Virus record (IMG/VR): IMGVR_UViG_3300017560_000307
Direction: 5' to 3' (one strand)
DNA: 64,000 bases
Source: a virus
Lineage: Duplodnaviria; Heunggongvirae; Uroviricota; Caudoviricetes
Shown here: positions 1 through 64,000 of the stretch, piece after piece
How positions within the stretch are numbered: position 1 is the stretch's first letter
Layout: the number at the start of each line of letters is the position of its first letter
Notes under the pieces: generated by a model
What the model saw: the letters and a program-made list of their open reading frames with translations, nothing else
What the model was told of the DNA's origin: nothing
Database searches by the model: none
Made by a program: the position numbers and the translations under genes

Positions 1-1092
1 TCACTCCCGAAGCGGCACTCGCCGACCCCCAATAATCTTTACCTTCCCCTCAGGCTTGCAGATCGGGCACTTCCTTCCATACATGCCGACATAGCTTTCC
101 CTGCAGGATGAGCACACCTTCATATTCTTCATGGCGATATCCAAATCCTTCATCCAGTCAATAGCACTTGGCCGGAGGTGAGGGTAGAAGATCTTGTCAT
201 ATTGCCGGTCGAAACACAGTCGGAAGTTTTCCATCAGGATGACGTCCAGCCTGGCAAAGGCGGCCCGGTGTCGCTTACTGGAATTCGTCTCTCCCGCCGC
301 AGGCTCCGGTGGCCATTTCAATTTGTGAGTGGTGACATCATCTGGTCTCACCCCTTTGAAGAGGCTGAATGGTTCTCTCGGAGTAAGAAGGATGTAATGC
401 AGAGCCATAGCTAATCCCCATAGATCCGATTCTATGGTTGGCCGAACGGTGCCGTAGCGGATCTCAGGAGCCAGGAAGTTGCTCTGGAAAAAGACGAACG
501 TCTCCGGAGCGAGTCCATCACGATAGACTCCAGATTTCCCCGGAACGCCGACTGCTGCCCAGTCCATATCGATCAGGTCAATAGGTGGTTTGCAATACAT
601 GTTGTGAAAGAGGATGTTGGGGGGATTGATATCCGTGTGAATGATATGGGCGTTATGAAGGGACGCTACTTGTCTCGCCAGCGATGCCGCAATCAGGAGA
701 CGACTGCCCAAAGAGAGGTTTTTGAACATCGCCACATCAAGGGATTTGGTTTCCCGGCTGCGTTTCACGTTTTGGACCAGTACCCCAAACTTCGTGTCAT
801 CGGTACGTTGGACCGCGGCATGGGGAAGGGCAGGGACGATATACAGGATGCCAGTCCTTTTGTGGAAGCCCTCAACATACTGTTGGAAGTTCAATATCCT
901 GGCCCGGATTTCCGGCTTGGGGGTTTTGTACTCCTTGTATAGGTATGGTGTCGGATTGCCTGTTTTGGCGTCATGGGTAGCGAAGAAATCTGCCCTGCCG
1001 TTCGTCTTGTCCTTGTCGATTGCGCCAATCACATATGGGGAAGCGACGAGTGTTGACTGCATGTTTGTCCTAAGGGAAAAAAGCTGTTCCAT
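1..1092 (-). CDS. Ser/Thr protein kinase-like protein with C-terminal Cys4 zinc ribbon (third gene of vWA-PP2C-kinase triad)
   Basis: Catalytic-loop-like HTDINPPN, APE-like FLAPE, C-terminal CSSC...CPIC. Start overlaps the PP2C stop by 23 nt. Stop codon falls at positions 1-3. Confidence 0.6.
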   Translation of the reverse strand: MEQLFSLRTNMQSTLVASPYVIGAIDKDKTNGRADFFATHDAKTGNPTPYLYKEYKTPKPEIRARILNFQQYVEGFHKRTGILYIVPALPHAAVQRTDDTKFGVLVQNVKRSRETKSLDVAMFKNLSLGSRLLIAASLARQVASLHNAHIIHTDINPPNILFHNMYCKPPIDLIDMDWAAVGVPGKSGVYRDGLAPETFVFFQSNFLAPEIRYGTVRPTIESDLWGLAMALHYILLTPREPFSLFKGVRPDDVTTHKLKWPPEPAAGETNSSKRHRAAFARLDVILMENFRLCFDRQYDKIFYPHLRPSAIDWMKDLDIAMKNMKVCSSCRESYVGMYGRKCPICKPEGKVKIIGGRRVPLRE

Positions 1093-2188
1093 GCTTCATC
1101 CAGTACTCCAGGCAATCCTCGTCAATCAGTACACCTACAGTGCGGTTGTCATGCTTGTGGGTCGTGTTTGAACCACCCTCCACCTCCAGTTCATATCCAC
1201 GAACCCACCTCTCGAGGATGTGATGGACATCCGCATTGGGTGTCTGCTTGTTGGCGAAGTGGTATGCCATCTCGTCGCGGATCATGTAGATGCCGTTCTC
1301 TTCCCGTTGCTTTTCTACTTGCCTTCTTTGACGATTGACGAACCCTACAGCCATCCCGTCGGAGCAAATGGCAAAGAAGTTCCCGGATTCGTGTAACTTG
1401 GGGATCTTCTGGATATCCGGCTTGATATTGGCGGCCGTGCCCAGGGCGTTGTCCATGCGATCGCCGTATTTCCCTCCCTTGGGCAGGTAGTTGCGGGCGT
1501 ATCGACCATCACCGGAGAAATGAAACGCCCCACCGTCTCCAATGCTGCCGAAGACAAAACAATCGGAGAATTCTGCCACCAGCAGCAGAGTGGTGGCGGT
1601 GATTCCATTACCGCTTTGGGCGAGTGAAAGATTGAGTCTCTGGATATCCCTATCGGCCTGGGTAACGGCTTCCCGCACGATGAGCTCAGGCAATTCAGGG
1701 TGGTTCTCGATGTCTTTGAGACCACCGTCCATCACGAATCTCAGGATGGATCCTACAGCTGAGGACACAACCTGATGGGAACCGATCCGGCTCTGACTAA
1801 AGGATCCGATCCCATCGGCCACGGCTATGACATTGCAGCCAGGAAGCTGGAGATGAAAACAGGCATCTTCCTGCCGACCCTCGTGTCCAACAGAGGTTGC
1901 ACTGGCAACGATACCTGACAAAAAGTTGGGCAAATCCTCGGGAGCGGGCGGGATTTGAGGAGAAAAGCTCGGAGCTGGTATTGGATCTTGCCTGGTATCT
2001 TGCTCGGTTGTCTCATCTACATCTGTGGCGGTTGATTCCGCACATTTATCGACCACCACCTCCTGTACCGCAGCAGGAGGTGGTGCTGGCTCGTCTGGAT
2101 CCTCAGGTGAGCTGGTACACGGCTCTTCTTCGGGAGTCTGAGTCATTACTTTTTTCCAATTCCTCACCCATTTGCGGATTCGCCGCAT
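1070..2188 (-). CDS. PP2C-family Ser/Thr phosphatase
   Basis: VIAVADGIGS and ICSDGMAVGF metal-binding DG motifs. Pro/Glu-rich N-terminal linker. ATGA overlap with the upstream vWA gene. Confidence 0.65.
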   Translation of the reverse strand: MRRIRKWVRNWKKVMTQTPEEEPCTSSPEDPDEPAPPPAAVQEVVVDKCAESTATDVDETTEQDTRQDPIPAPSFSPQIPPAPEDLPNFLSGIVASATSVGHEGRQEDACFHLQLPGCNVIAVADGIGSFSQSRIGSHQVVSSAVGSILRFVMDGGLKDIENHPELPELIVREAVTQADRDIQRLNLSLAQSGNGITATTLLLVAEFSDCFVFGSIGDGGAFHFSGDGRYARNYLPKGGKYGDRMDNALGTAANIKPDIQKIPKLHESGNFFAICSDGMAVGFVNRQRRQVEKQREENGIYMIRDEMAYHFANKQTPNADVHHILERWVRGYELEVEGGSNTTHKHDNRTVGVLIDEDCLEYWMKHGTAFFP

Positions 2189-3009
2189 CAGGCAATGGGC
2201 TGTGTTTCATCTACAGCACTTTCGGACCCCTGTTTGGGAGACTCACGAAGCGCGGTAATGGACTTGAGGAGGAAGTCGCGGAGTTGTTTCCCGGACTTTG
2301 GAGTATCGAAGAAATCTGGCCCGGAGGAGACATCCTTCAACAGCTCCTTATCGGCTTTATCTCCGTAGGCAGCACAGGCAATAGTCACCCGTTCCCGGAC
2401 GATAGAGTCGCCCAGGTGGAGGGGCTGGCCGCTGTAATTCGCTTTAATTACGGCCGCCTTGCCTTTGGGATCGGACGATCGATTTTCCCCACCATCAGAC
2501 ACGATAATAATGGTGGCGAATCGTTTATCCTTGCCCCGCTGCCCATTCACTTCCGGATTACTCAGCCACCCATCGGTAATATCGCCCGCCAGGAGTAATG
2601 CCTTGCCAATAGCTGTGCCATCTCCATAGCTGAAATAAGGCGCAAGATCGACATCAGCAAGATAGGCAACTAAATCAGTAGTCGGGTCAACGAGCGGTGC
2701 TGGCCTGGCGACAACGGTTGCCTCATTATCGAAGGCAATAAAGGCCACATGGTAGGCGCGTCGATTTGTGCCTCCAGCCAATGTCGCCATCAGGTTATCC
2801 TTGGCGTTGAATACCTGATTGAGTACCTCTACCGTTTTTGACACTCCCGGAGTCTCCGCATCATTGTCCTCAGACATTGAGGCGGAGGCGTCAATGCAGA
2901 TGACCACCAGCTCATCGAACCAGGGGGGAACCTCAATATCTTCCCAAGGCTCTCCTGACTCGTGTTCAAATGCAGGTTTCCTACGCACTTCCTCCTTGGG
3001 CGGTTCCAT
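2188..3009 (-). CDS. von Willebrand factor A (vWA/TerY-like) domain protein
   Basis: MIDAS motif DASASMS, TAIG, IIVSDGGEN. First gene of a three-gene minus-strand operon. Confidence 0.7.
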   Translation of the reverse strand: MEPPKEEVRRKPAFEHESGEPWEDIEVPPWFDELVVICIDASASMSEDNDAETPGVSKTVEVLNQVFNAKDNLMATLAGGTNRRAYHVAFIAFDNEATVVARPAPLVDPTTDLVAYLADVDLAPYFSYGDGTAIGKALLLAGDITDGWLSNPEVNGQRGKDKRFATIIIVSDGGENRSSDPKGKAAVIKANYSGQPLHLGDSIVRERVTIACAAYGDKADKELLKDVSSGPDFFDTPKSGKQLRDFLLKSITALRESPKQGSESAVDETQPIA

Positions 3010-3194
3010 GACGCACTCCTTGATTATGGCTTCCAGTATTTGTATTCATTTCCCCCAGAGTCTTCATAATACTCGCATGCCCCGGCTTTGCCAACATATA
3101 TCCGAGCCGTTCGGCTGATACAATAGAGATATCCAATACAAGTAACGAAATCTTTGAACACAGACGCCTATGAGCGCCAGTTCTTGACGTACCT

Positions 3195-3881
3195 ATGTCG
3201 CTTTTTACACCCGAAATTATCCAAACCGAACGAAATATCGACTTGACCGACCCCAATGGCAAGGCTGTGGCTGAAGCCCTGATCAATGCTACGACCGCCT
3301 ATGTGAGTCGCTATGTGGGGTATCCGATCGAGCAGGCGGAGCAAACATCCTATTTCTCGGATGGATACTCCCATGTCTGGCTGCCAACCGGGGCTCCTGT
3401 CTCGTCTCTTTCCCTCTCCCGGAAGTCAGGTGGTGGGTACACAGATATCCCCAGTAATACCTATGACTGGTCAGAGAGCGGAGAGATCGAGAGCACCTTT
3501 AGCTGGCCAAGTGGACTGAAAGCGGTCAAGGCTGTCTATACCGCCGGCTGGACGGAGAACACTTTGCCCGGGGATCTACGCGATGCCATGATCGATATGG
3601 TCACGCTCAAATTGCAGCAGATTGCCAACTTCTCGGCTTCCACTACAGACACCACTACCGGTGAGGGGGAAGAGGAGGAGGGCGGTAGCAGCGAAGTAAC
3701 CACCCCGCCAGGTCAGCTGAAGAAATACAGTGTTGATGGCTATACCGAAGAGTATTCGACGGCCCAGACCGACGCGTTTTGGAAGGCACGTTCTGCCCAG
3801 CTCGCCAAATCCATCGGTGACAACATTCCAAGCAGCATCAAGGAGGTCATGGCTCGTTACCGCAAGCCATTCGCTATCTGA
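3195..3881 (+). CDS. phage head-tail connector/adaptor (gp6-like)
   Basis: N-terminus resembles the gp6-like head-tail connector family. It is the first gene of the tail-side late operon. Acidic Gly/Glu-rich linker. Confidence 0.5.
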   Translation: MSLFTPEIIQTERNIDLTDPNGKAVAEALINATTAYVSRYVGYPIEQAEQTSYFSDGYSHVWLPTGAPVSSLSLSRKSGGGYTDIPSNTYDWSESGEIESTFSWPSGLKAVKAVYTAGWTENTLPGDLRDAMIDMVTLKLQQIANFSASTTDTTTGEGEEEEGGSSEVTTPPGQLKKYSVDGYTEEYSTAQTDAFWKARSAQLAKSIGDNIPSSIKEVMARYRKPFAI

Positions 3882-4180
3882 TGCTCAAACATTTGCAAAC
3901 AAACACCACAGTCAGCGTCGTCGACGGCAAGATGCAGTCAGTTGAGGGTATGAGCAGCCTGCCAGCATTCAAAGTCCCATCATCGGCAGAAGTCATTGCG
4001 ATTCGTGAAGTACCGGCAGCCCTGGCTTTCAGCTTCCGCTTCAAAGACGTCTACGACATCACCCACTTTCACTACCTAATGGAAGGCACAACCCGTTACC
4101 GCGTCGTTGGAGTCGAAACCTTTAACACACCCTTCGGCGCCCACACCCGTGTCCATGCCGAGATGAAGGCGGGTACCTGA
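3881..4180 (+). CDS. phage head-tail joining / head-closure-like protein
   Basis: ATGA overlap with the preceding gene. Size and position match a head-closure protein. No direct motif support. Confidence 0.35.
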   Translation: MLKHLQTNTTVSVVDGKMQSVEGMSSLPAFKVPSSAEVIAIREVPAALAFSFRFKDVYDITHFHYLMEGTTRYRVVGVETFNTPFGAHTRVHAEMKAGT

Positions 4181-4182
4181 CC

Positions 4183-4665
4183 ATGATTAGCTACCACCTC
4201 GACATCCAGGGCATGAACAAGCTGCAGGCTGCCTTCCAGCGATCGCCACAACTAACCATGTCCAAACTGACCACCGCCATGAATAAGTCATTGGTGCGAC
4301 TGAAGGCAACCGCCAAGGAACTGGTCCCGGTTGATAACGGCACATTGCGCGGGTCGATTCTGATTGATCCTCTCCAAATATCAGGCAACACAATCATCGG
4401 CACAGTCGGAACAGATCTAAATTATTCCGAGTATCAGGAGAGGGGAACCGGTATCTATGGTCCCTACGGCACCCCGATCCGGCCCAAGACCAAGAAGGTG
4501 CTGGCCTGGCAGAAAAACGGCAAGCGGTACTTCGCCAAGGAAGTCAAAGGTTCTCGCCCGCGCTGGTATATGCGTGGATCTCTCGAACGCAATACCAATG
4601 CGGTTCAGGGTTACTTCGACACTGCGGCCGCAGAAATTGTCCGTGAGCTTGGAGGTGGCGCCTGA
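4183..4665 (+). CDS. HK97 gp10-family tail component
   Basis: LVPVDNGTLRGS motif typical of the HK97 gp10 family. Lies in the late operon. Confidence 0.5.
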   Translation: MISYHLDIQGMNKLQAAFQRSPQLTMSKLTTAMNKSLVRLKATAKELVPVDNGTLRGSILIDPLQISGNTIIGTVGTDLNYSEYQERGTGIYGPYGTPIRPKTKKVLAWQKNGKRYFAKEVKGSRPRWYMRGSLERNTNAVQGYFDTAAAEIVRELGGGA

Positions 4666-5117
4666 TGACCATCATCAAGCCGCTGCGAGACGCAGTCTAT
4701 GACCTGGTCGACGGCATTGACGTCTCTGAGGTTCTGCCTGGTGGGTGGGAGGACAAGAGTAAGCACCCGCCTAAACAAATAACCTACCCGGCATTCTGGG
4801 TAGAACCGCTTAGCAACACCACGACCACACTGGATAGCGCGAGCAACGTCAGCACCTTCACGTTTGGCATCTCAATCACCGAAAGCTATGAGGATTCGCC
4901 AATCGCGGAAGACACCGCTATCGAGTTGGCAGATCTGGTTTATCGCCAGGTGTTGCAAGCCATTGAGAACGGCAGCCCTATTCAGGAAGTCGAAGGTGTG
5001 CTCGATGTCATTCCCAGTGGGCAATGGGCCTTTGACCAACGATATCCAGCGCGGGTCTACCGGATTGATGTTGCCATTCGCGTTGCCGAAGACCGTTACC
5101 AGGATTTAGACCCGTAG
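4665..5117 (+). CDS. tail completion / tail terminator-like protein
   Basis: Call rests on position and size only. Start overlaps the previous stop. Confidence 0.35.
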   Translation: MTIIKPLRDAVYDLVDGIDVSEVLPGGWEDKSKHPPKQITYPAFWVEPLSNTTTTLDSASNVSTFTFGISITESYEDSPIAEDTAIELADLVYRQVLQAIENGSPIQEVEGVLDVIPSGQWAFDQRYPARVYRIDVAIRVAEDRYQDLDP

Positions 5118-5136
5118 GAAGGCGGGAAACACATAT

Positions 5137-5340
5137 ATGAATACCAAAGATACAGAAATCGAAACAATCGAAGAGGCCACTCCCAAGCAGGAACCAAAAG
5201 CAATTGAAGCCCCCAGGACTGACTATTTCTTCCCGAATCAGGACATAGACCTGCCGTTTGGCGGCGAGTTCACCAGCCTCAAAGAAGCCGAGGAAGCAAA
5301 TGCGAAATACATAGCAAAACACAATAAGGAGCACAAATAA
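5137..5340 (+). CDS. hypothetical small acidic protein
   Basis: 67-aa ORF with an RBS-like GGAAGG upstream. Coupled to the next gene. Confidence 0.3.
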   Translation: MNTKDTEIETIEEATPKQEPKAIEAPRTDYFFPNQDIDLPFGGEFTSLKEAEEANAKYIAKHNKEHK

Positions 5341-6322
5341 TGGCTAAGCAACTAGGACGACAACGTTCAACCGGCCTGGGCAAGGAATCCACTTACGGCA
5401 CAGCCGTGGCCGCAACAAACTGGTTCCCCATCCAGGAAAACAGCATCAATGATCGCAAGGCGACCGTCACCGACAACAGCGGTACCGGCACCCGTGATGA
5501 CATCCTCTCTACCGGGATTGATTACCTCTACTCGGATGGCAATATCAATGGTGTGATCTACGACAAACACTTCCCCTTGTAGGTCTGGCAGCCTTCGGAT
5601 CCATCTCTACAGACAACCACGCGACCGCGACTGGAGTAAAGGTCCACAAAATCAACCTGGCCAATACCCTGCCCTCATTCACCATTTCCACCAAGGACGC
5701 CAATGAGTCCGTCCGCTACGCCGGCGCCCTCTGTGGTCAGCTTGAAATATCTGGCGCCATGGGCTCCCTTGCTACCTATGCCAGTCAATGGATGGGCCGC
5801 AAGAGTGTCGCTGAGAGCAATACCAGCGCCGTAACCAAGGGGAATTCTTTCCTTCCTGGTCAGATCAAGCTCTATGTAGCCGACACAGTGGATGCCCTGG
5901 ATGAAGCCACCAAGAGTTGCTTCACTGACTTCACCTTCACCCTCAACAACAACCTGTCCACCAACGGCTGTCTTGGATCCATCGATCCAGACTTCGATCC
6001 GGGTGTGCGTAACCTGGCATTGACGCTCAACAAGACCTATGTCAGCACCGAGTTCAAGGATCTGGTGATGGGTACAACGCCCAAGGCCTTCCGCATCATT
6101 ATGGAGAACACCGATGTGGTGATTGGATCCGCTTCTGAGCCCGAAGCCAACACTCACCCATCCGTGGCCATCGACTTTGAGCCTGGTTTGTTCACCGAAT
6201 GGAGCAGGGAAGGTGGACTGGATGATTTGATGACTGAGTCGATTAACTACCAGCCACTTCATTCCTTCAGCGCTGCCAAGTCATTGACCATGACCATTAC
6301 CAACATGGAGACCAGTTACTAA
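5340..6322 (+). pseudogene. putative major tail protein split across two frames (5340-5582 frame 0, open frame 5522-6322 frame -1)
   Basis: The 80-aa N-terminal ORF ends at TAG 5580-5582. The -1 frame is open from 5522 to 6322 and encodes about 265 aa with no RBS or start of its own. The combined length of about 330 aa and the position before the G/GT chaperone fit a major tail protein. No canonical slippery heptamer is present. A C4 run lies at 5573-5576. Confidence 0.45.
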
Positions 6323-6714
6323 TGAGTGAATCCAAATTCAAGATCCGCACCAAGCGTATTTCCCTTGGCTTTCTCGGCAAGGCCTGGGAAGACGCGGACG
6401 CCTATATCGAGTCGCGTTTTCTAAGCATCCCGGATAGCCGCATCATCCAGAAGAAAGTTGCAACGGTTGGTGATGACGACACCAAAGCGATCGAAGAGAT
6501 GTCGTCTGTCATCAGCCAGTTGTTTGTCTCAGGGAAGACATTGGCTCATGACGGCACATTGGTGGACTTGGCTGCCGATGACATTGAGTTGGCCTTTGAC
6601 GCGTTGGCCATGCTCGAACTCTATGGACGCGTGCTGGGGAATCCTGACCCAAAAGCCTCGCAGCCCTCGACGACTACCACGCCGGTCGAGGCCACGAGCC
6701 AGCCAAGCGTCTAG
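6322..6714 (+). CDS. tail assembly chaperone (gpG-like)
   Basis: Positioned immediately upstream of the tape measure. A slippery heptamer lies 3-proximal with an open -1 frame beyond it. Confidence 0.6.
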   Translation: MSESKFKIRTKRISLGFLGKAWEDADAYIESRFLSIPDSRIIQKKVATVGDDDTKAIEEMSSVISQLFVSGKTLAHDGTLVDLAADDIELAFDALAMLELYGRVLGNPDPKASQPSTTTTPVEATSQPSV

Positions 6715-6926
6715 AGCAACGGTATCGGGCTATTTTCGGCCTCTCGATGGCCGAATTCGAGATTGAGCCGTCAGAGGAATTCCTTTACTGGGCAGCCGAT
6801 CAGGCCGCTGAGTACAAGGCAAAGGCTGAAGCGATGGAAATAATGCAGCAGAGACAGGAAGCGGAGAGTCGAGGACATAGCAGCAACCCGGCGCCGTTTA
6901 TCTCACCAGACCAGGAAGATATGTAG
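6322..6926 (+). CDS. tail assembly chaperone G-T fusion produced by programmed -1 frameshift
   Basis: CCCAAAA (X XXY YYZ) at 6648-6654 in the zero frame. The -1 frame stays open from 6648 to TAG 6924-6926, adding about 92 aa (…PKSLAALDDYHAGRG…PDQEDM). Confidence 0.5.
6648..6654 (+). promoter_or_regulatory. -1 ribosomal slippery heptamer CCCAAAA
   Basis: Zero-frame codons read gaC CCA AAA Gcc. This is the classic G/GT frameshift position. Confidence 0.5.
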
Positions 6927-6936
6927 TAGGAGGCAC

Positions 6937-9399
6937 GTGGCCCAGAACAAAGTCGAAATACAACTCAGCGCCGTTGATAACGCCACTTCCACCTTCAAGA
7001 GTGTAGGAAGTGGAATTAGTGAGCTCAGTGGCCGGATCCAGGAGCTCAAGAAGATCCAGCAGGATGCCGCGCGAAGTATCCTCACCGCTCCCGATACCTC
7101 TTCATGGCTGGAATCCAAGGCTGACTTGAAGAAAGTCACCGAGGACCTCTCTTTGGCAGAGAAGGAGCTGTCCGAGACAACAAAGAGCCTTGGCATCGCG
7201 CAGGACGGCACCGCGCAGTCTTCTTCATCCCTGTTCAAGACATTCACGGTGGGGACGTTGGCGGCGAATGCCATTCAAAAGGGGATCCAACTGGCGACTG
7301 ATGCCATCAAGGCCTCGATAGATGCTGCATCCAACTACGAACGCTCACTGATGGGTCTCAATTCCGCCGGTGCGGCCTTCGGATTTACTGCTAACCAGAT
7401 GAATGCAGCCATAAAGCAAGTCACAGACGATGGCCTACTCGGCTTCTCAACTGCCGCCGTGGCCCTCAAGACACTTCTATCCACCGGTATGGATATAGAT
7501 ACCGCCACAATGTTAATGGCTCGCTTCAAGGATGAAGCTGCGTTTGGTCGTAAGGAGACTCTGACCTATGGTCAAGCAGTGGAAAACCTGGCGCAAGCGT
7601 ATAAGACGCAGAGTTCCACCTTGGGTGATGCTGCTGGTCATACCGATAACTTCTCAAATGCTCTTGAAGTCGGTGCTGCCGCCCTCGGCAAAACCGTTGA
7701 GCAACTCACCGCTGCTGAGACAGAGCAGGCAAAGCTCATCGGCTACATGCAGCAAGGTGCTTATACTGCTGGCGATGCCGCTGTATATATGGATACCTAT
7801 GCAGGCTCAGTCGCTCGGATGGAAGCTGAAGGACAGAAAGCATCGGTTTCGTTGGGCCAAGTGCTTATGCCGGCCGTGGAGTTCACCACTGGGGCTTTTG
7901 CGGACATGCTGCAAAGTGTGAATAAATCAAGCAAAGGTATAGAGATATTCCAGGGGTCGCTCGTCACGATAGTTGCCATCGCCCAGACTGCGATTCAGGT
8001 CTTTGTCGGTCTTGGCCAGGCAATTATGGGGACAGTCCAGGCGATTCTGAGCCGGGATATGAATAAACTCAATGAGGGAATCAATCGCGCCACTCAAGGA
8101 TTCGTCAATATCTGGGAGAATTACGACACCCAGATGAAGAAGATCATGAATAGTGGGGCAGATGCCGCCGCCAATGCTCACAAAGAGTCACTTGATCGCA
8201 TGACTCAAGAAAACGGTGCCGCTTCAGTAAAGATGCAACAACAAATTGACGACGCCACTCGTCAATATCAACGTTCGATGGAGAGCCGTAATCGGTCATT
8301 CCAGGAATCAGTAAAAGACATGGTTATCGCGCACCGCGATAAGTCTCGATCCATTCAGTCGGATATTGCCAAGGAGCAGGCCGCTTACGACGCTGCCAAC
8401 CTCAAGCGCAAAGAGTCCTACGAGGATGACATCGCCTCCCTTGAAGAACGTCACCTGGACAAGGTCCAAGACATCGAGGCGCAAATTGCCGAAGAGCGTG
8501 AGAAGGGACTGGTAGTTGATGGAATTCTTTACCAGGAAGCCAATGAGAAAAAGATAGCCAAGCTGGAAGACCAACTGCGAAATGAGACAGAGACTTACCA
8601 GAAGTCAATAGATAAGCGAAAGGCCCAATACAGCGAAGATGTCTCCGCAGATAAGAAGCGGCATGACGAGAAGCTCTCACAGTTACAGATATCTCTCAAT
8701 GAAGAGCTAGTTATCCTCAACCGTCACCGCGCTGATGTGGCCCAGGTTGGTGAGGCGGTCAAGGAGGACGATCTTTCACGTCTCAAACGCAGCTTTGCCG
8801 AGCAGAACACTGAGGCCGCCCGCAACTACGCAGAACAGCTGGAGAGGATACGAAAGCAAGGTAACGAGTTGGGGATCAGTTATACCAACTCCATGAAGGA
8901 TGGCGTGAGTGCCGGATCTGATAAAGTCAAGGATCAGATTGCCTTCGATTTGAGGCGCGCTGTTTCATCCGGCGGGTTGGTCATTGGTGACGGTGGCAAG
9001 GCTGCAGCCGACACTTTTTGGACTAAATTCAATAAGAGCATCGGTGATGGTGTTGACGAGGCAGGAGAGGGGATAAAGCTCAACCTCGAAAAGGCGATCA
9101 AGTCTGGAGGGCTGGGTATTTCCGGTGGTGTGGATATCTCCAACATCATCTTTGGTGCTACCCCGCGCGCCGGTGGCGGTACCACACGCCCAGGCGAAAC
9201 CACACTGGTTGGCGAACGTGGGCCGGAAATCGCCCAGTTCCCGGCCGGCACCAGGATCATCCCGACCCAGCAAACCCGGCAGATCCTCTCCCAGCAACCT
9301 CAAGGGCGACAAACCACCGTCAATATCGGCACGGTCGTCAACCAAAGCAATATGGATCCCGACGCCTTTTTCAGCGCCCTGGCCTGGCAAATCAGATAG
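6937..9399 (+). CDS. tail tape measure protein
   Basis: 820 aa with a GTG start and SD AGGAGG. Long coiled-coil, Ala/Gln-rich sequence with a Gly-rich C-terminus. Follows the G/GT chaperone. Confidence 0.8.
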   Translation: MAQNKVEIQLSAVDNATSTFKSVGSGISELSGRIQELKKIQQDAARSILTAPDTSSWLESKADLKKVTEDLSLAEKELSETTKSLGIAQDGTAQSSSSLFKTFTVGTLAANAIQKGIQLATDAIKASIDAASNYERSLMGLNSAGAAFGFTANQMNAAIKQVTDDGLLGFSTAAVALKTLLSTGMDIDTATMLMARFKDEAAFGRKETLTYGQAVENLAQAYKTQSSTLGDAAGHTDNFSNALEVGAAALGKTVEQLTAAETEQAKLIGYMQQGAYTAGDAAVYMDTYAGSVARMEAEGQKASVSLGQVLMPAVEFTTGAFADMLQSVNKSSKGIEIFQGSLVTIVAIAQTAIQVFVGLGQAIMGTVQAILSRDMNKLNEGINRATQGFVNIWENYDTQMKKIMNSGADAAANAHKESLDRMTQENGAASVKMQQQIDDATRQYQRSMESRNRSFQESVKDMVIAHRDKSRSIQSDIAKEQAAYDAANLKRKESYEDDIASLEERHLDKVQDIEAQIAEEREKGLVVDGILYQEANEKKIAKLEDQLRNETETYQKSIDKRKAQYSEDVSADKKRHDEKLSQLQISLNEELVILNRHRADVAQVGEAVKEDDLSRLKRSFAEQNTEAARNYAEQLERIRKQGNELGISYTNSMKDGVSAGSDKVKDQIAFDLRRAVSSGGLVIGDGGKAAADTFWTKFNKSIGDGVDEAGEGIKLNLEKAIKSGGLGISGGVDISNIIFGATPRAGGGTTRPGETTLVGERGPEIAQFPAGTRIIPTQQTRQILSQQPQGRQTTVNIGTVVNQSNMDPDAFFSALAWQIR

Positions 9400-9405
9400 G
9401 AGTAT

Positions 9406-10290
9406 ATGCAAGAGATTTACATTGGTAACGGCAAAAATGAATACCACCTGCATTCACTCAACGAGTGGCTTCCTGCCGTTGTTTCCCGCGGAGTCGAGGG
9501 GCTTGACGGCCCTTCCATGCGTCTCGATGCTTATCCCAACCCGGGTATTCGTGGCGAAACGGTGGCACAGGCATTACCAGGCGGCAGTCTCATTTCCCTG
9601 AGTGGCTATCTCCGCACAGCGCATTTGGATGATCAGCATCAGGTTCTCGCCAATTACACGGCCGAACGGGAAGCCATGGCTAGAGCCTTGACGCATACCT
9701 ATAACAATCTGGGACGTGCCCAGCCTCTGCTCCTGCGATTCACCGACATGACCGGCCGACAATTGCAGGCTACCTGTTTCATGGATCGCTACAGCGCCCC
9801 GTTGGGACTTCCCACCTCCAATGAATGGCGACTCCAGCTAAGAAACCCAAGTGGTGTTCTCGAATCGCAATCGGTAAAGACCGTTACCGTTGGCCTACCC
9901 AAGCCTGGCGGGGTGGACTTCGACCTCATCTGGGACATCATCTTCACCGAATCATCCGGTGGGTTTGCCACCGCCAATAACGCCGGCACGACTGAAGCCC
10001 AAATGGTTGCGCGCCTGCATGGCCCGATGATCAACCCCCGCCTGACCAATGTTGCTACCGGTGAGTTTATCGGGATCAACCACACCCTCCTTGCCGGTGA
10101 TGTCGTCACGATCGACACCCGCGACAGTTCAATTATTCAGGGCGAGTCGACAAACCGTATGGGAGACCTCGTCGCGGGATCAACGCACTGGAAGGTGCAA
10201 CCAGGTACCAATGACATTCACCTGGAGGCGGAGACCTATACCGAAGGCTATGCCGAAATAGACTTTAGAGATACCTATACCGGCCTGTAA
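9406..10290 (+). CDS. distal tail protein (Dit-like) / phage tail family protein
   Basis: First gene after the tape measure, 294 aa. The call is positional. Confidence 0.5.
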   Translation: MQEIYIGNGKNEYHLHSLNEWLPAVVSRGVEGLDGPSMRLDAYPNPGIRGETVAQALPGGSLISLSGYLRTAHLDDQHQVLANYTAEREAMARALTHTYNNLGRAQPLLLRFTDMTGRQLQATCFMDRYSAPLGLPTSNEWRLQLRNPSGVLESQSVKTVTVGLPKPGGVDFDLIWDIIFTESSGGFATANNAGTTEAQMVARLHGPMINPRLTNVATGEFIGINHTLLAGDVVTIDTRDSSIIQGESTNRMGDLVAGSTHWKVQPGTNDIHLEAETYTEGYAEIDFRDTYTGL

Positions 10291-10292
10291 TC

Positions 10293-11399
10293 ATGAGCAA
10301 GACCAAGAAATCCCTCTACAAGTTGCAAATATGGGATCCCCGGCTCGGGGACAAGGGGCTGGTGGCGGATATCTCAGATATCTGCACCCGACGTTCCTAC
10401 ACCGCGGGACTGAATCGGGCGGAGACGCTCGATCTTTCGATGAGTCTTCCTGTCATCGAGGAGCGGGCTGACAAGTTGAAAATGACTCCCCAGGAAATGC
10501 TGGGCCCGGGTATCCACGATATCCATGTCTGGAGGGGGAATCGTCAAATCTTTGGCACCCGGGTCCGCTACGTCAAACCGACTTTGGATACCAACGAGAC
10601 CTTCACTGTCCATGCATCCGGCTATCTGGATGACTTCATCCATCGCTACCTCTGGCCCGTGGTGGGAGATGATGGTGGCAAAACCAGGTATGAAAACATC
10701 GATATCGGCCAGATCATCATGGATATGATCAACACCACCCAAAATCTTCCCTACGGCAACTTGATGATGCAGGAGGGGCATATTGCCCCCAGCCGCCCCC
10801 TGACCGATGACTGGCATCCCTTTGCCACCAACCTGAAAGAGATATTCCAGGCCATTACCGAGCGTAACAACTCAATTGACTTCAGCTTCTCTTACGACCG
10901 GCGAGTCAATGTCCATTCACCCCAACAGGGGCGCTTCCTCAAGGAGTTGCTCTTCAGCTATCCCGGCAACATCAAGACCATCAGCGGACCGATGGATGCT
11001 TCCCAGGTTGCCAATGTCTCCATCAATCGGGGATCAGGAAATGGTCTGGATATCACCCCGATCGAGACCCGGGATGACTTCGATTCCCAGGAGATTTACG
11101 GCCGCATGGAGCGAATCGACGACTATGCCGATGTATCCTATGTGCCGACCTTGCAAAGTTTCGGTGATGAAACCCTTCGTACCTTTGCCACACCACTTGT
11201 TATCCCAGATGTAGTACTTCGTCCAGGAATGCAGCCGGGGGTTGGTACCTACTGGGTGGGTGACTGGGTGAGATTCTCCGTTCCCAACAGACCATCATTC
11301 AAGAATATCGATGGTCGGGCATGGCGAATCCACGAGATTGCTGTGGATATCAATGACATGGATAGCGAGGATGTGCGATTGACCGTCGCCAACCAGTAA
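10293..11399 (+). CDS. tail-associated / baseplate protein
   Basis: Second gene after the tape measure, 368 aa. TAATG-type coupling to neighbours. Confidence 0.4.
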   Translation: MSKTKKSLYKLQIWDPRLGDKGLVADISDICTRRSYTAGLNRAETLDLSMSLPVIEERADKLKMTPQEMLGPGIHDIHVWRGNRQIFGTRVRYVKPTLDTNETFTVHASGYLDDFIHRYLWPVVGDDGGKTRYENIDIGQIIMDMINTTQNLPYGNLMMQEGHIAPSRPLTDDWHPFATNLKEIFQAITERNNSIDFSFSYDRRVNVHSPQQGRFLKELLFSYPGNIKTISGPMDASQVANVSINRGSGNGLDITPIETRDDFDSQEIYGRMERIDDYADVSYVPTLQSFGDETLRTFATPLVIPDVVLRPGMQPGVGTYWVGDWVRFSVPNRPSFKNIDGRAWRIHEIAVDINDMDSEDVRLTVANQ

Positions 11400-11950
11400 T
11401 GAGTACCAATATCTCCAACCTGAAACTTGAGAAGTCTTTTGAAAATGTGCTGAATGGCCTTACCAGGACTCAGGCGCAGGGGAGAGCCATGCAACCCCAA
11501 GGTTCCCAGGCGTTAAATGTTGAGGTTATCTGGGGGTACCGGGTGCTGGATGTGCCACCCAACGCCGATATCGTTGCCACTACCTCAATAGACGTAGAAG
11601 CGGTGGATCCCAGCAAGATTGTAATCGCGACCATCCTGCACTCCACCTTTGTGAAATACACCAACGGCACCCTCATCAATGCCGACCTTGAGAGCCACGA
11701 GATAGGGGATGACGTGTATCGAGTCTGGCTGAATTATGACGGCCGGAGCGATATGGGGGAGTATTGGCTTGTCCCTGGGCCCACCACAAAAACCATTGAT
11801 GAAATCATGTTGGAGACAGCCGGCTCCTCAAGCATCCCCCATCACAAGGCCAGAGTCACGTTTGCGGTGTACCGGCTAGATGACGTCGAGTCGCCTGCAA
11901 GCCTTGACCAGTACCTGATTTTCTTTCAGGTCAGGATGATTATTGGATAA
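11399..11950 (+). CDS. tail/baseplate paralog 1 (183 aa)
   Basis: First of three tandem paralogs. Shared N-terminal Q-rich helix plus the RLGV-EGY motif, and a conserved C-terminus YLIFFQVRM. Confidence 0.5.
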   Translation: MSTNISNLKLEKSFENVLNGLTRTQAQGRAMQPQGSQALNVEVIWGYRVLDVPPNADIVATTSIDVEAVDPSKIVIATILHSTFVKYTNGTLINADLESHEIGDDVYRVWLNYDGRSDMGEYWLVPGPTTKTIDEIMLETAGSSSIPHHKARVTFAVYRLDDVESPASLDQYLIFFQVRMIIG

Positions 11951-11956
11951 CCCACT

Positions 11957-12499
11957 ATGTCGAAAAGACTTCTTGACTATCGTAAAAGCCCCACCGCTCA
12001 GGTCGCCTCTGCCATTCGAGGCGTCAGAGACAACTATGACCGCAAGCGAACCTTGCAAGTGCAGGGCAACCAGTCTCTCCGGTTGGGAGTGCTGGAGGGG
12101 TACTTCATCATGTCTATCCCCACGACCATCAACCCGTCTGTGGCCTACATTGATATTGAATCGCCAACCAGCGGCATCACCATGATAGGCAACCTGATGT
12201 ACTCGACCTTTTACCCCGTGGCAGCCGGAGGAGAGACGCCGTCTGGCGTGTCGTATCAGCTGGGGGATGTGGTAGGTATCTGGCCAACCAGGATGCGCTG
12301 GGATTGTTTTCTGGCCTACGACAAGCGAGATAAGGGCTCAGGATCATTTACTGACCCCGATGACATTTTTGCTACCGTCGTTGAAAGCAACACAGCTCGC
12401 ATCACCGCCAAACTGCAAGCCTTCGAGGCCTGGAGCATGCCAGTAGGAGCCACGCCATCCCTGCTGGTCTTCTATCAGATTAGGGCGACATTCATGTAA
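11957..12499 (+). CDS. tail/baseplate paralog 2 (180 aa)
   Basis: Paralog of 11399-11950 and 12509-13090. Carries LRLGVLEGY and a C-terminal LLVFYQIRATF. Confidence 0.5.
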   Translation: MSKRLLDYRKSPTAQVASAIRGVRDNYDRKRTLQVQGNQSLRLGVLEGYFIMSIPTTINPSVAYIDIESPTSGITMIGNLMYSTFYPVAAGGETPSGVSYQLGDVVGIWPTRMRWDCFLAYDKRDKGSGSFTDPDDIFATVVESNTARITAKLQAFEAWSMPVGATPSLLVFYQIRATFM

Positions 12500-12508
12500 A
12501 GATTCCTT

Positions 12509-13090
12509 ATGAGCAGAAATATCGCAGATAACAAACTAGAGCGACAGGCTATCGCCCAGATAAACCACCTCCAGAACCAGCAGTTGACGGCGCGGACCGT
12601 GCAGCAGCAGGGGATACAGGCAACGCGACTAGGGGTGGTGGAAGGCTATGCAAGCTTCATCATTAACGGCCTGTCAGCGGAAGGGGGGGTGCCTGCGCCC
12701 AGCCCTACAGTCAGCACCTTTGTCGATATCGAGGCGCCGGAAGGGAGCCCTATCCTGGTCGGGTCGCTCATGCATACCTCATTCATGTTTTTTGGGAATG
12801 TTGGGTCAGGGACGCCTATGTCGGTGGAAAACTGGGACTTCCGGTTCGGCGGTGGATTCTCCAACCAGGCGCAGGAAACCTGGATGACATATGCGGGAGA
12901 TATCACCAACGACAACGCCAATCGCCCCTATGACATCCCCAGCGCCCAGGCATACAGGATCCCAGACAATAAGGTGAGGATAGGCTTCAGATATACCATT
13001 GGAAAGGGCTCGGTTATCTCCTCGCCAATGCTTGTTCTGTATTGCTTTTACCAGCTGCGCATGACCCTCGGCTGGAGTGATGACACCTAA
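12509..13090 (+). CDS. tail/baseplate paralog 3 (193 aa)
   Basis: Paralog carrying TRLGVVEGY and a C-terminal LVLYCFYQLRMT. Confidence 0.5.
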   Translation: MSRNIADNKLERQAIAQINHLQNQQLTARTVQQQGIQATRLGVVEGYASFIINGLSAEGGVPAPSPTVSTFVDIEAPEGSPILVGSLMHTSFMFFGNVGSGTPMSVENWDFRFGGGFSNQAQETWMTYAGDITNDNANRPYDIPSAQAYRIPDNKVRIGFRYTIGKGSVISSPMLVLYCFYQLRMTLGWSDDT

Positions 13091-13136
13091 TCCAAACTCG
13101 CCGCTTGATATAATGTAAGCAGCACACCTATATCCC

Positions 13137-13298
13137 ATGACCAACGAAGAACTCTTCCAGAAAATCCAATCAGGCGAACTCCCTCCAGCCGGAATCATCC
13201 GCCGCACTGGCGCTGCCAAAAACATCATCGTGACCACAGTGGTAAACGGCGAGACGGTCGCGGTACCTGATATTGAACTGTCCCAGGAGGCCGCCTAA
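13137..13298 (+). CDS. small hypothetical protein (53 aa)
   Basis: ATG at 13137. Its stop overlaps the next start as TAATG, indicating translational coupling. Below the ORF-track size cutoff. Confidence 0.3.
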   Translation: MTNEELFQKIQSGELPPAGIIRRTGAAKNIIVTTVVNGETVAVPDIELSQEAA

Positions 13299-14275
13299 TG
13301 GCCACCTACGCCCATCCTCTGACCAGTGCCAGCCGCACCAGCCCCCAGGGCTTTTTGAAAATCTTTGGCAAGGTCTTCACCTCCAGTGGTGTGATTGATC
13401 CCGATGCCCTCAAGGTCTCTGCGCAAGTTACCCCAGACCTGAGTGTCATCGTCTCCGGATCGCTCAATGACGACCATGTCATTTTTATCCACTCAAACGG
13501 AACCTTCATCCAGGCATGGAATGCTCAGGATGAGACTGTCGATGTCCCACTCAACGACTCTGGTGTGACCAAAACCGATGCGCTGGTAGCGTATGTGGAT
13601 ATGACGGAAGGCAGCATCGAAAACGCGAACAATCCTGGAGCTATGAAGTTCCTTGTTGTGCGCCGTGGTGGTTCGTTGACTGGCGCTCCGAACTCCACCG
13701 AGATTGAAGCTGAAACTGGAGAGAATCCTTATATTGAGCTCGCTCATATCACTGTCGGGACTGGTGTTGACGCCAAAATCAACTCAGGCAACATCGTCGA
13801 AAAGCGGGTGCGTGCGTATGTCGATGGGGACAAGATCGCACCGCAAAGCGTTGACACCACTCAGATAAAGGATGGATCTCTCACCAATGCCAAGCTCTCC
13901 ACTACCGCTGGCGAATTAGGGGGAGAGTGGCAAAGTTGGACACCGACGTTTGGCGGCCACAGTGGTATGGCTATATCGAGCGTTGTGATCAACATGGCCA
14001 GGTATAAACAGGTTGGCAAGGTGGTCACATTCCAGCTATCAGCAAACTTCACCCTGGGAAGCCCTGCTGCGCCAGGAATTAACTTCAGTATTCCGGTCCC
14101 AGCCAATACGAGTAATGGCACTCAAGTTTTGGGAGCATATGCCAGTGATGGGGGGGCTGTTTTTGCATTTGCATATATAACCAGTAGCGGCAACGGCTCA
14201 GTACAAAAGCCGTCGAATTTTGCCCTGGGGGCAGATAAAGGAATACGAGCCTTTGGCACCTATGAGGCCGCATAA
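13298..14275 (+). CDS. putative tail fiber / receptor-binding protein
   Basis: Last structural gene before the lysis cassette, 325 aa, with Gly/Ser/Thr-rich beta-like segments. Confidence 0.35.
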   Translation: MATYAHPLTSASRTSPQGFLKIFGKVFTSSGVIDPDALKVSAQVTPDLSVIVSGSLNDDHVIFIHSNGTFIQAWNAQDETVDVPLNDSGVTKTDALVAYVDMTEGSIENANNPGAMKFLVVRRGGSLTGAPNSTEIEAETGENPYIELAHITVGTGVDAKINSGNIVEKRVRAYVDGDKIAPQSVDTTQIKDGSLTNAKLSTTAGELGGEWQSWTPTFGGHSGMAISSVVINMARYKQVGKVVTFQLSANFTLGSPAAPGINFSIPVPANTSNGTQVLGAYASDGGAVFAFAYITSSGNGSVQKPSNFALGADKGIRAFGTYEAA

Positions 14276-14319
14276 TACATGTCTAATCTGACCTAGATGC
14301 CATCAAACAACTTATTACT

Positions 14320-14685
14320 ATGTCTCCACGAAAATCACCCACCACTCACATACCAGAACCAGAATCCAACGAAGCGACTCGCCAGGCATATGTATCTTTC
14401 CAGCTGGAAGCCATCAATAAGCAACTGATGGATGGGGCTGAGCGTGCCACCAGACATGAATCACGGATTGAGACTCAACTCGGGGACATGAAGCGCAAGC
14501 TGGAAGAGATTCCGGAGAAGTACGTCTCCAAGCAGGAGCTCAAGGATCGCCTGGACCCCCTCAAAACAGATGTGGCAGAGATCAATGGAAATATCGGCAA
14601 GGTGGTCTGGCTAGTTATTACGGCCGTCATTGTGGCGTTGCTCGGACTCGTGATTATGAACCCAGGGAAGTTCGGAGGGCTCTAA
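14320..14685 (+). CDS. lysis-cassette membrane protein (coiled-coil N-terminus, C-terminal TM)
   Basis: C-terminal TM VVWLVITAVIVALLGLVIM. Located upstream of a holin-like gene. Confidence 0.4.
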   Translation: MSPRKSPTTHIPEPESNEATRQAYVSFQLEAINKQLMDGAERATRHESRIETQLGDMKRKLEEIPEKYVSKQELKDRLDPLKTDVAEINGNIGKVVWLVITAVIVALLGLVIMNPGKFGGL

Positions 14686-14700
14686 CTTCCGAGTCTCATT

Positions 14701-14970
14701 ATGACCATCGGTGACGCCCTGTTTAACATCTTCCTGGTGTTGCTGGGACTGCTCGGTATCGTCGGCATCCTAGTTCTGATTATCAAAGCCACCAAAGCCG
14801 CCCTCTCCATCGCCCTCGCTCTTTTCGGGCTTGCGTTGGTCCTCGCCATGTATCTGGATGCATTGAATGGTTGGCCCATTCTTGGCAGATTCGCCTGGCT
14901 GTTTTTCCAGATCATTCAGGGCATTTATCAGGGCGCAGACAAGGCCACTAGTGGAATTCCACAATTGTAA
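14701..14970 (+). CDS. holin-like protein (2 TM)
   Basis: Two hydrophobic helices, IFLVLLGLLGIVGILVLII and IALALFGLALVLAMYL. 89 aa, adjacent to the endolysin. Confidence 0.5.
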   Translation: MTIGDALFNIFLVLLGLLGIVGILVLIIKATKAALSIALALFGLALVLAMYLDALNGWPILGRFAWLFFQIIQGIYQGADKATSGIPQL

Positions 14971-14978
14971 GGAGGGTA

Positions 14979-16298
14979 ATGACACAGCGACAAGAAGAAT
15001 GGTTTAGGGGTGCTATCGGCAGAGCAATGAATCTGGACGGTGTAGCCGGGCTGCAATGTGTTGATGTTCCCAATGACTATGCACAGTACCTCTTTGGCGA
15101 CTGGGAGCGCACTATTGGCCGTGGCAACGCCAAGGACAAGTACAACAATGCCCCTAATGAATACTGGCAAAAGATCCCTAACACCGGAGCATCCAATCTC
15201 ATCCCCCAGCCAGGAGATGTCATCTTCTGGGGGGAGATGCCTAACAATCCTTATGGACATGTGGCCGTAGTAGAACGTGCCGAATCATCCAGTATCACGC
15301 TCATTGAACAGGACGGTTTTACCAACACCCGACCCGCCTACCGGGTTACCAGGGGCTATGCCCTCAATGGGGTATTGACCTTCGGCTGGATACGACCACG
15401 AAAGGAGAAAATTACAGGAGGAAACGACGTGTCACCAGATCAATCATTCGCGGAAGTGTTTATCGCTATCGCTCAACGGTGGCCCAATCAATCAGAAATC
15501 GATAAGTGGAAGGGATCCGGCCTGCCATCCTACACCTGGTGTCAGAAGTACGCTCCCAATCCGGTTGTCAATGACCGTGTGGCGCTAAAGATCTATCATC
15601 AGGCCCGTATCGACGCGGGTAAGGGCAGGAACCCGGACGGATCCATCTATCCGGCTGAGCAGTTTGCGGCCGACCGTCTCGCCGGCGGTGCCGACTTCAA
15701 GGCCGTGATCAGCGGCGACATGGCAGCTTATCTTGGCACGTTAGACAGCCTGGAAGCCCAGTTAAAGGCATCAAACACCACCAACGCCTCCCTTCGGGCC
15801 AATATCGAGGCGGAAGCCCAGAAACTCTCCTCTGCGGCGCTTGAGAAGGTGAAGGATGAGTCCTTCAAGATTGCTTACCTGACCCAGACTGGCGAGAACC
15901 CACCATCAAAGCAGGTAGAGGAGTGGAAACGCTCCACCCTCTCGGCCGACGAGTGGGTGCGCAAATACGTTGGGAACGATCAGATGAAGGCCATCATTGA
16001 ACAACTGGATGCAGCCACCATCTCCATCCATCGGCTGAACGAGACCGTGACAAGTCTTGAGACTTCTCTGAAACAGGCTGGTCAGACCGCCATCACTCTA
16101 GCTGAGCAGAAGGAACAGGCAGAATCGGCCGCAGCCGACACTTTGAACGCCCTGGCCGCAGAGCGAGTCATCAGCGAAGACCTGCGGAACCAGCTCCAGG
16201 TTGCCCTGGAGAAGGCTCGACCTATCGAACAATGGACATTCATACAACTATTACTTGAGGCAGTGAAGCGACTCAAAGGAGGGTCGCACAATATATGA
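14979..16298 (+). CDS. endolysin with N-terminal CHAP (Cys/His amidase/peptidase) domain and coiled-coil C-terminal half
   Basis: Catalytic Cys in GLQCVDV and His in GHVAVVE. The C-terminal roughly 250 aa is Ala/Gln/Glu-rich coiled coil. Confidence 0.6.
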   Translation: MTQRQEEWFRGAIGRAMNLDGVAGLQCVDVPNDYAQYLFGDWERTIGRGNAKDKYNNAPNEYWQKIPNTGASNLIPQPGDVIFWGEMPNNPYGHVAVVERAESSSITLIEQDGFTNTRPAYRVTRGYALNGVLTFGWIRPRKEKITGGNDVSPDQSFAEVFIAIAQRWPNQSEIDKWKGSGLPSYTWCQKYAPNPVVNDRVALKIYHQARIDAGKGRNPDGSIYPAEQFAADRLAGGADFKAVISGDMAAYLGTLDSLEAQLKASNTTNASLRANIEAEAQKLSSAALEKVKDESFKIAYLTQTGENPPSKQVEEWKRSTLSADEWVRKYVGNDQMKAIIEQLDAATISIHRLNETVTSLETSLKQAGQTAITLAEQKEQAESAAADTLNALAAERVISEDLRNQLQVALEKARPIEQWTFIQLLLEAVKRLKGGSHNI

Positions 16299-16570
16299 CA
16301 ACCGTAGAAATCATTCAATCCGTATTACTAGGTGGTACAGCAACCACTCTTGCTACCCAGATTCTGAAGTCACCATTCATTCCTGTACCGGCAACCAAAC
16401 ATCCCCGTATCACAGCAGCTGTCGTCTCAGTGATTGCCAGCGCTATTGTTGTCTCCCAGGCAGGCGTTGATGTGAGCAACCTTGGTGATGTTGCCAGTGT
16501 TACCGCGATCTTCGCTGGTGTGTTACTTGTGGCTTCTACCACTTATAACCAGTTGATTAGAAAGGGATAA
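16295..16570 (+). CDS. holin-like / lysis membrane protein
   Basis: 91 aa with 2-3 hydrophobic helices. ATGA overlap with the endolysin. Confidence 0.4.
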   Translation: MTTVEIIQSVLLGGTATTLATQILKSPFIPVPATKHPRITAAVVSVIASAIVVSQAGVDVSNLGDVASVTAIFAGVLLVASTTYNQLIRKG

Positions 16571-16597
16571 CGAAGGCAAAAGCCTGGAGTTTGAATA

Positions 16598-16630
16598 AAG
16601 GACGGCCATACGGTCGTCCTTCTTTGTTGT
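16598..16630. terminator. bidirectional intrinsic terminator between convergent operons
   Basis: Hairpin AAGGACGGCC-ata-GGTCGTCCTT followed by CTTTGTTGTT. Sits between the plus-strand lysis genes and the minus-strand gene ending at 16631. Confidence 0.4.
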
Positions 16631-17002
16631 TCACCATTCATTGAATGGGTCGAAATTCTTCCACTCGTCACGGATTCTGAAGTCCGGTCTTCTCTCACTG
16701 GCTCTGATGATGATATAGGCAATACCGGCGAGGATGGCCATAAGGGAACCGAGGATGACGATCACCACCCAAACTGCCGCCAAGGGTTCCGCTAGCTGCT
16801 GCATTGTAAGTACGAACATTATTGATTCCCTTCTACTGTGAATGTGTGGATATGCCCTTCCACCTCCTTGTGTTCCTGGATGAGTTGCAAGACCGAGAGG
16901 GTGCAGATCAGAATCAGGACGATGAGGATGTTTCGTGCGATGCGGTTCGTGCTGCTCATCTAGGCCACCCCGCAGATATTCCTGGTACTCCACTGGTGCC
17001 AA
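16631..17002 (-). CDS. small membrane protein (probable true start at Met62, about coordinate 16819)
   Basis: C-terminal 62 aa carry a TM helix VWVVIVILGSLMAILAGIAYIII. The upstream part of the ORF is His/Pro-rich and overlaps the next gene. Confidence 0.4.
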   Translation of the reverse strand: MAPVEYQEYLRGGLDEQHEPHRTKHPHRPDSDLHPLGLATHPGTQGGGRAYPHIHSRRESIMFVLTMQQLAEPLAAVWVVIVILGSLMAILAGIAYIIIRASERRPDFRIRDEWKNFDPFNEW

Positions 17003-17343
17003 TCTGTACCAGCTTTGGAAATACGATACGCATGCTGGATATTTTCCCTGGCATCGTAGGCTTCATCATCTGAGACTTCTCGATGCCAATACGAATTCAG
17101 CTGGAAGACTCCCCGATCGTGAGAGGCGTGGATATCATTGTTGTACCCCACCGCCTCGCTCCGGAAGTGCGACTCGTTTTCGGCAATGCACAATGCGGCG
17201 CTCGATCGAGATCCAAAGACCCTGACAATCTCTGCCTTTATTTCTTCAACTGTTGCTAATCGTGCCGGCGGTGCCGACTGAGCTGCCAGTACAACGGTTG
17301 GGGTTGGCGTGGGAGCCTCTGCCGGCGTGGTCTGTACTGACAC
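16960..17343 (-). CDS. lysozyme-like / lytic transglycosylase (SLT-like) domain protein
   Basis: ENESHF…GVFQLNSYWH resembles the SLT catalytic-Glu and GLMQ-like motif. Confidence 0.45.
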   Translation of the reverse strand: MSVQTTPAEAPTPTPTVVLAAQSAPPARLATVEEIKAEIVRVFGSRSSAALCIAENESHFRSEAVGYNNDIHASHDRGVFQLNSYWHREVSDDEAYDARENIQHAYRISKAGTDWHQWSTRNICGVA

Positions 17344-17357
17344 TTTTTGCTCAGTGG

Positions 17358-17603
17358 CTACTCTTTTGGGGAGGCTACCTGGAGTTTGAAGCCATTGATA
17401 TAGGCATCCTTGGCAGCGTAGGCATCGACAGCTGGAGCTGGATCGATCATGACTCGAACCATGGTTCGGCCTTTGGTGGTGAAACCGAAGGCGTAGACAC
17501 CTAACCCGATTACTATGGCGACGAATACGATCGCGCCGATCTTCTTGAAATTGAGACCTTTCTTGGTCTGAGATTTATCTGAACTGGTGGTTGTACCCTT
17601 CAT
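17358..17603 (-). CDS. small membrane-anchored protein
   Basis: N-terminal TM IGAIVFVAIVIGLGVYAF. 81 aa. Confidence 0.4.
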   Translation of the reverse strand: MKGTTTSSDKSQTKKGLNFKKIGAIVFVAIVIGLGVYAFGFTTKGRTMVRVMIDPAPAVDAYAAKDAYINGFKLQVASPKE

Positions 17604-17960
17604 GATGTGATTCCCCCTTATTGGAATGTAAGTAATAATGTGATTAATAAGATAAAGAGCTGAAACACACCGGCCGATCAGGGAGATCTACTATGTTGGC
17701 CAGGGAGGTCTTACTCGCCTTGATGGCTTTACCACAAGGTGCTTATATGCCTGTGTTGCCCAGAGAAAATCATAGCTATGTTGTCAGGTGGATGTATCCC
17801 AGCTGCTTACCTTATTAGTCTGTAAATGTTCATATCTATTGGATATATGTATATATTAACATAATATAATACTAATGTCAATACACCAATTTAACCCTGC
17901 TTAGCCTCAAACCGACTATAGATGTGTTAATAGGTGTCCATGAGATACCAACAATCCCAA

Positions 17961-17989
17961 AATAAAAGAACCCGGATTTCTCCGGGTTC
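17961..17989 (-). terminator. intrinsic terminator (minus strand)
   Basis: Perfect hairpin GAACCCGGA-tttc-TCCGGGTTC, followed on the minus strand by a T-tract. Confidence 0.5.
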
Positions 17990-17995
17990 CAGTTA

Positions 17996-18130
17996 CTATC
18001 CTTCGCAAGAGGTACACGCCTCTCGAGCCTTCCTCTCTACAGGACAGGCCGCCTTCGGTGACTTAGCTTTCATCTCAGCCGCTAATGCCTCCATCTCCTC
18101 ATCCAGTGACAACACTTTTTTATCACTCAT
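17996..18130 (-). CDS. small Cys-containing protein (44 aa)
   Basis: Perfect SD GAGGAGG 7 nt upstream of ATG at 18130. Followed directly by the terminator hairpin. Below the ORF-track cutoff. Confidence 0.35.
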   Translation of the reverse strand: MSDKKVLSLDEEMEALAAEMKAKSPKAACPVERKAREACTSCEG

Positions 18131-18266
18131 ACACTTACCTCCTCATAGGCTTGCTACTATTCATTATAAATGACAGCCTAATGAGTCTATGTATACGTAT
18201 GATTTGGGATTGCTGATTAGCATACCTAGATGAGGCTACATATCTCGATTCTGTTCACTTGGCTGA

Positions 18267-18770
18267 TCATGCGAGTTCGACCAATGATCGCTTGATGAAG
18301 ATGTCTGTGTCCCCTCCTTTATCTATGGAGATGCCTATCATCCCGTGTGGAGCGCTCTCGATCTCGGTGATGTACCCCACTTCTGGTAACAGCGCGAAGA
18401 ATGCGTTATCTCGAGCAACGACGGGCGCTCCAATAGTCAGTTCCTGATCTTCAGCCGGCGATGAAGATGATCCGGGCTGCTGGCCGACTTGATTCATGGT
18501 GCGGCGGCGAATTGGTCGTACGTGGCACTTGCGAACCCATTGGCAGTTGGTCACGATCTGACTATTGGAAGGCGAGACGCAGTAGGCATAGTCTTCACCA
18601 GTCGCCACATCAATGATATAGGCGACCTCTCCAGGGTAATATTCCGACTCTTCGTCGATGATGACTGGTGTGCCGAGAGTGAGGTATTGCTCAGCGCTCA
18701 TTATCGTCCTACAGGGAGGCTGAAGAGCATCCCATCTCCGCCCGTGGTAGTTGGTAAGATTCCATTCCAT
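18267..18770 (-). CDS. hypothetical protein (likely start at Met24, coordinate 18701, TAATG-coupled to SPFH gene)
   Basis: Last gene of the minus-strand operon. No recognisable motif. Confidence 0.45.
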   Translation of the reverse strand: MEWNLTNYHGRRWDALQPPCRTIMSAEQYLTLGTPVIIDEESEYYPGEVAYIIDVATGEDYAYCVSPSNSQIVTNCQWVRKCHVRPIRRRTMNQVGQQPGSSSSPAEDQELTIGAPVVARDNAFFALLPEVGYITEIESAPHGMIGISIDKGGDTDIFIKRSLVELA

Positions 18771-19588
18771 CGGGCTATTGCCTGTGCTTGCGTCTCAATC
18801 TTCTTCAACTCCAGATACTCTGGTGTGATGGACTGGGCTTGCTCACGTTGAGCTTCAGCCTCACCACGAGCCTTTTCGATCGCAGCTTCTGCTTCCTTCT
18901 TGACCCGTTCCACCTCGTTATTGGCCTTGACTACCTGCTGGGCTGCCACCTGGGATTGCTCGATTGCCTGGGAGAAGGCCGCGGAGAATGTCAGGTTGAT
19001 GATGTTCACCGAGTCGACCGAGATACCGTACTTTTCCAGTCGTTCACTCAGGTTGGTCTTGGCTGCCTGAGCCACCTCGGATCGCTTCTTGATCAGGTTC
19101 TCGGCCGTGTAATTGGCCGTTGTGGCTTTGAAAGATTCCTGAATCGCTGGGGCAATGACGCGGTCTGCGTAGTTGATGCCGACACCCTGATAGATATCGG
19201 AGACTTTGCCGCGTTCCAGATGGTAGTTCACCGCCAGTTTGGACTGGACGTCCTGCAGATCCTGGCTGGCTGCAGTTGCGTCGACCTCATCTTTCTGGAC
19301 CTGGGTGTTGAAGGTGACGACCTTCTCTATAGGGAAGGGAGCCTTGGTGGTGATACCCGGACTGAGTTCACGGCCGGTAATAGCTCCAAAGCGGGTGATA
19401 ACACCTACCTGTCCAACATCTACAGCAACGACTGAGGTTGAGAGATAGGCGGCAACCAAGACAATAGCGGATGCTATGCCGAGTTTCCTGGCAAGTCCGG
19501 CTGGAGCGTCACTGGCTCCTCGGACAATGAGTGCACCGACACCGGCTGCCAGACCGATGACGGATAAGAGAATAGTGAGAAAGATCAT
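18701..19588 (-). CDS. SPFH/band-7 (stomatin/prohibitin/HflKC-like) membrane protein
   Basis: N-terminal TM followed by GVITRFGAITGRELSPGITTKAPF, a typical SPFH core. Coiled-coil C-terminus. Confidence 0.7.
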   Translation of the reverse strand: MIFLTILLSVIGLAAGVGALIVRGASDAPAGLARKLGIASAIVLVAAYLSTSVVAVDVGQVGVITRFGAITGRELSPGITTKAPFPIEKVVTFNTQVQKDEVDATAASQDLQDVQSKLAVNYHLERGKVSDIYQGVGINYADRVIAPAIQESFKATTANYTAENLIKKRSEVAQAAKTNLSERLEKYGISVDSVNIINLTFSAAFSQAIEQSQVAAQQVVKANNEVERVKKEAEAAIEKARGEAEAQREQAQSITPEYLELKKIETQAQAIARWNGILPTTTGGDGMLFSLPVGR

Positions 19589-19615
19589 ATATGTTGTTTG
19601 TTTTGGGGAGGTTCC

Positions 19616-19888
19616 TTAGGCCTCTTTCTTGACTGGCACCCATTTCTGGATGGTAACGTTCTGTAGCTCTACCTCAGTACATTCAACCTCGTCTTCATAT
19701 TCCCAAGGTTTCATGTCTTCCTGCATCTCGGTGGATGGAAGATCAACGACTGTCTTGTAATGCTTTCCATCTTTCCAGAGGAAGACAATCTCGTGTACTG
19801 TGACCCACCGACGCTGCCCAATGATCGTGCTTGACACGTTATCATAGGCAACATCTTCGTCTCGAAGCTCTTGACTGGGTATCTTCAC
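19616..19888 (-). CDS. hypothetical protein (GTG start)
   Basis: 90 aa. Preceded by the conserved leader motif at 19893-19945. Confidence 0.45.
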   Translation of the reverse strand: MKIPSQELRDEDVAYDNVSSTIIGQRRWVTVHEIVFLWKDGKHYKTVVDLPSTEMQEDMKPWEYEDEVECTEVELQNVTIQKWVPVKKEA

Positions 19889-19892
19889 TTTC

Positions 19893-19945
19893 CTCCATTT
19901 CTGCCCGTGTGGGCGTGTGCCTTATGGCTGTCTCTCTCCTTCTCC
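19893..19945 (-). promoter_or_regulatory. conserved leader motif copy F (GAGAGAGACAGCCATAAGGCACA…GCCC-N4-GGGC hairpin…AGAAATGGAGG)
   Basis: The reverse complement of 19893-19945 nearly matches the leaders at 42228, 43706 and 44153. Confidence 0.45.
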
Positions 19946-19953
19946 AGGACGCG

Positions 19954-20448
19954 CTAGGCTTCCTTTTTGGCTTCGTCCAGCTGTTCCTGGGCCAGGGCAG
20001 CGAGTTCAGTTTTATATTTGTCGACCAGGAATGAGAGGACGAATTGCTCGTTCTGGACCTCAAGATCTGAGTTGAGCACCCCGGTCTTGATAAGCGTCTT
20101 GGTTTCCTTGTCGAATGCCTTTTTGGCGAGTAGTGATAATCTGCTCATGAATGAGCCTCCTTTAGAGAATGTAATAGTTTTGGTCCCTTTGGAACCGGGC
20201 GTGGTGTCAACGTCGTATATGAGATGAGGGACTGGGGTGACGGATGGGGTGGTTACAGGTGTTTCTATTTCCCATTCATCGCCCAAGTTTTGGCACATCA
20301 CAGTATTTCCTATGTAGATCCTTTGACAACCAAGATCGTGATCTACCCCCTCTACGGTAAACGTCTTACCAACCATCTGTTGTTCGGTAACGCCGGAGCC
20401 TTGGGTCACCCGAACGATGTCTCCTACTTGTGTTATCTGTTTTGTCAT
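19954..20448 (-). CDS. hypothetical protein
   Basis: 164 aa, lying in the minus-strand operon. Confidence 0.45.
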   Translation of the reverse strand: MTKQITQVGDIVRVTQGSGVTEQQMVGKTFTVEGVDHDLGCQRIYIGNTVMCQNLGDEWEIETPVTTPSVTPVPHLIYDVDTTPGSKGTKTITFSKGGSFMSRLSLLAKKAFDKETKTLIKTGVLNSDLEVQNEQFVLSFLVDKYKTELAALAQEQLDEAKKEA

Positions 20449-20643
20449 TTACCTCCGTTCTTTGATTTCTTCTATGGCGGATTTTGCGACGTAGGTCAGC
20501 TCACCCCGCTTGTTCCTGAATTGAGGAACGGTCGTCCCATCGTCATCAGTCAGGGTGAGAATCTCTCCCTTCTTCATGCGGGATCCGTAGTTCGTGATGA
20601 GTCGGTATTGCTTACCGGCCTCGAGCTTCACCGCGGCGTTCAT
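20449..20643 (-). CDS. hypothetical small protein
   Basis: 64 aa. ATGA overlap with the upstream gene. Confidence 0.4.
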   Translation of the reverse strand: MNAAVKLEAGKQYRLITNYGSRMKKGEILTLTDDDGTTVPQFRNKRGELTYVAKSAIEEIKERR

Positions 20644-20993
20644 GGCTGCACCTTTCGTGGTCGACCAGGCTTACGCTTGACTGGTTGGGTCTCGGCCGGT
20701 GTCTCTATCTGAGAAGAGTTGTTGACCACAAACTTCCTGGGCTCGGTATAGAGCGATGTGAGTCTGTCTTGGTCTTTCTGTAAGTTCTTTGACAGCGGTT
20801 GGCCGAAGGCTCCGACGCGATTCAGGACCATGGCAGATCCAAATCCCAAGACTGCACTAAAGGCCAAGGTAAGGATTGTTTCAATTTGCATGTATTGATT
20901 CACCTCCTTTAGGTAGCTTTGCTTGTAATTCGACGATAGTGTTGCGGGACCAGATAACCTGCTCTTCCAGGCCCAGGGCGAATCGCCCACCAC
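20640..20993 (-). CDS. membrane protein with AT-hook-like C-terminus (probable true start ATG 20891 with SD AAGGAGGTG)
   Basis: An internal Met is preceded by a strong SD. That start overlaps the upstream gene stop by 11 nt. The C-terminus is KRKPGRPRKV. Confidence 0.45.
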   Translation of the reverse strand: MVGDSPWAWKSRLSGPATLSSNYKQSYLKEVNQYMQIETILTLAFSAVLGFGSAMVLNRVGAFGQPLSKNLQKDQDRLTSLYTEPRKFVVNNSSQIETPAETQPVKRKPGRPRKVQP

Positions 20994-21087
20994 GTCGCTC
21001 CTTTCTCAGTTTTTTGAGGAGGAAGAAATATCGGAGATTTGCTTCCGCCAGTTCCTGATGCAATGTTGTTTGGGCAGTGTGTGACAT
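20881..21087 (-). CDS. hypothetical small basic protein
   Basis: 68 aa. Coupled to the downstream gene through an ATGCAAATTGA overlap. Confidence 0.4.
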   Translation of the reverse strand: MSHTAQTTLHQELAEANLRYFFLLKKLRKERRGGRFALGLEEQVIWSRNTIVELQAKLPKGGESIHAN

Positions 21088-21099
21088 AGAGGTTCCTTT

Positions 21100-22017
21100 C
21101 TAATGCTCCTGGGCCGCCAGATTGGCGAAGTCATCATCGACAGACTCGGTTGAGCCGTCCGGGTTCGTTTTTATTGTGGGTTGCTGGAATAGTGCTTCTG
21201 CTTCGGCCCACATATCTGGATCAACATCATCTGGTGCTGGTCGGGCTGGAGTAGATGAAGCAGCTGGGGTTGCATCTTCCTGATTGAGCATGGCTCGCCA
21301 GTCACTGTTCTTGCTGTGGAAGTAGCAGATGATGTGGCCATCGTGATAGTGGCGGGTCTTCTCTGCTTTTGAGGCCCAGACCGTATTTTTGCAGTCATGT
21401 ATCTCGCACGGAAGATCTGTTGCTTTTCCTGCAGATACAGCGAGATGATTCTGTGCCGGAGTGACAGCGGGATGGCTAGATTCTTTGCTGTCTAGAGGTT
21501 TAGATGTCTTGACAGGAGGGTGACTTGATGGCAAAGTTCCGGCCGGTTTTGATGGTTGATTTGGAGTTCTTACTCGTTGTTTGTGGTGCTCGTCGGAGTC
21601 CGCATCCTTAGTGTCGTCGATCAGGAACATGCCATTGAGTGAGTATTTTCGGGCATAGGAGCTAGTAGCCCCGGTTACCTGGGACGCGTCCATCCCCTTC
21701 TTTGATTCATCCTCTCTTGCAAGTGCGGTTGTGACCTTTGTCCCTTGACCGTGGATGTCTTCAAGGGTGGATATCGCCCTGATGTAGTAGCGATCACCTG
21801 TCAACACCAGCTCATCAACCTGAGTTAGCACCATGTCGTATTTGATGAGTAGCGGCTTTACCGCCTCAAGGATGGACTCATTACTTCGGTATTTGAATCC
21901 ACCAAAGGAATTGTTAAGATCCTTAGGTGCCTTCAACTCCGCCTGGATGAGTCCCAGACGCTGCAGAAAGGTCATTTCAACAGATTTCTCTTGTGGAGCA
22001 GTCTTGGTTTCTGGCAT
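21100..22017 (-). CDS. ERF-family single-strand annealing protein (recombinase)
   Basis: GATSSYARKYSLNGMFLIDD matches the ERF signature YARKYAL. First gene of the minus-strand operon, downstream of an AT-rich promoter region. Confidence 0.6.
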   Translation of the reverse strand: MPETKTAPQEKSVEMTFLQRLGLIQAELKAPKDLNNSFGGFKYRSNESILEAVKPLLIKYDMVLTQVDELVLTGDRYYIRAISTLEDIHGQGTKVTTALAREDESKKGMDASQVTGATSSYARKYSLNGMFLIDDTKDADSDEHHKQRVRTPNQPSKPAGTLPSSHPPVKTSKPLDSKESSHPAVTPAQNHLAVSAGKATDLPCEIHDCKNTVWASKAEKTRHYHDGHIICYFHSKNSDWRAMLNQEDATPAASSTPARPAPDDVDPDMWAEAEALFQQPTIKTNPDGSTESVDDDFANLAAQEH

Positions 22018-22283
22018 AGAATATCCCCCTTATTATTTCCATATCTGTGATAGAGCTGTGGCAGCCAGGAGGCCCCAGAAGATTCCTTGGGCAATCTGGT
22101 ATGGGGTTATCCCAGCCTTGACGGCTAACTTGCGAGATGGTGTATAGATGTATTTGGTATTCATAGTGTTTATGGGTTATAGATACATCATATAGATTTA
22201 TTTAACATATGTCAATATGCCAATTTAGACTATTGATTTAATGTTGGGAATATGCATTAATAGATGTAATTACTCAACTGCCC

Positions 22284-23069
22284 ATGTATGAAGATCTAAC
22301 CTGCAAACCAATACCCATGTCTCTTCGAGATCCCAAACTCGAAGGCATTGATATCACCACCCTTCCCTGGAAGAAGGTGGTAGTCACCAAGCTCATCAAG
22401 CGAGAAGAGTTCCTCTACCGTGGGGATACACATGGGTATGACTTCTGGGGCAAACTCCGGCGATCGCCAACGGTTAGTCATAAGTACGTCCGGCTCCCAG
22501 AGGGACTAGTCCGAGACCACAATGTTTGTGTGGTCTATAAGACTGGCGAGACCATCAACGGCTTCATGCTCATCTTCCAGAATGCCGCCCCCGCCTTTAC
22601 CAAACCCATCAGCATCAAGAAACCGGAGATCTTCGAGTATTTCCATTGGACGCCGTTCATGCCGCCATCCAAAACCAAACACCAGGACGCGCTATTGCTG
22701 TCTCCTGAGAAGGAACAAGAATTCGAGGAGCGAAAGCGTCGTTGGTCTGGATTACCACCCAGCAATCACGAACCCACAACCCAGGTCAAGTACTACTGCA
22801 GTGGCGGGGAGGAACGGGATGGGAAACTGATCCCCCATACGACGTTGCGAGACTTCGATGCACCACCACTCAAGGACTGCCCGCGGTGCGGTGCAGTGAT
22901 GCTGCAAAACAAGCCACAGCAATGTGACTTCTGCGGTAATACCAGGAATCTTCGTCCGTACAGGAAGCAGAAAACCCGTCGATATGGCGGGAAAGAGCAG
23001 ACCTATGAGGATTTGATGGGTAAGTGGTGCAAGGATTGCCGACAAAAGCAAGAGAGGGAGGAGGTATAA
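22284..23069 (+). CDS. hypothetical protein with C-terminal zinc ribbon
   Basis: CPRCG…CDFCG. First plus-strand gene after the AT-rich divergent region. Confidence 0.45.
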   Translation: MYEDLTCKPIPMSLRDPKLEGIDITTLPWKKVVVTKLIKREEFLYRGDTHGYDFWGKLRRSPTVSHKYVRLPEGLVRDHNVCVVYKTGETINGFMLIFQNAAPAFTKPISIKKPEIFEYFHWTPFMPPSKTKHQDALLLSPEKEQEFEERKRRWSGLPPSNHEPTTQVKYYCSGGEERDGKLIPHTTLRDFDAPPLKDCPRCGAVMLQNKPQQCDFCGNTRNLRPYRKQKTRRYGGKEQTYEDLMGKWCKDCRQKQEREEV

Positions 23070-23180
23070 TGAAGTTACGCATAAGCAAGTTCTATGTAGT
23101 GCAGCATACATGGGGATATAAAGATCGATTTCAGGAGCTGCATTCTGGAGTCGATCTTTTTGTTTACCATGAATGCATAA

Positions 23181-23483
23181 GTGCATAGGAGAATGATGAG
23201 TAAGATGAGTAAGATGAAATATCAAACGAACTGGATACCGCAGTTCGGCGCACCAGTTCTACCTCCAGCGAAACCAAAATCAAGACGCTCTACCAAGAAA
23301 CGGCGGGGATCGTGGCAGAAGCCCAGCGAGGCGATGCGGAGATTAGAACTCAGCAAATGCAAGATCACTAAAATGGACCTGAGGACGGGCGAAGTCCTAG
23401 CCGTCATCGAGCCAACGAGCCGGGCCAAGCCGAAATTGTATGGATCCACCGGCCGCAATCCTCACATCCCCCAGAAGACGTAG
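23181..23483 (+). CDS. hypothetical basic protein
   Basis: Lys/Arg-rich, 100 aa. Confidence 0.35.
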   Translation: MHRRMMSKMSKMKYQTNWIPQFGAPVLPPAKPKSRRSTKKRRGSWQKPSEAMRRLELSKCKITKMDLRTGEVLAVIEPTSRAKPKLYGSTGRNPHIPQKT

Positions 23484-23925
23484 CTGATTGATCAGAGGTG
23501 ACACTTCCCATGCCATCTCAAATCAGGCATCTATGACCTGACCGTGACCCATAAATGCAGCACATGGAGTGAACGAGCCGACGAAGGCTCAGGAAAAACA
23601 CTGTAACAAACGATGCTGATGCCAATGAACCGACACTGACACTCTCAGGGTTGCGACTTGGTGATAAAAATCCACTATTAGCCGTTGACTTGCCCCAACG
23701 GAGTGGCTACGGAACCCCGGAAACCCTAAGAAGTAATGGCCGTAGGTAGTTAGAGGTATTGTCGCTTCAATAAGTGCCCGTTTTTCTGCCGTTGCTATCT
23801 TGGGGGGTAGGGGGGCTATTCCCCTGCCAACTCACCATCCCACCTCACCTCTAGGGTGTCGAGTAGTTGAATACACCAACCCCTTCAATCTTCTGGCCGG
23901 TAATCCATTTCCCAGGTCGTGAATA

Positions 23926-23954
23926 TTGACATAATTACTAAATGAGTGTATAAG
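23926..23954 (+). promoter_or_regulatory. sigma70-type promoter, family copy 1 (TTGACA-N17-TATAAG)
   Basis: -35 TTGACA at 23926-23931, a 17-nt spacer, -10 TATAAG at 23949-23954. Upstream of the gene at 23963. Confidence 0.55.
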
Positions 23955-23962
23955 GAAAGTAT

Positions 23963-24265
23963 ATGACATTCGACAAACACAATCTCCCAACCAAATTCCT
24001 GCGTCCCCCCGTTAAAGCCACCCACGAACACGCTATAGAAACGTGGCCACGAAACTGGAGCGTCTATTTCATCGCCAGACATTGGAGTGGGGGAGAGAAA
24101 GGCTGTCTGACCACGATTGCCAAGTGGTTACAGCAGGTCGATCCACAGCCCAAGCCTCTGACCCGCCAACGTGTACAGGCGATCCGGGACAGCGTGTCCT
24201 GGGCCTTGCGAGACTACTCCGACGGCGAGCTGGGCATAAACACCGACACTGACGCGGTAAAATAG
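23963..24265 (+). CDS. hypothetical protein
   Basis: 100 aa, directly downstream of the promoter. Confidence 0.45.
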   Translation: MTFDKHNLPTKFLRPPVKATHEHAIETWPRNWSVYFIARHWSGGEKGCLTTIAKWLQQVDPQPKPLTRQRVQAIRDSVSWALRDYSDGELGINTDTDAVK

Positions 24266-24392
24266 ACATGTAACCATTTAAACATCTGTACATCTAGCGG
24301 CGTCATCTTCCCCCTTAGGTGGCGTTGCTTGACCTACAGATGTTTAGGGGACCATCAGGGAACATTGCCACCGGTAATCGACTCCCGCTGTT

Positions 24393-24938
24393 ATGACCTT
24401 ATCGGAATACTCAAGAGCCGTGGCCAGCGTCCTTCTTGGCCTGGCCTCGCTCTTCGGTTCATTGCCACCAGCCCTGCCGGCGGCCGAGCCAATCATCATC
24501 ACTCCCAGCAACACTGATCTTGTTTTTGCGGCCACACCACCGGAAACGCATATCCAGAAAACGCAGATTACATCTGAAGTTATTGCTCCCGAACCAGATA
24601 CACGACATATCCCATTGGCTATGCCAACTCCTAATACACCCGCCTCTGGCGGGAACAAATATGAATGGATGGAGGCAGCTGGAATACCCGAATCAGATTG
24701 GCAATACGTTGATTTCATCATCACCAGGGAGAGTGGGTGGCGATACACGGCCGTCAATAGCAGTTCAGGAGCGACTGGACTTTGCCAGGCACTCCCTGGA
24801 TCCAAGATGGCTTCAGTGGGAGCGGACTACCTCACAAATCCTGTGACTCAGCTGAGATGGTGCCACTCATATGCGATCCAGAGGTATCGGGGTTGGTACA
24901 GCTCATACCAATTTTGGCTGGCCAATCATTGGTGGTGA
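24393..24938 (+). CDS. secreted transglycosylase-like (Rpf/3D-type lysozyme-like) protein
   Basis: N-terminal signal peptide. The C-terminal domain IITRESGWRYTAVNSSSGATGLCQ resembles the transglycosylase-like ESG…GL.Q motif. Confidence 0.5.
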   Translation: MTLSEYSRAVASVLLGLASLFGSLPPALPAAEPIIITPSNTDLVFAATPPETHIQKTQITSEVIAPEPDTRHIPLAMPTPNTPASGGNKYEWMEAAGIPESDWQYVDFIITRESGWRYTAVNSSSGATGLCQALPGSKMASVGADYLTNPVTQLRWCHSYAIQRYRGWYSSYQFWLANHWW

Positions 24939-24967
24939 GAAGGGAGCTCTATTAAAAGGAAGACACC

Positions 24968-25243
24968 ATGATCCGCCTCCACCGTTTTGATCAGTACTCG
25001 ATCCTACTATGGTGGTCAAAGAGGCCTTCAGCGCATCGCCAGGATCTGCTCTATGTAGCTGAGATGGCACGATCATACCAGGTGGATCCCCAAGACCTGG
25101 CGATACCCAAACTCCGACGATTTATCCGCAAGCTACTCCGAAGACACCGGCTAATTCCAACCAATCGACCACCAACCGATGCCGACTACCAGGCAGCCAA
25201 GGAGACGTTTCTGGAATGGTGGTACGGCCAGGACATCATCTAA
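24968..25243 (+). CDS. hypothetical protein
   Basis: 91 aa. Confidence 0.4.
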   Translation: MIRLHRFDQYSILLWWSKRPSAHRQDLLYVAEMARSYQVDPQDLAIPKLRRFIRKLLRRHRLIPTNRPPTDADYQAAKETFLEWWYGQDII

Positions 25244-25391
25244 ATCTATGAAAGCACTCAAGACCACAAAGACCAGACGAATTCCACACTACAAAAAGAC
25301 CTGCAAGACGTGTGGCCGCAGGCATTATCACTTTGAATATGCAAATTGCCAGACCGCCAAGTGGCAGCTAGCCAAGGAGGAGGATGTTTGA
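25179..25391 (+). CDS. small zinc-ribbon protein (probable start ATG about 25248, 47 aa)
   Basis: CKTCGRRHYHFEYANC. Overlaps the rusA start. Confidence 0.35.
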   Translation: MPTTRQPRRRFWNGGTARTSSKSMKALKTTKTRRIPHYKKTCKTCGRRHYHFEYANCQTAKWQLAKEEDV

Positions 25392-25791
25392 GTGGTCGGC
25401 GGTCATCGAAGGCATCCGGCCGATCAGCAAGAAAAACTCAAGGCGTAACTTCCGCAATCGATCATTGCCATCCGTGGCGCATGAGAAATTCCACGCTGAA
25501 GCATTCCCCATCATTTATCAACAAAGGCCATCTACGCCCCTCACAGGAGCGACCGTGGCCATTATTCATGTCTACTTAAAAGGAAGGCTGGATATTGACT
25601 GGGATAATGTCGGCGCCAGCTGGTGTGACTTGCTGCAAGATGCTGGAGTGATTGAGAACGACGCCCAGATTCGCATGGGAACGGTAATCAAGCATCCTGG
25701 CTCGGCCGACTGGAGATCAGAGATCCACTTGCTGAACTGGGATGATGTAATCAAGGAACCAGACGAGCTTCTCAGTCTTATCCTTCAATAG
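25384..25791 (+). CDS. rusA: RusA-family Holliday junction resolvase
   Basis: GRLDIDWDNVGASWCDLLQDAGVIENDAQI matches the RusA D-x-D-N and catalytic region. Confidence 0.55.
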   Translation: MFEWSAVIEGIRPISKKNSRRNFRNRSLPSVAHEKFHAEAFPIIYQQRPSTPLTGATVAIIHVYLKGRLDIDWDNVGASWCDLLQDAGVIENDAQIRMGTVIKHPGSADWRSEIHLLNWDDVIKEPDELLSLILQ

Positions 25792-25864
25792 TGGGTTTTG
25801 GTTGTCGTGAGGCTGCCAAATTCGCACAATCCTCGTTATACGAATAATCAGGTTATCCGCGTCT

Positions 25865-26314
25865 TTATCGAGACGGCCTAGTATCTATCACTTCTCTAAT
25901 TGCCCTTCCTATCACCTTCATCTCTTCATGAGTAAACCAGTCGCTTTTCGTTCTATTACATAGGAAGCACGACGGGACTACGTTATCCAGCGTATATCCC
26001 TTCTTGGGATCTACCCGATCCAATCCGCTTCCAGTGTTTTTCTGAGCATCCACCGAGCTTCTTCCTGTCACGGGAAGTCCACAATAGACGCAATCGCAAT
26101 CCTGAAATAAAAGATAATCCTTTCTGGTTATATCCATCTCGACTCCCAATTTCCTTGCAGTGTACTCAAGTCGGAGGAACTTACTATTGGGTTGTCTTGC
26201 TTTCTTGTGTGTATGTTCCTTATAGCAATCCATACAGATTTTTGAATATCGAGACCTAAACCTGTCTATCTCTGATTCTCTCCCGCACCACCGACAAACA
26301 AACTGTATTGGCAT
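25865..26314 (-). CDS. HNH endonuclease (free-standing, with N-terminal zinc finger)
   Basis: CVYCGLPV…LDRVDPKKGYTLDNVVPSCFLCN. Confidence 0.6.
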   Translation of the reverse strand: MPIQFVCRWCGRESEIDRFRSRYSKICMDCYKEHTHKKARQPNSKFLRLEYTARKLGVEMDITRKDYLLFQDCDCVYCGLPVTGRSSVDAQKNTGSGLDRVDPKKGYTLDNVVPSCFLCNRTKSDWFTHEEMKVIGRAIREVIDTRPSR

Positions 26315-26548
26315 AGACCTCCTACTAAAAAGACCGACTCCAAAGTGTTCACCCAGGGAGACGGTCTATTTTCAAAATATAGTTGTATCTGGATGAACTG
26401 ATACATCATCTCATATATAAACATTATGTCAACTATCCTATAGTGCTTAATACGTTCGATTATAGGACTTTTGGTGACCTCAGAAACCCCATAGTAAAAT
26501 AGCCCTTTTCACTTCCCGAAACCCGTGCCATAATCAACGTGCCATTAC

Positions 26549-27142
26549 TTGTACGTTTTTGAGCTACTGGGAAGAATAATCATGCTGATCGGCTACGCTC
26601 GCGTCTCAACTGGCGACCAGACACTGGATTTACAAACCGACGCTCTCACCTCAACTGGCTGCGACCAAATTTTCACCGATATGACATCAGGAGCCAAAGC
26701 TCACAGACCAGGATTGGATGAAGCTATCAAGTACGTCCGACCCGGCGACACACTGGTAGTCTGGCGGCTTGATCGTCTCGGTCGCTCGCTTCGTCACCTG
26801 ATCGAAACCGTCAATGACCTGGAAGCTCGCGGCGTCGGGTTCCGTTCCCTCACGGAGTCGATCGACACCACCACGCCTGGTGGCAAGTTGATCTTCCATA
26901 TCTTCGCGTCCCTGGCAGAGTTCGAGCGGGCCCTGATTCAGGAACGCACCAACGCCGGTTTGGCAGCAGCTCGAGCTCGAGGCCGGGTTGGTGGCCGACC
27001 GAAGAAGCTGACGGACAAGCAGGTGGCTCTGGCCAAGCGGATGCATGCCGACAAACAAACAGACATCGCCACCATCTGTCAGACGCTGGGGATCTCCAAG
27101 TCGACACTGTATCGAATACTCAATGAGCCTTCTTCGTCATAG
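26549..27142 (+). CDS. small serine recombinase (resolvase/invertase family) with C-terminal HTH; probable start ATG 26582
   Basis: MLIGYARVSTGDQ carries the catalytic Ser, followed by GDTLVVWRLDRLGRS. C-terminal HTH ATICQTLGISKSTLYR. Confidence 0.7.
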   Translation: MYVFELLGRIIMLIGYARVSTGDQTLDLQTDALTSTGCDQIFTDMTSGAKAHRPGLDEAIKYVRPGDTLVVWRLDRLGRSLRHLIETVNDLEARGVGFRSLTESIDTTTPGGKLIFHIFASLAEFERALIQERTNAGLAAARARGRVGGRPKKLTDKQVALAKRMHADKQTDIATICQTLGISKSTLYRILNEPSSS

Positions 27143-27230
27143 CGATGGTGCTCCAGATGGACTCCACTAAAGGGATATGTTGTGTGGAGTAGATGGTTTG
27201 AAGGCTGATGGGACAGTGCGCTCTGTCCCT

Positions 27231-27728
27231 CTACCCAATATCCTCGACCAATTCCTTGAGCCTCGCCTCCCCAAAAGGTTTCCACTCCGGATCCCCGAAC
27301 ATCACATGGTTGACTCCAGACATGTACCGGATACGAGGCTTCCAGTGAGTGAAGGTGACGCGATCGAACGTATCGACCTGGAGTCTCCCCCACTCTCCTT
27401 CATGCCCTGGATAATGTTCAACCAGGATCAAGTCTTCTGCCTGATCGAGCCAACCCGGCAAGAACTTGGCAATTAGTCGCGGGTACAGTTCTGGCGCAGC
27501 ACCGGTGATACTGGTGCCTTCGTTGTCATCACATTCGCTAACCAGGACCAACGGAGCCAGACCGGGACCGGTATAGATGCGGACACGGCAATGCGCCATT
27601 ATCAGATTCCGCCCCTGATAAGCGAAGATCTCATCAATGACGTTGGTGCGTTTCACTGCCTTCTCCTTGAAAACTGCTTCTTGATTACATAAACATATTG
27701 ATGGTAAAATGGTTATACATCCAGACAT
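27231..27728 (-). CDS. hypothetical protein
   Basis: 165 aa. Its upstream region at 27722-27776 holds palindromic operator-like repeats. Confidence 0.4.
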   Translation of the reverse strand: MSGCITILPSICLCNQEAVFKEKAVKRTNVIDEIFAYQGRNLIMAHCRVRIYTGPGLAPLVLVSECDDNEGTSITGAAPELYPRLIAKFLPGWLDQAEDLILVEHYPGHEGEWGRLQVDTFDRVTFTHWKPRIRYMSGVNHVMFGDPEWKPFGEARLKELVEDIG

Positions 27729-27776
27729 TAAGATTTTTCAATGTCTATACATCGAGATGTTTAAACATCTCGATGG
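27722..27776. promoter_or_regulatory. operator-like palindromes (AGACATT-n10-AATGTCT and 26-bp perfect palindrome CATCGAGATGTTTAAACATCTCGATG)
   Basis: Perfect inverted repeats built on the ACATC/GATGT half-site that recurs across the window. Confidence 0.5.
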
Positions 27777-27864
27777 CTCGGAATGTCATTTAGGGATGCG
27801 CATGGTGCGAAGCTGGTCTCCAAAACCGGCCGCAAGGGATTTCGACTATCTCCGTCCCTGCCAT

Positions 27865-27937
27865 AGCGGGTTGGAGTAACAGTAACTCGGAAGGCTCATA
27901 ATCTTCGTCTATCTCGGTGCAAATCCGAGACCCGCAA
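27865..27937 (+). tRNA. tRNA-Met: tRNA-Met/Ile2 (CAT)
   Basis: Cloverleaf by hand. D-arm GAGT/ACTC, anticodon loop CTCATAA, T-arm CTCGG-TGCAAAT-CCGAG, CCA encoded. Mismatch at acceptor pair 1:72. Confidence 0.6.
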
Positions 27938-27946
27938 CCAATATAC

Positions 27947-28017
27947 CGACTGATGGCCGATTGGCTAGGCACGCGATTGCAAACCGTGGAATCCCCGTTC
28001 GATTCGGGGTCAGTCGT
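27947..28017 (+). tRNA. tRNA-Cys: tRNA-Cys (GCA)
   Basis: Acceptor CGACTGA/TCAGTCG, anticodon loop TTGCAAA, T-arm CCCCG-TTCGATT-CGGGG, CCA encoded. Short D-stem. Confidence 0.55.
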
Positions 28018-28021
28018 CCAT

Positions 28022-28094
28022 ACGCTCATAGCTCAGTGAATAGAGCAGTTGCCTTCGAAGCAGCAGGTCGGAGGTTTGAATCCTTCTGGGCGTA
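28022..28094 (+). tRNA. tRNA-Arg: tRNA-Arg (TCG)
   Basis: D-arm AGCTCAGTGAATAGAGC, anticodon loop CTTCGAA, T-loop TTTGAAT, CCA encoded. Confidence 0.65.
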
Positions 28095-28099
28095 CCAAT

Positions 28100-28172
28100 G
28101 CTTCCTTAGCTCATCAGGTAGAGCGGCGCACTTGTAATGCGCTGGTACGGGGTTCGAGTCCTCGAGGAAGCC
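28100..28172 (+). tRNA. tRNA-Thr: tRNA-Thr (TGT)
   Basis: Acceptor GCTTCCT/AGGAAGC, anticodon stem-loop GCGCA-CTTGTAA-TGCGC, T-loop TTCGAGT. Confidence 0.65.
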
Positions 28173-28176
28173 CCCT

Positions 28177-28250
28177 CTTGGCGTAGAGTAGCGGACGTAC
28201 TCGCTTCCCTTGGAAGGAAGAAATCGCTCGTTCGAATCGAGCCGCCTTGA
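28177..28250 (+). tRNA. tRNA-Pro: tRNA-Pro (TGG), acceptor stem with two U-U mismatches
   Basis: D-arm GAGT/ACTC, anticodon CTTCC-CTTGGAA-GGAAG, T-arm GCTCG-TTCGAAT-CGAGC, CCA encoded. Acceptor pairs 2:71 and 3:70 are mismatched, so it may be a pseudo-tRNA. Confidence 0.45.
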
Positions 28251-28254
28251 CCAT

Positions 28255-28326
28255 GGGTCTCTAGCACAACGATAGTGCAGCATCCCTGCAAGATGAAGGT
28301 TCTCAGTTTGAATCTGAGGAGATCCA
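28255..28326 (+). tRNA. tRNA-Ala: tRNA-Ala (TGC)
   Basis: Acceptor GGGTCTC/GAGATCC, D-arm GCAC/GTGC, anticodon loop CCTGCAA (C at position 33), T-arm CTCAG-TTTGAAT-CTGAG, CCA encoded. Confidence 0.5.
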
Positions 28327-28333
28327 CCAATTC

Positions 28334-28407
28334 GGGCTCGTCGCATAGCGGCCTATTGCAGCGGACTCTTAATCCGCCTTTCCCTGGTTCAAATCCAGGC
28401 GAGCTCA
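28334..28407 (+). tRNA. tRNA-Lys: tRNA-Lys (CTT)
   Basis: Anticodon stem-loop GCGGA-CTCTTAA-TCCGC, T-arm CCTGG-TTCAAAT-CCAGG, CCA encoded. Confidence 0.65.
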
Positions 28408-28414
28408 CCAGTTT

Positions 28415-28485
28415 GGGGATGTAGTGAAATGGCATCACGCTTGGTTTTCAACCAGGTATCCAGGGGTCAGAACCCTGCTTCCCTA
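28415..28485 (+). tRNA. tRNA-Glu: tRNA-Glu (TTC)
   Basis: D-arm GTGA/TCAC, anticodon CTTGG-TTTTCAA-CCAGG, T-arm CAGGG-GTCAGAA-CCCTG, CCA encoded. One acceptor mismatch. Confidence 0.5.
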
Positions 28486-28491
28486 CCATGT

Positions 28492-28564
28492 GTCCCTGTC
28501 GTCTAGAGGACCAGGACACCACCCTCTCAAGGTGGAAACCGGGGATCGTGACCCCGTGGGGATA
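28492..28564 (+). tRNA. tRNA-Glu: tRNA-Glu (CTC)
   Basis: Bacterial tRNA-Glu-like D-arm GTCTAGAGGACCAGGAC, anticodon CCACC-CTCTCAA-GGTGG, T-arm CGGGG-ATCGTGA-CCCCG, CCA encoded. Three G-U pairs in the acceptor. Confidence 0.5.
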
Positions 28565-28571
28565 CCAATAT

Positions 28572-28643
28572 GCCTTCCTAGCTCAGAGGCAGAGCAGCGT
28601 CTTTACACGGCGACGGTCGGGATTTCAAAATTCTCGGAGGGTA
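28572..28643 (+). tRNA. tRNA-Val: tRNA-Val (TAC)
   Basis: D-arm AGCTCAGAGGCAGAGC, anticodon loop TTTACAC, CCA encoded. Imperfect T-stem. Confidence 0.45.
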
Positions 28644-28650
28644 CCAGTGA

Positions 28651-28722
28651 CCCGTTGTGATGAAATTGGCATCATGCCTCCCTGTTAAGGAGAGATTCTA
28701 GGTTCAAATCCTAGCATCGGGG
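28651..28722 (+). tRNA. tRNA-Asn: tRNA-Asn (GTT)
   Basis: D-arm ATGA/TCAT, anticodon CCTCC-CTGTTAA-GGAGA, T-arm CTAGG-TTCAAAT-CCTAG, CCA encoded. Confidence 0.55.
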
Positions 28723-28728
28723 CCATAT

Positions 28729-28800
28729 ATCCGCGTAGCTCAAGGGACAGAGTGCCACTCTGCGAAGGTGATGATGCATGTTCGATTCATGCCGTGGATA
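28729..28800 (+). tRNA. tRNA-Arg: tRNA-Arg (GCG)
   Basis: Acceptor ATCCGCG/CGTGGAT, anticodon loop CTGCGAA, T-arm GCATG-TTCGATT-CATGC, CCA encoded. Confidence 0.5.
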
Positions 28801-28806
28801 CCATTT

Positions 28807-28878
28807 GCGATCATAGCTCAGTGGTAGAGCGCAGCCTTGTCACGGCTGAGGCCGGCGGATCGTTCCCGCCTGGTCGCG
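28807..28878 (+). tRNA. tRNA-Asp: tRNA-Asp (GTC)
   Basis: D-arm AGCTCAGTGGTAGAGC, anticodon CAGCC-TTGTCAC-GGCTG, T-arm GGCGG-ATCGTTC-CCGCC, CCA encoded. Confidence 0.65.
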
Positions 28879-29187
28879 CCAGTTTGGATTGGTTGACTTG
28901 TAAAGCAATATGTGTTCAAATCTTAGCCCCTGAACCAAGTCTTGGATTGGTGCTCCACAGATTTATGCCCCTCATGGGATATGTCGCACGCCCTTTGGTA
29001 ACGTCCACTCAAACATCCCATCATCAAGACATCTTTCCATCTTCCTGTCTTCCTGTCTTTCCATCTAAACATCAAAACGTTTTGCCTCCCATACATCTTG
29101 TCGTCAGTAATGCTTGCCATCCAGCAGGCAAAACAGCCTCCCTTTCCTTCCGATCCTCCGCCCCGCCCTATGTCTTTTTGACACATC

Positions 29188-32100
29188 TTGTCTCCAAAAG
29201 AACATTTGTTCTACGATCATTTCACGCCACAAGGCGTGATTCTGTGTTGGCATGACTGGAGGCGCTGTGTGGCCTATACCGAACTCCATCTCCATACCGC
29301 CTTTTCTTTCCTTGATGGTGCGTCCCTACCCGAGGAGATCGTCGCCCAGGCCACCGCCTACGGATACCGGTCCCTGGCTATCACCGATCACGACGGGCTT
29401 TATGGCGCCATGGAGTTCGCCCAGGCAGCACGCGCCGCCGGTATCACGCCCATCACCGGTGCCGAGATCACCCTTGACGACGGCTCACATCTCACCCTGC
29501 TCGCGGAATCCCGCACTGGCTACGGCAATCTCTGTCGCCTGCTCACCGATAGCAAGCATGGCAGGCCACCCGCCCCGGTCCCCGTACGATCCGATCCTCC
29601 TACCGTACACCCGGTCCTCAAAACGTCTGATCTCGCCAGTTATGCCGAGGGGCTGATCCTGCTCACCGGGTGCCGCAACGGCCAACTGGCCCGCGCCATT
29701 GACGAGCATCGGCTATACGATGCCGAAACCATCCTCTCGACCTACATCGCCTGGTTCGGCCAGGACAATGTCATCGTTGAGCTCCAGCAAAACTACGTTT
29801 TTGGTGACACGCCTCGTATCGCCCGTCTCGTGGCCCTCGCCGATCGGTTCGGAGTGCGCTACGCCGCCACCGGCAATGTGCACTATCACCTGCAGGAACG
29901 TCATCGCCTGCAGGATGTCCTGGTCGCCATCGCCCACCGGGCGACCCTGGATACCTCACATCGGGAACGCCGACCGAACGCTCACTTCCATCTCCGCACC
30001 CCGGAGGAGATGGCCGCTATCTTCGCTGACTACCCGGAAGCGATCCGCACGACAGAGATCATCGCCGAACGCTGCGCCGCCTTCGACCTCACACAAGATT
30101 TACAGTACGAATTTCCGGATTATGAAGCTGGCACAGGGGAATCACCGGATGCCTTTCTCTCCCGGGTGTGCCATGAGGCATTCGCCGATCGATACAGATC
30201 ATCATCGCCAACCATGCGGGATAAGGCCTTCACCCAATTGCAAGAGGAACTGAGGTTGATTGCGCTGCATGGGTTGGCAGGATTCTTTCTGCTTTACCGG
30301 GATTTGCTGAATCTCGCCCGCGATGTCGCCGCTGAGCTCCGAGGTCGTGAAGCCACCGGCTCCCGTAAATTCCTGCCTCCGGGTCGCGGCCGTGGATCAT
30401 CCGTGAGTTCGATTGTGTGCTATTTGACGGGGCTATCTCCGGTCGATCCCCTCGCCCATGATTTGTACCTGGGAAGGTTCCTTAATGAGGAGTTGCCATC
30501 AATCCCAGATATTGATATCGACTTCCCGCGCGAAATCCGCGAACGCATGATCGAACGCGTCTACGAGGTCTACGGTGCGGACCGGGTTGCCCTGGTCTGT
30601 GCTTTCTCCACCTACCGCCTCCGCAGCGCCGTACGGGATGTGGGCAAAACCCTCGGCCTTCCCCTGACCGATCTGGACCGGATTGCCAAACTCAGCGAAC
30701 CACGCTCCGCCGATGGCCTCGCCGAAGAACTGGATCGATTACCGGAATATGCCGCCCGCAAGAACACCCCGCCCTGGTGCTACCTGATCGACCTTGCCAA
30801 ACAACTCGCCGGCTTTCCCCGTCACGTCACCCAGCACGTCGGGGGGATGATTATCTCGGCCACGCCACTCAATGAAATCGTCCCGATCCAGCCCGCCGCC
30901 ATGGATGGCCGCTATATCTGTCAATGGGACAAGGACTCAACCAGAGACGCTCACTTCGTCAAGATTGACTTCCTCGCCCTGGGCATGCTCTCGTTAGTGG
31001 AAGAATGCCTCGATCTGATCGACGCCTCCGGACGCCAACCGATAGATTTAAGTCGCATCGATTTCAACGACCCCAACGTCTTTCATATGATCCAGGAGGG
31101 CGACACCATCGGTGTATTCCAGGTCGAGAGCCGTGCCCAGATCCAGATGATCCGCCGCACCAAACCGGAAAGTCTGGCGGATTTGATCGTTCAGGTAGCA
31201 ATCGTCCGCCCAGGGCCAATCATCGGTGGGGCCGTCGCCCCATTCGTCGAGAGGCGGATCAATCCCCATTACCAGACCGTCTATGACCACCCCAAACTCG
31301 AGCCGGTTCTAAAAGAGACGTTGGGGGTCATCCTCTACCAGGAACAGGTTTTGCAGGTAGCCGAAGTCATCGCCGGATTCACGCCTGGCCAGGCCGATCA
31401 ATTGCGTCGGGCCATGACCCGCAAACGATCGCACGAAGCCATGGAATCCATGCGACAGGATTTTATTACCGGTGCCGAGGGTGAAGGGATTACCCCCGAA
31501 CTAGCCAGCGACATCTTCACCAAACTGGCCGGATTTGCCGATTATGGATTCCCGAAGAGCCACGCGGCGGCCTTCGGTCTCCTCGCCTACCAGTCGTGCT
31601 GGCTCAAGCACTACTATCCAGCCGAGTTTCTCTGTGCCCTTCTCAATAACCAGCCTATGGGGTTCTACGCCCCGCATGTCCTGATCAACGACGCCAAACG
31701 TCACGGCACTCGCGTCCTCCGACCGGATATCAATGCCAGCCATCTGGAATGCACCGTTGAAGGCAAGCGCACCGTCCGGATCGGCCTCACGTTCGTCAAA
31801 GGGCTATCGGAAGATGCCGCCCTGCGCATCGCCGGGGAGCGTCAGCTCAACGGTCCGTATCGTTCTCTCGCCGATCTTATCCGACGGGTCGCCCTCCGCC
31901 CGGAGGCCCAGCAGAACCTGATCGCCGCGGGCGCCTGCGACTGCTTCGGTTTGCAACGACGCGAAATGCTGTGGCAGATCGGGCTATTCGTGTCACCGAA
32001 GAGATTTGGCGCCAGGAGACGACGGGGAAAACATCCGGGGCAGCAACTCCCTCTGGCATTACCCACCATCCAGGATCAGGTGACTCTTCCCCGCACCACG

Positions 32101-32643
32101 CTCTGGCAACGTATGGTGGATGAATACGAAATAATCGATATGAATCTGCACCATCATCCCCTGCAGTTATTGCGTAAGCAGCAGCCCCGGGGAACATCAT
32201 CCAGCCGGGACCTGGAACATCTTCCCGATGGGATGAAGGTTTTCTTGCCCGGTCTCGTGGTTTGCCGGCAACGGCCCGCCACGGCCAAAGGCATCACGTT
32301 CCTGCTGTTGGAAGATGAATTTGGCCTCGTGAATGTCGTCGTCTATCCCGATCTGTATGACCGGCAACGACAGCATGTGAGATCCACATCGTTATTGACC
32401 GTGGAAGGCCGACTCCAACTCGCCAACAACAACATCAATATTGTGGCCGAACGGCTCCATCCAATTGAGACCAACGGCATGGTGAAGGATCCCCCGCGGT
32501 GGGGAGAATCAGCCCCGGTATCAACCGAGGTCAATCCTGACACCATCCAGCTCGTCCAGCTGCCCGCCCGCGATCTCATCGAGACACCACTCACCAGCGC
32601 CGATATCCGGGCCGTCAATCCGGAATCGCACAACTATCGCTAG
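29188..32643 (+). CDS. dnaE: DNA polymerase III alpha-subunit family (DnaE-type, N-terminal PHP domain); possible GTG start at about 29269
   Basis: PHP motif YTELHLHTAFSFLDGAS…ITDHDGLYG, polymerase core motifs, C-terminal OB-like region. 1151 aa. Confidence 0.85.
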   Translation: MSPKEHLFYDHFTPQGVILCWHDWRRCVAYTELHLHTAFSFLDGASLPEEIVAQATAYGYRSLAITDHDGLYGAMEFAQAARAAGITPITGAEITLDDGSHLTLLAESRTGYGNLCRLLTDSKHGRPPAPVPVRSDPPTVHPVLKTSDLASYAEGLILLTGCRNGQLARAIDEHRLYDAETILSTYIAWFGQDNVIVELQQNYVFGDTPRIARLVALADRFGVRYAATGNVHYHLQERHRLQDVLVAIAHRATLDTSHRERRPNAHFHLRTPEEMAAIFADYPEAIRTTEIIAERCAAFDLTQDLQYEFPDYEAGTGESPDAFLSRVCHEAFADRYRSSSPTMRDKAFTQLQEELRLIALHGLAGFFLLYRDLLNLARDVAAELRGREATGSRKFLPPGRGRGSSVSSIVCYLTGLSPVDPLAHDLYLGRFLNEELPSIPDIDIDFPREIRERMIERVYEVYGADRVALVCAFSTYRLRSAVRDVGKTLGLPLTDLDRIAKLSEPRSADGLAEELDRLPEYAARKNTPPWCYLIDLAKQLAGFPRHVTQHVGGMIISATPLNEIVPIQPAAMDGRYICQWDKDSTRDAHFVKIDFLALGMLSLVEECLDLIDASGRQPIDLSRIDFNDPNVFHMIQEGDTIGVFQVESRAQIQMIRRTKPESLADLIVQVAIVRPGPIIGGAVAPFVERRINPHYQTVYDHPKLEPVLKETLGVILYQEQVLQVAEVIAGFTPGQADQLRRAMTRKRSHEAMESMRQDFITGAEGEGITPELASDIFTKLAGFADYGFPKSHAAAFGLLAYQSCWLKHYYPAEFLCALLNNQPMGFYAPHVLINDAKRHGTRVLRPDINASHLECTVEGKRTVRIGLTFVKGLSEDAALRIAGERQLNGPYRSLADLIRRVALRPEAQQNLIAAGACDCFGLQRREMLWQIGLFVSPKRFGARRRRGKHPGQQLPLALPTIQDQVTLPRTTLWQRMVDEYEIIDMNLHHHPLQLLRKQQPRGTSSSRDLEHLPDGMKVFLPGLVVCRQRPATAKGITFLLLEDEFGLVNVVVYPDLYDRQRQHVRSTSLLTVEGRLQLANNNINIVAERLHPIETNGMVKDPPRWGESAPVSTEVNPDTIQLVQLPARDLIETPLTSADIRAVNPESHNYR

Positions 32644-32693
32644 TTAATCCTTGAAAGATTGTAGCTGTATCCGAGTCTCCTGCCATCTCACCA

Positions 32694-32769
32694 TTTAGAC
32701 ATCCAGATGTTTAACCATTTCTCCATCACTACTGCATAGCATCTTGGAATATAGACATCCCAACATCTC
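32694..32769. promoter_or_regulatory. operator-like ACATC/GATGT inverted repeats downstream of dnaE
   Basis: TTTAGACATCCAGATGTTTAACC and ATAGACATCCCAACATCTCC. Confidence 0.4.
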
Positions 32770-32955
32770 CAAATTCGAGTGAAAAAGAAAACCCCGGCAT
32801 CAACCGGGGTTCAGGGCACTCTTGAGATAGCAGCACATCTCTTCCTTTTAATATCACAACCGATTGATACTCTCTGCGACCATCTCCCGCACCTGATTGT
32901 GCCTCATCAGCGGATCGAAATTCACAATCCAGTCCTCCCCTGCCTTGGCTCCATG

Positions 32956-33246
32956 TTACTGGCCAAGGATATGCCCCAGTTCCGCCTTCGTATAATAAGA
33001 TTCCTCATTTTCAAGTCTGTCCGTCGAACCACCCTCAAAGAAGCGGATTTCATCCTGATACTCTTTCCAGGCAACTGGGTTGGCCCGAAGTCGCTCGACT
33101 GAATTCTCAACCTCCCGCCAGAATTTCTCCTTCTGGTACTGAGAGAGTGCGTCCTCAATCACCTGACTGATGGGTCGTCCTTCTTCAATGGAAAGCGCCC
33201 GCAATGTGGCGGCCAATTGACTATCGACTCGTATGGCGGTGGTCAT
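32956..33246 (-). CDS. ribbon-helix-helix (CopG/Arc-like) DNA-binding protein
   Basis: N-terminus MTTAIRVDSQLAATLRALSIEEGRPISQVIEDAL is RHH-like. Transcribed divergently from parA across an operator-rich region. Confidence 0.5.
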   Translation of the reverse strand: MTTAIRVDSQLAATLRALSIEEGRPISQVIEDALSQYQKEKFWREVENSVERLRANPVAWKEYQDEIRFFEGGSTDRLENEESYYTKAELGHILGQ

Positions 33247-33344
33247 TGTTCACATCCTTTCATGGGTCTGTCCTATATTCTCTCAAATCTCCCACCCCAT
33301 CCATGACTTCGTGTACACCTCCATATATCTCATGTCGATATGGT

Positions 33345-33615
33345 GACACATCCAGATGTCTTGATGTCTACATTCTAACCAGTATTGACATCATGAAATC
33401 TTACCGTCTTACCATCTCACCATCATAGACTCTTAACTTCTAACTGGCTTTAGGGTTAACCATTCTTATGTTTAACCACTAAAACTTGCCAACATATTCC
33501 CATTCAGACATCCCGATGTGTGGCCATTCATATGGCTAGACATCTGGATGGAAAAACATTTGGATGTCTGGCAAACTGTACGTACAAGACATGTTGACAT
33601 CGAGACATCTCGACG
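33345..33615. promoter_or_regulatory. cluster of at least 6 ACATC-n2-GATGT operator-like inverted repeats (candidate parS/operator region)
   Basis: GACACATCCAGATGTCTTGATGTCTAC, CAGACATCCCGATGTG, CTAGACATCTGGATGG, TTGGATGTCTGG, AAGACATGTTGACATCGAGACATCTCGAC. Lies between the RHH gene and parA. Confidence 0.5.
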
Positions 33616-34421
33616 CCTACTGTCTGCTATCGATGAGTGACGCTGGTCACAAGGACGGGAGACACATGCCAACGAAGCAACGCATTATCGCAATCGCGTC
33701 GCAGAAGGGTGGGGTGGGGAAAACCACTTCCACACTCAATATCTCGGCAGAGCTGGCGGCTGCGGGTCAACGAGTACTGATGGTCGATCTCGATCCCCAG
33801 GGCCACCTGGCTGAGGGATTGGGTATTAGCGCAGTAGATCTCGAGCACGAAATATCTGAAGTTCTCTTGCGCGAGACCTCGCTCGCTGACATCATCCTGC
33901 AGGTCAGGGAAAATCTCGACCTGGCACCTGCCAATATCCGGCTGGCCACCATCGAGGGGGTCTTGTTTGGTGCTCCACGTCGGGAAGACCGTCTCAAGCA
34001 GGCGCTGGAGACCGTCCAGGGCCGCTACGACGTCGTTTTGATCGATTGCCCACCCAGCCTTGGCAATCTCACCGTCAACGCCTTCTCGGCCGCCACAGAG
34101 GTTCTCATTCCCATGGCTGTGGAGTTCTACTCCCTGTTGGGGGTGCAGCTACTCCTGGACTCCATCACGAATGCCAGGATGGAGATCAACCCCAAGTTAC
34201 ACCTGCTCGGTATTCTACCCACCAGGATGAACCGAACCAATCATGCCGCCGCGGTACTGGAGAAAGCCCGGACGGACTGGCCAGAGGTTCATCTCTTCGA
34301 GCCGCCGATACCAGAAGCCGTCGCGGTGAGAGACAGCGTGGCAGCCGGGCAACCGCTCCGGGAGTTCAACCCGGTGTCCCCCGCAACTAAAGCCTATGCC
34401 ACGATTGCCAAGGAGTTCTAG
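33564..34421 (+). CDS. parA: ParA-family partition ATPase (likely start ATG 33666)
   Basis: Deviant Walker A IAIASQKGGVGKTT. 251 aa from the probable start. Confidence 0.75.
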   Translation: MSGKLYVQDMLTSRHLDAYCLLSMSDAGHKDGRHMPTKQRIIAIASQKGGVGKTTSTLNISAELAAAGQRVLMVDLDPQGHLAEGLGISAVDLEHEISEVLLRETSLADIILQVRENLDLAPANIRLATIEGVLFGAPRREDRLKQALETVQGRYDVVLIDCPPSLGNLTVNAFSAATEVLIPMAVEFYSLLGVQLLLDSITNARMEINPKLHLLGILPTRMNRTNHAAAVLEKARTDWPEVHLFEPPIPEAVAVRDSVAAGQPLREFNPVSPATKAYATIAKEF

Positions 34422-34423
34422 TC

Positions 34424-34696
34424 ATGGCCCGTAAACCATCACCTGTCGCCTCCCGCCAGACGAATAAGCCGGCCGCGGATGAGTTTTGGCAGAAGTCTCC
34501 TGATGAAGATGAAACTGATGAGATTATAGAAATCCAACCCAAAACCAAACGAACGTATCACCTGCCAGATACCACTCCCCAGCTTCTGATGAAAATCCAG
34601 CTGAAGAGATATTTGGATACTGGCAAAAAGACGGACTACTCGGATCTGGTGAGTGAGGCTGTTGAATACCTCGCCGCAGCCGAAGAGGTTAAATAG
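34424..34696 (+). CDS. small partition-associated (ParB/ParG-like) protein
   Basis: 90 aa, immediately downstream of parA with a 2-nt gap. Confidence 0.4.
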   Translation: MARKPSPVASRQTNKPAADEFWQKSPDEDETDEIIEIQPKTKRTYHLPDTTPQLLMKIQLKRYLDTGKKTDYSDLVSEAVEYLAAAEEVK

Positions 34697-34880
34697 TCAC
34701 TACTACCCTCGGGGCTCACGGTATGTCCAACTTGTCATGAGATCATGACTTTTAACGCAGTGTCATATACTCTGTTACCAGCTGGGAGACAATACGTGGT
34801 GCTGTGCTTGTTGAGTACTCTGCGCGCCCATTCTTGATGGCTGACTAGAAGCACACTAATCCTAACTCCAGGCGGCAAGC

Positions 34881-35789
34881 ATGGCTGAAGACGAACTCAA
34901 GTCAAAAACCTTCGAGGGATTCTCCAGTCCCAACTATACCCAGGTGCCCGACGCCCTGTTCGACTACCTCTTGCCCGATCTCTCCGAGATAGAAATCAAG
35001 GTGCTGCTCTATATCATCCGCCGCACCTTCGGTTTCAAAAAGGACTCCGACAACATTTCCCTCCGTCAGCTCTCCGAAGGGATCACCACCAAAGACGGGA
35101 AGCAGCTGGATCGGGGAACCGGACTCTCCAAGTCCGGGGTTACCAAAGCCCTCCTGAGCCTACGCAAAAAAGGCATTCTGATCCGCTATCGCAACTCGGA
35201 CACGGTGCGGGGATCCACCCCCACCACCTACCGGTTACGCATGGCCGGTGATCCCCTGGATAACCAGGATGAAGTGCCCGATGTGGGAGATTACCCCCTG
35301 TCCACAGGTGTAGACACCCCTGTCCACAGGCGTGGACACCCCCTGTCCACAGGTATAGACACCCCTGTCCACGGTGGTAGACAGCCCCTGTCCACAGGCG
35401 TGGACACACAAGAAACAGTTAAACAACAAACAGAAGTTAGAGAAAGAGATCTCGAATTTTCGAATGGTCGGGTGGTCAGAATTAATTACTCGGAGACCCG
35501 GCGCGCGCTCCAACCGTACATCGAAGACTTTGCGCGAGAATTCGGGGATGAGGCCAAACTGTCATCCTCACTCAGCCGCGCCGTCAATCTCTGCGATCGC
35601 AGCGGTCTGGACATCGATGAGTTTATTGATGTGCTCCTAGCTGCCCGAGCCAAGACCAAGGAAAAATCGGCATCGATCAGCAAGCAAGCCGGCGATGGGG
35701 GAATGTGGGGAACGAAGAAAAACCGGATGCCCTATTGGTTCAAAATCGTCGAAGACATGCTTGGTCTCAAGGACCAGCAATCTGGATAG
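34881..35789 (+). CDS. phage replisome organizer / replication initiator (winged-helix N-terminal domain) with internal iteron array
   Basis: IEIKVLLYIIRRTFGFKK…ISLRQLSEGI…KSGVTKALLSLRKKGIL matches the phage replisome-organizer N-terminal domain. The central region PLSTGVDTPVH x4 is encoded by DNA iterons. Confidence 0.6.
   Translation: MAEDELKSKTFEGFSSPNYTQVPDALFDYLLPDLSEIEIKVLLYIIRRTFGFKKDSDNISLRQLSEGITTKDGKQLDRGTGLSKSGVTKALLSLRKKGILIRYRNSDTVRGSTPTTYRLRMAGDPLDNQDEVPDVGDYPLSTGVDTPVHRRGHPLSTGIDTPVHGGRQPLSTGVDTQETVKQQTEVRERDLEFSNGRVVRINYSETRRALQPYIEDFAREFGDEAKLSSSLSRAVNLCDRSGLDIDEFIDVLLAARAKTKEKSASISKQAGDGGMWGTKKNRMPYWFKIVEDMLGLKDQQSG
35294..35407 (+). repeat. five tandem 22-23 bp iterons (CCCCTGTCCACAGGYRTRGACAC) inside the rep gene; candidate origin
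   Basis: Direct repeats at about 35294, 35318, 35340, 35363 and 35385. The core TGTCCACAGG is near-palindromic. Confidence 0.6.
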
Positions 35790-35818
35790 CCATCAAGACA
35801 TCCTGATGCCTTGATGGC
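35789..35818 (+). terminator. hairpin GCCATCAAG-n12-CTTGATGGC after the rep gene
   Basis: 9-bp stem whose loop contains GACATCCTGATG. No strong T-run. Confidence 0.3.
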
Positions 35819-36486
35819 TCACGGGCGCTTTCAAAGACTGTAATTCACCAGGCAGATAATGTACCTGGCGGGAAATAGTTGACCACTTCCTCAGACGTAA
35901 TCGCCCCCCCCTGAAATCGCGGAGACACCTGGACATTTGTGTGCTAACCGCGCCACCTCATCAACGTCCAGACAATGACGACACCCTGAATCGAATCAGG
36001 ATGGCCAACGTTTCAGGTCAGCGGTGCCCAAGACCGGAGCCTGCCGGGAGCCTCTGTCGGTGCAGAAGGAGCAGGGGCGATCATGGGTCAGGTAAGGGAA
36101 TCGATCACGCCGAGGAACGTCGTCTTATCTATTGTACCTCTCAATGTTCCATACATCGGTTAGAGATACCGGTAAACGCTAAGGTGAAACCTTTACCGGT
36201 AGTGTGTCTGGAGTGCATGCAACGCAATTACGCTGATTATTGAGAGCGACTTTCCCTGAATGCGAAACAGGCATCCATAACGGCTTGACGTATCCATCCT
36301 GTGATGCTATTTTGGGTCATGTAACCCTCTCGTGGCCTTCGGGCCACACTTTGTGACAGCCTCTGTCACCTTCTTAACTGCCTTCGTTGCCACCTTTTTC
36401 GGCAACATCAACGATCACATTGGGTGATCGCCTGAACGGTAGTTCATGGTCTCTGATGACCATGGAAAGGTGATAGTCATGCGCTG

Positions 36487-37626
36487 TTGTATTCCCGACT
36501 CCAAAAAATATGCACGTGGCAGCCCGAATATTCTGCCCGCATCCTCGCTGTGAGCATGCGGTTAGTGAGCAATCGGTCTACTTGTGGTACCTCCCGTTTT
36601 TCCATTCGTCAAAGCACAGAAAGGTCACAAACCATGGCAGCTCCAAAATTCGACAAGAAGGTGAAATTCGTTGCAAGCGACTGGGATGACGATTTCGGCA
36701 GTGACTGGGACGAGGATTCCAGCCTGGTGTCGTTCCCTAATTCCCGGAATACGAGGCGGGTATCAGGTGGCACCACACTGGTGGATCCCAATGGGAATCG
36801 CCAACGCTTCAATCCCCGGACAGGTCAATACGAGATCTTGGAACCCGAGGATGAGGATCCACAGATGATGATCTTCGCCGAGGAAGAGCGCCGCCTGATT
36901 CGCCAGATCCAGCGAACGGGTGAGCGGGGCGGACTGGCCGTAGCGGCCACCAGGGACGCCTTCCGCGGTCTCTACGGCAACCAGGGGCTTGGTGGACTCC
37001 GTGCCTGGCTCGCGACGTTCTTCATGAACTTCCGGATTGTTAATCCCGCCACCAAGTCGGACATGTACCGGCTGGTTGAGGAACTGTCGGCCCTGCGGGA
37101 GAAGCGCAGCATCTACCAGGCCAACAAGACCCAGCAGGTCATTGATGTCCAGATGGCGGGCTATCGGAACGACATCGACGGCATCGACCGCCAGCATGGC
37201 CGGGTCCAGGCACTGGAGGACCTCCGGCTTGAGGTCTACGCCGCGGACCAACGAGGTGAGGTAGCCAACAAGTACGCGAACCTCGAGCACCAGCGATATA
37301 TGGAGTCGTTGCAGGCCGGATATGATCATGAAAGGCAGATGAAGCAGATGGACCACGACTTCGAGCGAGACATGACACTGGTGAAGGAACTGCGCCGGAT
37401 GAGGGCTGACAATAACAACCTGGAGATGATCAAGGGCGACATGGGCGCAAGGCAGACGGTGAAGACGATCAATACCATAATCGAGGAATTCGCCCCCTTG
37501 ATGGAGGGGAAGTCACCGGAGGATCAGGTTGCCCTGGCACCCAACTTCCTCCGCAGGGTGGAGGCAGCAGCCAAGCTGCTGGATGAGCAGATGCGCCGGC
37601 TGACGACCTATGAGGATGAAGACTAG
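36487..37626 (+). CDS. hypothetical coiled-coil protein (likely start ATG about 36634 after SD GAAAGG)
   Basis: The N-terminal 49 aa of the ORF overlap a hairpin-rich leader. The remaining 330 aa are acidic and helical. Confidence 0.45.
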   Translation: MYSRLQKICTWQPEYSARILAVSMRLVSNRSTCGTSRFSIRQSTERSQTMAAPKFDKKVKFVASDWDDDFGSDWDEDSSLVSFPNSRNTRRVSGGTTLVDPNGNRQRFNPRTGQYEILEPEDEDPQMMIFAEEERRLIRQIQRTGERGGLAVAATRDAFRGLYGNQGLGGLRAWLATFFMNFRIVNPATKSDMYRLVEELSALREKRSIYQANKTQQVIDVQMAGYRNDIDGIDRQHGRVQALEDLRLEVYAADQRGEVANKYANLEHQRYMESLQAGYDHERQMKQMDHDFERDMTLVKELRRMRADNNNLEMIKGDMGARQTVKTINTIIEEFAPLMEGKSPEDQVALAPNFLRRVEAAAKLLDEQMRRLTTYEDED

Positions 37627-37704
37627 TGAAGTGCTGACCCGGCCCGGTTGACTATCGGGCCGGGCGATCCTGACAGGCAATCCCCATAGGCAAGGAGATC
37701 ACTG

Positions 37705-39483
37705 ATGGCTATTGAAATCGGCATGAACGAGAACGAAGAGGTGGTCGAGGTTCGGGATCCCCAGTGGAGCATTCACACCATTGGTAACCCTGGAACAGGC
37801 AAGTCCTTCTTCCTTGGTGGCCTGTGCGAGCAGGCGGCGGATCAGGGGGATGGGGTACTGGTTCTCGATCTCAAGGACGGCCATCTGGCCAAAACCATTG
37901 CCTCGCGGACGAAATATCCGGAGCGGGTGGTCTATGTGGCTCCGGGACTTTCGCCCAAAGGGATGACCTGGGGAATCAACCCGTTGCATGGCAATCCAAC
38001 ACTGGTGGTCGATAACGTCCTGGAGATGTTCGATCGTACCGGGGTGTTTGTCGAGACCATGACGCAGGTGAAGCAGTACCTGACAATGGGACTCTGGCTG
38101 GCCCTGGAGGATGATGCTCCCACCCTGAAAACGGTCCTGGATATCCTGGTGCGTCCCGAGGAGCGTCGGCGATTGATCCGGCAGGCAATCGAACAGGACA
38201 CGCTCGACCCGGACATCATCTATTTCTGGACCGACTTCGAGGCGCAGAACCGGGGGGACCAGAACAATAACCGGGTCCAGCGGGATGCCGTGGCGTCGAC
38301 CGCGGTGCGGTTGCGGGAGTTCCTGATCGGGGATCCGGTTGGTGCCTGTCTCAAGCACCCTCAAAACACCTTCTTGCTGCAGGAATGGCTCGATGCCGGC
38401 AAGATCGTCATCTGCGATTTGGTCTCATCGAGAGAGGGTACCCCGCATCGGCAGTCTCGCCGGCTGGGCAATGTGATCATGGCCATGTTCGTCAATGCGG
38501 CCGCGGCCCGGATGGATGTAGGGCCTGACGATCGTTCCTGGCGCCTGCTGGCCGATGAATTCGACCAGCTGGCGTCCGAGACCTTTGTCCACTCGATCGA
38601 CAAGCTGCGGGCTGCAAAGGTCATCCCCGTCCTGGCTCACCAGAATTTCGAACAGATCGGGAATCGACGGTTGAATGCGTCTCTCTCCTCGCAACCCGCC
38701 AAGGTCTACTTCCGAATCGCGGCCGCGGACCGGGCCTCGATCATCCATCGCTTTGGGCAGGAGGAAGCCAGGGTATTGATGAACCTGCCGAACTACCACG
38801 CCAGGTTGTTGCAGCCGCCGGCCAATGAAGATACGGGTATTCGTCACGTTGTTGCGTATCTGCATAAGAAGAAGGATCCGATGGTGGAGAACCAGGGTGT
38901 GACGGTCAGGATCACGCCGCATCTGGGGGAGGTGGTGGATGGGCAGTTATCCCGGGTGATCGCCAATTCCCACCGGTATCTGGTCACCCGGCATGATTCA
39001 ATAGAAGGGTATGACTATGGCTTCCCCGACGACGATACAGCAGACGATGAAGGAGGATTCTTCCTCGACGACGAAGCGGGAGAAGAAGTCACGCCAGGGC
39101 CGCGTCGTCCTCAAGGAGGAGCTGGTGGCCAAGGTGTGGCCCTTGCAGGCGATCCGGGCCGGGGAGGATATATTGCTGGCCTTGAACAGGCACCGCTTCC
39201 TCACCAATCTCCAGATAGCGGATCTGCTGTTCCGGGGGACGATAAACAGTCACAAGAAGATCTACAGCGAAGCGGGGGCGAAGGACGCCGCCGACCTGTC
39301 GTTGAAGCGCCTGTTCGAGTCGAGGCTGATCGAGAGGATGATGGTCTTCCAGACCAGCCGGACCAGGGACAAGGCGACGGGCAAGACCACAGGAAACATC
39401 GTCCGGGCACCGGTCAACATTCTGACCAAGGAGGGGACCAGGATAGTGCGGGCAATGCTCGAGGAAAGATCCGACCTCGTTGA
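37705..39483 (+). CDS. P-loop ATPase of TraD/VirD4/FtsK-HerA type (conjugative coupling-protein-like)
   Basis: Walker A GNPGTGKS, Walker B RLLADEFDQL, AHQNFEQI motif. The acidic low-complexity tail overlaps the next gene for about 470 nt. Confidence 0.5.
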   Translation: MAIEIGMNENEEVVEVRDPQWSIHTIGNPGTGKSFFLGGLCEQAADQGDGVLVLDLKDGHLAKTIASRTKYPERVVYVAPGLSPKGMTWGINPLHGNPTLVVDNVLEMFDRTGVFVETMTQVKQYLTMGLWLALEDDAPTLKTVLDILVRPEERRRLIRQAIEQDTLDPDIIYFWTDFEAQNRGDQNNNRVQRDAVASTAVRLREFLIGDPVGACLKHPQNTFLLQEWLDAGKIVICDLVSSREGTPHRQSRRLGNVIMAMFVNAAAARMDVGPDDRSWRLLADEFDQLASETFVHSIDKLRAAKVIPVLAHQNFEQIGNRRLNASLSSQPAKVYFRIAAADRASIIHRFGQEEARVLMNLPNYHARLLQPPANEDTGIRHVVAYLHKKKDPMVENQGVTVRITPHLGEVVDGQLSRVIANSHRYLVTRHDSIEGYDYGFPDDDTADDEGGFFLDDEAGEEVTPGPRRPQGGAGGQGVALAGDPGRGGYIAGLEQAPLPHQSPDSGSAVPGDDKQSQEDLQRSGGEGRRRPVVEAPVRVEADREDDGLPDQPDQGQGDGQDHRKHRPGTGQHSDQGGDQDSAGNARGKIRPR

Positions 39484-40147
39484 TGAGATCCGGTGGACGC
39501 CGCGACTGCGTCAGTTCGCCGACCAGAGTATTGATCACCAGCTGGAGATCAACGATGCCATCATCGCGCTCATCCGGGGCACAGACAGAACCGGCGCCGC
39601 CAAGGTGCTGAACTGGTTTGACGATGACCTGCTCTCGAAGCGGACCCGGTTCAAGGGGTTTATCCCTGACGGTTTCTGCTTGGTGCAAGTGGTAACCGGG
39701 AGTGAGGATGATCCTGATGTCAGAATCTTTCCCCTGTTCCTGGAGATCGATCGCGGGACGGAGACGATCAAGAGTGGCGGTAAAGGGGGACGGGACTGGT
39801 ATTCCAAAATCCGCCGCTATGGTAACTATTTCGCCATCGAATATCCGAGAGACCCGTTCTACCTGACCCTCGGATTCACGCCGGAGGAAGTGAATTTGTT
39901 TGAAGCACCAAGGGTTTTGACGATCACAACCAATCCAAACCGGGTAGAGAAGATGATTGCGACCACGCATAAAGCCCAGGGGTCCAGCGCCTACTGGTAC
40001 GCCTCCAGGGAAGATGTGCACGACACCCCGAACGCCATCATGGGTGAGGTATGGCGGAATCCGATGTTGGCCTATCCCCACAAGAAGCGGCTCGATGTCC
40101 ATCTTCTGGGATTGCCGGAAATCGGGCCCGACTACTCCTTGTTTTGA
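39011..40147 (+). CDS. replication-relaxation family protein
   Basis: WPLQAIRAGEDILLALNRHRFLTNLQIADLLF is typical of the Replic_Relax winged-helix N-terminus. Confidence 0.5.
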   Translation: MTMASPTTIQQTMKEDSSSTTKREKKSRQGRVVLKEELVAKVWPLQAIRAGEDILLALNRHRFLTNLQIADLLFRGTINSHKKIYSEAGAKDAADLSLKRLFESRLIERMMVFQTSRTRDKATGKTTGNIVRAPVNILTKEGTRIVRAMLEERSDLVDEIRWTPRLRQFADQSIDHQLEINDAIIALIRGTDRTGAAKVLNWFDDDLLSKRTRFKGFIPDGFCLVQVVTGSEDDPDVRIFPLFLEIDRGTETIKSGGKGGRDWYSKIRRYGNYFAIEYPRDPFYLTLGFTPEEVNLFEAPRVLTITTNPNRVEKMIATTHKAQGSSAYWYASREDVHDTPNAIMGEVWRNPMLAYPHKKRLDVHLLGLPEIGPDYSLF

Positions 40148-40879
40148 ACAGGGTTCTGGTGAAGAGGGTGGATGAGAATCGAAGAGTCTTTGGTGAAGGG
40201 CGGTTCCGTTGGAGGCGTCCTTGTTTGTTGCCGTGGGCTATTGAGCCAGGGGCTCTCGGGTCAGCGTGGTCTGTCCATGCTGGATGCTGATGTGCCGTGA
40301 CCGGCTCATTCGGATGATGCCTGTGCATCATCCTCAAGCGCCTGCGTTGCTGGAGGCGTAGAGGTTTGAAGTGGCCATGAATCGGGGATCCGATGGTGAA
40401 GGTGGTTGTTATCCCGCGGGGGTGAATTGCTTTCGAGGAAGCAGGGTGGTGAGGTCGGGTTTGGGTGGAGCCGCTCCCAACCGTTGTACAGCGAGGCAGC
40501 AAAGCTACCTCTTCCGTCCGAGGTGGCGGTGGTATGTGGCCTGGGAGGTTTCCCGAGTCCTTCTTGCAATGGCGTGCTTGAATAGCACACCAAAGCAAGA
40601 CGTTGGTGGTGGAGTCGGAGCTGTTTCGCTCCCGGAGGGGGTGTGCTTCCTGCTCTCCTCATTATCCCGAATGACTCCGGCAAGCACCTCAATGTCGAGG
40701 GTTGCGATAGGTCAGGTGCGGGTGTTGGCTGGCCGTGTCTGGACATGCGACGGCTTGCTCTCCCAGATAGAGGCTGCTACATGTCATAAATAAATTATTG
40801 ATTGCTGGTCGCAAAGGATTACTTGGTGACAGGAGAGCGTGCAGAAAGCACACACAATAATCTTGGAGGATAGATCTCT

Positions 40880-41410
40880 ATGGATAGTTTATTTCAACAA
40901 TATCTGGAAGTGATAGACGAGCGTCAGATATTCCATGCAAGAGAGTTTGGGGACCGTATGGAGAAGATGGGATACGTGGTTGATTCGTTCGATCTGGAAG
41001 GTGAGCAACGAAGCTGCTTCTTTACGGATCCTGACATCTTTCGTCCAAATTCAGCGGTTGTCACTATTACGTATCCAGAGCTGCGAAGGCACAAGATCAA
41101 GCTTTTAGGTCATGGGTGTTCTATCTGTATGTCTGATATAGATGAGAAGTGTCTCGAATGTGGGGGATTGAGGGGGTATACGCCGATGGCAGATACTGGT
41201 CCTGAATATAGTCCAGAGGACCTCGTTGGTGAGTGGCCGGAGTGGCTGTGCTTCTGCCACCAGTTTATGCCATATCCAAGGATGCATTATGGCTGTGAGT
41301 TACATGAGCTAGACAAGAAAATTGCGCGTGAACTCCATGAGGAGCGTGAGAAGGTTGAAGAGCCGGCGGAAACCTGGGATACAGTTCCGTTTTCAGTCTT
41401 CCACAATTAG
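40880..41410 (+). CDS. hypothetical protein with Cys-rich zinc-ribbon-like motif
   Basis: CSICMSDIDEKCLECGG. Preceded by a conserved leader that is duplicated at 42000. Confidence 0.45.
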   Translation: MDSLFQQYLEVIDERQIFHAREFGDRMEKMGYVVDSFDLEGEQRSCFFTDPDIFRPNSAVVTITYPELRRHKIKLLGHGCSICMSDIDEKCLECGGLRGYTPMADTGPEYSPEDLVGEWPEWLCFCHQFMPYPRMHYGCELHELDKKIARELHEEREKVEEPAETWDTVPFSVFHN

Positions 41411-41423
41411 CCTGACTTGAAAG

Positions 41424-41450
41424 GGGCGCTTGCAAGGGCGTCCCTTTTTT
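41424..41450 (+). terminator. intrinsic terminator
   Basis: GGGGCGC-ttgcaagg-GCGTCCC followed by TTTTTT, directly after stop 41410. Confidence 0.55.
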
Positions 41451-41628
41451 CATAGTCGCACTACCTGCTTTAGCTGTCGCTTGGCAAGCCTGCGCTCTCG
41501 TCCCGAGTGGCTGTCTGGTCTCTCGACCTGCTGAGCCTGTGTTTTCAAGGCCCGCTGTACGGCCTTGGGCCAAGCCCAAGCCCCCCGGGGCTGGTACCTG
41601 CCGACCTTCACGGTTCGTGGTTATGCGC

Positions 41629-41656
41629 TTGACACAGGCTAATCCGCCTGTATAAA
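41629..41656 (+). promoter_or_regulatory. sigma70-type promoter TTGACA-N16-TATAAA
   Basis: GCGCTTGACACAGGCTAATCCGCCTGTATAAAGCGC. Confidence 0.4.
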
Positions 41657-42033
41657 GCGCTCCGCTGCGGTTGCTCCTGCCTTCATGGCCGATACGCGAT
41701 TGCTCATCCGCAATCGCTCCAGGGAGCGTGTGAAGTAATTGGAGATCCTGAAGGGTCGGGGTGAGTGTTAGTCGAACTGTCGAAGAGTCGAAATAATCGA
41801 TACCAGAGGGCTTGCGAGCGGGGTGTGTTCTTTCTGTTCTTCTCATGATCAGTGGTAGTCCGTTGGCAAAAATGATGGGCTGGGGCGGTCTTTACAGGGG
41901 CTAGAGCGGCGATCCGGGGGTGTCGTGGTGGTCGTTGGGTACTGCGGTTTTTGCCAACTCAGTGGAGTCGAAAAGGGGGATGGAATTAGTGAGAGGAGCA
42001 GTACAGAAAGTACACACAATCAATCCCTAGGAG

Positions 42034-42231
42034 GTGATGAACATGGATCCAAAACTTGAGACCCAGGCAGTGGCCGAGGTGGTTGAGGCCATGATGGACC
42101 TGATGAAGGAGCAGGGGTTTTTACCCGTGCCAGGTGACTACGTCGAGAAGCGTGACACATTGGGTGAGTCGCATATGATCCGATTCCAGAATGCACAACA
42201 GGTGCTGATTGTGATTACCGTGGAGACCTAA
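42034..42231 (+). CDS. hypothetical small protein
   Basis: 65 aa with SD AGGAGGTG. Confidence 0.4.
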   Translation: MMNMDPKLETQAVAEVVEAMMDLMKEQGFLPVPGDYVEKRDTLGESHMIRFQNAQQVLIVITVET

Positions 42232-42288
42232 GGAGAGGGAGAGAGGCAGCCATAAGGCACACGGCCGAGAGGCTAGATATGGGGAAAA
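42228..42288 (+). promoter_or_regulatory. conserved leader motif copy A
   Basis: GAGAGAGGCAGCCATAAGGCACAC…GGCCGAGAGGCT…ATG. Confidence 0.45.
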
Positions 42289-42591
42289 ATGACTAAAGGA
42301 ATGTCTTATATCAGTCGGGTAACTTCCGGCGACGGGAGCGTGTCGCATGCGGGTGACTGGAAGATCGTGGGGCTGACGGAAAAGACCGTCAAGCTGGAGA
42401 TGATCGTGCGACCCAAAACTATCTGGGGAGAGTATGGCTTGGCCAGAGACGCCAAGGTCGGGGATGTAGTCCTTGTGAAGCGAGACAGTAGTGGCCGCCA
42501 TGCTGTGAGAGATTGGGGTGATGGAACCTTTACCATCTACGCCAACCGGGATGGAACACCTCACTCCTTTGAGCCCATGACTTCGAACTAG
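42289..42591 (+). CDS. hypothetical protein
   Basis: 100 aa. Confidence 0.45.
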   Translation: MTKGMSYISRVTSGDGSVSHAGDWKIVGLTEKTVKLEMIVRPKTIWGEYGLARDAKVGDVVLVKRDSSGRHAVRDWGDGTFTIYANRDGTPHSFEPMTSN

Positions 42592-43043
42592 CAGGATGAA
42601 GGTAGAGAGACACCGCCCAAGTGATATGCCTAATCTGAAAGCCCTCTGGATGATTTGCCGCCCAGGGGGCTTTTCTGTGGTCAAGGTTTCTCCGCATGCG
42701 TAAAGTCGGCCTTGCGTGATCGCACAACCTCCTAAACGCCCGGAGCGGGTGGCTACCGAGCAGTCACGGCAAAGCCGCGCCTCATCGTCACGCCACCGTG
42801 AAGTCGTGGAGGAGATACCAGAGGGCTTGCGAGTGTGGGGAGTGGAGACTCCGTCGCAACCACCTGCTGGAGAGATGTAATTTTATCAGAGCAATCAAAA
42901 GCCGCTTCGCTCCTTCTTTTGACAGCTCTGCTATCTGTTCTTTTGATCCAGCAGGAGGATGCTGTCTGAATATTGGGGTGCGGGACTAAACCTATAGTGT
43001 GAAAATATGGGCAAGGCTAATGAGAGATACAAGATTTGGTGTA

Positions 43044-43072
43044 TTGACATAATAGTATAATATTGATATGAT
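43044..43072 (+). promoter_or_regulatory. sigma70-type promoter TTGACA-N17-TATGAT
   Basis: GTATTGACATAATAGTATAATATTGATATGAT. Promoter family member. Confidence 0.45.
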
Positions 43073-43123
43073 ATATATGTATCCAAAAGAGATACAGCAC
43101 ATGAACAATCGAATAGAAAAGAG

Positions 43124-43330
43124 GTGATAAGTATGAATGATAAAGAATCATTGAAGATGGAAGCCGACATCTATCAGAAGCGAATGGATGCTATTGCTGA
43201 CATGACGGTCTTCCTGACAAACGAGGGGCTGGCCATAGCCAACAGGGCTGCAGAGCTATCCCAGAGGTATGAAGAACTTCAAAAATTACGCGACGAAGTA
43301 TTAGAGAAGCTGGAAGCTCAGCCAGAATAG
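43124..43330 (+). CDS. hypothetical small protein
   Basis: 68 aa with SD GAGGTGA. Confidence 0.4.
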   Translation: MISMNDKESLKMEADIYQKRMDAIADMTVFLTNEGLAIANRAAELSQRYEELQKLRDEVLEKLEAQPE

Positions 43331-43704
43331 TGTGTTGTGGGCGAGCGGGTGGGCGCTCGTACCAGTGGCGGAAGTGCATAAGCGATACGGCCGAGAGGCT
43401 AGAACGGGGGTCTATGCAGCGAGTAAATACAGGGTTCAGAGATAAGACTGGGACTGAGGTCTTTACCGGTGACGTGCTTGAGTTTTCGATTACATGGATA
43501 AACGGCGACGGCTACCGTCATGTTCATCAAGTGGTGGAACAAGGTGAAGATTTCAGGCTTGATACAGGCTATCGAGTTGAGTTTAGAGCGGGAAACAGCG
43601 ACAGGATTACGAGAGAAAACGGTCGTTCACTGAGGTCAATGCGTATGGAGTATGGGCGAGTGATTGGGACGGCTCAAGACAATCCAGAGCTGTTGACGGC
43701 TTGA
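43330..43704 (+). CDS. hypothetical protein (likely start ATG about 43408 after leader motif copy E)
   Basis: MQRVNTGFRDKTG…. Confidence 0.45.
   Translation: MCCGRAGGRSYQWRKCISDTAERLERGSMQRVNTGFRDKTGTEVFTGDVLEFSITWINGDGYRHVHQVVEQGEDFRLDTGYRVEFRAGNSDRITRENGRSLRSMRMEYGRVIGTAQDNPELLTA
43375..43407 (+). promoter_or_regulatory. conserved leader motif copy E (partial)
   Basis: GATACGGCCGAGAGGCTAGAACGGGGG, nearly identical to the 3-prime part of copy A. Confidence 0.35.
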
Positions 43705-43705
43705 G

Positions 43706-43760
43706 AGGAGGAGAGAGACAGCCATAAGGCACATACCCATATGGGTAGAAACGGAGGCGC
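43706..43760 (+). promoter_or_regulatory. conserved leader motif copy B
   Basis: GAGAGAGACAGCCATAAGGCACATACCCATATGGGTAGAAACGGAGGCGC then ATG. Confidence 0.45.
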
Positions 43761-44150
43761 ATGCAATTCAGTAAGGACGAACTAGAAACCATCCTGAATG
43801 CTCTCAAATACACATACGAGGGCATAGACGGGGACATGGGCGCAATGGGCGACAAGGAGGCTAATGCCGAGCTTGGGAAGCTTGACTGGCTTATCAAGAA
43901 TATCGAGGCCGGCGATGAATCTATTCCCGACTTCAGTGGATTATTTGAGCAGAACCCAGCGACATTTATTACATGGCTGATGGAGGAATTCCGTAGCGGA
44001 GATGAGAGCTGGCAGCACCATTTATCTGAAGACGACCGCCTTGAGCTGTTCGTCTCTATGCCAACAGGGGCCAGCGACCTCACTTATAAGCTGTTCCAAG
44101 AGGTCTGCGACAACTATGGGGAGAGTCTGACTGACGTACTGAATCGGTAG
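43761..44150 (+). CDS. hypothetical acidic protein
   Basis: 129 aa. Confidence 0.45.
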   Translation: MQFSKDELETILNALKYTYEGIDGDMGAMGDKEANAELGKLDWLIKNIEAGDESIPDFSGLFEQNPATFITWLMEEFRSGDESWQHHLSEDDRLELFVSMPTGASDLTYKLFQEVCDNYGESLTDVLNR

Positions 44151-44152
44151 AG

Positions 44153-44209
44153 CAGGAGAGGAGAGAGATAGGAAAAGCCATATGCCCTCAGGGGCAGAAA
44201 CGGAGTTGC
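44153..44209 (+). promoter_or_regulatory. conserved leader motif copy C
   Basis: GAGAGAGATAGGAAAAGCCATATGCCCTCAGGGGCAGAAACGGAGTTGC then ATG. Confidence 0.45.
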
Positions 44210-44536
44210 ATGAAACATTACCTAGCAGACTTCATTTGCCAGGACGGAGCCCACCAGCATAGCTACCAAGCTCTTATCCGGGCCTATGACATGGAGCAAG
44301 CCAAAACCATTGCCCAGTCCCACGAATACGACTGTGGTGATGATGACGGCCATGACTGGGACTACAGTGACAACCTTCCTCTTACGGCCTTTGGAGACGG
44401 ATTGACAGCCTGCCGGCTACGAGATGTCTCCGAGATAGATGTTACCGCCTATGATGCCTTGAAAGCGCTGGGCGTGGTCACAGAGATTGACCTGGTTGTG
44501 AGAGTCGCCATTCCAGAAAAACATACGAATGTCTAG
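44210..44536 (+). CDS. hypothetical protein
   Basis: 108 aa. Confidence 0.45.
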   Translation: MKHYLADFICQDGAHQHSYQALIRAYDMEQAKTIAQSHEYDCGDDDGHDWDYSDNLPLTAFGDGLTACRLRDVSEIDVTAYDALKALGVVTEIDLVVRVAIPEKHTNV

Positions 44537-44563
44537 GTGTTTAGATTTTTAGATGTCTGGATG
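44526..44563. promoter_or_regulatory. operator-like ACATC/GATGT repeats
   Basis: GAATGTCTAGGTGTTTAGATTTTTAGATGTCTGGATGG. Confidence 0.4.
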
Positions 44564-44564
44564 G

Positions 44565-44626
44565 GTAAGGAGGAGGGGAGAGCGGTTCAAAAGAGATATG
44601 CCTGAATTGGGCAGAAATGGAGATGA
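44565..44626 (+). promoter_or_regulatory. conserved leader motif copy D
   Basis: GGGGAGAGCGG…GATATGCCTGAATTGGGCAGAAATGGAG then ATG. Confidence 0.4.
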
Positions 44627-44932
44627 ATGTTATTTGACACCAGTAAATTGAGTCCGATGAGTCGGGGACGGGTGGAGAAACATCTGAAGGGGCTTATCAG
44701 GTATCAGGGCACCGTCATGACGAATCAGAATATGTATTCACTCTTCTTAGCCGTTGCCAAGTGTCACAGTGTTAATACAGAAGAGATAGATATTCTTTCC
44801 TACGGTCTCAGCACAGGACGGACGGAAACCAAAGAGACACACTTCTATAATCTTGTCTCCGAGGATGGCTTCCTCCTAGAGATTCCTAAGATGCTCTATG
44901 ACGTTTGCACACTATCCGAAGAGTCAGCATAG
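44627..44932 (+). CDS. hypothetical protein
   Basis: 101 aa. Confidence 0.45.
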   Translation: MLFDTSKLSPMSRGRVEKHLKGLIRYQGTVMTNQNMYSLFLAVAKCHSVNTEEIDILSYGLSTGRTETKETHFYNLVSEDGFLLEIPKMLYDVCTLSEESA

Positions 44933-44991
44933 AACGAAAGCCTCCCGACCCGTACCCACGGCGACGGAGGCTTTCACAGTAAAGGGGGATT

Positions 44992-45339
44992 ATGCACGGA
45001 ACAATCAACGTTGCGGCCATCATGGCCAAGCACCAGGCTACAGCACCACTAGCCCCACCCACCACCCCACGAGATGCAGAACACCGCCAGGACTGGCTTG
45101 ATCGCCTGCATATGGGCAGCTTGCAAATGGCCTACGCGCAATATGGCGCTGCCGAAACCGACGAAGCAAAAGATGAAGTCAGGAAACTATGGGGAGAGAT
45201 CCTCACCGAGGCTCTTGAGCGGCGGGGAAGGCACTACAAATGGTTGAAGAAGGTGTATCTGCCTAGAGTGAGGGCGTGGCAGACACGGATGGAGACGAAG
45301 GCGAGGGCGGAAGCAGCAGGTGATGAATTTGTGTATTGA
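44992..45339 (+). CDS. hypothetical protein
   Basis: 115 aa. Confidence 0.45.
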   Translation: MHGTINVAAIMAKHQATAPLAPPTTPRDAEHRQDWLDRLHMGSLQMAYAQYGAAETDEAKDEVRKLWGEILTEALERRGRHYKWLKKVYLPRVRAWQTRMETKARAEAAGDEFVY

Positions 45340-45345
45340 CATAAT

Positions 45346-45375
45346 AATATAATAGTAATAATATAGATGTATAAC
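45346..45375 (+). promoter_or_regulatory. sigma70-type promoter TTGACA-N18-TATAAC
   Basis: GTGTATTGACATAATAATATAATAGTAATAATATAGATGTATAACC. Confidence 0.4.
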
Positions 45376-45394
45376 CAATAAGGGGGATAATTAC

Positions 45395-45589
45395 ATGGCA
45401 GCAAATGAGGCACAACGCATCAGAAATACCAGGGCGCATCAGCTGGCCTGGGTCGCCCAAACAGCCCTGGAGAAGCTGCAGGCGCTCACCGGTAACGACT
45501 ACGTCGACACGGTCAATAAGATGGAAGACATTCTCCAGCAGACCCAGAACGCACCTATGGTGCGCAAGGTTAGAGTGGGGGAAGCATGA
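45395..45589 (+). CDS. hypothetical small protein
   Basis: 64 aa. Confidence 0.4.
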   Translation: MAANEAQRIRNTRAHQLAWVAQTALEKLQALTGNDYVDTVNKMEDILQQTQNAPMVRKVRVGEA

Positions 45590-45987
45590 ATCACGCCTCC
45601 CTAGAGCTAGGTGAAGAGCTGTTTTACTTGAGCGGATGGGATCCTGGACACGAATTAGTGATTATTACGAACTCCAGAAATGCCTCTGATTGCGGAGTCA
45701 GGAAGCCTATCCACTTCAATAAAATTGGCTATGGCACCATGGGTTGCATCACATACAGCCCGGCCTATGACCTAGGATATTTGTTGAGGAAGTTGCCAGT
45801 GCTCATATTGGGAAACCAGAGCCTACAGATAATTCCTTTTGACGATGGATCTTGGGTATTGGAGTACAACAATTTAGATGGTTCCCCTTGTGGTATCGGA
45901 AGTGAAGCAATGGCTCCGGAAGACGCCGCATGCAAGCTCGCCATCAAGCTATTCAAGCAAGGAATCATCACCAAGGAGACTTTATGA
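45586..45987 (+). CDS. hypothetical protein
   Basis: 133 aa. ATGA overlap with neighbours. Confidence 0.45.
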   Translation: MNHASLELGEELFYLSGWDPGHELVIITNSRNASDCGVRKPIHFNKIGYGTMGCITYSPAYDLGYLLRKLPVLILGNQSLQIIPFDDGSWVLEYNNLDGSPCGIGSEAMAPEDAACKLAIKLFKQGIITKETL

Positions 45988-46304
45988 ACATCCCCAACGT
46001 CTCCGCCAAGAAGTTCTACGAGCAGCGCCAGGCCGAAGTCGACCGTAGCAACGAGGCGTTGCGCAACCGAAAGCCCAAGACGCCAGAGGAGCTCGCAGCG
46101 CTTCGCCAGAAGATCCAGGAGCACAAAGACCAGCCACGAGAGTTTGTGGTGGAGCGCGTCGACAAGCCCTATCTTTCCGATATCTTCAAGGGCCGCTGGG
46201 TGGTGACCGTCGTCGAGAGTGATGGGTTGATCGTTCGGCCAGCAGATAAGCTGTTCAGTACGGAGGAAGAGGCAAACGCCTATTACAAGGACATTGCGGC
46301 CTAG
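45930..46304 (+). CDS. hypothetical protein (likely start ATG about 45984, ATGA-coupled)
   Basis: MNIPNVSAKKFYEQRQ…. Confidence 0.45.
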   Translation: MQARHQAIQARNHHQGDFMNIPNVSAKKFYEQRQAEVDRSNEALRNRKPKTPEELAALRQKIQEHKDQPREFVVERVDKPYLSDIFKGRWVVTVVESDGLIVRPADKLFSTEEEANAYYKDIAA

Positions 46305-46321
46305 CCGCAGAATGGAGGACA

Positions 46322-46690
46322 GTGAAAGAAGTATTGATAAGTAAAGAAGATATGCGCGACATTCTTGTATCGGCTCTCAGGGATAGGCTGACGAACGAAT
46401 ATAGCAGCCCTGCAAGAGAAGTCGTGAATAAAGTAATGGCTGAAGTATCCCCAGAGTTTGAGGCAGTTCTGAAGGACGTTCTCAAGGAGGTGGTGCTTGA
46501 TGATGAGTTCAAGAATCAACTAAGGATTGAGTTCAGGCATAAGGTTGCCAAGCTGCTTGTCGGTGAGCTATCTGGCTCAGTAGATAAAGCAGTCAACTCA
46601 TTCAGGCAAGACCCACGTCTCAAGGCCCAAATGATACAGGCTATCGACTCGATAATAAGTCCAGTCGAGTCGGATACGCAGGACTCCTAA
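46322..46690 (+). CDS. hypothetical protein (GTG start after GGAGG)
   Basis: 122 aa. Confidence 0.45.
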   Translation: MKEVLISKEDMRDILVSALRDRLTNEYSSPAREVVNKVMAEVSPEFEAVLKDVLKEVVLDDEFKNQLRIEFRHKVAKLLVGELSGSVDKAVNSFRQDPRLKAQMIQAIDSIISPVESDTQDS

Positions 46691-46778
46691 GCCGGTAAGC
46701 AAACGGAAGCGTAGGCAGCGTCATCCGCTGCCTGGGGTTGATCGATTGTCGGTCGACCACAGCTAGAAGGGTGATGCA

Positions 46779-47015
46779 GTGAAAGAGACCAGAGAGGACA
46801 TTGTAGCCAAACTCGAAGAACGTAGGCAGCGGCTTGCAGACATGCAGGAGCGTGGTGTTGAGTCCTTGAGTCACTATGACAGGGAGATCGCTTTCGGTGG
46901 AGACGACCAGCTTGCTTTGGTGACTTCCATGCAGTTGATACGCAATCACATTGCTTACCACACCCGCCAGTTGGCGGAGATGGATGAGAAGCCGCAACAG
47001 CCTTCACTGTTCTAA
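46779..47015 (+). CDS. hypothetical small protein (GTG start)
   Basis: 78 aa. A hairpin GGCAGCG-tcatc-CGCTGCC lies upstream at about 46713-46731. Confidence 0.4.
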   Translation: MKETREDIVAKLEERRQRLADMQERGVESLSHYDREIAFGGDDQLALVTSMQLIRNHIAYHTRQLAEMDEKPQQPSLF

Positions 47016-47292
47016 TCCGATGCTACTATTAGAAGGAGGCGTGACCTCGAAAGGATGGCACTACATGGCAACAACACGAAAAGTAACCCTCCTTATCGAT
47101 AGCGAAATCGACGATGAGCTGACTGAACTCGCCCACTTAACAGGTCGTGACAAGCAGAGTCTTGCTCAGGAAGCCTTGCTTGAATGGCTAGAGGACCAGG
47201 AAGACATCAGGGATGCTCAGGCGATCCTCGCCGAAGGCAACCAGAGGATTCCGTTCGAGGAGGTCAAGAGAGAGCTTGGTTTGGCGAGTTGA
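46951..47292 (+). CDS. RelB/ParD-type (RHH) antitoxin; likely start ATG about 47065
   Basis: KVTLLIDSEIDDELTELAHLTGRDKQSLAQEALLEWL…RIPFEEVKRELGL is a characteristic antitoxin C-terminus. Confidence 0.55.
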   Translation: MLTTPASWRRWMRSRNSLHCSNPMLLLEGGVTSKGWHYMATTRKVTLLIDSEIDDELTELAHLTGRDKQSLAQEALLEWLEDQEDIRDAQAILAEGNQRIPFEEVKRELGLAS

Positions 47293-47539
47293 ATTTGAAC
47301 CGGCAGCCCGGAAGGCGCTGCGCAAGATCGATCGCACCTGGCAAGAAAGAATCATCAAATATCTCGAAGAGGTTAGTAGCCTTGAGAACCCGCGAGTGCG
47401 AGGAAAGGCCCTAACAGCAGACTTTTTAGGTCTTTGGCGCTACCGCGTCGGTGACTACCGGATTATCTGCGAGTTCGAGAATGACGTACTGATTATTGCC
47501 GTGATCAAGATTGCTCATCGCCGACAAGTCTATAAGTAG
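47213..47539 (+). CDS. RelE/ParE-family toxin; likely TTG start at about 47276 (87 aa) overlapping the antitoxin stop
   Basis: VWRVEFEPAARKALRKI…GDYRIICEFENDVLIIAVIKIAHRRQVY matches the RelE/ParE fold signature. Confidence 0.6.
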   Translation: MLRRSSPKATRGFRSRRSRESLVWRVEFEPAARKALRKIDRTWQERIIKYLEEVSSLENPRVRGKALTADFLGLWRYRVGDYRIICEFENDVLIIAVIKIAHRRQVYK

Positions 47540-47596
47540 GCTCACAGCCCCACCTCTTGGTGGGGTTTTCTTCTGTCCAGGGCCTAAATTGATGTA

Positions 47597-47625
47597 TTGA
47601 CATAGTATTGCATTAGGCGTATAAG
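47597..47625 (+). promoter_or_regulatory. sigma70-type promoter, family copy (TTGACA-N17-TATAAG)
   Basis: GTATTGACATAGTATTGCATTAGGCGTATAAGTAATGTAT. Confidence 0.55.
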
Positions 47626-47639
47626 TAATGTATAGCACA

Positions 47640-48472
47640 TGAACAAGCAAATACGTCATCAATCCGACCCAGGGGTACATTCACAGGGATGGCGAGTGTG
47701 AGCTTTGGATTCTTTGTAACGATTGGTAGGGAGAATCTATAGGGCGGCTAGATCGAGTTCCAATCTGAGGGAGTTCCAACCTACAGGCAGATGGAAATGA
47801 AACGAAATTGCCTGGATCAATAATGTCCACCTAGGTTCGAATCCTAGAGTCCCTGGGTTGGTTTGATGATGACAGTCATGAATCTAAGTGAGGGGTGGTG
47901 CAAAGCAGATAGACACGCCGCAACTCATGCCGGCTCGAGCCGGCGAGGTCAAGCTTCGGCCGCGGTGCTGGGGACGGAGATCCAGTAATGCAGGTGACTT
48001 TACGAGTTGCAATAGCGTACCTCTCAGCGTATGTGCGTAAATGGCATCTCGGCAACTCCTGCCCCCTCACTGAGATTCATGACAAATGATCGAGATTGTC
48101 CCCTCAGCTTCGGCTGGGGTATCGATTTAACCTCTCAACCTTCGTTGGAAGCAGCAAAATACCCAATATGCTGGCGTCGGCGTCTTCGGCGTCGGTTTTA
48201 AACTTCCTGCGATGAGTTGAGGGGATAGTCTCGATTCTTCCCAGAAGGACAGGCCTTTAGGTGTGGGTTTTTGCTAATTTTTCTCACATCTCCTGTTCTT
48301 CTGAGACGGATTGAGCCTCGATCGTTGATCGAAGAGGCTGGCTTTTGGCGAAGGGGTCTTATCCATGCTCCAAGCGTCCCAGCTCTTCGATGAGCGATTG
48401 AAGGTTTCGTGAGCAAGAGGAGACCTCCGGCCATTGCTCCCCCAGCTGGGCCAGGAGGTCTCCGTTTTCTTG
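47640..48472 (+). ncRNA. candidate large structured non-coding RNA (about 830 nt) between promoter and terminator
   Basis: No ORF over 60 aa on the sense strand. Many GC-rich hairpins with CTTCGG tetraloops, and a tRNA-like T-arm CTAGG-TTCGAAT-CCTAG at about 47838-47858. Bounded by the promoter at 47597 and a strong terminator at 48419-48472. Confidence 0.3.
48419..48472 (+). terminator. intrinsic terminator
   Basis: 10-bp perfect stem GGAGACCTCC…GGAGGTCTCC with an inner palindrome CCCAGCTGGG, followed by GTTTTCTTG. Confidence 0.5.
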
Positions 48473-48659
48473 CGAGACTCGGAGAGGAGACAAGAATCTC
48501 CGGGCGTTGTTTGAACCATGCGGTTCGTGTCCGTTGATCCGGCAGGGTCTCGTGGAGAGACGTGAGGGAGGGTGGCTACTTGGCTGCTCTCCCTCTAATT
48601 CTGATGAAAGGATATACGGCGTTCTAACGTCACCCTTCGCCTAGAGCTAGTCATCGGGA

Positions 48660-48983
48660 TTGGTTCTAATACGGAGGGTGATAATGGGCATTTTGGAGAC
48701 AATTGCCAAACAGGAAGTAAAGCGTTGGTTGAGTCCATACGCACTCAGGGGTGATACGGTCGAGTACACAGCGTCGGGCATCATGAGTATCGGATCACTT
48801 CACCTCAGTGCCAACGTCGGCAACTATGCCTGGTTCAACGGAGAGAGTGTCAAGCTCAAGAGTCGGCAGGTAGCTGTGACAATGGTGGGTGGCGTACCCT
48901 GCCTGTATATCTTCTCGCTGGAAAAGCTGTTCGAAGAGATCTTGCATCCCGAAATAGAAGTGAGCCAACCTGGATTATTTTGA
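48660..48983 (+). CDS. hypothetical protein
   Basis: 107 aa with SD GGAGGGTG. Confidence 0.4.
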   Translation: MVLIRRVIMGILETIAKQEVKRWLSPYALRGDTVEYTASGIMSIGSLHLSANVGNYAWFNGESVKLKSRQVAVTMVGGVPCLYIFSLEKLFEEILHPEIEVSQPGLF

Positions 48984-49037
48984 CTCCAAGAACAGAAAAG
49001 AGAACCTCTTTTAGCTCTCTAGAAAGGATGGTCACAA

Positions 49038-49619
49038 GTGACTGAAGCTTATCCCTTGCAGTGGCCGGATGGTTGGCCACGGGAGCAGAATCCCCAATAT
49101 TCCAAGTTTCAAACTGGATTGGTCCAGGCCAGGAATGGTCTGACCCGAGAACTCGAACGACTTGGAGCGAGTGACATTATCATTAGCTCTAATGCCGCTC
49201 TGAATAAGAACGGCGAAATCTCTGCCAGACAGCCAAAAATCCACGACACCGGTGTCGCTGTTTATTTCACTCTTCATGGTGAGCAACGGTGCCTGCCTTG
49301 TGATAAGTGGGTTTTTCTTGAGGACAATGTCCACGCTCTTGAGTTAACTGTAGGGGCTTTACGAGGGTTGGATCGTTGGGGGGCCAAAGAGATGGTCGAC
49401 GCTGCTTTCCGCGGCTTTGCTGCTCTTCCTCCCGGAGATAGTAGTTCAGTCTCTAGCGGATGGTGGACCATCCTGGATGTGTCACCCGAAGCAACGCTGG
49501 ACGAGATTGAGTCGGCATATCGACGCATGGTGAAGATTTACCACCCCGACAAGGGTGGCAACACCCACATGTTCAAGCTTGTGGTTGAGGCTTATAACGA
49601 GGCCAAGACTTCTTATTAA
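49038..49619 (+). CDS. J-domain (DnaJ-like) protein with C-terminal J domain
   Basis: IESAYRRMVKIYHPDKGGN carries the HPD motif at the C-terminus. The N-terminal 150 aa are unknown. Confidence 0.55.
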   Translation: MTEAYPLQWPDGWPREQNPQYSKFQTGLVQARNGLTRELERLGASDIIISSNAALNKNGEISARQPKIHDTGVAVYFTLHGEQRCLPCDKWVFLEDNVHALELTVGALRGLDRWGAKEMVDAAFRGFAALPPGDSSSVSSGWWTILDVSPEATLDEIESAYRRMVKIYHPDKGGNTHMFKLVVEAYNEAKTSY

Positions 49620-50226
49620 ACACAGGGGCGTTTCCACTCGAGACGCCCCTTCTTTCTTTCCGTATACTCCAGCAAGGAGATCCCTTGAACCCATTGTGAA
49701 TAAGGATGTGCCAGAAATGTGCGCGAGTTCAATTGCAGAAGACCATGTAGATATCAGAGCGCGACTTCTCTGGGATAAGTGGGAACCTCTACTTAAACAG
49801 GCAAATATCCCTGTGAGATTGACAGACATTCCACCTACAAAGCCCAGCGGTACAGTAAGCGCCTTATTCAAGGAGGATTCAAATGGACAGAGAACGATAC
49901 TTACAGAGACGATTCTGATTAGTAAGAATGTATCTGCCGAAAGTAGAGCCTGGACTCTTTTTCATGAGTTGAGTCACTTCGTGCTTGGTCATAACAGAGT
50001 GTCGAATAGTGAAATATCCGAGATGAGAAAAGAGTTCGAGTGTGAATGGATAACCCAGTTATTATATAGGAGATTCTTCCCTGGGGTGAAGTCCAAATAC
50101 TCGTTAGATGTCTCCTATTACTCCAAGAGCATCTATGATGATGAATTTATCAGGAATATTGTTTTTCATCAGGAACGGGTCGAGGAAGCGTACAAGAAGA
50201 TATTGTGCATCCTGCAAGGTGATTAG
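49555..50226 (+). CDS. ImmA/IrrE-family zinc metallopeptidase-like protein (likely start ATG about 49717)
   Basis: FHELSHFVLGHN is an HEXXH motif. The upstream part of the ORF overlaps the J-domain gene and a terminator. Confidence 0.5.
   Translation: MATPTCSSLWLRLITRPRLLIKHRGVSTRDAPSFFPYTPARRSLEPIVNKDVPEMCASSIAEDHVDIRARLLWDKWEPLLKQANIPVRLTDIPPTKPSGTVSALFKEDSNGQRTILTETILISKNVSAESRAWTLFHELSHFVLGHNRVSNSEISEMRKEFECEWITQLLYRRFFPGVKSKYSLDVSYYSKSIYDDEFIRNIVFHQERVEEAYKKILCILQGD
49625..49660 (+). terminator. intrinsic terminator
   Basis: GGGGCG-n13-CGCCCC followed by TTCTTTCTTTCC. Confidence 0.45.
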
Positions 50227-50229
50227 ATA

Positions 50230-50258
50230 TTGACATAATGTAAATATGAGCGTATAAG
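50230..50258 (+). promoter_or_regulatory. sigma70-type promoter, family copy (TTGACA-N17-TATAAG)
   Basis: ATATTGACATAATGTAAATATGAGCGTATAAGGAAG. Confidence 0.55.
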
Positions 50259-50280
50259 GAAGATATTACACAGGAGGTAT

Positions 50281-50487
50281 ATGGGTGAATCTAAGTCAGG
50301 GCTATCTTACGGAGGCCCAGGTCTACTTACACTATTAGGTGTTCTATTTATTGGACTAAAGCTGACTGGGTATATTGACTGGCCCTGGTGGTTAGTCCTG
50401 CTGCCTCTTTACGGCGGCCTAATCGTTGTCCTTCTAGTTGCTCTGATTATTGGGATTGTGGTTATCGCTGCTAAATCCAGGAAGTAG
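50281..50487 (+). CDS. small membrane protein (2 TM)
   Basis: LLTLLGVLFIGLKL and WWLVLLPLYGGLIVVLLVALIIGIVVIAA. Confidence 0.4.
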   Translation: MGESKSGLSYGGPGLLTLLGVLFIGLKLTGYIDWPWWLVLLPLYGGLIVVLLVALIIGIVVIAAKSRK

Positions 50488-50666
50488 TGCTCCACATGAC
50501 GACTCCTGGCCCCTACTTCGGTACTCAACCTTTTGGGTATCGAGGCAAAAGGCTAGGAGTAGACTATGCGATTGCGAGAGAGACTAAAGGCAATCTGGCG
50601 CTTCCTGCGCTGGGATACCCGCTACCGGATCGATGAGCATACCAGGAGAATTGCAGGCGATGACGT

Positions 50667-50861
50667 ATGAGCATCCCTTACTGGTCTAGGCCTTGGCTTG
50701 ACGGAGCGGAAGAGCACTACCGGGACGACGAACCTGAAGACTGGTCTGGAATGACCGACGAATTGGACGACGAAGAGCAGGATGACCACGACCGCCGCTA
50801 TGACGACTATTACAGCGAGCAGAACGGCGATATTGGGGATGAGGCAATGCCACCATATTAA
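50667..50861 (+). CDS. small highly acidic protein (DNA-mimic candidate)
   Basis: 64 aa, more than 40 percent Asp/Glu (DDEPEDW…DELDDEEQDDHD). Confidence 0.35.
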   Translation: MSIPYWSRPWLDGAEEHYRDDEPEDWSGMTDELDDEEQDDHDRRYDDYYSEQNGDIGDEAMPPY

Positions 50862-50919
50862 GAGACAACGGCCTGAGGGGTGCCGCTAAACTCCTCCATT
50901 TCTTTAGGAGACTCATAAG

Positions 50920-51441
50920 ATGTTTATACAACCAAAACCCAGTGATCTAAGTGTTGAGGAAGCTAAGAGGAAAATTGAAGAGTTGCAGCGGCATATTCAG
51001 GCTAAGGATTCTGAGAAGACTAAAGGGGTAACCCTCTATAAAAGAGATGGCTCGATTCTGGCCGAGACGGATAAAAGAACAGTGATAGAAGCGGTCTTGA
51101 GCAGTAAAGCCAACCTGTATGGAGCCGACCTGTATGAAGCCGACTTGCGTGAAGCCGACTTGCGTGAAGCCGACCTGTATGGAGCCAACTTGTATGAAGC
51201 CGACCTGAGTGGAGCCGACCTGAGTGGAGCCAACCTGCGTGAAGCCGACCTGTATGGAGCCAACTTGTATGAAGCCGACCTGAGTAAGGCCAACCTGAGT
51301 GGAGCCAACCTGAGTGGAGCCAACCTGAGTGGAGCCAACCTGAGTGGAGCCAAGTTCTATGGTCGAGGAGGCAATACGAAAATCAAGAAGTCCCAGATTG
51401 GTGACTTTCTTACTGCATTGGGAGTCGTTGCTGAAGAATAG
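50920..51441 (+). CDS. pentapeptide-repeat protein (Qnr/MfpA-like DNA-mimic fold)
   Basis: About 20 tandem A(D/N)LxG/E pentapeptides, such as ANLYGADLYEADLREADL…ANLSGANLSGANLSGA. Confidence 0.65.
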   Translation: MFIQPKPSDLSVEEAKRKIEELQRHIQAKDSEKTKGVTLYKRDGSILAETDKRTVIEAVLSSKANLYGADLYEADLREADLREADLYGANLYEADLSGADLSGANLREADLYGANLYEADLSKANLSGANLSGANLSGANLSGAKFYGRGGNTKIKKSQIGDFLTALGVVAEE

Positions 51442-51458
51442 AGGTAACGGCATAGGGG

Positions 51459-51779
51459 ATGCCGAAAACTATCCCCAACCCATTTCGGAGGATCATGTCA
51501 AAGAAACTCATCAATTGGAGTACACCCAAGGCCGTCCAGCAACGAGAGAAAAAATCTGCCAGTACATCTATGCCAAGCAAGGTCAACCGATCCACGGCCA
51601 AGTGGTGCAAGAAGCTCAAGGGAGCTCACAACTACAGCGAGATTGATGGGAAGAGAAAGTGGTTTTGGTGGACGCCAGAGTGCGGATTTCACCTCTTTGT
51701 ATGCTCGGGTTGTGGTCGGCATGACGTGAGATATGATCCCGACCTCTACGAAAGACCATTTTGGCGGGACGATAACTAA
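51459..51779 (+). CDS. hypothetical zinc-finger protein
   Basis: CGFHLFVCSGCGRHD. Confidence 0.4.
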   Translation: MPKTIPNPFRRIMSKKLINWSTPKAVQQREKKSASTSMPSKVNRSTAKWCKKLKGAHNYSEIDGKRKWFWWTPECGFHLFVCSGCGRHDVRYDPDLYERPFWRDDN

Positions 51780-51861
51780 ATATCCGGATTCATCTCATGT
51801 CCCTCGATTCTGGGAGGCAGCAGATGGCAGCCGGAAAGACAAGTACTCACCAAGGAGGTAG

Positions 51862-52434
51862 ATGGAGAAACAAATCAGTGCGTATCAATTCATATCGATG
51901 TATGAGAATTTGGGTTATGACATCGGCCGACTCGGCTGCATCATGCTTGATATCGACCCGGAAGACCTGGGGAAGCGAGTCAGCGAGGCCATCAAGCCGG
52001 AGGAGGTCTATGTTGATGAAGATCCGGCCAGCTATGCCACGGGAATAGTTGCTGGAGAACCACACGTAACCTTGCTCTATGGCCTATTGCGAAGTGGTCC
52101 CGAGATGCAGAAGCACATATTGCAGGTGCTCAATAGCGGCAATGTGTGTCCGCCCACCGTGCAAATCGACGAGGTTGGCTATTTTGATAGTCCCAAGGCA
52201 GACGAACCCTACTACTGTATCGTCGCCCACCTTGTTATCACCCCGGAACTCCAGGAGTGTAACGAGCGTCTGAAGTTCCTCCCCCACATCAACACTTTCC
52301 CGGGCTATAAAGCGCATATGACCTTGGCCTATATCAAGGAAGATGAATTAGTTCGAGACAGGGTAATTGAGGAGCTAAATACCATGCTCCGCGGCCGACT
52401 ATTGCCCACCAAGGGGCTGAATTTCGGAAGCTGA
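51862..52434 (+). CDS. 2H phosphoesterase superfamily protein (LigT/ThpR-like)
   Basis: Two H-x-T-x motifs, EPHVTLLYGL and KAHMTLAYIK. Confidence 0.55.
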   Translation: MEKQISAYQFISMYENLGYDIGRLGCIMLDIDPEDLGKRVSEAIKPEEVYVDEDPASYATGIVAGEPHVTLLYGLLRSGPEMQKHILQVLNSGNVCPPTVQIDEVGYFDSPKADEPYYCIVAHLVITPELQECNERLKFLPHINTFPGYKAHMTLAYIKEDELVRDRVIEELNTMLRGRLLPTKGLNFGS

Positions 52435-52518
52435 AAATGACTAGATCCTAGTTATCCCTCCTGGCTTCATCGGTGCTCAGACCATTTTCTGAGTAGCGAG
52501 AGAGGCTAGGAGCTATCC

Positions 52519-52848
52519 GTGAGCGACAAGCAAAACGGAGACTGGGATTTTGTTATCCATTCGTATTCGGTAGACCAGGCGTTGGCCGATGGTGTGTTGC
52601 AGGAGCCGTTCGATAACCGCTGTTACAACTCCCATCCACCCAAGCGACTGGTGATGACCGCAGCTATTGCGGAAAGCTTGACTCATGCTGACCTGCAAAA
52701 GGTTTGGGATGGTTGGCTGGAGTGGATTCTGACCGCTGAGGAATTGCCTGAAGAAGAGCGAATGTACACATTCGACTTCCACGGCAGGCAGGTCTGGGTT
52801 TTAGAGGATGGTGTGGCGATCACGATTTTATTTGCGGAGGACTATTGA
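52519..52848 (+). CDS. hypothetical protein
   Basis: 109 aa. Confidence 0.4.
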   Translation: MSDKQNGDWDFVIHSYSVDQALADGVLQEPFDNRCYNSHPPKRLVMTAAIAESLTHADLQKVWDGWLEWILTAEELPEEERMYTFDFHGRQVWVLEDGVAITILFAEDY

Positions 52849-53065
52849 CATGCTCAACCAAGAGCGAGCAGTCCTTCGACTGGGTAAGATCCGTGCCAAC
52901 CTGAACGAGTCCATCCGCATTATGCAGCGACTCGATAAGGACCTCCAAGCCCTGCAACAAGATCTGACGCCAACCTTGGCCGATATCCAGGAGCGAGAGT
53001 ACGAGCTGGAAGATCGCATTGATGTGATAAAGCAAGCTCAGAGGCTTTGGGGCGACAAGAAGTAG
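52808..53065 (+). CDS. hypothetical coiled-coil protein
   Basis: 85 aa. Overlaps the previous gene. Confidence 0.35.
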   Translation: MVWRSRFYLRRTIDMLNQERAVLRLGKIRANLNESIRIMQRLDKDLQALQQDLTPTLADIQEREYELEDRIDVIKQAQRLWGDKK

Positions 53066-53119
53066 AGACAAACGGTTATTGGGGAGTCCACCGCTAAGCG
53101 ACTCCCCACCCTACTTACT

Positions 53120-53536
53120 ATGAAAAACCATGTACCAACCCTAGAGACGTGCCAGAAGCTGAAAGAAGCTGGTTTCCCTCAACACTGTACCTTCAAGTGG
53201 ATAGATCCCTTGAGTCGTCCTGGAACCTGGGTATTGCGTACAGACTTCAACATGTTGACTGATGGTTCCATACGACCGCTCCGTCCTCAGTGTGCCGCCC
53301 CCATCCTGACCGAGATTCTGGATCAGTTGAAGCCCTACGCTCATCTTGACGAATGGGATAACGGTTGGTCCGGCTTTGACCTAAGCGTTTTTTGGGACGT
53401 AATCGACACCGATTGGACTTTGAGAATTGCTAATTCTGAAAGGCAGCTAGAAGAGCCGATGAGTTGTCCCCAAGAGTCCAGAGACAACATTGTCGAAGCC
53501 GCAGCCCTCCTTTGGCTTGAACTGAACCCCAAGTGA
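53120..53536 (+). CDS. hypothetical protein
   Basis: 138 aa. Confidence 0.4.
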   Translation: MKNHVPTLETCQKLKEAGFPQHCTFKWIDPLSRPGTWVLRTDFNMLTDGSIRPLRPQCAAPILTEILDQLKPYAHLDEWDNGWSGFDLSVFWDVIDTDWTLRIANSERQLEEPMSCPQESRDNIVEAAALLWLELNPK

Positions 53537-53749
53537 ACCAGTCTCGCCTTATCGAGAGGTGCGCAGACCATCTACGGGTGGTTGGAGCTTGATGAGGAGG
53601 CCCAAGCAGCCTAGTGTCAAGGGGCGTCTCTCGTGTTGAGGCGTCCCTATTCTTTTATGCTGTTGGAGCATCATATAGGCATTTGGGGCGGAACTATTGC
53701 TGTGGTGAGGGGAAAATTAATGGGGTTTTATATATGAGAAATTGCCCTA

Positions 53750-53778
53750 TTGACATATATTATGATATGTCATATACT
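53750..53778 (+). promoter_or_regulatory. sigma70-type promoter TTGACA-N17-TATACT
   Basis: TATTGACATATATTATGATATGTCATATACT, upstream of the gene at 53829. Confidence 0.45.
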
Positions 53779-53828
53779 AAATTTAGGTTAAATAATTAAT
53801 AAATATTTCATAGAAAGGCATTAAAACT

Positions 53829-54110
53829 ATGAGCAACAAAATCCTAATTATCCAAGTAAGCGATACAGAGGCTGAACAGGTCCAGCCTGAAGTGGTAGTG
53901 AAGTTAAAAGAATCTCATCAACAGAACAAGATAGAGCTAGAGAATGGTATTTGGCTAACAGATAATCTTGATGGTAGGTTCTATGATTCAGAAGATAATC
54001 TTTGGTTAGATGTATGGGAAGTTGAGGCAGATAGTTTCGACTTCAATAACCCTAATGACTACTGGGATAACGATAACCCGGCAATAGGTGTTGGGTACGC
54101 CAGGGCTTAA
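53829..54110 (+). CDS. hypothetical acidic protein
   Basis: 93 aa. Confidence 0.4.
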   Translation: MSNKILIIQVSDTEAEQVQPEVVVKLKESHQQNKIELENGIWLTDNLDGRFYDSEDNLWLDVWEVEADSFDFNNPNDYWDNDNPAIGVGYARA

Positions 54111-54172
54111 TAATCAAGACCTGGGCAGGTCTATAAACTGCCCTGCCTAAAAATATATTGACTCCAATAATC

Positions 54173-54313
54173 ATGAATAAACCAATTGAAATTACAAAAC
54201 TAACCTGCCAGCAATGCGGCCACCAGTGGAATCCTCGTAAGAGGTTTGTATCCCAATGTCCTAACCGAAAGTGCCAGTCGCCCAAGTGGAACCAAGAGAA
54301 GGAGGCGAAATAA
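54173..54313 (+). CDS. small zinc-ribbon protein (46 aa)
   Basis: CQQCGH…CPNRKC. TAATG coupling to the next gene. Below the ORF-track cutoff. Confidence 0.3.
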   Translation: MNKPIEITKLTCQQCGHQWNPRKRFVSQCPNRKCQSPKWNQEKEAK

Positions 54314-54861
54314 TGGCTCGAATATATCCCCCATCTCCGATAAGCAATTGCCACAAAGCCCTAGATGAGTTCGCTAAGGACATTAATGTCACCACCAAAA
54401 CTAAAACCCCCGAATTCGAGGGAATTAAAACCCAGCGTGTGGATGAAATACTAGATGATTTTGGCTGGGACGTAACTACAGGCATAAGACCAAGAAACAC
54501 GACTCCCCATATTCACTACACCCAGAAGGATAAAGCCAAGGCCCAGATGATTGAGTTGGTGAAGAGTGTGAAGCCAGACCCGGTTGTCAACCATATTTCA
54601 GACGGCCCAAGAATGATTGATATGGCAGCTGGGAGGAACAGTGGCATATCGGAATACGAACAAGCCCTTATCAAAGCTATAGAAGGAGGTCAGGAAACCA
54701 AAGCTGCCTCCTCTTCACCCACCAAATGCGGCAGCCACACCGTTGTAAATGGAGTTTGTTCGATATGTGGCTGCACACCCAACCTTGATAAAAGATTCTT
54801 CTCAAAGGAAGAGTGGCTTGAGATGGAAAGGCATGGAATGATCGAGGATCCAAATGTCTAA
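54271..54861 (+). CDS. hypothetical protein with C-terminal zinc ribbon (likely start ATG 54313)
   Basis: CGSHTVVNGVCSICGC. Confidence 0.45.
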   Translation: MPVAQVEPREGGEIMARIYPPSPISNCHKALDEFAKDINVTTKTKTPEFEGIKTQRVDEILDDFGWDVTTGIRPRNTTPHIHYTQKDKAKAQMIELVKSVKPDPVVNHISDGPRMIDMAAGRNSGISEYEQALIKAIEGGQETKAASSSPTKCGSHTVVNGVCSICGCTPNLDKRFFSKEEWLEMERHGMIEDPNV

Positions 54862-55068
54862 GCCTGACCTCGCCCTCTTCACCTGCCTTGTCGCCACAGT
54901 GCTTCTGGCCGGGGCTTGGTTCATCATTCAGATTGTGCTTGGGCTACTTCGATAAACTCGCCGCTGATACAGCCGATGAATAACTGCCTGTCTAACTTCC
55001 TCTCCTTGTTGGTCTGAAGGTGTTTCGCAATCGTGCGGGACAGCCAAGGCTAGTAAGGGAGAAAAGAC

Positions 55069-55905
55069 GTGAACAGGCGCGAGCGTGGCGATCAGCTACA
55101 GGAGCAGCTTTCCGAGGCTATCACTGAGCTGGAACAACAGCTCAATGAAGGCCATACCGAGGGGTTTTTACGCCTCTTAGAATTTTATAGTCGGTTCCGC
55201 AAGTACTCCCCAGGTAACGTCATGTTGATCCTGATGCAGCGACCTGATGCATCATTGTGTGCTGGTTTCAGGCAGTGGGAGAAGCTCGGCTACCAGGTGC
55301 GAAAAGGTGAGTCTGCTGTATGGGTTCGGGGTCCGTACTTCAAGGATGTCACGGATCCAGAGACTGGAGAGGTTGAGAACCGTCTGATTGGCTGGCTTGC
55401 CTTGCCAATCTTTGATGTGTCTCAGCTCGAAGGCGATGTAGAGATTCCGTCGTTTACCCATCCACTGGAGGGTGACTACGATGGTCTGTACACCATGGCC
55501 CGGGTAGGAATCGGTGTCCAGGGAGTCCTGGTCATTGAGGATGACCTGCCCTCAACTATTCATGGTATGGCTTCAGGCGACAAAATCACTATCAACAGGA
55601 ATCTGTCTGACAGTGAGAAGTTCCTTTGCCTCCTCCATGAAGCGGCCCATATCGTACTCAAGCATTCAGAGCGGCATGAGGAGACCTCCAAGCAACAGAG
55701 AGAGTTGTGCGCGGAAGCCACAAGTTACCTGCTTGCCAAACTCTTCGGCCTCGATAACCCCTTCAGCAGGGATTACATCATTGCCTACAACGGAACCGTC
55801 GAAGCTCTGCATGAGAGCCTGAGTGAGATTCACCTGGCTGTGCGGAAGATATCCGGCTGGCTGGAGATTGAAGCTCCATCACAGGAGCAATCAATCGCCG
55901 CCTAG
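55069..55905 (+). CDS. ArdC-like antirestriction protein (N-terminal ssDNA-binding domain + C-terminal HExxH metalloprotease)
   Basis: YSPGNVMLI is an ArdC-N-like motif. LHEAAHIVLKH is a zinc-protease motif. Confidence 0.55.
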   Translation: MNRRERGDQLQEQLSEAITELEQQLNEGHTEGFLRLLEFYSRFRKYSPGNVMLILMQRPDASLCAGFRQWEKLGYQVRKGESAVWVRGPYFKDVTDPETGEVENRLIGWLALPIFDVSQLEGDVEIPSFTHPLEGDYDGLYTMARVGIGVQGVLVIEDDLPSTIHGMASGDKITINRNLSDSEKFLCLLHEAAHIVLKHSERHEETSKQQRELCAEATSYLLAKLFGLDNPFSRDYIIAYNGTVEALHESLSEIHLAVRKISGWLEIEAPSQEQSIAA

Positions 55906-56242
55906 TCATCGGGAGCGGGTCAACCACTCGCTCCCTTCTTTTACCAAGTTCATCAGATTGGCTGGTGAGCTTAGTGAAAGGAAGCAGGAGATGACTGCAG
56001 AGGAGCGACAGAATCTCGTCGACCGTTTGAAAGCCGGAGAGCGAGTGTTCTTTGGCTACAACCAGGAACTTACCCCGGAACTGGCGGCACGTTTGCTCGA
56101 CCAGATTGGTAAGTCCTCTGGAGAGACACTATCCAGGGCCCAGGTGATTAGTCATTCTGGTGCTGGTGTGTTGGTCTGGATTGAGGCGTATTCCGGTAAT
56201 CCGATTGATCAGGGCTTTCTGCGCCGATCGAAGCGGAGGTGA
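55823..56242 (+). CDS. hypothetical protein (likely start ATG about 55991, 83 aa)
   Basis: SD GGAAGCAGGAG. The upstream portion overlaps the ArdC-like gene. Confidence 0.35.
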   Translation: MRFTWLCGRYPAGWRLKLHHRSNQSPPSHRERVNHSLPSFTKFIRLAGELSERKQEMTAEERQNLVDRLKAGERVFFGYNQELTPELAARLLDQIGKSSGETLSRAQVISHSGAGVLVWIEAYSGNPIDQGFLRRSKRR

Positions 56243-56245
56243 GTT

Positions 56246-56644
56246 ATGGGACATTATCTATTGCTCATTACAACGACTTCGGAGAGTACAACGTCGGCCG
56301 CGGTGCGTGAAGAGGTGACGGTTCGCCTGGAAAATGACCCTTCCTTTATAGGTGGGGGAGTGGACGGATGTCTGTTCTCGATCGTGTCGCCCCTTGCAGA
56401 CTACTTTTCCGTCGGGGGTTGGTTCTCTGGCTACCTGATAGGAAGGGATGATGAGACTGGCTACGTGGAAGGTGGCTCAGATGATGACGCTATGCTCATC
56501 ACGCCACAGCTCTATCACGACCACCTCAAGCAATGGGAGGGCAGAACGTTGGCTGACACCGATTGTGTTGACTTCCAGGGAGATGTAGTGAGTCCTGATT
56601 TCATCGGTCGCAAGTACCTGGTGGTAATCGATTTTCACCAGTAG
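56246..56644 (+). CDS. hypothetical protein
   Basis: 132 aa. Confidence 0.4.
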   Translation: MGHYLLLITTTSESTTSAAVREEVTVRLENDPSFIGGGVDGCLFSIVSPLADYFSVGGWFSGYLIGRDDETGYVEGGSDDDAMLITPQLYHDHLKQWEGRTLADTDCVDFQGDVVSPDFIGRKYLVVIDFHQ

Positions 56645-56693
56645 AGAGACATGTACCCCGGCTTGGTTCATCCAGGTCGGGGGTTTCTATGTA

Positions 56694-56722
56694 TTGACAT
56701 ATTATATTCGGGGGCGTATAAG
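56694..56722 (+). promoter_or_regulatory. sigma70-type promoter, family copy (TTGACA-N17-TATAAG)
   Basis: GTATTGACATATTATATTCGGGGGCGTATAAGTAAGGTAT. Confidence 0.55.
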
Positions 56723-56798
56723 TAAGGTATGGAACAAACAATACGACTAGATTGCAGGAAGTGTCACCGGTGGTGGGAATGGCCCATCAATCGATTCT

Positions 56799-57032
56799 GT
56801 GACCAATGTAAGCATTGCGGGGAACGGAACTGGAGTTGTCCGGAGGAGGGGAATGAAAATCACGATTGGGGGCAACAACGAATCAATGAGCCACACTATT
56901 AGTGACGGAGCGACTGTCGCTAAAGTGCTTCAGGTTTTCGTCGGTCTACTCATCGCCTATGGCTTTCATCCAAGCAGAATCAATCAGTATTTTGTGGACG
57001 AAGAGTCGCCACTGGAGTGGAACACGGAGTAG
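56799..57032 (+). CDS. hypothetical small protein
   Basis: 77 aa with weak RBS. May be part of a longer non-coding transcript. Confidence 0.3.
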   Translation: MTNVSIAGNGTGVVRRRGMKITIGGNNESMSHTISDGATVAKVLQVFVGLLIAYGFHPSRINQYFVDEESPLEWNTE

Positions 57033-57049
57033 TCAGTCTCTTGCGCTGT

Positions 57050-58180
57050 GTTTGTTCGGACTCCACCAAGCCGGCAAGCACAGCGGAGGGGATTGAAGCC
57101 AGAGAGCTTCCACAGTCATCACGGCACAGTGTTAGGTCTGTTGTGTGTTTTGGTACGAGATGGTCGTACTCCGTGGGGTTGTTGCCTAAGACGTAAAAAC
57201 TCCCTGCCGTCAAAACGGCACCTCTCCGACGAGATTTTCCATGTCTGTGTCGGGCTTGCCTAGAACCCTTGATCGGGGAAGCGGACATGATGAGCCAGCA
57301 ACCTGCCTTCATGGCGGGGATGTGGCGGATTAGCTTCGGCGGCTGCCTACTGGTTCGCTGGTTGGACTCTGGAGGGGATAGTGCTCACCTTCGTCAAAGG
57401 GTGTTGGGCCGTCCGGACGCCTCTCCAGATTCGAGCCAGGTAACTCAAGAAAACCCACCTCATATGCGCGTGTGCAGAGGGTAAAACAGACTTCGGAGGT
57501 CTGGGGGAGGAACCGCGGAAGCGATCGACACACGCTCGAAACATCCTGGCCCGAATTTTGAAAGATGGAGTGAGAGTTGTCGCTAGACAACACTCCGGTG
57601 AGGCGGTTCGCTACCGCCATCGCAACCGGTGGGCGTTCTGGTGAGCACCTAGGGCAACAAGCCGAGGAGCTAAGTCCCTCGGGGCAATTCCTCTCCATCT
57701 TTCAGTGTTTGAACGTTCTCGCCAACCTCAAAAAGTGAACCGAGCGACCGGGGTGTCTCCCGATCACTCAGTCGTCCGGTGGTTTATTCCACCAGGCGAC
57801 TTGAGACACCAGGTTCGGGGTTGGCGAGAGGGCCCAGAATCCTAGCCAACTGCTTGATATAATGCATACAGCCATGCAGTACCCGGCCAGCGTTTTGAAA
57901 CACAATCGCTTCAAGCCAGACAAGAGCTTCCGAGTACTGCCGGGAGCTCTTTTTTGTTCCCAGGCCGACCGCAATCAGCAGTACCGGTGAACACAGCAAT
58001 GTCTGATGGATGCGGGATCTAAGGGTAGGTCCATAGGCAAAAACGGTTTGAACTTTCGCTCCCCTGAGCATGTGCCTGCCGCTGGATGTCCCCTGGTTGT
58101 ACCAGGTCGACAGACCAGCCTCTGCTTTGGGGCGTGAGAGCTTAATCCCTCTCTAATCGTCCCTTCACAACCTCATATTC
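57050..58180 (+). ncRNA. ORF-free, hairpin-rich region (candidate structured RNA or cis-element), internal terminator at 57924-57956
   Basis: Only short ORFs that conflict with each other. CTTCGG tetraloop hairpins, a tRNA T-arm-like GGCGG-TTCGCTA-CCGCC at about 57596-57612, and a terminator AGAGCT-n15-AGCTCT-TTTTTT. Confidence 0.2.
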
Positions 58181-58232
58181 TATGATGTCTAGATGTTTAG
58201 ATGTCAAGATGTTTAAGCTTCTAGATGTCTAA
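58181..58232. promoter_or_regulatory. dense array of AGATGT/ACATCT operator-like repeats
   Basis: ATGTCTAGATGTTTAGATGTCAAGATGTTTAAGCTTCTAGATGTCTAAACATCC, directly upstream of the gene at 58253. Confidence 0.5.
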
Positions 58233-58252
58233 ACATCCAGGAGGGTTTTGCC

Positions 58253-58495
58253 ATGCCTGCGAAAGACTCAAGTTTTACGTTCGTTGGGTTCGGTAAGGAT
58301 CGCTACGGCTTTCGCTGTTCGATTCTGGAAGACCCTCAGACTGGCCAACGCTCTATCACCTATGACATGAACACCTGGTGGGAGCGAAGTCTATTCCTCA
58401 AACACCTGGAGTCCCTCGGTCTGGCCAGTGACACCAGCGAATCCGCGGAGTCTATCACTCCGCTTCCTGAATCGAGAGCAAACCTCCCTCACTAA
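58253..58495 (+). CDS. hypothetical protein
   Basis: 80 aa. Confidence 0.4.
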   Translation: MPAKDSSFTFVGFGKDRYGFRCSILEDPQTGQRSITYDMNTWWERSLFLKHLESLGLASDTSESAESITPLPESRANLPH

Positions 58496-58634
58496 ACCGG
58501 ATGGACGACCGCCAAGGTCGATGCGCCCGGTAGGGGCGAGGAAAAGCTTTAGCTGTCGGTGGTGACCAGTCTGATGCCAATACCGCGCGGTTGGCTGACT
58601 GAACTACTGAATAGTGCCTGGCTAAAGGGTAACT

Positions 58635-58949
58635 GTGTGGCGGATCGCCCCGGTTGCCCTTTCTCCATACCAGAAAGGAGACGCTGACATGTACGAGCAG
58701 GCTATTCAGCAACTGAAGGCCCGCCGCCCGGTCATGTTGGATCTCAAGGAGGGAGTCACTCCTTCTCAGGCTTTTGAAGTCGCTGACGCGATTGAAAAGG
58801 CACTCGGCATGACGCTGGAACGTCGAATGGTGGTAACCGCCGCTCGACACGCATTGGTGTTGTGGGCAGCCGGGCTTTGTCCCGACCCCTTCGCCAACTC
58901 GCTGTTAGGAGACAGGATCCATGCAAGACGAGATCATCCAGCAGCTTAG
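58635..58949 (+). CDS. hypothetical protein (likely start ATG about 58689)
   Basis: SD AAAGGAGACG. Confidence 0.4.
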   Translation: MWRIAPVALSPYQKGDADMYEQAIQQLKARRPVMLDLKEGVTPSQAFEVADAIEKALGMTLERRMVVTAARHALVLWAAGLCPDPFANSLLGDRIHARRDHPAA

Positions 58950-59340
58950 ACAACATCTCACTGAGATGACGTTGCTGGTCGATACCCTGGAATTCGTAGG
59001 TGATGACACACCTTCAGATTCACCACCAGACGAGCCGACTCCACCACCTGCACCTGTAGTTGGTAAAGGAGAGATTTCGCTCACTGGTGTTGTAGGCCGA
59101 CCAAGATTCCAGCAACCAAGAGGCAGGAGCCTTTGGACCGCTGGTCTTCGAGTTGGTCAAGGAGCTGATGCGGTATGGCACAACATCCAAGCGTGGGGAT
59201 CACCGGCAGAGCTTGCCCGAGACCTCGTGCGTCGCGGAGAGACAATCACCGTCGTCGGCAAGGAGAAGGACAACAGCTACGTGAACGCGGACGGCGTGAT
59301 GGTCGAACAGACCGTCGTTGTCGTCAGTCACTTCGCTTAG
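58921..59340 (+). CDS. SSB-like OB-fold single-stranded DNA-binding protein
   Basis: ISLTGVVGRPRF…WHNIQAWGSPAELARDLVRRGETITVVGKEK resembles an SSB OB-fold, preceded by an acidic Pro-rich N-terminus. Confidence 0.45.
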   Translation: MQDEIIQQLRQHLTEMTLLVDTLEFVGDDTPSDSPPDEPTPPPAPVVGKGEISLTGVVGRPRFQQPRGRSLWTAGLRVGQGADAVWHNIQAWGSPAELARDLVRRGETITVVGKEKDNSYVNADGVMVEQTVVVVSHFA

Positions 59341-59678
59341 GCAATACGTGCTTCTTCTGCGGAAGGTCTGTGCGTAAGGGCAAAAACACCTCCAAGCATC
59401 ACATTATGCCCAAGAGGTATGGAAGAGAGACCATCCTGCACCTGGCGTGCAACACATGTCATCAACGATGGCATCGAGAGATCGACAATCCACAGCTGGA
59501 CTTCATCTACTACGCGGTAGTGATGATTCTGGTCAACTGGGGTCGGGGAATTTACTCCCCGGCCCTTTTTCTTTGGATGAGTGTGCGAATATCTCACCTA
59601 TTGACAACGATACATAATAGATGTATAAGTAAGATGTACATACAAAAATACATAGAATGCTTGGGCAGTGAGAGGTAA
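59175..59678 (+). CDS. HNH endonuclease-like protein (C-terminal 100 aa); start uncertain, ORF overlaps the SSB-like gene
   Basis: CFFCGRSV…HHIMPKRYGRETILHLACNTCHQRWH. Confidence 0.4.
   Translation: MAQHPSVGITGRACPRPRASRRDNHRRRQGEGQQLRERGRRDGRTDRRCRQSLRLGNTCFFCGRSVRKGKNTSKHHIMPKRYGRETILHLACNTCHQRWHREIDNPQLDFIYYAVVMILVNWGRGIYSPALFLWMSVRISHLLTTIHNRCISKMYIQKYIECLGSER
59601..59629 (+). promoter_or_regulatory. sigma70-type promoter, family copy (TTGACA-N17-TATAAG) driving the tRNA-like array and Ro60 operon
   Basis: CTATTGACAACGATACATAATAGATGTATAAGTAAGATGTAC. Confidence 0.55.
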
Positions 59679-60190
59679 GGGTTACTTCGCTGATCTTTGG
59701 TGATCAACAACACTTGAAATGTTGCCTATACTGGTTCGATTCCAGTCGATGTCCGCAAGGATGTTTCCACCCTCCTCACCTTCCTCCCAGGCATTTGAAA
59801 ACACTTCACTCAGGTAGTGAGGGGTAGGGTTACTTCGGATGTTAACCGAGAGGTCGCAGGTTCGAGTCCTGTCTGGACGAAAGTTCAGTAGCTCAGTTGG
59901 TTAGAGCGCTTTTACACTCTCCCCACCTTTCTCCTGAGTGTTTGAAATCACAGCCCAGCGGGCAGTGAGAGATTGGGTTACTTCGCTTTTAACGACGTTG
60001 TCGTTGGTTCGAATCCAACTGGGGCCACCTAGGGCCCCATAGCTCAGTGGTAGAGCACGTACATTTCCCACCTCGGTTTTCTCCCGCTGGACTGATATTC
60101 GGTGACTACCCTTCATCTTCGGATGAGGCGACTTAATACCTCTCAACTTTCTCCCAAGGAGTTGAGGGGTAGCTATCGAATACCCACTAA
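59660..60190 (+). ncRNA. array of four tRNA-like / Y-RNA-like modules (candidate YrlA-type Ro60-binding RNAs)
   Basis: Units at about 59660-59760, 59790-59880, 59881-60030 and 60031-60190. Each carries a box GTGAGRGGTWGGGTTACTTCG (three exact GGGTTACTTCG copies), a TTTGAAAHCAC element, and a T-arm-like GGTTCGA(A/T/G)TCC. Units 3 and 4 start with canonical tRNA acceptor plus D-arm (AGCTCAGTTGGTTAGAGC, AGCTCAGTGGTAGAGC) but lack an anticodon arm and a matching 3-prime acceptor. Confidence 0.45.
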
Positions 60191-60216
60191 TCACTATTAC
60201 CTTTCGTAGGAGGCAC

Positions 60217-61698
60217 ATGTCACGTTTCAATTCCACAACAGTCGGCACCCGCACCACAAATTTTGCAGGCGGTCGCGCATACAAGGAGGATGCGAAGCTT
60301 GAAATAGCCTCCATTCTTCTGAATTCATTTGTCACAGACCAATACTACCGATCAGCTGACAACACTATGAGGCGTCTCGTCGAATTGATTGAAACCCTGC
60401 CGGATAAGCGCTTCGCTGCTCAGGCTGCTCTCTTCGCCCGAACCAAGTACAATCTGCGCTCGATTAGCCACGTGGCCGCCGGTGAGGTTGCCCGACTGGT
60501 CAAGGGTGAGCAATGGACCAAGCGATTCTTCGCCGCAGTTGTCCAGCGCCCTGATGACGCCACAGAGATCCTTTCCTACTACACAACCAAATACGGCAAG
60601 CCGATTCCGAACTCTCTAAAGAAGGGATTGGCAGCTGGTTTGACCAAGTTTGACGGCTACCAGCTGGCTAAATACCGGGGTGAAGACAAAACGTTGTCGC
60701 TCATTGACCTGGTTAACATCACCCACCCGGTTCCGTCAGCCAAGAATACTGAGGCGCTCAAACAACTCATTGAGGGCACACTAAAGAACACCGACACCTG
60801 GGAAGCCAAACTGACTGAGGCTGGAAAGTCGGCCGAGTCCGATGAGGACAAGGCGGATCTGAAGGCTGAGGCCTGGGCTGAACTGATTACCAACCGCAAG
60901 CTCGGTTACATGGCTACATTGCGTAACCTAAGGAATTTGGTTGAACAGGTAAAAGACGAGAGCGTCATCAAGCAGGCGCTAGAAACCCTGGCCGACCCAA
61001 ACCAGGTTCGTCGCTCCCGTGTCCTGCCATTCCGCTTCTACACCGCGTATCAGCAGATGAGTCAGGTCTCCGGCGCCAATAAGGTCTTGAAGGCCCTGTC
61101 CACCGCACTCGACCATTCCGTCGGAAATCTGCCCGAGATGCCAGGAAAGACGTTGGTTGTGATCGATCACTCCGGCTCAATGGACAGCCGTATGAGTGGC
61201 AACTCCCAGGCAACGATGTTCCAGACTGGAGCCCTGCTGGGTGTGTCCCTGGCTAAGTCTCAGGACGCCGATCTGATTTACTTTGGTGACACTGCCCGCT
61301 ATTTCACCTTCAACCCGGCCGACAGCATCTTGAGCATCATGATGGCTCTTGAGGAGGCCAATCGCTGGGGCGGTGCTACAAGCGTTGGCCACGGCACCAA
61401 CTTTGAAGCTGCCTTCAATACGGCGACCAAAGCATACGACCGCATCGTTATCTTCTCTGATATGCAGGGTTGGATGGGCTATCGCACACCAACCACAGCC
61501 TTCAACGCGTATAAGAAGCGCACCGGGGCAAACCCAACAGTCTTCTCAGTCGACCTGGCCGGCTACGGCACACTGCAATTCCCTGAGGATCGCGTATTCT
61601 GCCTGGCAGGGTTCAGTGAAAAGACGCTGGAGTTATTACCCAAGCTCGAAGTTGACAAGAACGCGCTGGTTCATGAGATTGAGGAGGTGGAGGTATGA
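60217..61698 (+). CDS. rsr: Ro60-related protein (TROVE domain + C-terminal vWA/MIDAS), Rsr ortholog
   Basis: The N-terminus FAGGRAYKEDAKLE…KRFAAQAALFARTKYNLRSISHVAAGEV aligns with the Ro60 TROVE pattern. C-terminal MIDAS motif VVIDHSGSMDS…IVIFSDMQG. SD GTAGGAGG. Confidence 0.75.
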   Translation: MSRFNSTTVGTRTTNFAGGRAYKEDAKLEIASILLNSFVTDQYYRSADNTMRRLVELIETLPDKRFAAQAALFARTKYNLRSISHVAAGEVARLVKGEQWTKRFFAAVVQRPDDATEILSYYTTKYGKPIPNSLKKGLAAGLTKFDGYQLAKYRGEDKTLSLIDLVNITHPVPSAKNTEALKQLIEGTLKNTDTWEAKLTEAGKSAESDEDKADLKAEAWAELITNRKLGYMATLRNLRNLVEQVKDESVIKQALETLADPNQVRRSRVLPFRFYTAYQQMSQVSGANKVLKALSTALDHSVGNLPEMPGKTLVVIDHSGSMDSRMSGNSQATMFQTGALLGVSLAKSQDADLIYFGDTARYFTFNPADSILSIMMALEEANRWGGATSVGHGTNFEAAFNTATKAYDRIVIFSDMQGWMGYRTPTTAFNAYKKRTGANPTVFSVDLAGYGTLQFPEDRVFCLAGFSEKTLELLPKLEVDKNALVHEIEEVEV

Positions 61699-62369
61699 AC
61701 CCCATCCCTTTTATCCTCCTCAACTTCGCCGGTATTCTCACCCTCTGGGTGTATATCTACCGTCTGGAGAGTAAACAGAATCACCTGCTCAACCGGAAAT
61801 CCCCAGAGTTCCCAGACCTACGCAAACCCTTCATAGATCTGCAGGAGCGCATCACCTCCGAAGCTGAAGAGACTCGTAGTCAGTCATCCAGTCATGCCAA
61901 GAACAATCAGACAGCAGTGAAGATGCTAACCGGGGTGGTGAAGAAACTTCCGTTGGCCGACGAATTGGCCGGAGTCATCTCCACAGAAGCCACTTCAGTC
62001 GTTGAGGCCACCCAGTCGAATATCCAGGAAGACGGCCAGAAGACGAGGGATGCCATTGCGGCCGAACACAAGAAGACCCGGGAACGCATCGCCCAGGTAA
62101 AGACCCGAATGGCGGATGATGAGAAGGACGATCAGAAGGACAAAGCCAAGGTTCGACGCACTAAGGCGGCTCAAAAGCGTATCGCAGAAGCCCTGGATGC
62201 TGGTGCCAAGGTGAATGTCACCACCGACCCATCACTTCCCGAGGGCACTATGGTCCTTCGAGATGAAGAGACTGGTGATCAGGTAACGATCACTGGAGTC
62301 ACCGTGGAAGGCATCAAGGAAGTAGCCAAGAAGACAACACAGAAGAAGAAGCGTAAGACTTCCAAGTAG
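61695..62369 (+). CDS. membrane-anchored coiled-coil protein (Lys-rich C-terminus)
   Basis: N-terminal TM IPFILLNFAGILTLWVYIY. ATGA overlap with rsr. Confidence 0.45.
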   Translation: MNPIPFILLNFAGILTLWVYIYRLESKQNHLLNRKSPEFPDLRKPFIDLQERITSEAEETRSQSSSHAKNNQTAVKMLTGVVKKLPLADELAGVISTEATSVVEATQSNIQEDGQKTRDAIAAEHKKTRERIAQVKTRMADDEKDDQKDKAKVRRTKAAQKRIAEALDAGAKVNVTTDPSLPEGTMVLRDEETGDQVTITGVTVEGIKEVAKKTTQKKKRKTSK

Positions 62370-62432
62370 GATAAAGGTGTACGTTTACGTTTCATGTGAA
62401 ACATTAGGCAATCAGTATTTAGTAGGAGGTAT

Positions 62433-63707
62433 ATGAAGTTACAGGCACCAGAGAACGCAAACTACGCCGCAGTCGTCGTGAAAATTACTGCCATCAATCA
62501 ACTTGAGGGATCCGACAACATCGTCGGTACTCCACTTATCGGATTCCAGGCCATCGTTGGCAAGAGCACCCAGGTAGGGGATATTGGCATTGTCTTCCCG
62601 GCGGAAACCCAGCTAAGTGATGAGTTTTGTCGAGAAAATAGTCTTTACCGACACAGTGACAAGAATAAGGACCAGAGCGCCAAAGGCTACCTGGAAGATA
62701 ATCGCCGGGTAAAAGCCATGAAGTTCCGCGGCAACCGCTCTGACTGCCTCTTTATGCCCTTGAACTCACTGGAATTCACCGGCGCAAAGGTGAAAGAACT
62801 CCAGGTTGGTGATACTTTCGATGAACTGAATGGTCACAAGCTGTGCGAGAAATACGAAATTAAGCGTCGATCGAGCGGGAACGCTAATCTGGTAAAGAAA
62901 CCCCGATTTGTCCGCGTAGATGCTAAGTTCCTTCCCGAACACCTGGACTCCGATAACTTCTTCCGCAATGTCGACCGAATCCTGCCAGGTACTCAGGTGG
63001 TGGTCACCCAAAAGTTGCATGGGACAAGCTCACGCATCGGCCATACGATTGTCACCCGAAAACTAAACATCTTAGAGAAGGCTCTGAAGCGTCTAGGACT
63101 ACGCATCGAGACTCATGAGTACGATTATGTGTTTGGATCCCGAAAGGTCATCAAGGACGTTCACAACCCCGATGGTGGATTCTATTCGTCCGACATCTGG
63201 ACTGAATCAGGCCAGCGTCTGGAGGGCATTCTGCCCCAGAACTTCATCCTCTATGGTGAGTTGGTAGGGTACACCCCTGATGGTGGAGACATCCAGAAGG
63301 GATATCACTACGGCCAACCGATGGGAGTCAATGAGCTTTACATTTACCGCGTCGCATTCATCAACAATCAGGGGCGTCTGACTGATCTCTCCTGGGACCA
63401 GGTGAGGTTATTTTGCGAAGAGCTTGGGCTGAAGCATGTACCAGAACTGTGGCGTGGCAAGATCGATGAGTTCGACGTCCAGGCATTCATGGATCGCCAC
63501 TATGCCGAGACTGGATACACCCACGCAATCCCGCTAGATGACAACGGTACGGTTGACGAGGGTGTTTGTATCCGGGTTGATGGTCTTACTCCTTATATTC
63601 TAAAAGCCAAGAGCCCAGAATTCTTGAGTTTTGAGTCGAAGATGCTGGATGAGGAAGCAACAGATCTCGAGGCAGAGCAGTCTCAAAGCGAGGAGGCCAA
63701 TGTCTGA
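62433..63707 (+). CDS. ATP-dependent RNA ligase of the Rnl2/Rnl5 (DraRnl-like) type with N-terminal extension
   Basis: Motif I KLHGTS (KxHG as in T4 Rnl2), motif IV-like LYGELVGY, motif V ILKAKSPEF. An N-terminal module of about 190 aa precedes the nucleotidyltransferase domain. Confidence 0.55.
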   Translation: MKLQAPENANYAAVVVKITAINQLEGSDNIVGTPLIGFQAIVGKSTQVGDIGIVFPAETQLSDEFCRENSLYRHSDKNKDQSAKGYLEDNRRVKAMKFRGNRSDCLFMPLNSLEFTGAKVKELQVGDTFDELNGHKLCEKYEIKRRSSGNANLVKKPRFVRVDAKFLPEHLDSDNFFRNVDRILPGTQVVVTQKLHGTSSRIGHTIVTRKLNILEKALKRLGLRIETHEYDYVFGSRKVIKDVHNPDGGFYSSDIWTESGQRLEGILPQNFILYGELVGYTPDGGDIQKGYHYGQPMGVNELYIYRVAFINNQGRLTDLSWDQVRLFCEELGLKHVPELWRGKIDEFDVQAFMDRHYAETGYTHAIPLDDNGTVDEGVCIRVDGLTPYILKAKSPEFLSFESKMLDEEATDLEAEQSQSEEANV

Positions 63708-64000
63708 GGTACAAATTTTAAAGGGCTTGCCTGCCAGTGGAAAAACAACCTACGCTCGTCAGCAAGTCGAAGCCAATCCCGGACAAACAAAACGCTGGTC
63801 AAAAGACGATATCCGCGCCATGTTAGATGGTGGTCGCTGGAGCCGATCCAACGAGAGGTTTGTATTGGACCTGCGTGATCAAGTTATTCGGCAGGCGCTG
63901 AAGAACAATACCCACCTCATAATTGACGACACTAATCTTGCGAGCAAGCACGAAGCGCGTATCCGTCACCTGGTTTCCGAAATCAACAAGCTGGAAGGTA
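63700..64000 (+). CDS. polynucleotide kinase (T4 Pnk-like P-loop kinase domain), 5-prime partial in window (continues past the end)
   Basis: ATG 63700 overlaps the ligase stop. GLPASGKTT Walker A, then NPGQ…DDIR and IIDDTNL, resembling the T4 Pnk kinase domain. Confidence 0.6.
   Translation, partial: MSEVQILKGLPASGKTTYARQQVEANPGQTKRWSKDDIRAMLDGGRWSRSNERFVLDLRDQVIRQALKNNTHLIIDDTNLASKHEARIRHLVSEINKLEG

What the first reader, a model, noticed from the sequence alone, without database searches (positions are those of the whole stretch)
1..3009. vWA–PP2C–Ser/Thr kinase triad (TerY-P-like) inserted between head and tail morphogenesis genes
Three overlapping minus-strand genes encode a TerY-like vWA protein with an intact MIDAS, a PP2C phosphatase, and a divergent kinase with a C-terminal zinc ribbon. 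This triad has been described as a Ter-associated signalling module and has been reported as an anti-phage system (TerY-P). Here it sits as an opposite-strand moron directly upstream of the head-tail connector gene. That placement is unusual and suggests phage-encoded superinfection exclusion or host manipulation.
Basis: partly seen in the sequence, partly recalled or inferred. Interest (0 to 1): 0.7.

Follow-up and report, generated by a model that had tools for sequence, protein, structure and literature searches.

The report
Phage-linked TerY-P-type vWA–phosphatase–kinase cassette
Three tightly packed genes (a metal-binding vWA protein, a PP2C phosphatase and a Ser/Thr kinase with a zinc ribbon) are a divergent member of the known TerY-P signalling/defence triad, sitting at a fixed spot beside the neck–tail genes of a poorly sampled phage lineage, and here at the edge of the phage region rather than between head and tail genes.

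Summary
The triad is real. Window 2188-3009(-) is a vWA protein with an intact MIDAS, 1070-2188(-) is a PP2C, and 1-1092(-) is a protein kinase ending in a 4-Cys zinc ribbon. The genes overlap by 1 nt and 23 nt.

Profiles of each protein match the archetypal R478 TerY–PP2C–kinase triad. The kinase's best plasmid hits are kinases of vWA–PP2C–kinase triads with the same gene order. PADLOC's TerY model does not hit the window protein.

The placement claim is only partly right. The triad is divergent from the head–tail adaptor gene (3195). Beyond the kinase, outside the window, lie three ORFans and then cellular genes (M20 peptidase, amidohydrolase, peptide ABC transporter). No head genes were found.

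All three related phage contigs found (L006, L040, L041) carry the triad at the same position. Their triad proteins are only 26-35% identical to each other and to the window's, against 26-76% for tail proteins. A copy with no recognisable phage genes nearby (L043) is as similar as the phage-linked ones.

Best reading: a phage-borne accessory TerY-P-type phospho-switch, most likely for prophage defence or exclusion. That function is inferred, not shown. It is a new member of a known kind, of moderate interest.

The parts
2188..3009 (-). TerY-type vWA protein, 273 aa, MIDAS D40/S42/S44/T132/D172
   Evidence: Pfam VWA 4e-9. The AlphaFold model built on a 39-sequence alignment has pLDDT 87.4 and matches MIDAS-type vWA domains in the PDB. 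A family profile hits R478 TerY3, TerY2 and TerY1 at 4e-9, 4e-6 and 1.5e-4.
1070..2188 (-). PP2C phosphatase, 372 aa, with an N-terminal extension of about 95 aa (basic start, then acidic and Pro-rich)
   Evidence: Pfam PP2C_2 2.7e-20. The catalytic Asp residues are conserved in 10 homologues. The long N-terminus and the 1-nt overlap with the vWA stop codon are conserved in L003.
1..1092 (-). Ser/Thr protein kinase, 363 aa, with HxD...N, IDxD and APE motifs
   Evidence: Pfam Pkinase 3.7e-9. The best plasmid tblastn hits are kinases of vWA–PP2C–kinase triads. The catalytic residues are invariant.
55..114 (-). C-terminal zinc ribbon of the kinase (C327, C330, C343, C346), followed by only 17 residues
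   Evidence: Sequence. It aligns with the Cys-rich motif that follows the 'RPxAxEW' helix in the R478 and Rhodoferax triad kinases and in L043, L006 and L042; the match is partial in Calothrix. It is absent from the L040 and L041 kinases.
3010..3194 (.). Divergent 185-bp control region between the vWA and adaptor genes, with a promoter-like TTGGCA-17-TATTAT (3094-3066, minus strand) pointing at the triad
   Evidence: Consensus scan (consensus match only, and 2 sites in 3.4 kb is no more than shuffles give). Blocks are conserved with L006, L040 and L041, and L040 has TTGCCT-17-TATAAT at the aligned place.
3195..3881 (+). Head–tail adaptor gene, the first gene of the neck/tail operon (context, not part of the triad)
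   Evidence: phrog_442 5e-16. It is 49-55% identical to the adaptors of L006, L040 and L041.

Best explanation
**What it is (shown)**
This is a three-gene, probably translationally coupled operon of the TerY-P ('TerY-phosphorylation triad') type. It encodes a TerY-type vWA protein with a complete metal-ion-dependent adhesion site, a PP2C phosphatase and a Ser/Thr kinase. All catalytic residues of the two enzymes are intact. The kinase ends in a zinc ribbon and has no further effector domain.

The operon belongs to a phage lineage, not to the host. It lies divergent from the head–tail adaptor gene and shares a short control region with it.

**Position in the genome (inferred)**
In this contig it lies near one end of an integrated prophage or phage-derived element.

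**How it works (inferred from the family)**
- The vWA protein is the sensor or scaffold, binding a ligand or protein through its MIDAS.
- The kinase is the output. It phosphorylates host or incoming-phage proteins, with the zinc ribbon perhaps contacting nucleic acid or a partner.
- The PP2C keeps the switch off or resets it.

**Most likely role (inferred)**
Phage-encoded defence or superinfection exclusion against competing phages. The known anti-phage activity of TerY-P systems and the cassette's rapid divergence both fit this.
For: **Domains and active sites:**

**Homology to true triads**
- The kinase's best plasmid hits are kinases inside vWA–PP2C–kinase operons of Calothrix, Rhodoferax and Sphingomonas plasmids, next to restriction or AAA genes.
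- Profiles of the three window families hit the plasmid triads and the archetypal R478 triad. The R478 PP2C match is weak (E 0.033).
- The vWA profile does not hit the other R478 vWA protein.
- PADLOC's TerY model hits 4 of 28 vWA relatives.
- JGI names some relatives YegL. From my own knowledge this is COG4245, the TerY-type vWA group.

**Phage linkage**
- The arrangement [tail operon]<-adaptor | vWA->PP2C->kinase is the same in L006, L040 and L041.
- Their tail proteins are homologous to the window's.
- Genes with tail/fibre/virion-structural PHROG matches lie beyond the triad in L006 and L040.
- The intergenic DNA is partly conserved as far as the triad's promoter-like site.

**Accessory behaviour**
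- Triad proteins are 26-37% identical in every pair compared. Tail proteins are mostly 35-76%.
- Equally similar triads sit in contigs with no recognisable phage genes nearby (L043, L042, L007).

**Anti-phage function of TerY-P systems**
- PMC11090510 cites Gao et al. 2020 for it.
- The preprint 10.1101/2022.08.12.503731 shows protection against Autographiviridae with most cells surviving.
Against: - No experiment or expression data bears on function.
- PADLOC gives no TerY or PP2C hit for the window proteins. The plasmid triads used as references are not hit either.
- The triad is present in every related phage contig found and at a fixed position. That would also fit a lineage-intrinsic function.
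- Two of the four phage-linked kinases lack the zinc ribbon, so that feature is not essential.
- The tail tube gene of this element is split by a frameshift, so the element may be decaying.
- No att sites, integrase or head genes were located. 'Prophage end' rests only on the neighbouring cellular-type genes.
Confidence: 0.55

Rival explanations
1. The triad serves the phage itself. It could be a host-takeover or counter-defence kinase/phosphatase pair, for example one that phosphorylates host transcription or defence proteins, or reverses host abortive-infection kinases. It could also be a phospho-switch that regulates the phage's own late or neck–tail gene expression or its lysis–lysogeny decision.
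For: - It is present at the same position in the window and in all 3 related phage contigs found, despite deep divergence.
- It shares a short, partly conserved divergent control region with the first neck gene.
- There is no separate effector gene.
Against: - Triads that are just as similar occur with no recognisable phage genes nearby (L043, L042, L007) and on plasmids beside restriction-type genes.
- Divergence as deep as between phage-linked and non-phage copies is more typical of arms-race cargo than of a core regulator.
Confidence: 0.27
2. The triad is a host gene cluster, and phages of this lineage integrate immediately upstream of it. On this reading the adjacency reflects an integration hotspot, not phage cargo.
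For: - Cellular-type genes lie about 3 kb beyond the kinase both here and in L041.
- L043 shows a triad of about the same similarity between a glutamine-synthetase-like gene and oxidoreductase genes, with no phage genes called.
- No head genes flank the adaptor here.
Against: - In L006 and L040, genes with tail/fibre/virion-structural PHROG matches lie on the far side of the triad too.
- The far flank differs in all four contigs, while the phage side is conserved.
- The adaptor–vWA intergenic DNA aligns across the four contigs up to the triad's promoter-like site, which leaves no obvious junction.
- No tRNA gene lies at the borders.
Confidence: 0.1
3. The cassette is inert cargo of a decaying prophage remnant and has no current function.
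For: - The tail tube gene is split by a -1 frameshift, whereas it is intact in the three relatives.
- No head genes were recognised in 64 kb.
Against: - All three ORFs are full length with every catalytic and MIDAS residue intact.
- The gene overlaps are preserved.
- The triad proteins are identical in contigs from three samples.
- The frameshift may be an assembly artefact at a C-run, or programmed.
Confidence: 0.08

Closest known systems
TerY-P triad of the ter locus of plasmid R478 (TerY1 with TerY-C domain – PP2C – kinase; the archetype of Anantharaman, Iyer and Aravind 2012, as summarised in PMC11090510 and PMC4978471)
   Same: - The gene order is the same: vWA, then PP2C, then kinase, with start/stop overlaps.
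- The vWA is TerY-type: the family profile hits TerY3, TerY2 and TerY1 at 4e-9, 4e-6 and 1.5e-4.
- The kinase shares the IDxD and APE motifs, the 'RPxAxEW' helix and the Cys-rich zinc ribbon that follows it (profile hit 1.2e-5).
   Different: - There are no Ter genes nearby.
- The vWA lacks the TerY-C domain.
- The R478 PP2C (545 aa) and kinase (499 aa) have large extra regions; the window kinase stops 17 residues after the zinc ribbon.
- Pairwise similarity is marginal: kinase 23%, vWA not significant by BLAST.
- The context here is a phage.
TerY-P triads attached to CoCoNuT / type IV restriction-like operons (e.g. Rhodoferax antarcticus plasmid NZ_CP019242; Bell et al. 2024, PMC11090510)
   Same: - These are the closest annotated relatives of the window kinase: BLASTP 1.3e-14, with the alignment running through the zinc ribbon.
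- The three-gene order is the same.
- The kinase carries a zinc ribbon, as in the paper's definition.
   Different: - Those triads are followed by large AAA/helicase/McrBC-like genes that are the presumed effectors. No such genes follow the triad here.
- Their kinases carry C-terminal extensions of more than 100 aa.
Stand-alone TerY-P anti-phage system (Gao et al. 2020; a P. aeruginosa variant in 10.1101/2022.08.12.503731)
   Same: A three-gene vWA/PP2C/kinase cassette with no extra effector. It has experimentally shown phage defence, in which most cells survive.
   Different: - According to PMC11090510, the kinase of that system carries a C-terminal OB fold instead of a zinc ribbon.
- PADLOC's TerY model does not hit the window protein, and only 4 of 28 relatives are hit.
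- That system is chromosomal rather than phage-borne.
Single-gene anti-phage kinases (PD-T4-6, MkoA, MADS Mad6, BREX PglW)
   Same: The kinase catalytic core gives weak matches (E 7e-9 to 3e-5).
   Different: The similarity is only at the level of the general kinase fold. These systems have no vWA or PP2C partners, and all scores are far below the family cut-offs.

Membership tests
TerY-P triad (sensu Anantharaman et al. 2012 / PMC11090510) | TerY-type vWA protein with MIDAS | tested here: met
   - The MIDAS is intact.
- The family profile hits R478 TerY1-3 but not the other R478 vWA protein.
- PADLOC's TerY model hits 4 of 28 relatives.
- The window protein alone is recognisable only as a generic vWA.
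TerY-P triad (sensu Anantharaman et al. 2012 / PMC11090510) | Adjacent PP2C-family phosphatase | tested here: met
   PP2C_2 2.7e-20. The metal-binding Asp residues are conserved.
TerY-P triad (sensu Anantharaman et al. 2012 / PMC11090510) | Adjacent Ser/Thr kinase fused to a C-terminal zinc ribbon | tested here: met
   Pkinase 3.7e-9. The 4-Cys motif aligns with the zinc ribbons of the R478 and Rhodoferax triad kinases. Two lineage relatives (L040, L041) lack it.
TerY-P triad (sensu Anantharaman et al. 2012 / PMC11090510) | One operon with the order vWA, PP2C, kinase | tested here: met
   Overlaps of 1 nt and 23 nt. The order is the same in R478 and in three plasmid triads.
TerY-P triad (sensu Anantharaman et al. 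2012 / PMC11090510) | Association with Ter genes or with DNA-processing/restriction modules | tested here: not met
   The neighbours are neck/tail genes on one side, and ORFans followed by peptidase and ABC transporter genes on the other. This association is frequent but not obligatory for the family.
Gao et al. 2020 TerY-P defence system (PADLOC models) | Match to the PADLOC TerY model | tested here: not met
   The vWA and PP2C proteins have no PADLOC family at E<=0.1. The kinase hits only generic kinase models. The reference plasmid triads also fail this test, so the models are narrow.
Gao et al. 2020 TerY-P defence system (PADLOC models) | Kinase with a C-terminal OB fold (as described in PMC11090510) | tested here: not met
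   The kinase ends 17 residues after the zinc ribbon, leaving no room for an OB fold.
Gao et al. 2020 TerY-P defence system (PADLOC models) | Confers resistance to phages | not testable with these tools
   This needs expression and plaque assays.
Prophage moron / lysogenic-conversion cassette | Sporadic presence among otherwise related phages | tested here: not met
   The triad is present at the same locus in the window and in all 3 related contigs found. The far-flank genes, by contrast, are variable.
Prophage moron / lysogenic-conversion cassette | Own promoter, transcribed independently of the late operon, located near a prophage end | tested here: inconclusive
   - It is on the opposite strand.
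- A promoter-like site lies at 3094-3066 (consensus match only).
- Cellular-type genes begin about 3 kb past the kinase.
- No att site or integrase was found.

The most novel reading that the evidence does not exclude
The triad is not a defence cargo but a lineage-specific phage regulatory organ. On this reading it is a metal- or ligand-sensing phospho-switch, wired through a shared divergent control region to the neck/tail operon. It would decide when virion completion, or the lysis–lysogeny choice, proceeds, possibly by phosphorylating phage or host factors.
Probability: 0.15. Interest if true: 0.7.

Novelty: new member of a known kind. Interest (0 to 1): 0.4.

Why it matters
- **A simple model for an unsolved system.** TerY-P triads are widespread, yet how they work is not described in any of the papers found here. 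This is a minimal version: no extra effector gene, and a kinase that ends at the zinc ribbon (or lacks it in two relatives). That makes the kinase the likely output and gives a simple system for asking what the vWA senses and what gets phosphorylated.
- **Movement between phage, plasmid and other contexts.** The same cassette family is found next to phage genes, on plasmids and in contigs with no phage genes.
- **A possible variable-cargo hotspot.** The adaptor-proximal locus may be a conserved hotspot for this cargo in a phage lineage that is almost absent from reference phage collections.

Tried and rejected
**Searches that found nothing**
- DNA of window 1-8000 against 50,697 phage records: no match.
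- tblastn of the vWA, PP2C and kinase proteins against phages: no match.
- tblastn of the vWA protein against plasmids: no match even at E<=1.
- Exact look-up of the kinase protein: not on record.
- Word-indexed protein searches: the vWA found only itself; the PP2C found itself plus one relative at 63% identity.
- Searches for related loci in public collections:
  - Kinase against IMG/VR: no relative.
  - Adaptor alignment against IMG/VR: one weak hit.
  - Adaptor alignment against JGI metagenome contigs: none.
  - Adaptor alignment against GTDB genomes: none.
  - P0004 and P0009 against IMG/VR: none.
- The vWA alignments were too divergent for pattern scans.

**Host and prophage boundary**
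- Host identification from the flanking M20 peptidase gave only 53-62% identity, spread over Hyphomicrobiales, Thermomicrobiales and other groups. The host is unresolved and no empty site was found.
- GC content and GC3 do not separate the triad, the phage genes and the flank.
- No att-like repeat was found between the left flank and the window.
- No tRNA gene lies at the borders.

**Structure**
- The single-sequence AlphaFold model of the kinase was unusable (pLDDT 32.5).
- The afdb50 library was unavailable.
- Fold searches with the vWA model returned only generic vWA domains.

**Readings considered and rejected**
- 'Head genes at the window's far end' is wrong. ORFs 60217-63707 encode a Ro60/TROVE protein and an RNA ligase, not portal or capsid.
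- The one INPHARED record with a TerY-type triad (MT835511.1, 'UNVERIFIED') carries it next to 1049-, 535- and 824-aa ORFs, an arrangement like the Rhodoferax plasmid operon. It is not a relative of this lineage.
Full report

Window 1-3009 holds three minus-strand ORFs: 2188-3009 (273 aa), 1070-2188 (372 aa) and 1-1092 (363 aa). Pfam assigns VWA (4e-9), PP2C_2 (2.7e-20) and Pkinase (3.7e-9). Kinase residues 321-346 also give a sub-threshold treble-clef zinc-finger match.

The catalytic and binding residues are all in place:
- The MIDAS residues (D40-x-S42-x-S44, T132, D172) are invariant in alignments of 28 and 39 relatives.
- The PP2C metal ligands D108, D125, D277 and D347 are invariant in 10 homologues; D218 is nearly so.
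- In the kinase, D154 and N159 of the HxD...N loop, the I-D175-x-D177 motif and P209 are invariant. K53 and E210 of the APE motif are nearly invariant.
- Four cysteines (C327, C330, C343, C346) form the C-terminal ribbon, and the protein ends 17 residues later.

The genes overlap by 1 nt (TGATG) and by 23 nt. A relative at about 60% identity (L003) has the same overlaps and the same long N-termini, which supports these start codons over the shorter ones a gene caller chose. L006 has overlaps of 1 nt and 26 nt.

An AlphaFold model of the vWA protein, built on 39 sequences, is confident (pLDDT 87.4). It matches MIDAS-type vWA domains such as complement C2a, factor B and CMG2. The domain part of the finding is therefore confirmed.

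**2. Where does it sit?**

On the right, 185 bp away and divergent, is a head–tail adaptor gene (3195-3881; phrog_442, 5e-16). A siphovirus-type neck and tail module follows:
- an HK97-gp10-like neck/tail-completion protein, a tube protein and an 820-aa tape-measure-sized protein;
- Dit-like and minor tail proteins;
- an amidase endolysin.

The rest of the window is phage- and plasmid-like. It holds an Erf-like annealing protein, a 13-tRNA array, a large DNA polymerase (phrog_405), ParA, an O-like replication initiator, a Replic_Relax protein, an anti-restriction-like ArdC-N (PF08401) protein and an RNA-repair set.

The window begins at the kinase stop codon, so the left side is invisible in it. 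Contigs from three other samples carry the same DNA across the triad (L001, L002, L005). L002 and L005 extend further left. After the kinase come three ORFans on the same strand (460, 194 and 126 aa; the first two have signal-peptide-like N-termini). Then come an M20 peptidase, an amidohydrolase, an SBP_bac_5 binding protein and an ABC permease. The peptidase is 53-62% identical to genes of Hyphomicrobiales, Thermomicrobiales and other MAGs, with the amidohydrolase alongside it in some. These are cellular-type genes.

No terminase, portal or capsid gene was recognised among the large ORFs tested. The ORFs at the window's far end encode a Ro60/TROVE protein and an RNA ligase, not head proteins. 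'Inserted between head and tail genes' is therefore not what this contig shows. The triad lies at the edge of the phage-like region.

**3. Is it phage cargo or a host gene?**

An exhaustive HMMER search of 1.84 billion representative proteins with the vWA protein found only 55 relatives. The best is 40% identical, and nearly all are short stand-alone vWA proteins. I recovered genomic context for seven of these relatives, plus the window itself.

Three contigs are from related phages, all with the arrangement tail operon <- adaptor | vWA -> PP2C -> kinase:
- L006 (DRR438466)
- L040 (SRR28248361)
- L041 (SRR21722022)

Their neck and tail proteins are homologous to the window's, at 26-66% identity with typical mosaicism.

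What lies beyond the triad differs between them:
- In L006 and L040 there are genes with phage structural-protein matches. L006 has a GDSL/Ig-repeat protein with 'head decoration' and 'tail fiber' PHROG hits and a beta-helix fibre. L040 has a protein of over 1100 aa with tail and virion-structural hits.
- In L041 there is a DNA methyltransferase, then a cellular peptide ABC transporter and an M19 peptidase.

The far flank is different in all four contigs, whereas the phage side is conserved. The adaptor–vWA intergenic DNA aligns across the four. In the window and in L040 the aligned region includes a promoter-like site pointing into the triad.

The simplest reading is that the triad is phage-borne and lies close to where the phage genome opens on integration. 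On that reading, the window contig and L041 are integrated, while L006 and L040 show the free or circular arrangement. This is an inference. No att site, integrase or tRNA gene was found at the borders. A phage-plasmid that carries the metabolic genes as cargo is not excluded, given the ParA, Replic_Relax and weak TrwB-like hits.

**4. A conserved locus with divergent contents**

Triad proteins are only 26-37% identical in every pairwise comparison of the four phage-linked copies. That is no closer than each is to L043, a triad lying between a glutamine-synthetase-like gene and oxidoreductase genes with no phage genes called. The adjacent structural proteins are mostly 35-76% identical.

Other triads of the family also lie outside phage contexts. 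One is on a 174-kb metagenome contig whose vWA protein NCBI assigns to an Anaerolineae MAG (L042). Another lies next to an AAA_15 ATPase (L007).

This pattern has two possible explanations: old capture followed by fast evolution, or repeated replacement at a hotspot. Either is what accessory, conflict-related cargo looks like. It is not what structural genes look like.

**5. What family is it?**

PADLOC gives no hit for the vWA and PP2C proteins, and only generic kinase models (PD-T4-6, MkoA, Mad6, PglW) for the kinase. This negative result is weak, for two reasons:
- PADLOC's TerY model hits 4 of 28 vWA relatives.
- It also misses the plasmid triads used as references here.

Positive evidence comes from homology to true triads:
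- The kinase's best plasmid hits are kinases inside vWA–PP2C–kinase operons of Calothrix, Rhodoferax and Sphingomonas plasmids. These sit beside type III restriction, AAA or ATP-binding genes, in the same gene order.
- Against the archetypal R478 ter locus (TerY3–TerX–TerY2–TerY1/TerY-C–PP2C–kinase), the vWA family profile hits TerY3, TerY2 and TerY1 at 4e-9, 4e-6 and 1.5e-4 (Z = 1e6). It does not hit R478's other vWA protein.
- The kinase profile hits the R478 kinase at 1.2e-5, with the alignment running through the 'RPxAxEW' helix into the zinc ribbon.
- The published definition of the triad is a TerY-like vWA, a PP2C and a kinase fused to a C-terminal zinc ribbon (PMC11090510). The window meets this definition.

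It is not a member of the experimentally validated Gao et al. subfamily. That kinase carries an OB fold, and the window protein does not match that system's model.

**6. How it probably works**

Shown:
- three intact, coupled genes;
- an active-looking kinase and phosphatase;
- a ligand-competent MIDAS;
- no effector gene conserved beside the triad across the lineage.

Inferred from the family literature:
- The vWA protein senses or scaffolds.
- The kinase is the output.
- The PP2C resets the switch.

TerY-P systems protect E. coli and P. aeruginosa from phages. In P. aeruginosa most cells survive. I therefore rank prophage-encoded defence or exclusion first, at roughly 0.45-0.55. The rivals, in order:
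- a phage-intrinsic role in takeover, counter-defence or regulation (about 0.27), favoured by presence in every lineage member found and by the shared control region;
- a host gene used as an integration target (about 0.1);
- inert cargo of a decaying element (about 0.08).

**7. Novelty**

The triad class and its anti-phage role are known. Three things are new here:
- a divergent subfamily;
- a minimal kinase, with only the zinc ribbon or nothing after the catalytic domain;
- a fixed position beside the neck genes of a phage lineage that is essentially absent from INPHARED, IMG/VR, the JGI metagenome contig collection searched and the GTDB species-representative genomes.

I found no paper that describes such a phage-borne TerY-P locus. 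The only TerY-type triad in the phage collection is on an 'UNVERIFIED' gut scaffold, followed by three large ORFs in an arrangement like the Rhodoferax plasmid operon.

Verdict: a new member of a known kind, of moderate interest.

Noticed in passing
window 59663-63707 (continuing beyond the window end in L011): A phage-borne RNA-repair cassette. Its parts, in order:
- tRNA-like elements, with two sub-threshold YrlA (Y RNA-like) matches of 42 and 40 bits at 59849-59910 and 59995-60061;
- a Ro60/TROVE+vWA_Ro60 gene (60217-61698);
- a 224-aa ORF;
- an RNA ligase (62433-63707);
- a PNKP gene just past the window.
A 2',5'-RNA-ligase-like ORF lies at 51862-52434.
   Followed up: partly
window 5340-6322: The major tail tube gene is split into 5340-5582 and about 5588-6322 by a -1 frame change next to a CCCC run. 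The orthologues in L006, L040 and L041 are single 323-aa ORFs. L001, assembled from another sample, shows the same split. It could be a real pseudogene, a programmed shift or a systematic assembly error.
   Followed up: partly
window 27865-28881: An array of 13 tRNA genes lies just upstream of a 1151-aa DNA polymerase gene (29188-32643; phrog_405, 1.5e-215).
   Followed up: no
window 33564-40147: Plasmid-style maintenance genes sit inside the phage-like region: ParA-like (33564-34421), an O-like replication initiator (34881-35789), a weak TrwB-like ATPase (37705-39483) and Replic_Relax (39011-40147). The last two ORFs overlap by about 470 bp in different frames, so at least one gene boundary is probably wrong. 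The element might be a phage-plasmid rather than a classical integrated prophage.
   Followed up: no
L005 2605-5121 (left of window position 1, same strand as the triad): Three ORFans follow the kinase. The first is a 460-aa protein with a signal-peptide-like N-terminus and an acidic, low-complexity region. The second is a 194-aa protein with a signal-peptide-like N-terminus. The third is 126 aa. None has a convincing PHROG or Pfam match, and none has a counterpart in the related phage contigs.
   Followed up: partly
L041 15959-20607 and L005 5443-10334: Two related elements each have a peptide-type ABC transporter and a peptidase close to the triad: M19 in L041 and M20 in the window's contig. 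The loci are not orthologous (the binding proteins are 28% identical and the operons face opposite ways). This may be coincidence in transporter-rich hosts.
   Followed up: partly
L044 (MT835511.1, record 31189-41212): An 'UNVERIFIED Bacteriophage sp.' gut scaffold carries a vWA (231 aa) – PP2C (239 aa) – kinase (488 aa) triad, followed by ORFs of 1049, 535 and 824 aa. The arrangement resembles the Rhodoferax plasmid operon and may be a CoCoNuT/McrBC-type system. Whether the scaffold is really viral was not checked.
   Followed up: no
window 18701-19588 (-): An SPFH/Band-7 family protein (Pfam 8e-31; phrog_200 'lipoprotein', 4.6e-51) lies in the minus-strand block between the lysis genes and the Erf-like gene.
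   Followed up: no

Follow-up and report, generated by a model that had tools for sequence, protein, structure and literature searches.

The window analysed, a 64-kb stretch of a 124-kb viral contig, was found to carry six small genes that are each directly preceded by a common element of approximately 60 bases. This leader consists, in order, of a 5' module, two small hairpins (H1 and H2), the block AGAAAYGGAG(G), a gap of 3-4 nt between the GGAG and the start codon, and the start codon itself. In type A leaders the 5' module is a purine tract, GGAGRGGAGAGAGRCA, lying directly after the upstream stop codon; in type B, represented by one window copy, the tract is replaced by a hairpin (H0, AGCG-GGTGGG-CGCT) that sequesters a GGAG. 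H1 possesses 3-4 bp and a conserved ANAA loop. H2 possesses 4-5 bp and a loop of 3 to 6 nt that is free in sequence and often of the GNRA type, with its 3' end falling exactly at the AGAAAY block.

Full type A leaders precede genes 19616-19888, 42289-42591 and 43761-44150. The first of these lies on the minus strand (19886-19948; 75.5 bits with covariance model R1, 41.5 bits with R2) and comprises a purine tract (19929-19945), H1 (GCC-ATAA-GGC, 19919-19928), H2 (GCCC-ACAC-GGGC, 19903-19914), AGAAATGGAGG (19892-19902) and a GTG start codon (19886-19888). The second, on the plus strand like all those that follow (42229-42291; R1, 71.4 bits), has its purine tract at 42230-42248, H1 at 42249-42258, H2 (GGCC-GAGA-GGCT) at 42263-42274, AGATATGGGG at 42275-42284 and ATG at 42289, with the corresponding parts of the third (43701-43763; R1, 72.2 bits) located at 43703-43720, 43721-43730, 43735-43746 (ACCC-ATAT-GGGT), 43747-43757 (AGAAACGGAGG) and 43761 (ATG). 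Diverged type A leaders were identified for gene 44210-44536 (44151-44212; R1, 60.0 bits), with a purine tract (44155-44170), a degenerate H1 region (44171-44179), H2 (GCCC-TCAG-GGGC, 44184-44195), AGAAACGGAG (44196-44205) and ATG 44210, and for gene 44627-44932 (44566-44629; R1, 60.6 bits), with a purine tract (44567-44582), H1 (TTC-AAAA-GAG, 44586-44595), H2 (GCCT-GAATT-GGGC, 44600-44612), AGAAATGGAG (44613-44622) and ATG 44627. The type B leader (43342-43416; R1, 50.9 bits) belongs to gene 43414-43704, which gave a YopX match, and is composed of H0 (CGAGCG-GGTGGG-CGCTCG, 43342-43359), H1 (TGC-ATAA-GCG, 43375-43384), H2 (GGCC-GAGA-GGCT, 43389-43400), AGAACGGGGG (43401-43410) and ATG 43414.

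The modules were found to be separable and variably spaced. A partial seventh copy on the plus strand (46296-46324; R2, 14.8 bits) holds the 3' module only: a hairpin, GCGG-CCTAG-CCGC, whose loop contains the upstream stop codon, followed by AGAATGGAGG and GTG 46322. Other copies of this kind are L001a and L002a of the related metagenomic elements L001 and L002, the module of L002a lying inside the upstream ORF. Orphan 5' modules occur on the plus strand as GAAGGTAGAGAGACA (42598-42612), directly after the stop of gene 42289-42591 and followed by a terminator-like hairpin without a downstream start, and as AGAGAGACA (56643-56651), overlapping the stop of gene 56246-56644 and lying ahead of a hairpin and, beyond it, a TTGACA promoter.

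A promoter scan identified a sigma-70-like promoter, TTGACA-17-TATGAT (11 of 12 matches), at 43044-43072 on the plus strand, preceding an operon with four of the leaders. This operon seems to end at a terminator-like hairpin, AAAGCCTCC...GGAGGCTTTC (44941-44976, plus strand), which was identified by reading the sequence and was absent from the output of a simple terminator scan. Sister promoters were found at 45336-45364 (plus strand), 22215-22187 and 17881-17853 (both minus strand), that at 22215 preceding the minus-strand leader. As the promoters at 43044 and 22215 lie upstream of them, five leaders are intra-operonic; no fewer than five of the six copies are within multi-gene units behind near-consensus sigma-70-like promoters, with terminator-like hairpins closing the units. 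The scan for sigma-70-like promoters located none upstream of the copy of gene 42289 and none inside any of the six window leaders.

Detection and conservation of the leader

The initial annotation had proposed an element common to six starts, and covariance model R1 recovered exactly six full copies in the 64 kb, each running to its start codon, with 50.9-75.5 bits against 13.6 bits for the next best match. The 23-mer GAGAGAGACAGCCATAAGGCACA (≤1 mismatch) occurs three times (19916-19938 on the minus strand, 42239-42261 and 43711-43733), with none expected from 100 shuffles. Resemblance among the copies was limited to the leader, where mean ungapped identity was 0.46, dropping to 0.30 over the first 60 coding bases and to 0.27 beyond the leader's 5' side, and the similarity was found to reach beyond a generic Shine-Dalgarno (SD) sequence. 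All six copies are intergenic, oriented with their gene and end at starts. The genes downstream are unrelated, as had been stated, the six proteins having no BLASTP similarity to each other (best E 0.42). The 23-mer is confined to three copies; it has diverged in those of 44210 and 44627, and that of 43414 has an alternative 5' module, CGAGCGGGTGGGCGCTCG (43342-43359). Two further details required correction, with the spacing between the 23-mer and the GC hairpin being 1 nt rather than 4-8 nt, and the third start, previously placed at about 43408, being ATG 43414. The 23-mer also contains a second small hairpin, GCC-ATAA-GGC, absent from the earlier description.

RNA structure and complementarity to the anti-SD

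Multiple alignment with covariance analysis, which had been suggested as a check, showed that both H1 and H2 covary. Pairing in H2 reached 93.4%, both sides having changed in 13 cells, and none of 500 shuffles reached its score, while controls in which H2 was slid gave 16-55% pairing. For H1 the pairing was 77%, shuffles giving 50%; 14 double changes were counted, again matched by none of 500 shuffles, even though five non-fitting copies were included. A hairpin of at least 4 bp abuts the AGAAAY block in all 22 copies with a 3' module, involving 10 distinct stems; a comparable hairpin occurs at only 3.8% of window positions. The 19 H2 stems scored contain 71 Watson-Crick and five G.U pairs. 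Because G.U pairs form on the sense strand only, the structure resides in the mRNA and, given that both hairpins covary and that the non-Watson-Crick pairs scored in them are sense-strand G.U, the whole leader must be transcribed and folded. The AGAAAYGGAGG block and AUG are unpaired in most predicted folds, and type B leaders are predicted to fold as three tandem hairpins. Individual folds exceeded shuffles in stability by only a small margin (z between -0.1 and -2.9).

Conservation of sequence was also observed. Five copies, spread over the window, L001 and L002, share an unaltered stretch of 21 nt, GAGAGACAGCCATAAGGCACA, although identity between the linked proteins is only approximately 67%. 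The loops of H1 (ANAA) and H0 (GGTGGG) are conserved, that of H1 across types A and B together with the C-G pair that closes it. This appears to exceed the needs of an insulating hairpin and points to recognition by a factor.

Duplexes between the type A purine tract and the anti-SD were calculated at -9.7 to -16.4 kcal/mol, compared to -7.5 +/- 3.0 kcal/mol for the same region of 82 other genes, and those of the proximal SD at about -12.5 kcal/mol compared to -9.4 +/- 3.0 kcal/mol for other genes, using a 16S 3' end that may differ from that of the host. The conserved Y between AGAAA and GGAGG breaks pairing with the CCUCCUUUCU tail. The type A consensus has no ATG, GTG or TTG within 15-20 nt after the purine tract, with the exception of the copy of 44210, where an out-of-frame ATG lies approximately 13 nt after it.

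Related elements and linked genes

The search of related genomes that had been suggested yielded approximately 20 further leader copies, most with the 3' module, in five to six related metagenomic elements (L001, L002, L008, L012, L013 and L017); no leader match was found among the GenBank phages and PLSDB plasmids searched. Comparison with Rfam 15 gave only tRNAs at gathering thresholds, and at E values of up to 10 no match overlapped the SD-proximal H1/H2 core of the leaders. The sole overlap was an lncRNA match of 14.8 bits (gathering score 40) that reaches the 5' part of the leader at 8732 of L008. None of the Rfam families, cultured phages and plasmids searched thus contains the leader.

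Element L008 carries the 5' module of the window's type B leader three times, the block GCGAGCGGGTGGGCGCT being identical in the window and all three copies. The backbone genes of the window and L008 are syntenic, whereas the genes between leaders differ, and an orthologue of gene 42289 with a type A leader in the window has a type B leader in L008, the 5' module having been swapped. In L008 and L002, the leaders orthologous to that of 44210 keep the stem and SD block with the loop changed. The L008 orthologue (13582) of the gene behind the 46296 copy is preceded by GCGGC-ATA-GCCGC and then AGAAACGGAGG. On L017, the 5' and 3' modules are separated by an inserted sigma-70-like promoter. A TTG start predicted from the leader in L008 gave a full-length match to PF00145 that begins at residue 1. 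Among the genes linked to leaders are those for C5 and NPPY-motif DNA methylases, RadC, and DUF1281-like and YopX-like proteins, which resemble establishment and anti-restriction genes (PMC11541004).

Proposed function and comparison with known systems

Judged from these sequence comparisons, the leader most likely controls translation and marks the positions at which genes are swapped. The favoured explanation, with about an even chance of being correct, is that it is a transcribed, modular translation-initiation cassette which a phage/plasmid-like element carries together with accessory genes of early type. Its hairpins would keep the true SD and start codon single-stranded and insulated from upstream coding sequence, H2 may stack upon the SD/anti-SD helix, and the start-less SD-like tract may hold terminating or standby 30S subunits or protect the mRNA in the manner of STAB-SD. 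The combined effect would be strong and independent translation of each imported gene within a polycistronic early transcript. With the same 20-60 nt present at one gene boundary after another, the leaders could also serve as homology for cassette swapping.

The initial annotation had offered a translational operator, an RNA-processing site and a phage-specific promoter, of which the former two fit the data and are possible, while the promoter is disfavoured. An operator, at which an RNA-binding protein or small RNA of phage, plasmid or host would switch the accessory-gene regulon together via the H1 ANAA loop, the 21-nt block or the H0 GGUGGG loop, is rather unlikely. Conservation beyond structural need, as in the 21-mer, the H1 loop and closing pair common to both types, and the type B block, is consistent with such a factor, and SAS/ESAS elements have been proposed to act in this way (PMC3203893). 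However, the H2 loop varies freely, several otherwise intact copies lack H1 and the 5' block (L001a, L002a, L008 at 10003 and L013 at 15139), and Pfam and PHROG scans of the window yielded no RNA-binding candidate except a TROVE/Ro60 protein. Processing or stabilization, whereby an endoribonuclease would cut the transcript at the leaders and the hairpin or a ribosome-occupied tract would shield the products from 5'-end-dependent decay, is a distinctly unlikely explanation. It has precedents in STAB-SD and the hbs mRNA of B. subtilis, and agrees with the placement of leaders between cistrons, with the start-less tract of strong anti-SD complementarity and with stable short hairpins, often GNRA-looped, directly 5' of the ribosome-binding site. 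Yet the window yielded no nuclease gene, a cleavage-site consensus is not apparent, and the orphan purine tracts before terminators would be left without anything to protect.

A middle or late promoter for a phage-specific sigma factor, activator or RNA polymerase, with the hairpin as the 5'-terminal stem-loop of the new transcript, is very unlikely. The conserved block of about 21-23 nt lacks sigma-70 hexamers, an xATAAx element lies 0-10 nt 5' of H2, making a start near H2 conceivable, and a polymerase or sigma factor could be encoded in the remaining 60 kb of the contig; none was found among the 25 of 47 Pfam families listed for the window. Against this, the putative -10-like ATAA is overlapped by the H1 stem, which covaries, and in type B leaders the extension of the H0 stem likewise forms pairs from varied sequences, so that the region 5' of H2 is constrained as RNA. 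Moreover, modules combine differently at differing spacings, the L017 leader is interrupted by a canonical promoter, sigma-70-type operons enclose five or more of the six copies, and the conserved blocks show complementarity to the anti-SD. In T7-type promoters conserved sequence lies upstream of a GGAGA-type tract, whereas in the leaders it lies 3' of it. Repeats acting purely as DNA, either stoperator-like repressor sites or recombinase sites that move cassettes, with adjacency to the ribosome-binding site being incidental, are highly improbable. The constant orientation with transcription, the intergenic position, the differences in gene content of relatives exactly at the leaders, a serine recombinase (Resolvase and HTH_7) encoded in the window and the presence of GAGAGACA at several gene ends without a leader downstream would all suit them. 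Nevertheless, a DNA palindrome would predict A.C-type mismatches as often as G.U pairs, whereas the departures from Watson-Crick pairing scored in the hairpins are sense-strand G.U; the H2 loop with its varying length and free sequence is unlike a dimeric DNA site, H2 abuts the SD block in all 22 copies with the 3' module, and no long attC-type inverted repeat is present.

The translation-initiation cassette may be taken further, in what is a speculative and doubtful extension, to regard the leaders as the units that delimit gene cassettes in a natural plug-and-play system, located in a phage/plasmid entry (leading-type) region, the repeated device itself being the crossover site for cassette shuffling. 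Each imported anti-defence or establishment gene would then bring a self-contained RNA device, made up first of a start-less SD capturing terminating ribosomes, or a dedicated nuclease cut site, then of insulating hairpins and lastly of a standardised ribosome-binding site. If true, immediate translation would be ensured regardless of neighbouring genes, and the system would resemble an integron without an integrase and a natural counterpart of synthetic ribosome-binding-site insulators.

Among known systems, T7-like promoters are associated with a phage RNA polymerase gene and a conserved block 5' of a purine-rich start, and N4-like promoters with a hairpin of 5-7 bp and a 3-nt loop; the 25 of 47 Pfam families listed for the window include no RNA polymerase, and the hairpin geometry and block order of the leaders do not fit these promoters. 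Lambda-type nut sites combine a boxA sequence with a boxB hairpin on its 3' side and occur once or twice behind early promoters. On reading the leaders, which number six or more, each before a start codon, no conserved block resembling boxA was seen. Integron attC sites, imperfect inverted repeats (R''/L''...L'/R') of 57-141 bp at the 3' end of cassettes that function with the IntI integrase, were rejected, with no long-range inverted repeat in the leader folds and no tyrosine integrase among the 25 of 47 Pfam families listed. STAB-SD was reportedly described by Agaisse and Lereclus in 1996 (listed among the references of PMC7509114) as an SD-like sequence that protects mRNA. Like it, the type A tract is a start-less SD-like sequence 5' of the true ribosome-binding site that can pair with the 16S 3' end at the energies given above, and in the B. 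subtilis hbs mRNA RNase J1 is blocked by initiating ribosomes (PMC5737220). The leader tract differs in lying mostly inside a polycistronic transcript, right after the upstream stop codon, and in being repeated before many genes and joined to hairpins. Stoperators of Cluster A mycobacteriophages are 13-bp repressor-bound DNA sites without RNA structure or a link to start codons. The leaders share with them many short asymmetric intergenic copies oriented with transcription; stoperators have themselves been contrasted with SAS (PMC3203893).

The closest analogues are the PeSLs of T4-type phages and the SAS/ESAS of Cluster K mycobacteriophages. PeSLs (promoter-early stem-loops) are composite terminator/promoter units (PMC2839356; PMC4122927). 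As with PeSLs, the leaders are short composite motifs repeated between small variable ORFs, and genes are swapped at them between the window and L008, as at points of genetic exchange. Unlike PeSLs, they hold no sigma-70 promoter, strong promoters lying instead at 43044, 45336, 22215 and 17881; H1 and H2 have 3-5 bp and are followed by AGAAA without a terminator U-run, and the conserved core is the ribosome-binding region. Differences from SAS/ESAS were also found: the 13-bp SAS consensus GGGATAGGAGCCC (≤2 mismatches) is absent from the leaders read, whose block is AGAAAYGGAGG, and ESAS is a 17-bp imperfect inverted repeat in which changes do not support RNA pairing, with DNA binding favoured by its authors (PMC3203893), whereas the leader stems of 3-5 bp covary as RNA. 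Furthermore, the leader adds an SD-like purine tract after the stop codon and belongs to another host group, on a phage/plasmid-like element. Nonetheless, both are repeated asymmetric elements found a few bases 5' of the start codon in some, mutually unrelated, non-structural genes, with an SD core flanked by conserved bases beyond the SD, and about half of the copies have an extra upstream module. The GGAG of the six window leaders lies 3-4 nt from the start codon, within the 3-8 nt of SAS/ESAS and likewise in one orientation, and a translational function has been proposed for both.

Copies and parts of the repeated leader

Six small genes were found to be preceded by a common leader of approximately 60 nt, the starts of these genes lying at 19888 (minus strand; start codon GTG 19886-19888), 42289, 43414, 43761, 44210 and 44627 (all plus strand). 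A covariance model made from ten copies of this leader (R1) scored the six at 50.9-75.5 bits, with the best other match on either strand of the 64 kb reaching 13.6 bits, which bore out the initial annotation in its description of a common element 5' of all six starts. A seventh, partial copy was also identified (46296-46324), and the third start, placed by the initial annotation at about 43408, was corrected to the ATG at 43414. The six upstream regions aligned with a mean column identity of 68-73%. A 23-mer, GAGAGAGACAGCCATAAGGCACA, is present at 19916-19938 (minus strand), 42239-42261 (one mismatch) and 43711-43733, with none expected in 100 shuffles. The sequence block previously thought to be common to the leaders was therefore recovered as this 23-mer in three copies only, and it is followed by the GC hairpin after 1 nt rather than after 4-8 nt. 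The likeness of the leaders extends to six copies, but that at 43414 possesses a different 5' module.

No similarity was detectable among the six downstream proteins (best E 0.42), and an identity of 0.46 inside the leader was found to drop to 0.30 and 0.27 in the flanks, which is the random level, directly outside it. As the proteins are unrelated and identity falls away beyond the leader, gene duplication was ruled out as the source of this similarity, and confinement to a generic Shine-Dalgarno (SD) sequence, a possibility raised by the initial annotation, was not what was found.

The leader begins directly after the upstream stop codon, on the gene strand, with a 5' module of one of two types. 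Type A consists of a purine tract, GGAGRGGAGAGAGRCA, while type B is a hairpin (H0), AGCG-GGTGGG-CGCT, with a stem extension pairing GGAG with CUCC or UUCC, found at 43342-43359 of the window and three times in L008, the locus of a related metagenomic element. This is followed by a small hairpin, H1, with a stem of 3-4 bp, a closing C-G pair and an ANAA loop (GCC-ATAA-GGC, TGC-ATAA-GCG, GTGC-ATAA-GCAC, GCGC-ATAA-GCGC, TTC-AAAA-GAG, CAC-ACAA-GTG and GCCC-AAAA-GGGC). After 4-8 unpaired nt comes a second hairpin, H2, in which a GC-rich stem of 4-5 bp carries a 3-6 nt loop of unconstrained sequence, GAGA being the commonest. H2 directly abuts the SD block AGAAAYGGAG(G), from which a spacer of 3-4 nt leads to ATG, GTG or TTG.

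Related elements and database searches

The window originates from a 124-kb metagenomic contig (ENA ERZ27256359, k141_834751). Exact-pattern and protein-based searches identified relatives in metagenomes only (L001, L002, L008, L012, L013 and L017). Common to these are backbone genes for ParA, a RepO-like protein, a 592-aa protein that faintly matches TrwB-type proteins, and Replic_Relax, with a run of small genes after them. R1 and a second covariance model, R2, yielded approximately 20 more leaders at these six loci, with R2 separating 19 copies at 27-41 bits from a next best match of 16.6. The leader family is small, comprising six elements, with about half of the 124-kb contig having been seen. 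The search of related phages proposed by the initial annotation was accordingly productive among metagenomic elements but not among GenBank phages, against which megablast of 41000-46000 gave no match. Blastn of the leader against PLSDB also gave no match, and the 592-aa protein has matches of only 23-26% identity there; the DNA polymerase of the window is only about 30-35% identical to phage proteins. Within IMG/VR, the exact 21-mer of the leader and relatives of the 592-aa protein and of the product of gene 44210 were absent, and pattern matches to the type B block and to H2 with the SD block (L019-L023) were dismissed as chance, R2 finding no leader in them. A GTDB genome scan for the exact 21-mer returned nothing. 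The sole genome relatives of the 592-aa protein were a Sphaerobacteraceae MAG (30-35% identity) and a Taylorbacteria MAG (24%; L016), and no leader was found with R1 in L014 and L015 or with R2 in L014-L016.

Rfam identified only 11 tRNAs in the whole window at gathering thresholds and only chance matches at E up to 10 (42000-45000, 19700-20100 and L008 7900-10500), with no family of Rfam 15 matching the leader. A riboswitch or ribozyme (preQ1, guanidine-II, pistol, hammerhead) was dropped as a candidate given the lack of any Rfam match and the individual dispensability of the modules. A CRISPR-repeat mimic or Cas6-type site, considered because a hairpin is followed by an A-rich 8-mer, was rejected, as the stem varies from copy to copy and no Cas6 was encountered.

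Other features of the window were recorded. An array of 11 tRNA genes (28022-28878, plus strand) lies immediately 5' of a DNA polymerase III alpha-type gene (29269-32643). An RNA-repair-like cluster (60217-63707, plus strand) encodes a TROVE/Ro60-type protein (60217-61698), a 224-aa protein and an RNA ligase (62433-63707), and runs past the window end in L011 (8348-9244), which encodes a PNKP-like kinase/phosphatase; a gap of approximately 540 nt (59679-60216) lies upstream of the TROVE gene, and Rfam gave no match to any Y-RNA family. At its left end (1-1092, minus strand) the window has a gene for a protein with a protein-kinase domain (Pkinase, E 3.7e-9), and a PP2C-type phosphatase is likewise encoded in the window. 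Plasmid-like genes (33666-40147 and 55069-55905) for ParA, a RepO-like protein, the 592-aa protein (its faint match being to the TrwB coupling protein), Replic_Relax, ArdC-N, SSB, a ParE toxin and a resolvase occur beside phage genes for a Dit-type tail component, a minor tail protein and a CHAP/amidase endolysin, and the element may be a phage-plasmid; in L012 the plasmid-like module abuts ABC-transporter genes. Four related elements share a conserved non-coding block (window 42680-43040, L008 7345-7940, L012 13880-14215, L017 5220-5410) with an inverted repeat, CCTGCTGGAG (42863-42872) and TCCAGCAGG (42947-42955). This block, which has a terminator on one side and the early promoter on the other, lies 3' of the TrwB-like and Replic_Relax genes and may serve either as a regulatory site or as an origin, be it of transfer or of replication.

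Hairpin covariation and predicted pairing with the ribosome

In H2, examined in 19 distinct copies, 93.4% of cells were found to be paired and both sides had changed in 13; the five unpaired cells arise where 5-bp stems are shifted in register in the alignment of the model. Its covariation score of 0.529, compared to 0.193 in shuffles, was reached by none of 500 shuffles, and pairing was 16-55% when the 3' partner was slid by 1-3 columns. The 19 stems scored contain 71 Watson-Crick and five G.U pairs, and hence no A.C oppositions. In all 22 copies with a 3' module, a hairpin with a stem of 4 bp or more runs right up to the AGAAAY block, ten distinct stems being represented, while such a hairpin occurs at 3.8% of window positions as background. 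H1, examined in 16 distinct sequences with five non-fitting ones kept in, was 77% paired, the shuffles reaching 50%; there were 14 double changes, and the score was again reached by none of 500 shuffles. The alignment and covariance analysis suggested by the initial annotation therefore showed covariation of both hairpins. As their G.U pairs form on the sense strand only and the H2 loop varies in length, these results argue for a structure in the mRNA and not a palindromic protein-binding site in DNA, and by this evidence the leader is folded as sense-strand RNA.

Orthologous leaders of the 44210 family, whose linked proteins are approximately 67% identical, retain the stem and SD block exactly and differ in the loop (TCAG, TGAC, GTCA). 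The AGAAAYGGAGG block and the AUG were unpaired in most of ten minimum-energy folds; fold z-scores compared to shuffles were modest (-0.1 to -2.9), as expected from such short stems.

Pairing of the type A purine tracts with a CCUCCUUUCU-type 16S tail, which was assumed and may not be that of the host, was calculated at -9.7 to -16.4 kcal/mol, compared to -7.5 +/- 3.0 kcal/mol for the same region in 82 other genes. With this tail, the proximal SD pairs at approximately -12.5 kcal/mol, compared to -9.4 +/- 3.0 for other genes. But for one interrupting pyrimidine, AGAAA-Y-GGAGG would be fully complementary to CCUCC-UUUCU, while other genes of the window have (U)AAGGAGG-type sites that lack it. 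A leader peptide was rejected, since the type A consensus contains no start codon within 15-20 nt 3' of the purine tract, and the ATG found approximately 13 nt past the tract in copy 44210 is out-of-frame and non-conserved.

Operon position, gene exchange and proposed function

A sigma-70-like, near-consensus promoter family of its own type (GTATTGACATAATA...; TTGACA-17-TATGAT or TAATAT), with near-identical members that lie in AT-rich spacers, was identified at 43044-43072 (plus strand), 45336-45364 (plus strand), 22215-22187 (minus strand), 17881-17853 (minus strand) and approximately 56690 (plus strand), as well as in L008, L012 and L017. The 43044 promoter and a terminator-like hairpin at approximately 44941-44976 enclose four leaders, and the minus-strand leader lies within a unit extending from the 22215 promoter to a terminator at 17990-17967. 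No promoter was located 5' of copy 42289, which comes after gene 42043-42231, with a terminator-like hairpin 3' of gene 42289. At least five leaders are operon-internal, being enclosed by these promoters and terminators. They occupy gaps of 56-90 nt, and several neighbouring genes overlap or abut. A minus-strand terminator-like site reported at copy 44210 proved to be the same H2 hairpin read backwards.

The first gene 3' of the early promoter in every relative encodes a protein of 65-76 aa (window 43133-43330, L008 8031-8261, L012 12530-12739, L013 13875-14071, L017 3716-3925), with the first leader always directly 3' of it. This protein looks helical or coiled-coil by its sequence, which is poorly conserved although its position is kept, and is a candidate regulator.

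Orphan purine tracts, directly after a stop codon and with no leader behind, were identified at 42598-42612, where a terminator comes next, at 56643-56651, where a hairpin and a promoter come next, and in L008 at 15869. The 3' module occurs alone at 46296, L001a and L002a, in the last case within the 3' end of the upstream ORF, and in L017 the purine tract is separated from H1 by an inserted canonical promoter. The 5' module of gene 42289 is of type A in the window, and that of its orthologue in L008 is of type B. Six backbone genes share the same order in the window and L008, while the genes between leaders differ, the positional counterpart of gene 44627 in L008 being a C5 DNA methylase gene. 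These orphan modules, the promoter insertion, the 5' module swap and the differing genes between leaders indicate that each module moves with the gene it adjoins, the 5' module with the end of the preceding gene and the 3' module with the beginning of the gene that follows, and that exchange took place at the leaders.

The leader also indicates true start codons, which is of practical use. The TTG at 10390 in L008 gives a PF00145 match from residue 1 of the C5 DNA methylase (10390-11370), correcting a database gene call at 10462, 72 nt past it. Leader-linked genes encode this methylase, an NPPY-motif methyltransferase (identified by reading), RadC, a DUF1281-like and a YopX-like protein, a set typical for establishment and anti-restriction regions (PMC11541004).

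The leader is a repeated, modular element joined to an SD and start codon and associated with gene swapping. A transcribed, cis-acting translation-initiation leader that forms a cassette with accessory genes is the reading with the best support from the sequence. H1 and H2 may insulate and present the SD, with H2 possibly stacking on the SD/anti-SD helix. The SD-like tract that lacks a start codon may hold back terminating or standby ribosomes, or protect the RNA, and the repeats could supply homology for cassette exchange. There is real room for an operator, in which a trans-acting binder recognizes the leader, as primary-sequence conservation of the 21-mer and of the H1 and H0 loops is strong, and processing, with RNA being cleaved at the leader, is possible. 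These two options of the initial annotation stand beside the favoured translational role, while its phage-specific promoter is, together with a DNA-level site, the least compatible, both fitting poorly with the covariation and modularity. No RNA polymerase or sigma factor was present among the 25 of 47 Pfam families listed for the 88 ORFs of the window, which represents 64 of the 124 kb. A translation-initiation leader would connect a signal for translation with the exchange of gene cassettes in a region where methylase, RadC, ArdC and SSB-type genes abound, with a bearing on how mobile elements rapidly express establishment genes (PMC11541004; PMC13478746).

Repeated start-associated sequences of phages have been known since 2011, with their function, including that of SAS/ESAS, still untested (PMC12699233). 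The leader most resembles SAS/ESAS of Cluster K mycobacteriophages, which also precede the starts of unrelated non-structural genes, embed an SD core within unexplained conserved flanks and have an optional upstream module (PMC3203893). Their sequence differs, however, and the inverted repeats of ESAS do not covary as RNA, unlike those of the leader. The PeSLs of T4-type phages similarly lie between variable small ORFs and act as points of exchange (PMC2839356; PMC4122927), but are promoter/terminator composites, which the leader is not, while STAB-SD shares with it the idea of a start-less SD. Compared to SAS/ESAS, the leader represents a clearer case, with separable parts, for two of which covariation supports an RNA hairpin, and a start-less SD-like tract right after stop codons.

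What the first reader, a model, noticed from the sequence alone, without database searches (positions are those of the whole stretch)
24263..58232. Dispersed operator-like palindromes built on ACATC/GATGT half-sites at eight or more loci
Inverted repeats of the form AGACATC-n2-GATGTCT, and tandem AGATGT arrays, occur at 24263-24356, 27722-27776, 32694-32769, 33345-33615, 35797-35812, 44526-44563 and 58181-58232. The 27722-27776 site includes a 26-bp perfect palindrome. The 33345-33615 site has six copies between the RHH gene and parA. The 58181-58232 site has four AGATGT repeats at 8-nt spacing. This resembles a global phage repressor regulon, as with P1 C1 operators, or a parS centromere. The divergently transcribed RHH protein at 32956-33246 is a candidate binder.
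Basis: seen in the sequence. Interest (0 to 1): 0.6.

Follow-up and report, generated by a model that had tools for sequence, protein, structure and literature searches.

The report
Scattered partition-protein binding arrays, phage-plasmid
The scattered ACATC/GATGT repeats are real arrays of 8-bp units, and they most likely bind a small, previously unnamed partner protein of the element's ParA segregation ATPase, working much like known plasmid centromere/operator arrays but spread over at least nine sites of a phage-plasmid.

Summary
The unit is a hexamer, (G/A)ACATC with degenerate NCATC variants. It occurs in either orientation and is spaced at exactly 8 bp. There are 32 core pairs at multiples of 8 bp, against 0.9 in shuffles. 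Nine non-coding loci carry arrays of about 4 to 30 units.

The best candidate binder is not the divergent RHH gene (32956-33246). It is the 90-aa ORF directly after parA (34424-34696). This ORF belongs to an unannotated family of at least 74 members, with a disordered basic tail and a predicted strand-helix-helix core. In ten relatives the parA, small ORF and repO module is conserved, and the six tested lack the RHH gene. Eight of the ten keep 8-bp-phased CATC units around a conserved parA promoter. A close variant differs by two 16-bp indels and by unit flips. RepO has its own 22-bp iterons.

The architecture matches ParG/parH-OF of TP228 and omega/parS of pSM19035, although there is no sequence homology to either. 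I read it as centromere plus operators. Binding and function are inferred, not shown. It is a new variant of a known kind, of moderate interest.

The parts
24263..24346 (.). Array A. Four in-phase units at 24263-24296 (TAGACATG, TAACCATT, TAAACATC, TGTACATC), plus one inverted unit at 24337-24346. It lies in the 127-bp gap between a 100-aa ORF and an SLT-domain (lysis-like) gene at 24393-24938.
   Evidence: Pfam SLT
27690..27777 (.). Array B. Six strong contiguous or near-contiguous units at 27714-27771 with weaker flanking units, including the 26-bp perfect palindrome at 27750-27775. It starts inside and directly after a promoter-like TTGATT-18-TAAAAT (27681-27710, + strand) and precedes a 13-tRNA array.
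27865..28881 (+). Array of 13 tRNA genes directly downstream of array B. It is the candidate regulated unit.
   Evidence: ARAGORN; Rfam
29010..29121 (.). Four strong same-orientation units at spacings of 16, 40 and 24 bp, with degenerate NCATC units between them. It lies between the tRNA array and the dnaE-like gene (called start 29269). A TTGACA occurs at 29178.
32680..32767 (.). Array D. About 11 register positions with 3 strong units (7 in-phase CATC cores). It lies between the dnaE stop (32643) and the terminator of the RHH gene (32789-32812), so it sits between convergent genes.
32956..33246 (-). It is not conserved in relatives and is probably a regulated passenger.
   Evidence: Pfam; PHROG; tblastn
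33329..33568 (.). Arrays E1 and E2, which form one 8-bp register over about 240 bp (31 positions, 21 with PWM >=0, 8 with PWM >=8). This is the candidate main centromere.
33586..33623 (+). Array E3 (units at 33586, 33594, 33602), overlapping the conserved parA promoter. The -35 TTGACA is at 33594-33599, followed by an 18-bp spacer containing GAGACATC, and the -10 TACTGT is at 33618-33623. This is the candidate autoregulatory operator.
   Evidence: conserved in L006, L009, L011, L012, L014
33666..34421 (+). parA. A 251-aa Walker-type ATPase (AAA_31/CbiA/ParA) without an N-terminal HTH domain.
34424..34696 (+). 90-aa candidate centromere-binding protein and regulator. Its start is 2 nt after the parA stop. 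Residues 1-40 form a disordered basic tail (MARKPSPVASR...). The invariant KRT-x-x-L strand is followed by two helices. The family has no Pfam, PHROG or NCBIfam model.
34881..35789 (+). repO-like initiator gene with its own internal origin iterons at 35293-35405 (about 5 copies of ACCCC(C)TGTCCACAGGYGTRGAC). This repeat family is separate from the ACATC arrays.
35787..35818 (.). Array F. Four units in a palindromic arrangement (GCCATC AA GACATC CT GATGCC TT GATGGC) at the 3' end of repO.
44518..44567 (.). Array G. Four to six contiguous same-orientation units, about 60 bp upstream of the ORF at 44627-44932.
58182..58239 (.). Array H. Six units in seven consecutive registers (five in one orientation, one in the other), ending at the Shine-Dalgarno sequence of ORF 58253-58495. 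It contains a minus-strand TTGACA-19-TAGAAT that faces the divergent ORF 57784-58071. The downstream operon carries SSB-like, tRNA-like, Ro-like and RtcB-like genes.

Best explanation
The arrays are binding lattices for the 90-aa protein encoded directly after parA (34424-34696). I read this protein as the centromere-binding protein (CBP) of a type Ib-like ParA partition system carried by a phage-plasmid. The element has tail genes, a tRNA array, dnaE, ERF, parA and repO.

Proposed mechanism (inferred): each dimer of the strand-helix-helix domain inserts its paired beta-strands, carrying the invariant KRT-x-x-L, into the major groove at one NCATC hexamer. Dimers on neighbouring units, one every 8 bp and in either orientation, bind cooperatively and coat the array.

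The 240-bp array upstream of parA (33329-33568), probably together with array D beyond the inserted RHH gene, is the centromere. From it the disordered basic N-terminal tail would stimulate the ParA ATPase. The three units over the -35 and spacer of the parA promoter would autoregulate parA and the CBP gene.

The other arrays lie before the tRNA array, dnaE, a lysis-like gene, an operon at 44.6 kb and an RNA-repair-like operon, and after repO. They would work as in pSM19035, serving as extra centromere-like sites that also repress or tune nearby promoters. That would couple expression of these modules to the CBP level, and hence to plasmid copy number.

Shown here: the lattice and its statistics, the synteny, the conservation of the family and of the promoter with its phased units, and the separate RepO iterons.
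Inferred: the fold, the binding, cooperativity, centromere function and regulation.
For: (1) Lattice. There are 32 core pairs at multiples of 8 bp against 0.9 expected. The register tables show mixed orientation and degenerate filler units.

(2) Location. All arrays lie in non-coding gaps, and the enrichment there has p = 2e-8.

(3) Gene context. parA encodes 251 aa with no HTH. The 90-aa ORF starts 2 nt after its stop.

(4) Conserved module. All ten relatives examined, with ParA 58-78% identical, carry parA followed by a small ORF, and a RepO-like gene follows in most. The small ORFs align, with an invariant KRT..L strand and a conserved N-terminal MAR/K..V.SR tail.

(5) Structure. AlphaFold2 on a 62-sequence alignment gives residues 1-40 disordered, 41-49 extended, and helices at 50-66 and 72-89, with block-mean pLDDT 88-95. 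This is the beta-alpha-alpha order of a ribbon-helix-helix monomer. The weak top Foldseek hits include the RHH antitoxin ParD2 and the TCP domain.

(6) Relatives' arrays. CATC/GATG cores within 400 bp upstream of parA are 8-bp phased in 8 of 10 relatives. Seven have p <= 0.016 each; L011 does not reach that with the CATC core and carries phased GACAT(T/G) units instead. A conserved TTGAC(A/T/G)-18-TAnnnT promoter lies 66-72 nt before parA, with units in or next to its spacer.

(7) Dispersal elsewhere. Relatives L014 and L015 also carry extra arrays, for example between the CBP gene and repO.

(8) Close variant. L019 (ParA 96% identical) differs in this region by two indels of exactly 16 bp, which is two units. 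It also shows unit flips or replacements that keep the register, for example GAGACATC TCGACGCC becoming GAGATGGT TAGACATC.

(9) Other candidates. RHH96 is absent from six relatives. RepO has distinct 22-23-bp iterons inside its own gene, and the internal repeats differ among relatives.

(10) Precedent. ParG binds 8-bp-period boxes in direct and inverted orientation at both operator and centromere (PMC3130281). Omega binds 7-bp heptads at several promoter-overlapping parS sites, and at least 4 contiguous repeats are needed to activate ParA (PMC9499535). pCXC100 ParB binds 9-bp repeats and has no recognisable sequence motif (PMC3074162).
Against: - No binding data exist.
- RepO and ParA co-occur with the arrays just as the CBP does, so synteny alone does not single out the CBP.
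- Two relatives (L013, L016) show no phased CATC cores upstream of parA.
- Array D lies between convergent genes and array C ends 57 bp upstream of the nearest -35-like hexamer, so a simple operator role does not fit every site.
- The promoter calls are consensus matches in an unknown host, and the 8-site promoter scan had no shuffle control. The wider region scan found 12 sites against 10 expected.
- No clear correlation was seen between variation in the beta-strand and variation in the motif.
Confidence: 0.6

Rival explanations
1. The divergent 96-aa RHH_1 protein (32956-33246) binds the arrays as a global Arc- or C1-like prophage repressor.
For: It is the only protein near the sites with a significant DNA-binding domain match (RHH_1, E = 1.6e-6; Arc-like repressor PHROG). 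Its gene is flanked by arrays D and E and is divergent from parA. RHH proteins are known to bind short tandem units.
Against: tblastn finds no homologue in six relatives, yet four of these show 8-bp-phased CATC arrays upstream of parA at p <= 0.012 (L006, L009, L012, L014), and L011 carries phased GACAT(T/G) units. In L006, L011, L013 and L014 the gene upstream of parA is unrelated. It looks like an insertion that splits the centromere region, with its own terminator.
Confidence: 0.12
2. A different regulator binds the arrays. It could be a lysogeny repressor encoded elsewhere on the roughly 125-kb element, one of the unannotated small ORFs next to sites G or H, or a host factor. In that case the link to parA is only that parA is one regulated operon among many.
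For: Most arrays sit at 5' ends of transcription units of diverse function. About half of the element lies outside the window. Most small ORFs have no annotation.
Against: The phased arrays persist in relatives that share little more than the par-rep module, including contexts that look more like plasmid or chromosome than phage (L011, L012, L017). No HTH repressor or HTH-type ParB was found among about 45 window ORFs scanned. The 8-bp lattice of mixed orientation is typical of type Ib CBPs (PMC3130281, PMC9499535).
Confidence: 0.15
3. The units are iterons or accessory sites for the RepO-like initiator, marking origin or replication-control sequences.
For: repO is part of the conserved module and co-occurs with the arrays. 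Array F abuts the repO stop codon. L014 and L015 have arrays just upstream of repO.
Against: RepO has its own lambda-type iterons, 22-23 bp long and about 5 copies, inside its gene at 35293-35405. They show no resemblance to NCATC units. The internal repeats differ between relatives while the NCATC units persist. An 8-bp period and nine dispersed arrays are not iteron-like.
Confidence: 0.04
4. The pattern is a chance or compositional artefact.
For: Single ACATC pentamers are only modestly enriched (186 against 153 +/- 11). Many isolated PWM hits lie inside genes.
Against: Phased pairs number 32 against 0.88 +/- 0.96, with a maximum of 5 in 200 shuffles. Arrays number 8 against 0.3. There is non-coding enrichment at p = 2e-8, conservation in relatives and indels of 16 bp.
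Confidence: 0.01

Closest known systems
omega (ParB) / delta (ParA) / parS of Streptococcus pyogenes plasmid pSM19035 (inc18)
   Same: A small Walker ParA is paired with a small CBP that has a disordered N-terminal tail and a C-terminal strand-helix-helix domain. The binding sites are arrays of short unspaced units in direct and inverted orientation. Several arrays are dispersed on the replicon and overlap promoters, so one protein is both centromere binder and global regulator. Arrays of 4 or more contiguous units are the functional form (PMC9499535, PMC2441792).
   Different: The unit is 8 bp with an NCATC core here, against the 7-bp WATCACW heptad. There is no detectable sequence similarity (hhalign probability 0.07). 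The CBP gene follows parA directly in one operon. There are at least nine arrays on a roughly 125-kb phage-plasmid, next to tRNA, dnaE, lysis-like and RNA-repair-like genes, rather than three kinds of promoter on a resistance plasmid. Nothing has been tested experimentally here.
ParG / ParF / parH-OF of plasmid TP228
   Same: The period is exactly 8 bp: a short core box plus spacer, in direct and inverted orientation. A promoter-proximal operator (8 boxes) and a distal centromere (12 boxes) lie upstream of parF-parG, comparable to E3 and E1/E2 here. One RHH dimer binds per box, and an arginine-finger-like flexible N-terminal tail is present. Box orientation can be changed without loss of function (PMC3130281).
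   Different: The core is a 4-bp ACTC with AT-rich 4-bp spacers, against a 6-bp (G/A)ACATC with 2-bp spacers. There is no sequence similarity apart from a 4-residue 'IKR' stretch before the strand. I know of no dispersed ParG sites elsewhere on TP228 (not checked).
ParB of Leifsonia xyli plasmid pCXC100
   Same: It is a type Ib CBP that showed no recognisable sequence motif until its structure revealed an RHH. Its centromere is nine unspaced short repeats bound cooperatively (PMC3074162).
   Different: Its repeats are 9-bp direct repeats only, at a single locus.
Scattered centromere/operator sites of HTH-type ParB proteins: KorB OB sites of RK2 and the dispersed sop centromeres of phage-plasmid N15
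   Same: Partition-protein binding sites are scattered across the genome rather than held at one locus (PMC5016525, citing Balzer 1992, Ravin & Lane 1999 and Grigoriev & Lobocka 2001). N15 is also a plasmid-prophage.
   Different: Those proteins are large HTH ParB proteins that bind single palindromes of about 13-16 bp. The sites here are multi-unit lattices.
Phage P1 C1 repressor operators
   Same: A plasmid-prophage carries many dispersed operator sites for one repressor.
   Different: From my own knowledge, P1 operators are single 17-bp asymmetric sites bound by a C1 monomer. No C1-like protein was found among the ORFs scanned, although the window was not scanned exhaustively. The 8-bp lattice architecture is not C1-like.

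Membership tests
Type Ib (small Walker ParA + small non-HTH CBP) plasmid partition system | A Walker-type ParA of about 200-290 aa that lacks the N-terminal HTH of type Ia ParA | tested here: met
   The ParA is 251 aa. The AAA_31/CbiA/ParA domains cover residues 5 to 250, and there is no extra N-terminal domain.
Type Ib (small Walker ParA + small non-HTH CBP) plasmid partition system | A small CBP gene immediately downstream of parA in the same operon | tested here: met
   The 90-aa ORF starts 2 nt after the parA stop. The same arrangement is seen in ten relatives.
Type Ib (small Walker ParA + small non-HTH CBP) plasmid partition system | A centromere made of multiple short direct or inverted repeats next to, typically upstream of, the operon | tested here: met
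   A 240-bp in-phase array and a promoter-proximal array lie upstream of parA. Phased units are found upstream of parA in 8 of 10 relatives.
Type Ib (small Walker ParA + small non-HTH CBP) plasmid partition system | The CBP folds as a dimeric ribbon-helix-helix with a flexible N-terminal tail | tested here: inconclusive
Type Ib (small Walker ParA + small non-HTH CBP) plasmid partition system | The CBP binds the repeats, stimulates the ParA ATPase and stabilises the replicon | not testable with these tools
   This needs EMSA or footprinting, ATPase assays and plasmid-stability assays.
ParG family (TP228; PDB 1P94) | Detectable sequence homology to ParG | tested here: not met
   hhalign of the 62-sequence family profile against ParG gives probability 0.1 over 4 aligned columns. 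The ParG sequence was verified as identical to 1P94. No Pfam ParG hit was found in any of the 62 members.
Omega repressor family (pSM19035; PDB 1IRQ) | Detectable sequence homology to omega | tested here: not met
   hhalign gives probability 0.07. The omega sequence was verified as identical to 1IRQ. There are no Pfam hits.
Omega repressor family (pSM19035; PDB 1IRQ) | 7-bp WATCACW heptads | tested here: not met
   The period here is 8 bp and the core is NCATC.
Pfam RHH_1 / CopG-Arc-MetJ superfamily (by sequence) | A match to an RHH profile | tested here: not met
   The 90-aa protein and 61 relatives have no RHH family hit at E <= 1, apart from one member with a weak BrnA hit at E = 0.063. The PDB sequence searches found nothing significant. 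The neighbouring 96-aa protein does match RHH_1.
ParB-CTPase / parS (type Ia, chromosomal type) | A ParB with HTH and ParB/Srx N-terminal domains, and a 16-bp palindromic parS | tested here: not met
   No ParBc-domain protein lies next to parA or among about 45 ORFs scanned. The sites are multi-unit lattices, not single palindromes.
Iterons of a lambda-O-type initiator | Direct repeats of about 17-22 bp at the origin, bound by the initiator | tested here: not met
   A separate repeat family of 22-23 bp and about 5 copies lies inside repO at 35293-35405. The ACATC units have an 8-bp period and are dispersed.
P1 C1-type operator regulon | Single asymmetric 17-bp operators and a C1-family repressor | tested here: not met
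   The site architecture is an array of 8-bp units. No C1-like protein was seen among the scanned ORFs, but the window was not searched exhaustively for one.

The most novel reading that the evidence does not exclude
The partner protein of a ParA ATPase has become the master regulator of a roughly 125-kb phage-plasmid. A single lattice-forming protein from a previously unrecognised family would act as centromere binder. It would also silence or tune at least eight operons, including a 13-tRNA array, a dnaE-type polymerase, a lysis-like gene and a Ro/RtcB-like RNA-repair module. Plasmid copy number, segregation and the lysogenic expression programme would then be read from one protein's concentration. 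Loss of the plasmid's CBP pool could, for example, de-repress the lytic or replication modules.
Probability: 0.3. Interest if true: 0.65.

Novelty: new variant of a known kind. Interest (0 to 1): 0.45.

Why it matters
How phage-plasmids coordinate plasmid maintenance with phage gene expression is known for only a few models, such as P1 and N15, and both use HTH-type ParB proteins.

This element would be a plasmid-prophage in which an omega/ParG-style lattice-binding protein has many genome-wide arrays. I found no description of such a case in the library searched (a limited search). The protein also belongs to a family of at least 74 members with no Pfam, PHROG or NCBIfam model and no solved structure. 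This family marks a conserved parA-CBP-repO replicon module in uncultured bacteria.

The prediction is easy to test. The 90-aa protein is easy to purify, the sites are short and synthetic, and the unit, period and orientation rules are explicit. The 8-bp lattice also offers a natural comparison with the 7-bp (omega), 8-bp (ParG) and 9-bp (pCXC100) systems. That comparison bears on how RHH dimers set their spacing and how contiguous arrays activate ParA.

If the protein is only a partition and autoregulation system with extra centromeres, the result is still a clean annotation, but an ordinary one.

Tried and rejected
- **Close relatives by nucleotide search.** Megablast of 28000-40000 against the phage and plasmid collections found nothing.
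- **Relatives of the 90-aa protein.** tblastn against phages and plasmids found nothing. A single-sequence word search found only the protein itself. Exhaustive phmmer against 1.84 billion representatives found only 20 hits.
- **Related loci.** ParA and RHH96 searches in viral contigs gave no confirmed relatives. Alignments A3 and A2 were too divergent for pattern search. A4 found no locus in GTDB genomes and only one in JGI metagenomes.
- **Promoter and terminator scan.** The consensus scan found no more sites than shuffles did (12 against 10), so promoter overlap rests on hand-checked hexamers and on conservation in relatives.
- **Rfam.** A scan of the whole window found only tRNAs.
- **Other possible sites.** The AT-rich gap at 17604-17933 and a 2-3-unit cluster at 21493-21556 inside the ERF gene were considered. 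They were not accepted, because the units are weak or out of phase, or lie in coding sequence.
- **Recognition code.** I looked for a simple code linking the residue after KRT(F/Y) to the motif variant (ACATC, CCATC or GACAT). No consistent pattern emerged.

Full report
**1. The observation**

All of them contain ACATC/GATGT elements.

A listing of every ACATC/GATGT cluster and a position-weight matrix built from 34 units show the underlying repeat. It is a hexamer core (G/A)ACATC, usually preceded by TA and followed by two variable bases. The core-to-core distance is exactly 8 bp whether neighbouring units point the same way or opposite ways. 'AGACATC-n2-GATGTCT' palindromes and 'AGATGT at 8-nt spacing' are therefore the same lattice.

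Register tables show that strong units are interspersed with degenerate NCATC units (CCATC, TCATC, ACATT) in the same frame.

Statistics:
- Using only the plain pattern [AG]ACATC on both strands, 32 pairs lie at multiples of 8 bp (<=64 bp). In 200 dinucleotide-preserving shuffles the figure is 0.88 +/- 0.96, with a maximum of 5.
- In a de novo scan of all 5-mers, ACATC ranks first for 8-bp-phased pairs.
- Arrays of three or more in-phase CATC cores number 8, against 0.3 in shuffles.
- Of the 26 strongest PWM hits, 16 fall in the 13.8% of the window left non-coding by a deliberately generous ORF map (p = 2e-8).

- The 26-bp palindrome is at 27750-27775.
- The parA-upstream region carries about 30 registers in one frame (33329-33568), plus a 3-unit array over the parA promoter, rather than six copies.
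- There is an additional array at 29010-29121.

**2. Context**

The window is part of a phage-plasmid-like element. It has no close relative in the phage or plasmid collections. The same sequence occurs on metagenome contigs of up to 125 kb.

Relevant genes:

| Coordinates | Strand | Gene |
|---|---|---|
| 27865-28881 | + | 13-tRNA array |
| 29269-32643 | + | DnaE-type Pol III alpha |
| 32956-33246 | - | 96-aa RHH_1 protein, with its own terminator |
| 33666-34421 | + | parA, 251 aa, no HTH |
| 34424-34696 | + | 90-aa ORF with no family match |
| 34881-35789 | + | lambda-O-like initiator (repO) |
| 39011-40147 | + | Replic_Relax protein |
| 26549-27142 | + | resolvase |
| 21100-22017 | - | ERF recombinase |
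| 18701-19588 | - | Band_7 (SPFH) protein |

An SSB-like, Ro-like and RtcB-like module lies after 58.2 kb.

Position of the arrays:
- A lies before an SLT-domain gene.
- B lies directly after a promoter-like TTGATT-18-TAAAAT and before the tRNA array.
- C lies between the tRNA array and dnaE.
- D lies between the convergent dnaE and RHH genes.
- E lies between the RHH gene and parA.
- F lies at the end of repO.
- G lies before the ORF at 44627.
- H lies between divergent ORFs at 58.1-58.25 kb.

**3. Which protein binds?**

The 90-aa ORF is an orphan by word search. ParA homologues at 58-78% identity, however, led to loci with the same module: parA, a small ORF of 84-121 aa, and in most of them a repO-like gene (L015).

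The small ORFs are homologous. A profile search recovered 74 members. None carries a Pfam domain and all that have a name are called hypothetical.

The family alignment shows:
- a conserved N-terminal basic tail (MAR/K-x-SPVASR...F);
- a variable acidic linker;
- an invariant (R)-x-KRT-(F/Y)-(H/Y)-L segment;
- two conserved helical segments, ending in TG-x-KPELS-x-LVSEAI-RLL.

AlphaFold2 on this alignment gives residues 1-40 disordered, 41-49 extended, and helices at 50-66 and 72-89, with block-mean pLDDT of 88-95. That is the element order of a ribbon-helix-helix monomer with a ParG- or omega-like tail.

I could not confirm the fold by comparison:
- Foldseek gave only E >= 0.26, although RHH proteins such as ParD2 and the TCP domain are among the top weak PDB hits.
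- hhalign against verified ParG and omega sequences was negative.

**4. Comparative test**

- In 8 of 10 relatives, CATC/GATG cores within 400 bp upstream of parA are in 8-bp phase. Seven of these have p <= 0.016 each against shuffles. The eighth, L011, does not reach that with the CATC core (p about 0.12) and carries phased GACAT(T/G) units instead. L013 and L016 show no phased CATC cores.
- A TTGAC(A/T/G)-18-TAnnnT promoter lies 66-72 nt before the parA start in the window and five relatives. NCATC units lie in or against its spacer.
- The 96-aa RHH has no homologue in the six relatives tested.
- RepO is conserved too. In the window it has its own iterons inside the gene, five 22-23-bp copies of ACCCC(C)TGTCCACAGGYGTRGAC at 35293-35405. 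Relatives carry different internal repeats at the equivalent place, while the NCATC units persist.
- A close variant, L019 (ParA 96% identical), differs from the window in the parA-upstream region by two indels of exactly 16 bp. It also shows unit flips or replacements that keep the frame, for example TTGACATC-GAGACATC-TCGACGCC against TTGACATC-GAGATGGT-TAGACATC. This is what selection on a lattice, rather than on a specific sequence, would produce.
- L014 and L015 also have extra arrays outside the parA-upstream region, for example between the CBP gene and repO. Dispersal is therefore probably not unique to this element.

**5. Mechanism proposed**

The steps below are inferred unless marked as shown.

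Dimers of the 90-aa protein recognise one NCATC hexamer each and polymerise cooperatively along the 8-bp lattice. The large array E1/E2 is the centromere, probably together with D, from which it is separated by the RHH gene. That gene is absent in the relatives tested and looks like an insertion. The N-terminal tail activates ParA. Array E3 autoregulates parA and the CBP gene.

The remaining arrays act as in pSM19035, where several parS arrays overlap promoters and the RHH ParB is both centromere binder and global regulator (PMC9499535). Arrays B, G and H have four or more contiguous units, which is the threshold reported for omega to activate its ParA (PMC9499535).

Promoter overlap is supported for B, E3 and H. 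It is not evident for A or G, and only weak matches lie beside D and F. D cannot be a simple operator because it lies between convergent genes. I therefore leave open whether each dispersed array is a centromere, an operator or both.

**6. Comparison with known systems**

TP228 ParG is the closest in geometry. It has an 8-bp period, mixed orientation, and an operator plus centromere upstream of the operon (PMC3130281). Omega of pSM19035 is the closest in logic, with several dispersed promoter-overlapping arrays. pCXC100 ParB is the precedent for an RHH CBP that sequence methods cannot detect (PMC3074162). Scattered centromeres are also known for the HTH ParBs of RK2 and N15 (PMC5016525).

The system here is not a sequence member of the ParG, omega or RHH_1 families. 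It meets the gene-order and repeat criteria of a type Ib system. The fold criterion is inconclusive, and the functional criteria cannot be tested here.

**7. Verdict**

This is a real and highly non-random feature. The P1 C1 analogy and the proposed binder are not supported.

The best explanation, at confidence 0.6, is an omega/ParG-like lattice bound by a new CBP family. That makes it a new variant of a known kind, of moderate interest (0.45). The interest would rise if the CBP proves to be the global regulator of the phage-plasmid.

Noticed in passing
window 59663-59881 and 60217-63707: Two tRNA-like elements were called by ARAGORN: 'tRNA-???' at 59663-59756 with an aberrant anticodon loop, and tRNA-Asn at 59806-59881. 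Rfam does not call either at gathering threshold. They sit just upstream of a PHROG_850 'RNA-binding protein' (493 aa, possibly Ro/TROVE-like) and an RtcB-type RNA ligase (PHROG_968, E = 1e-102). This resembles the bacterial Ro, Y-RNA (tRNA-like YrlA) and RtcB RNA-repair module, here on a phage-plasmid and downstream of array H.
   Followed up: partly
window 35293-35405: Five copies of a 22-23-bp iteron, ACCCC(C)TGTCCACAGGYGTRGAC, lie inside the repO-like gene. This looks like a lambda-type origin within the initiator gene. Relatives have different repeats at the equivalent position (L009 4639-4739, L012 11643-11685, L014 11495-11551, L006 2097-2183).
   Followed up: yes
window 27865-28881: A compact array of 13 tRNA genes (Met, Cys, Arg x2, Thr, Pro, Ala, Lys, Glu x2, Val, Asn, Asp) lies next to a DnaE-type Pol III alpha gene (29269-32643) on a phage-plasmid. 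The relative L009 also has tRNA-like sequence directly upstream of its parA (L009 about 2400-2700).
   Followed up: partly
window about 28528: The 125-kb ENA contig k141_473804, which carries the same element, ends at window position about 28528, inside the tRNA array. The window therefore extends beyond that contig's end. This suggests either a circular or permuted assembly, or an assembly break in the tRNA repeats.
   Followed up: no
L019 1-608 against window 33064-33670: In a variant with 96% identical ParA, the RHH-parA intergenic region is much more diverged than the flanking genes. It differs by two 16-bp indels, each equal to two repeat units.
   Followed up: yes
window 34832-34849 and 35781-35822: CTTGATGGCTGAC and CTTGATGGCTCAC elements flank the repO gene, with an 18-nt inverted repeat (83% complementary) 931 nt apart. 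One copy is part of array F. The significance is unknown.
   Followed up: no
window 18701-19588, 21100-22017, 26549-27142; L014 661-2825, 7814-8362: The window and relative L014 share Band_7, ERF recombinase and resolvase genes as well as the par-rep module. L014 (a 26-kb contig) is therefore a relative of the whole element, not only of its replicon.
   Followed up: partly
window 17604-17933: An unusually AT-rich 330-bp non-coding gap, including TATATGTATATATTAACATAATATAATACTAATG, lies between the tail-gene block and the leftward genes. It could be a regulatory or packaging-related region. It contains only isolated, out-of-phase motif hits.
   Followed up: no
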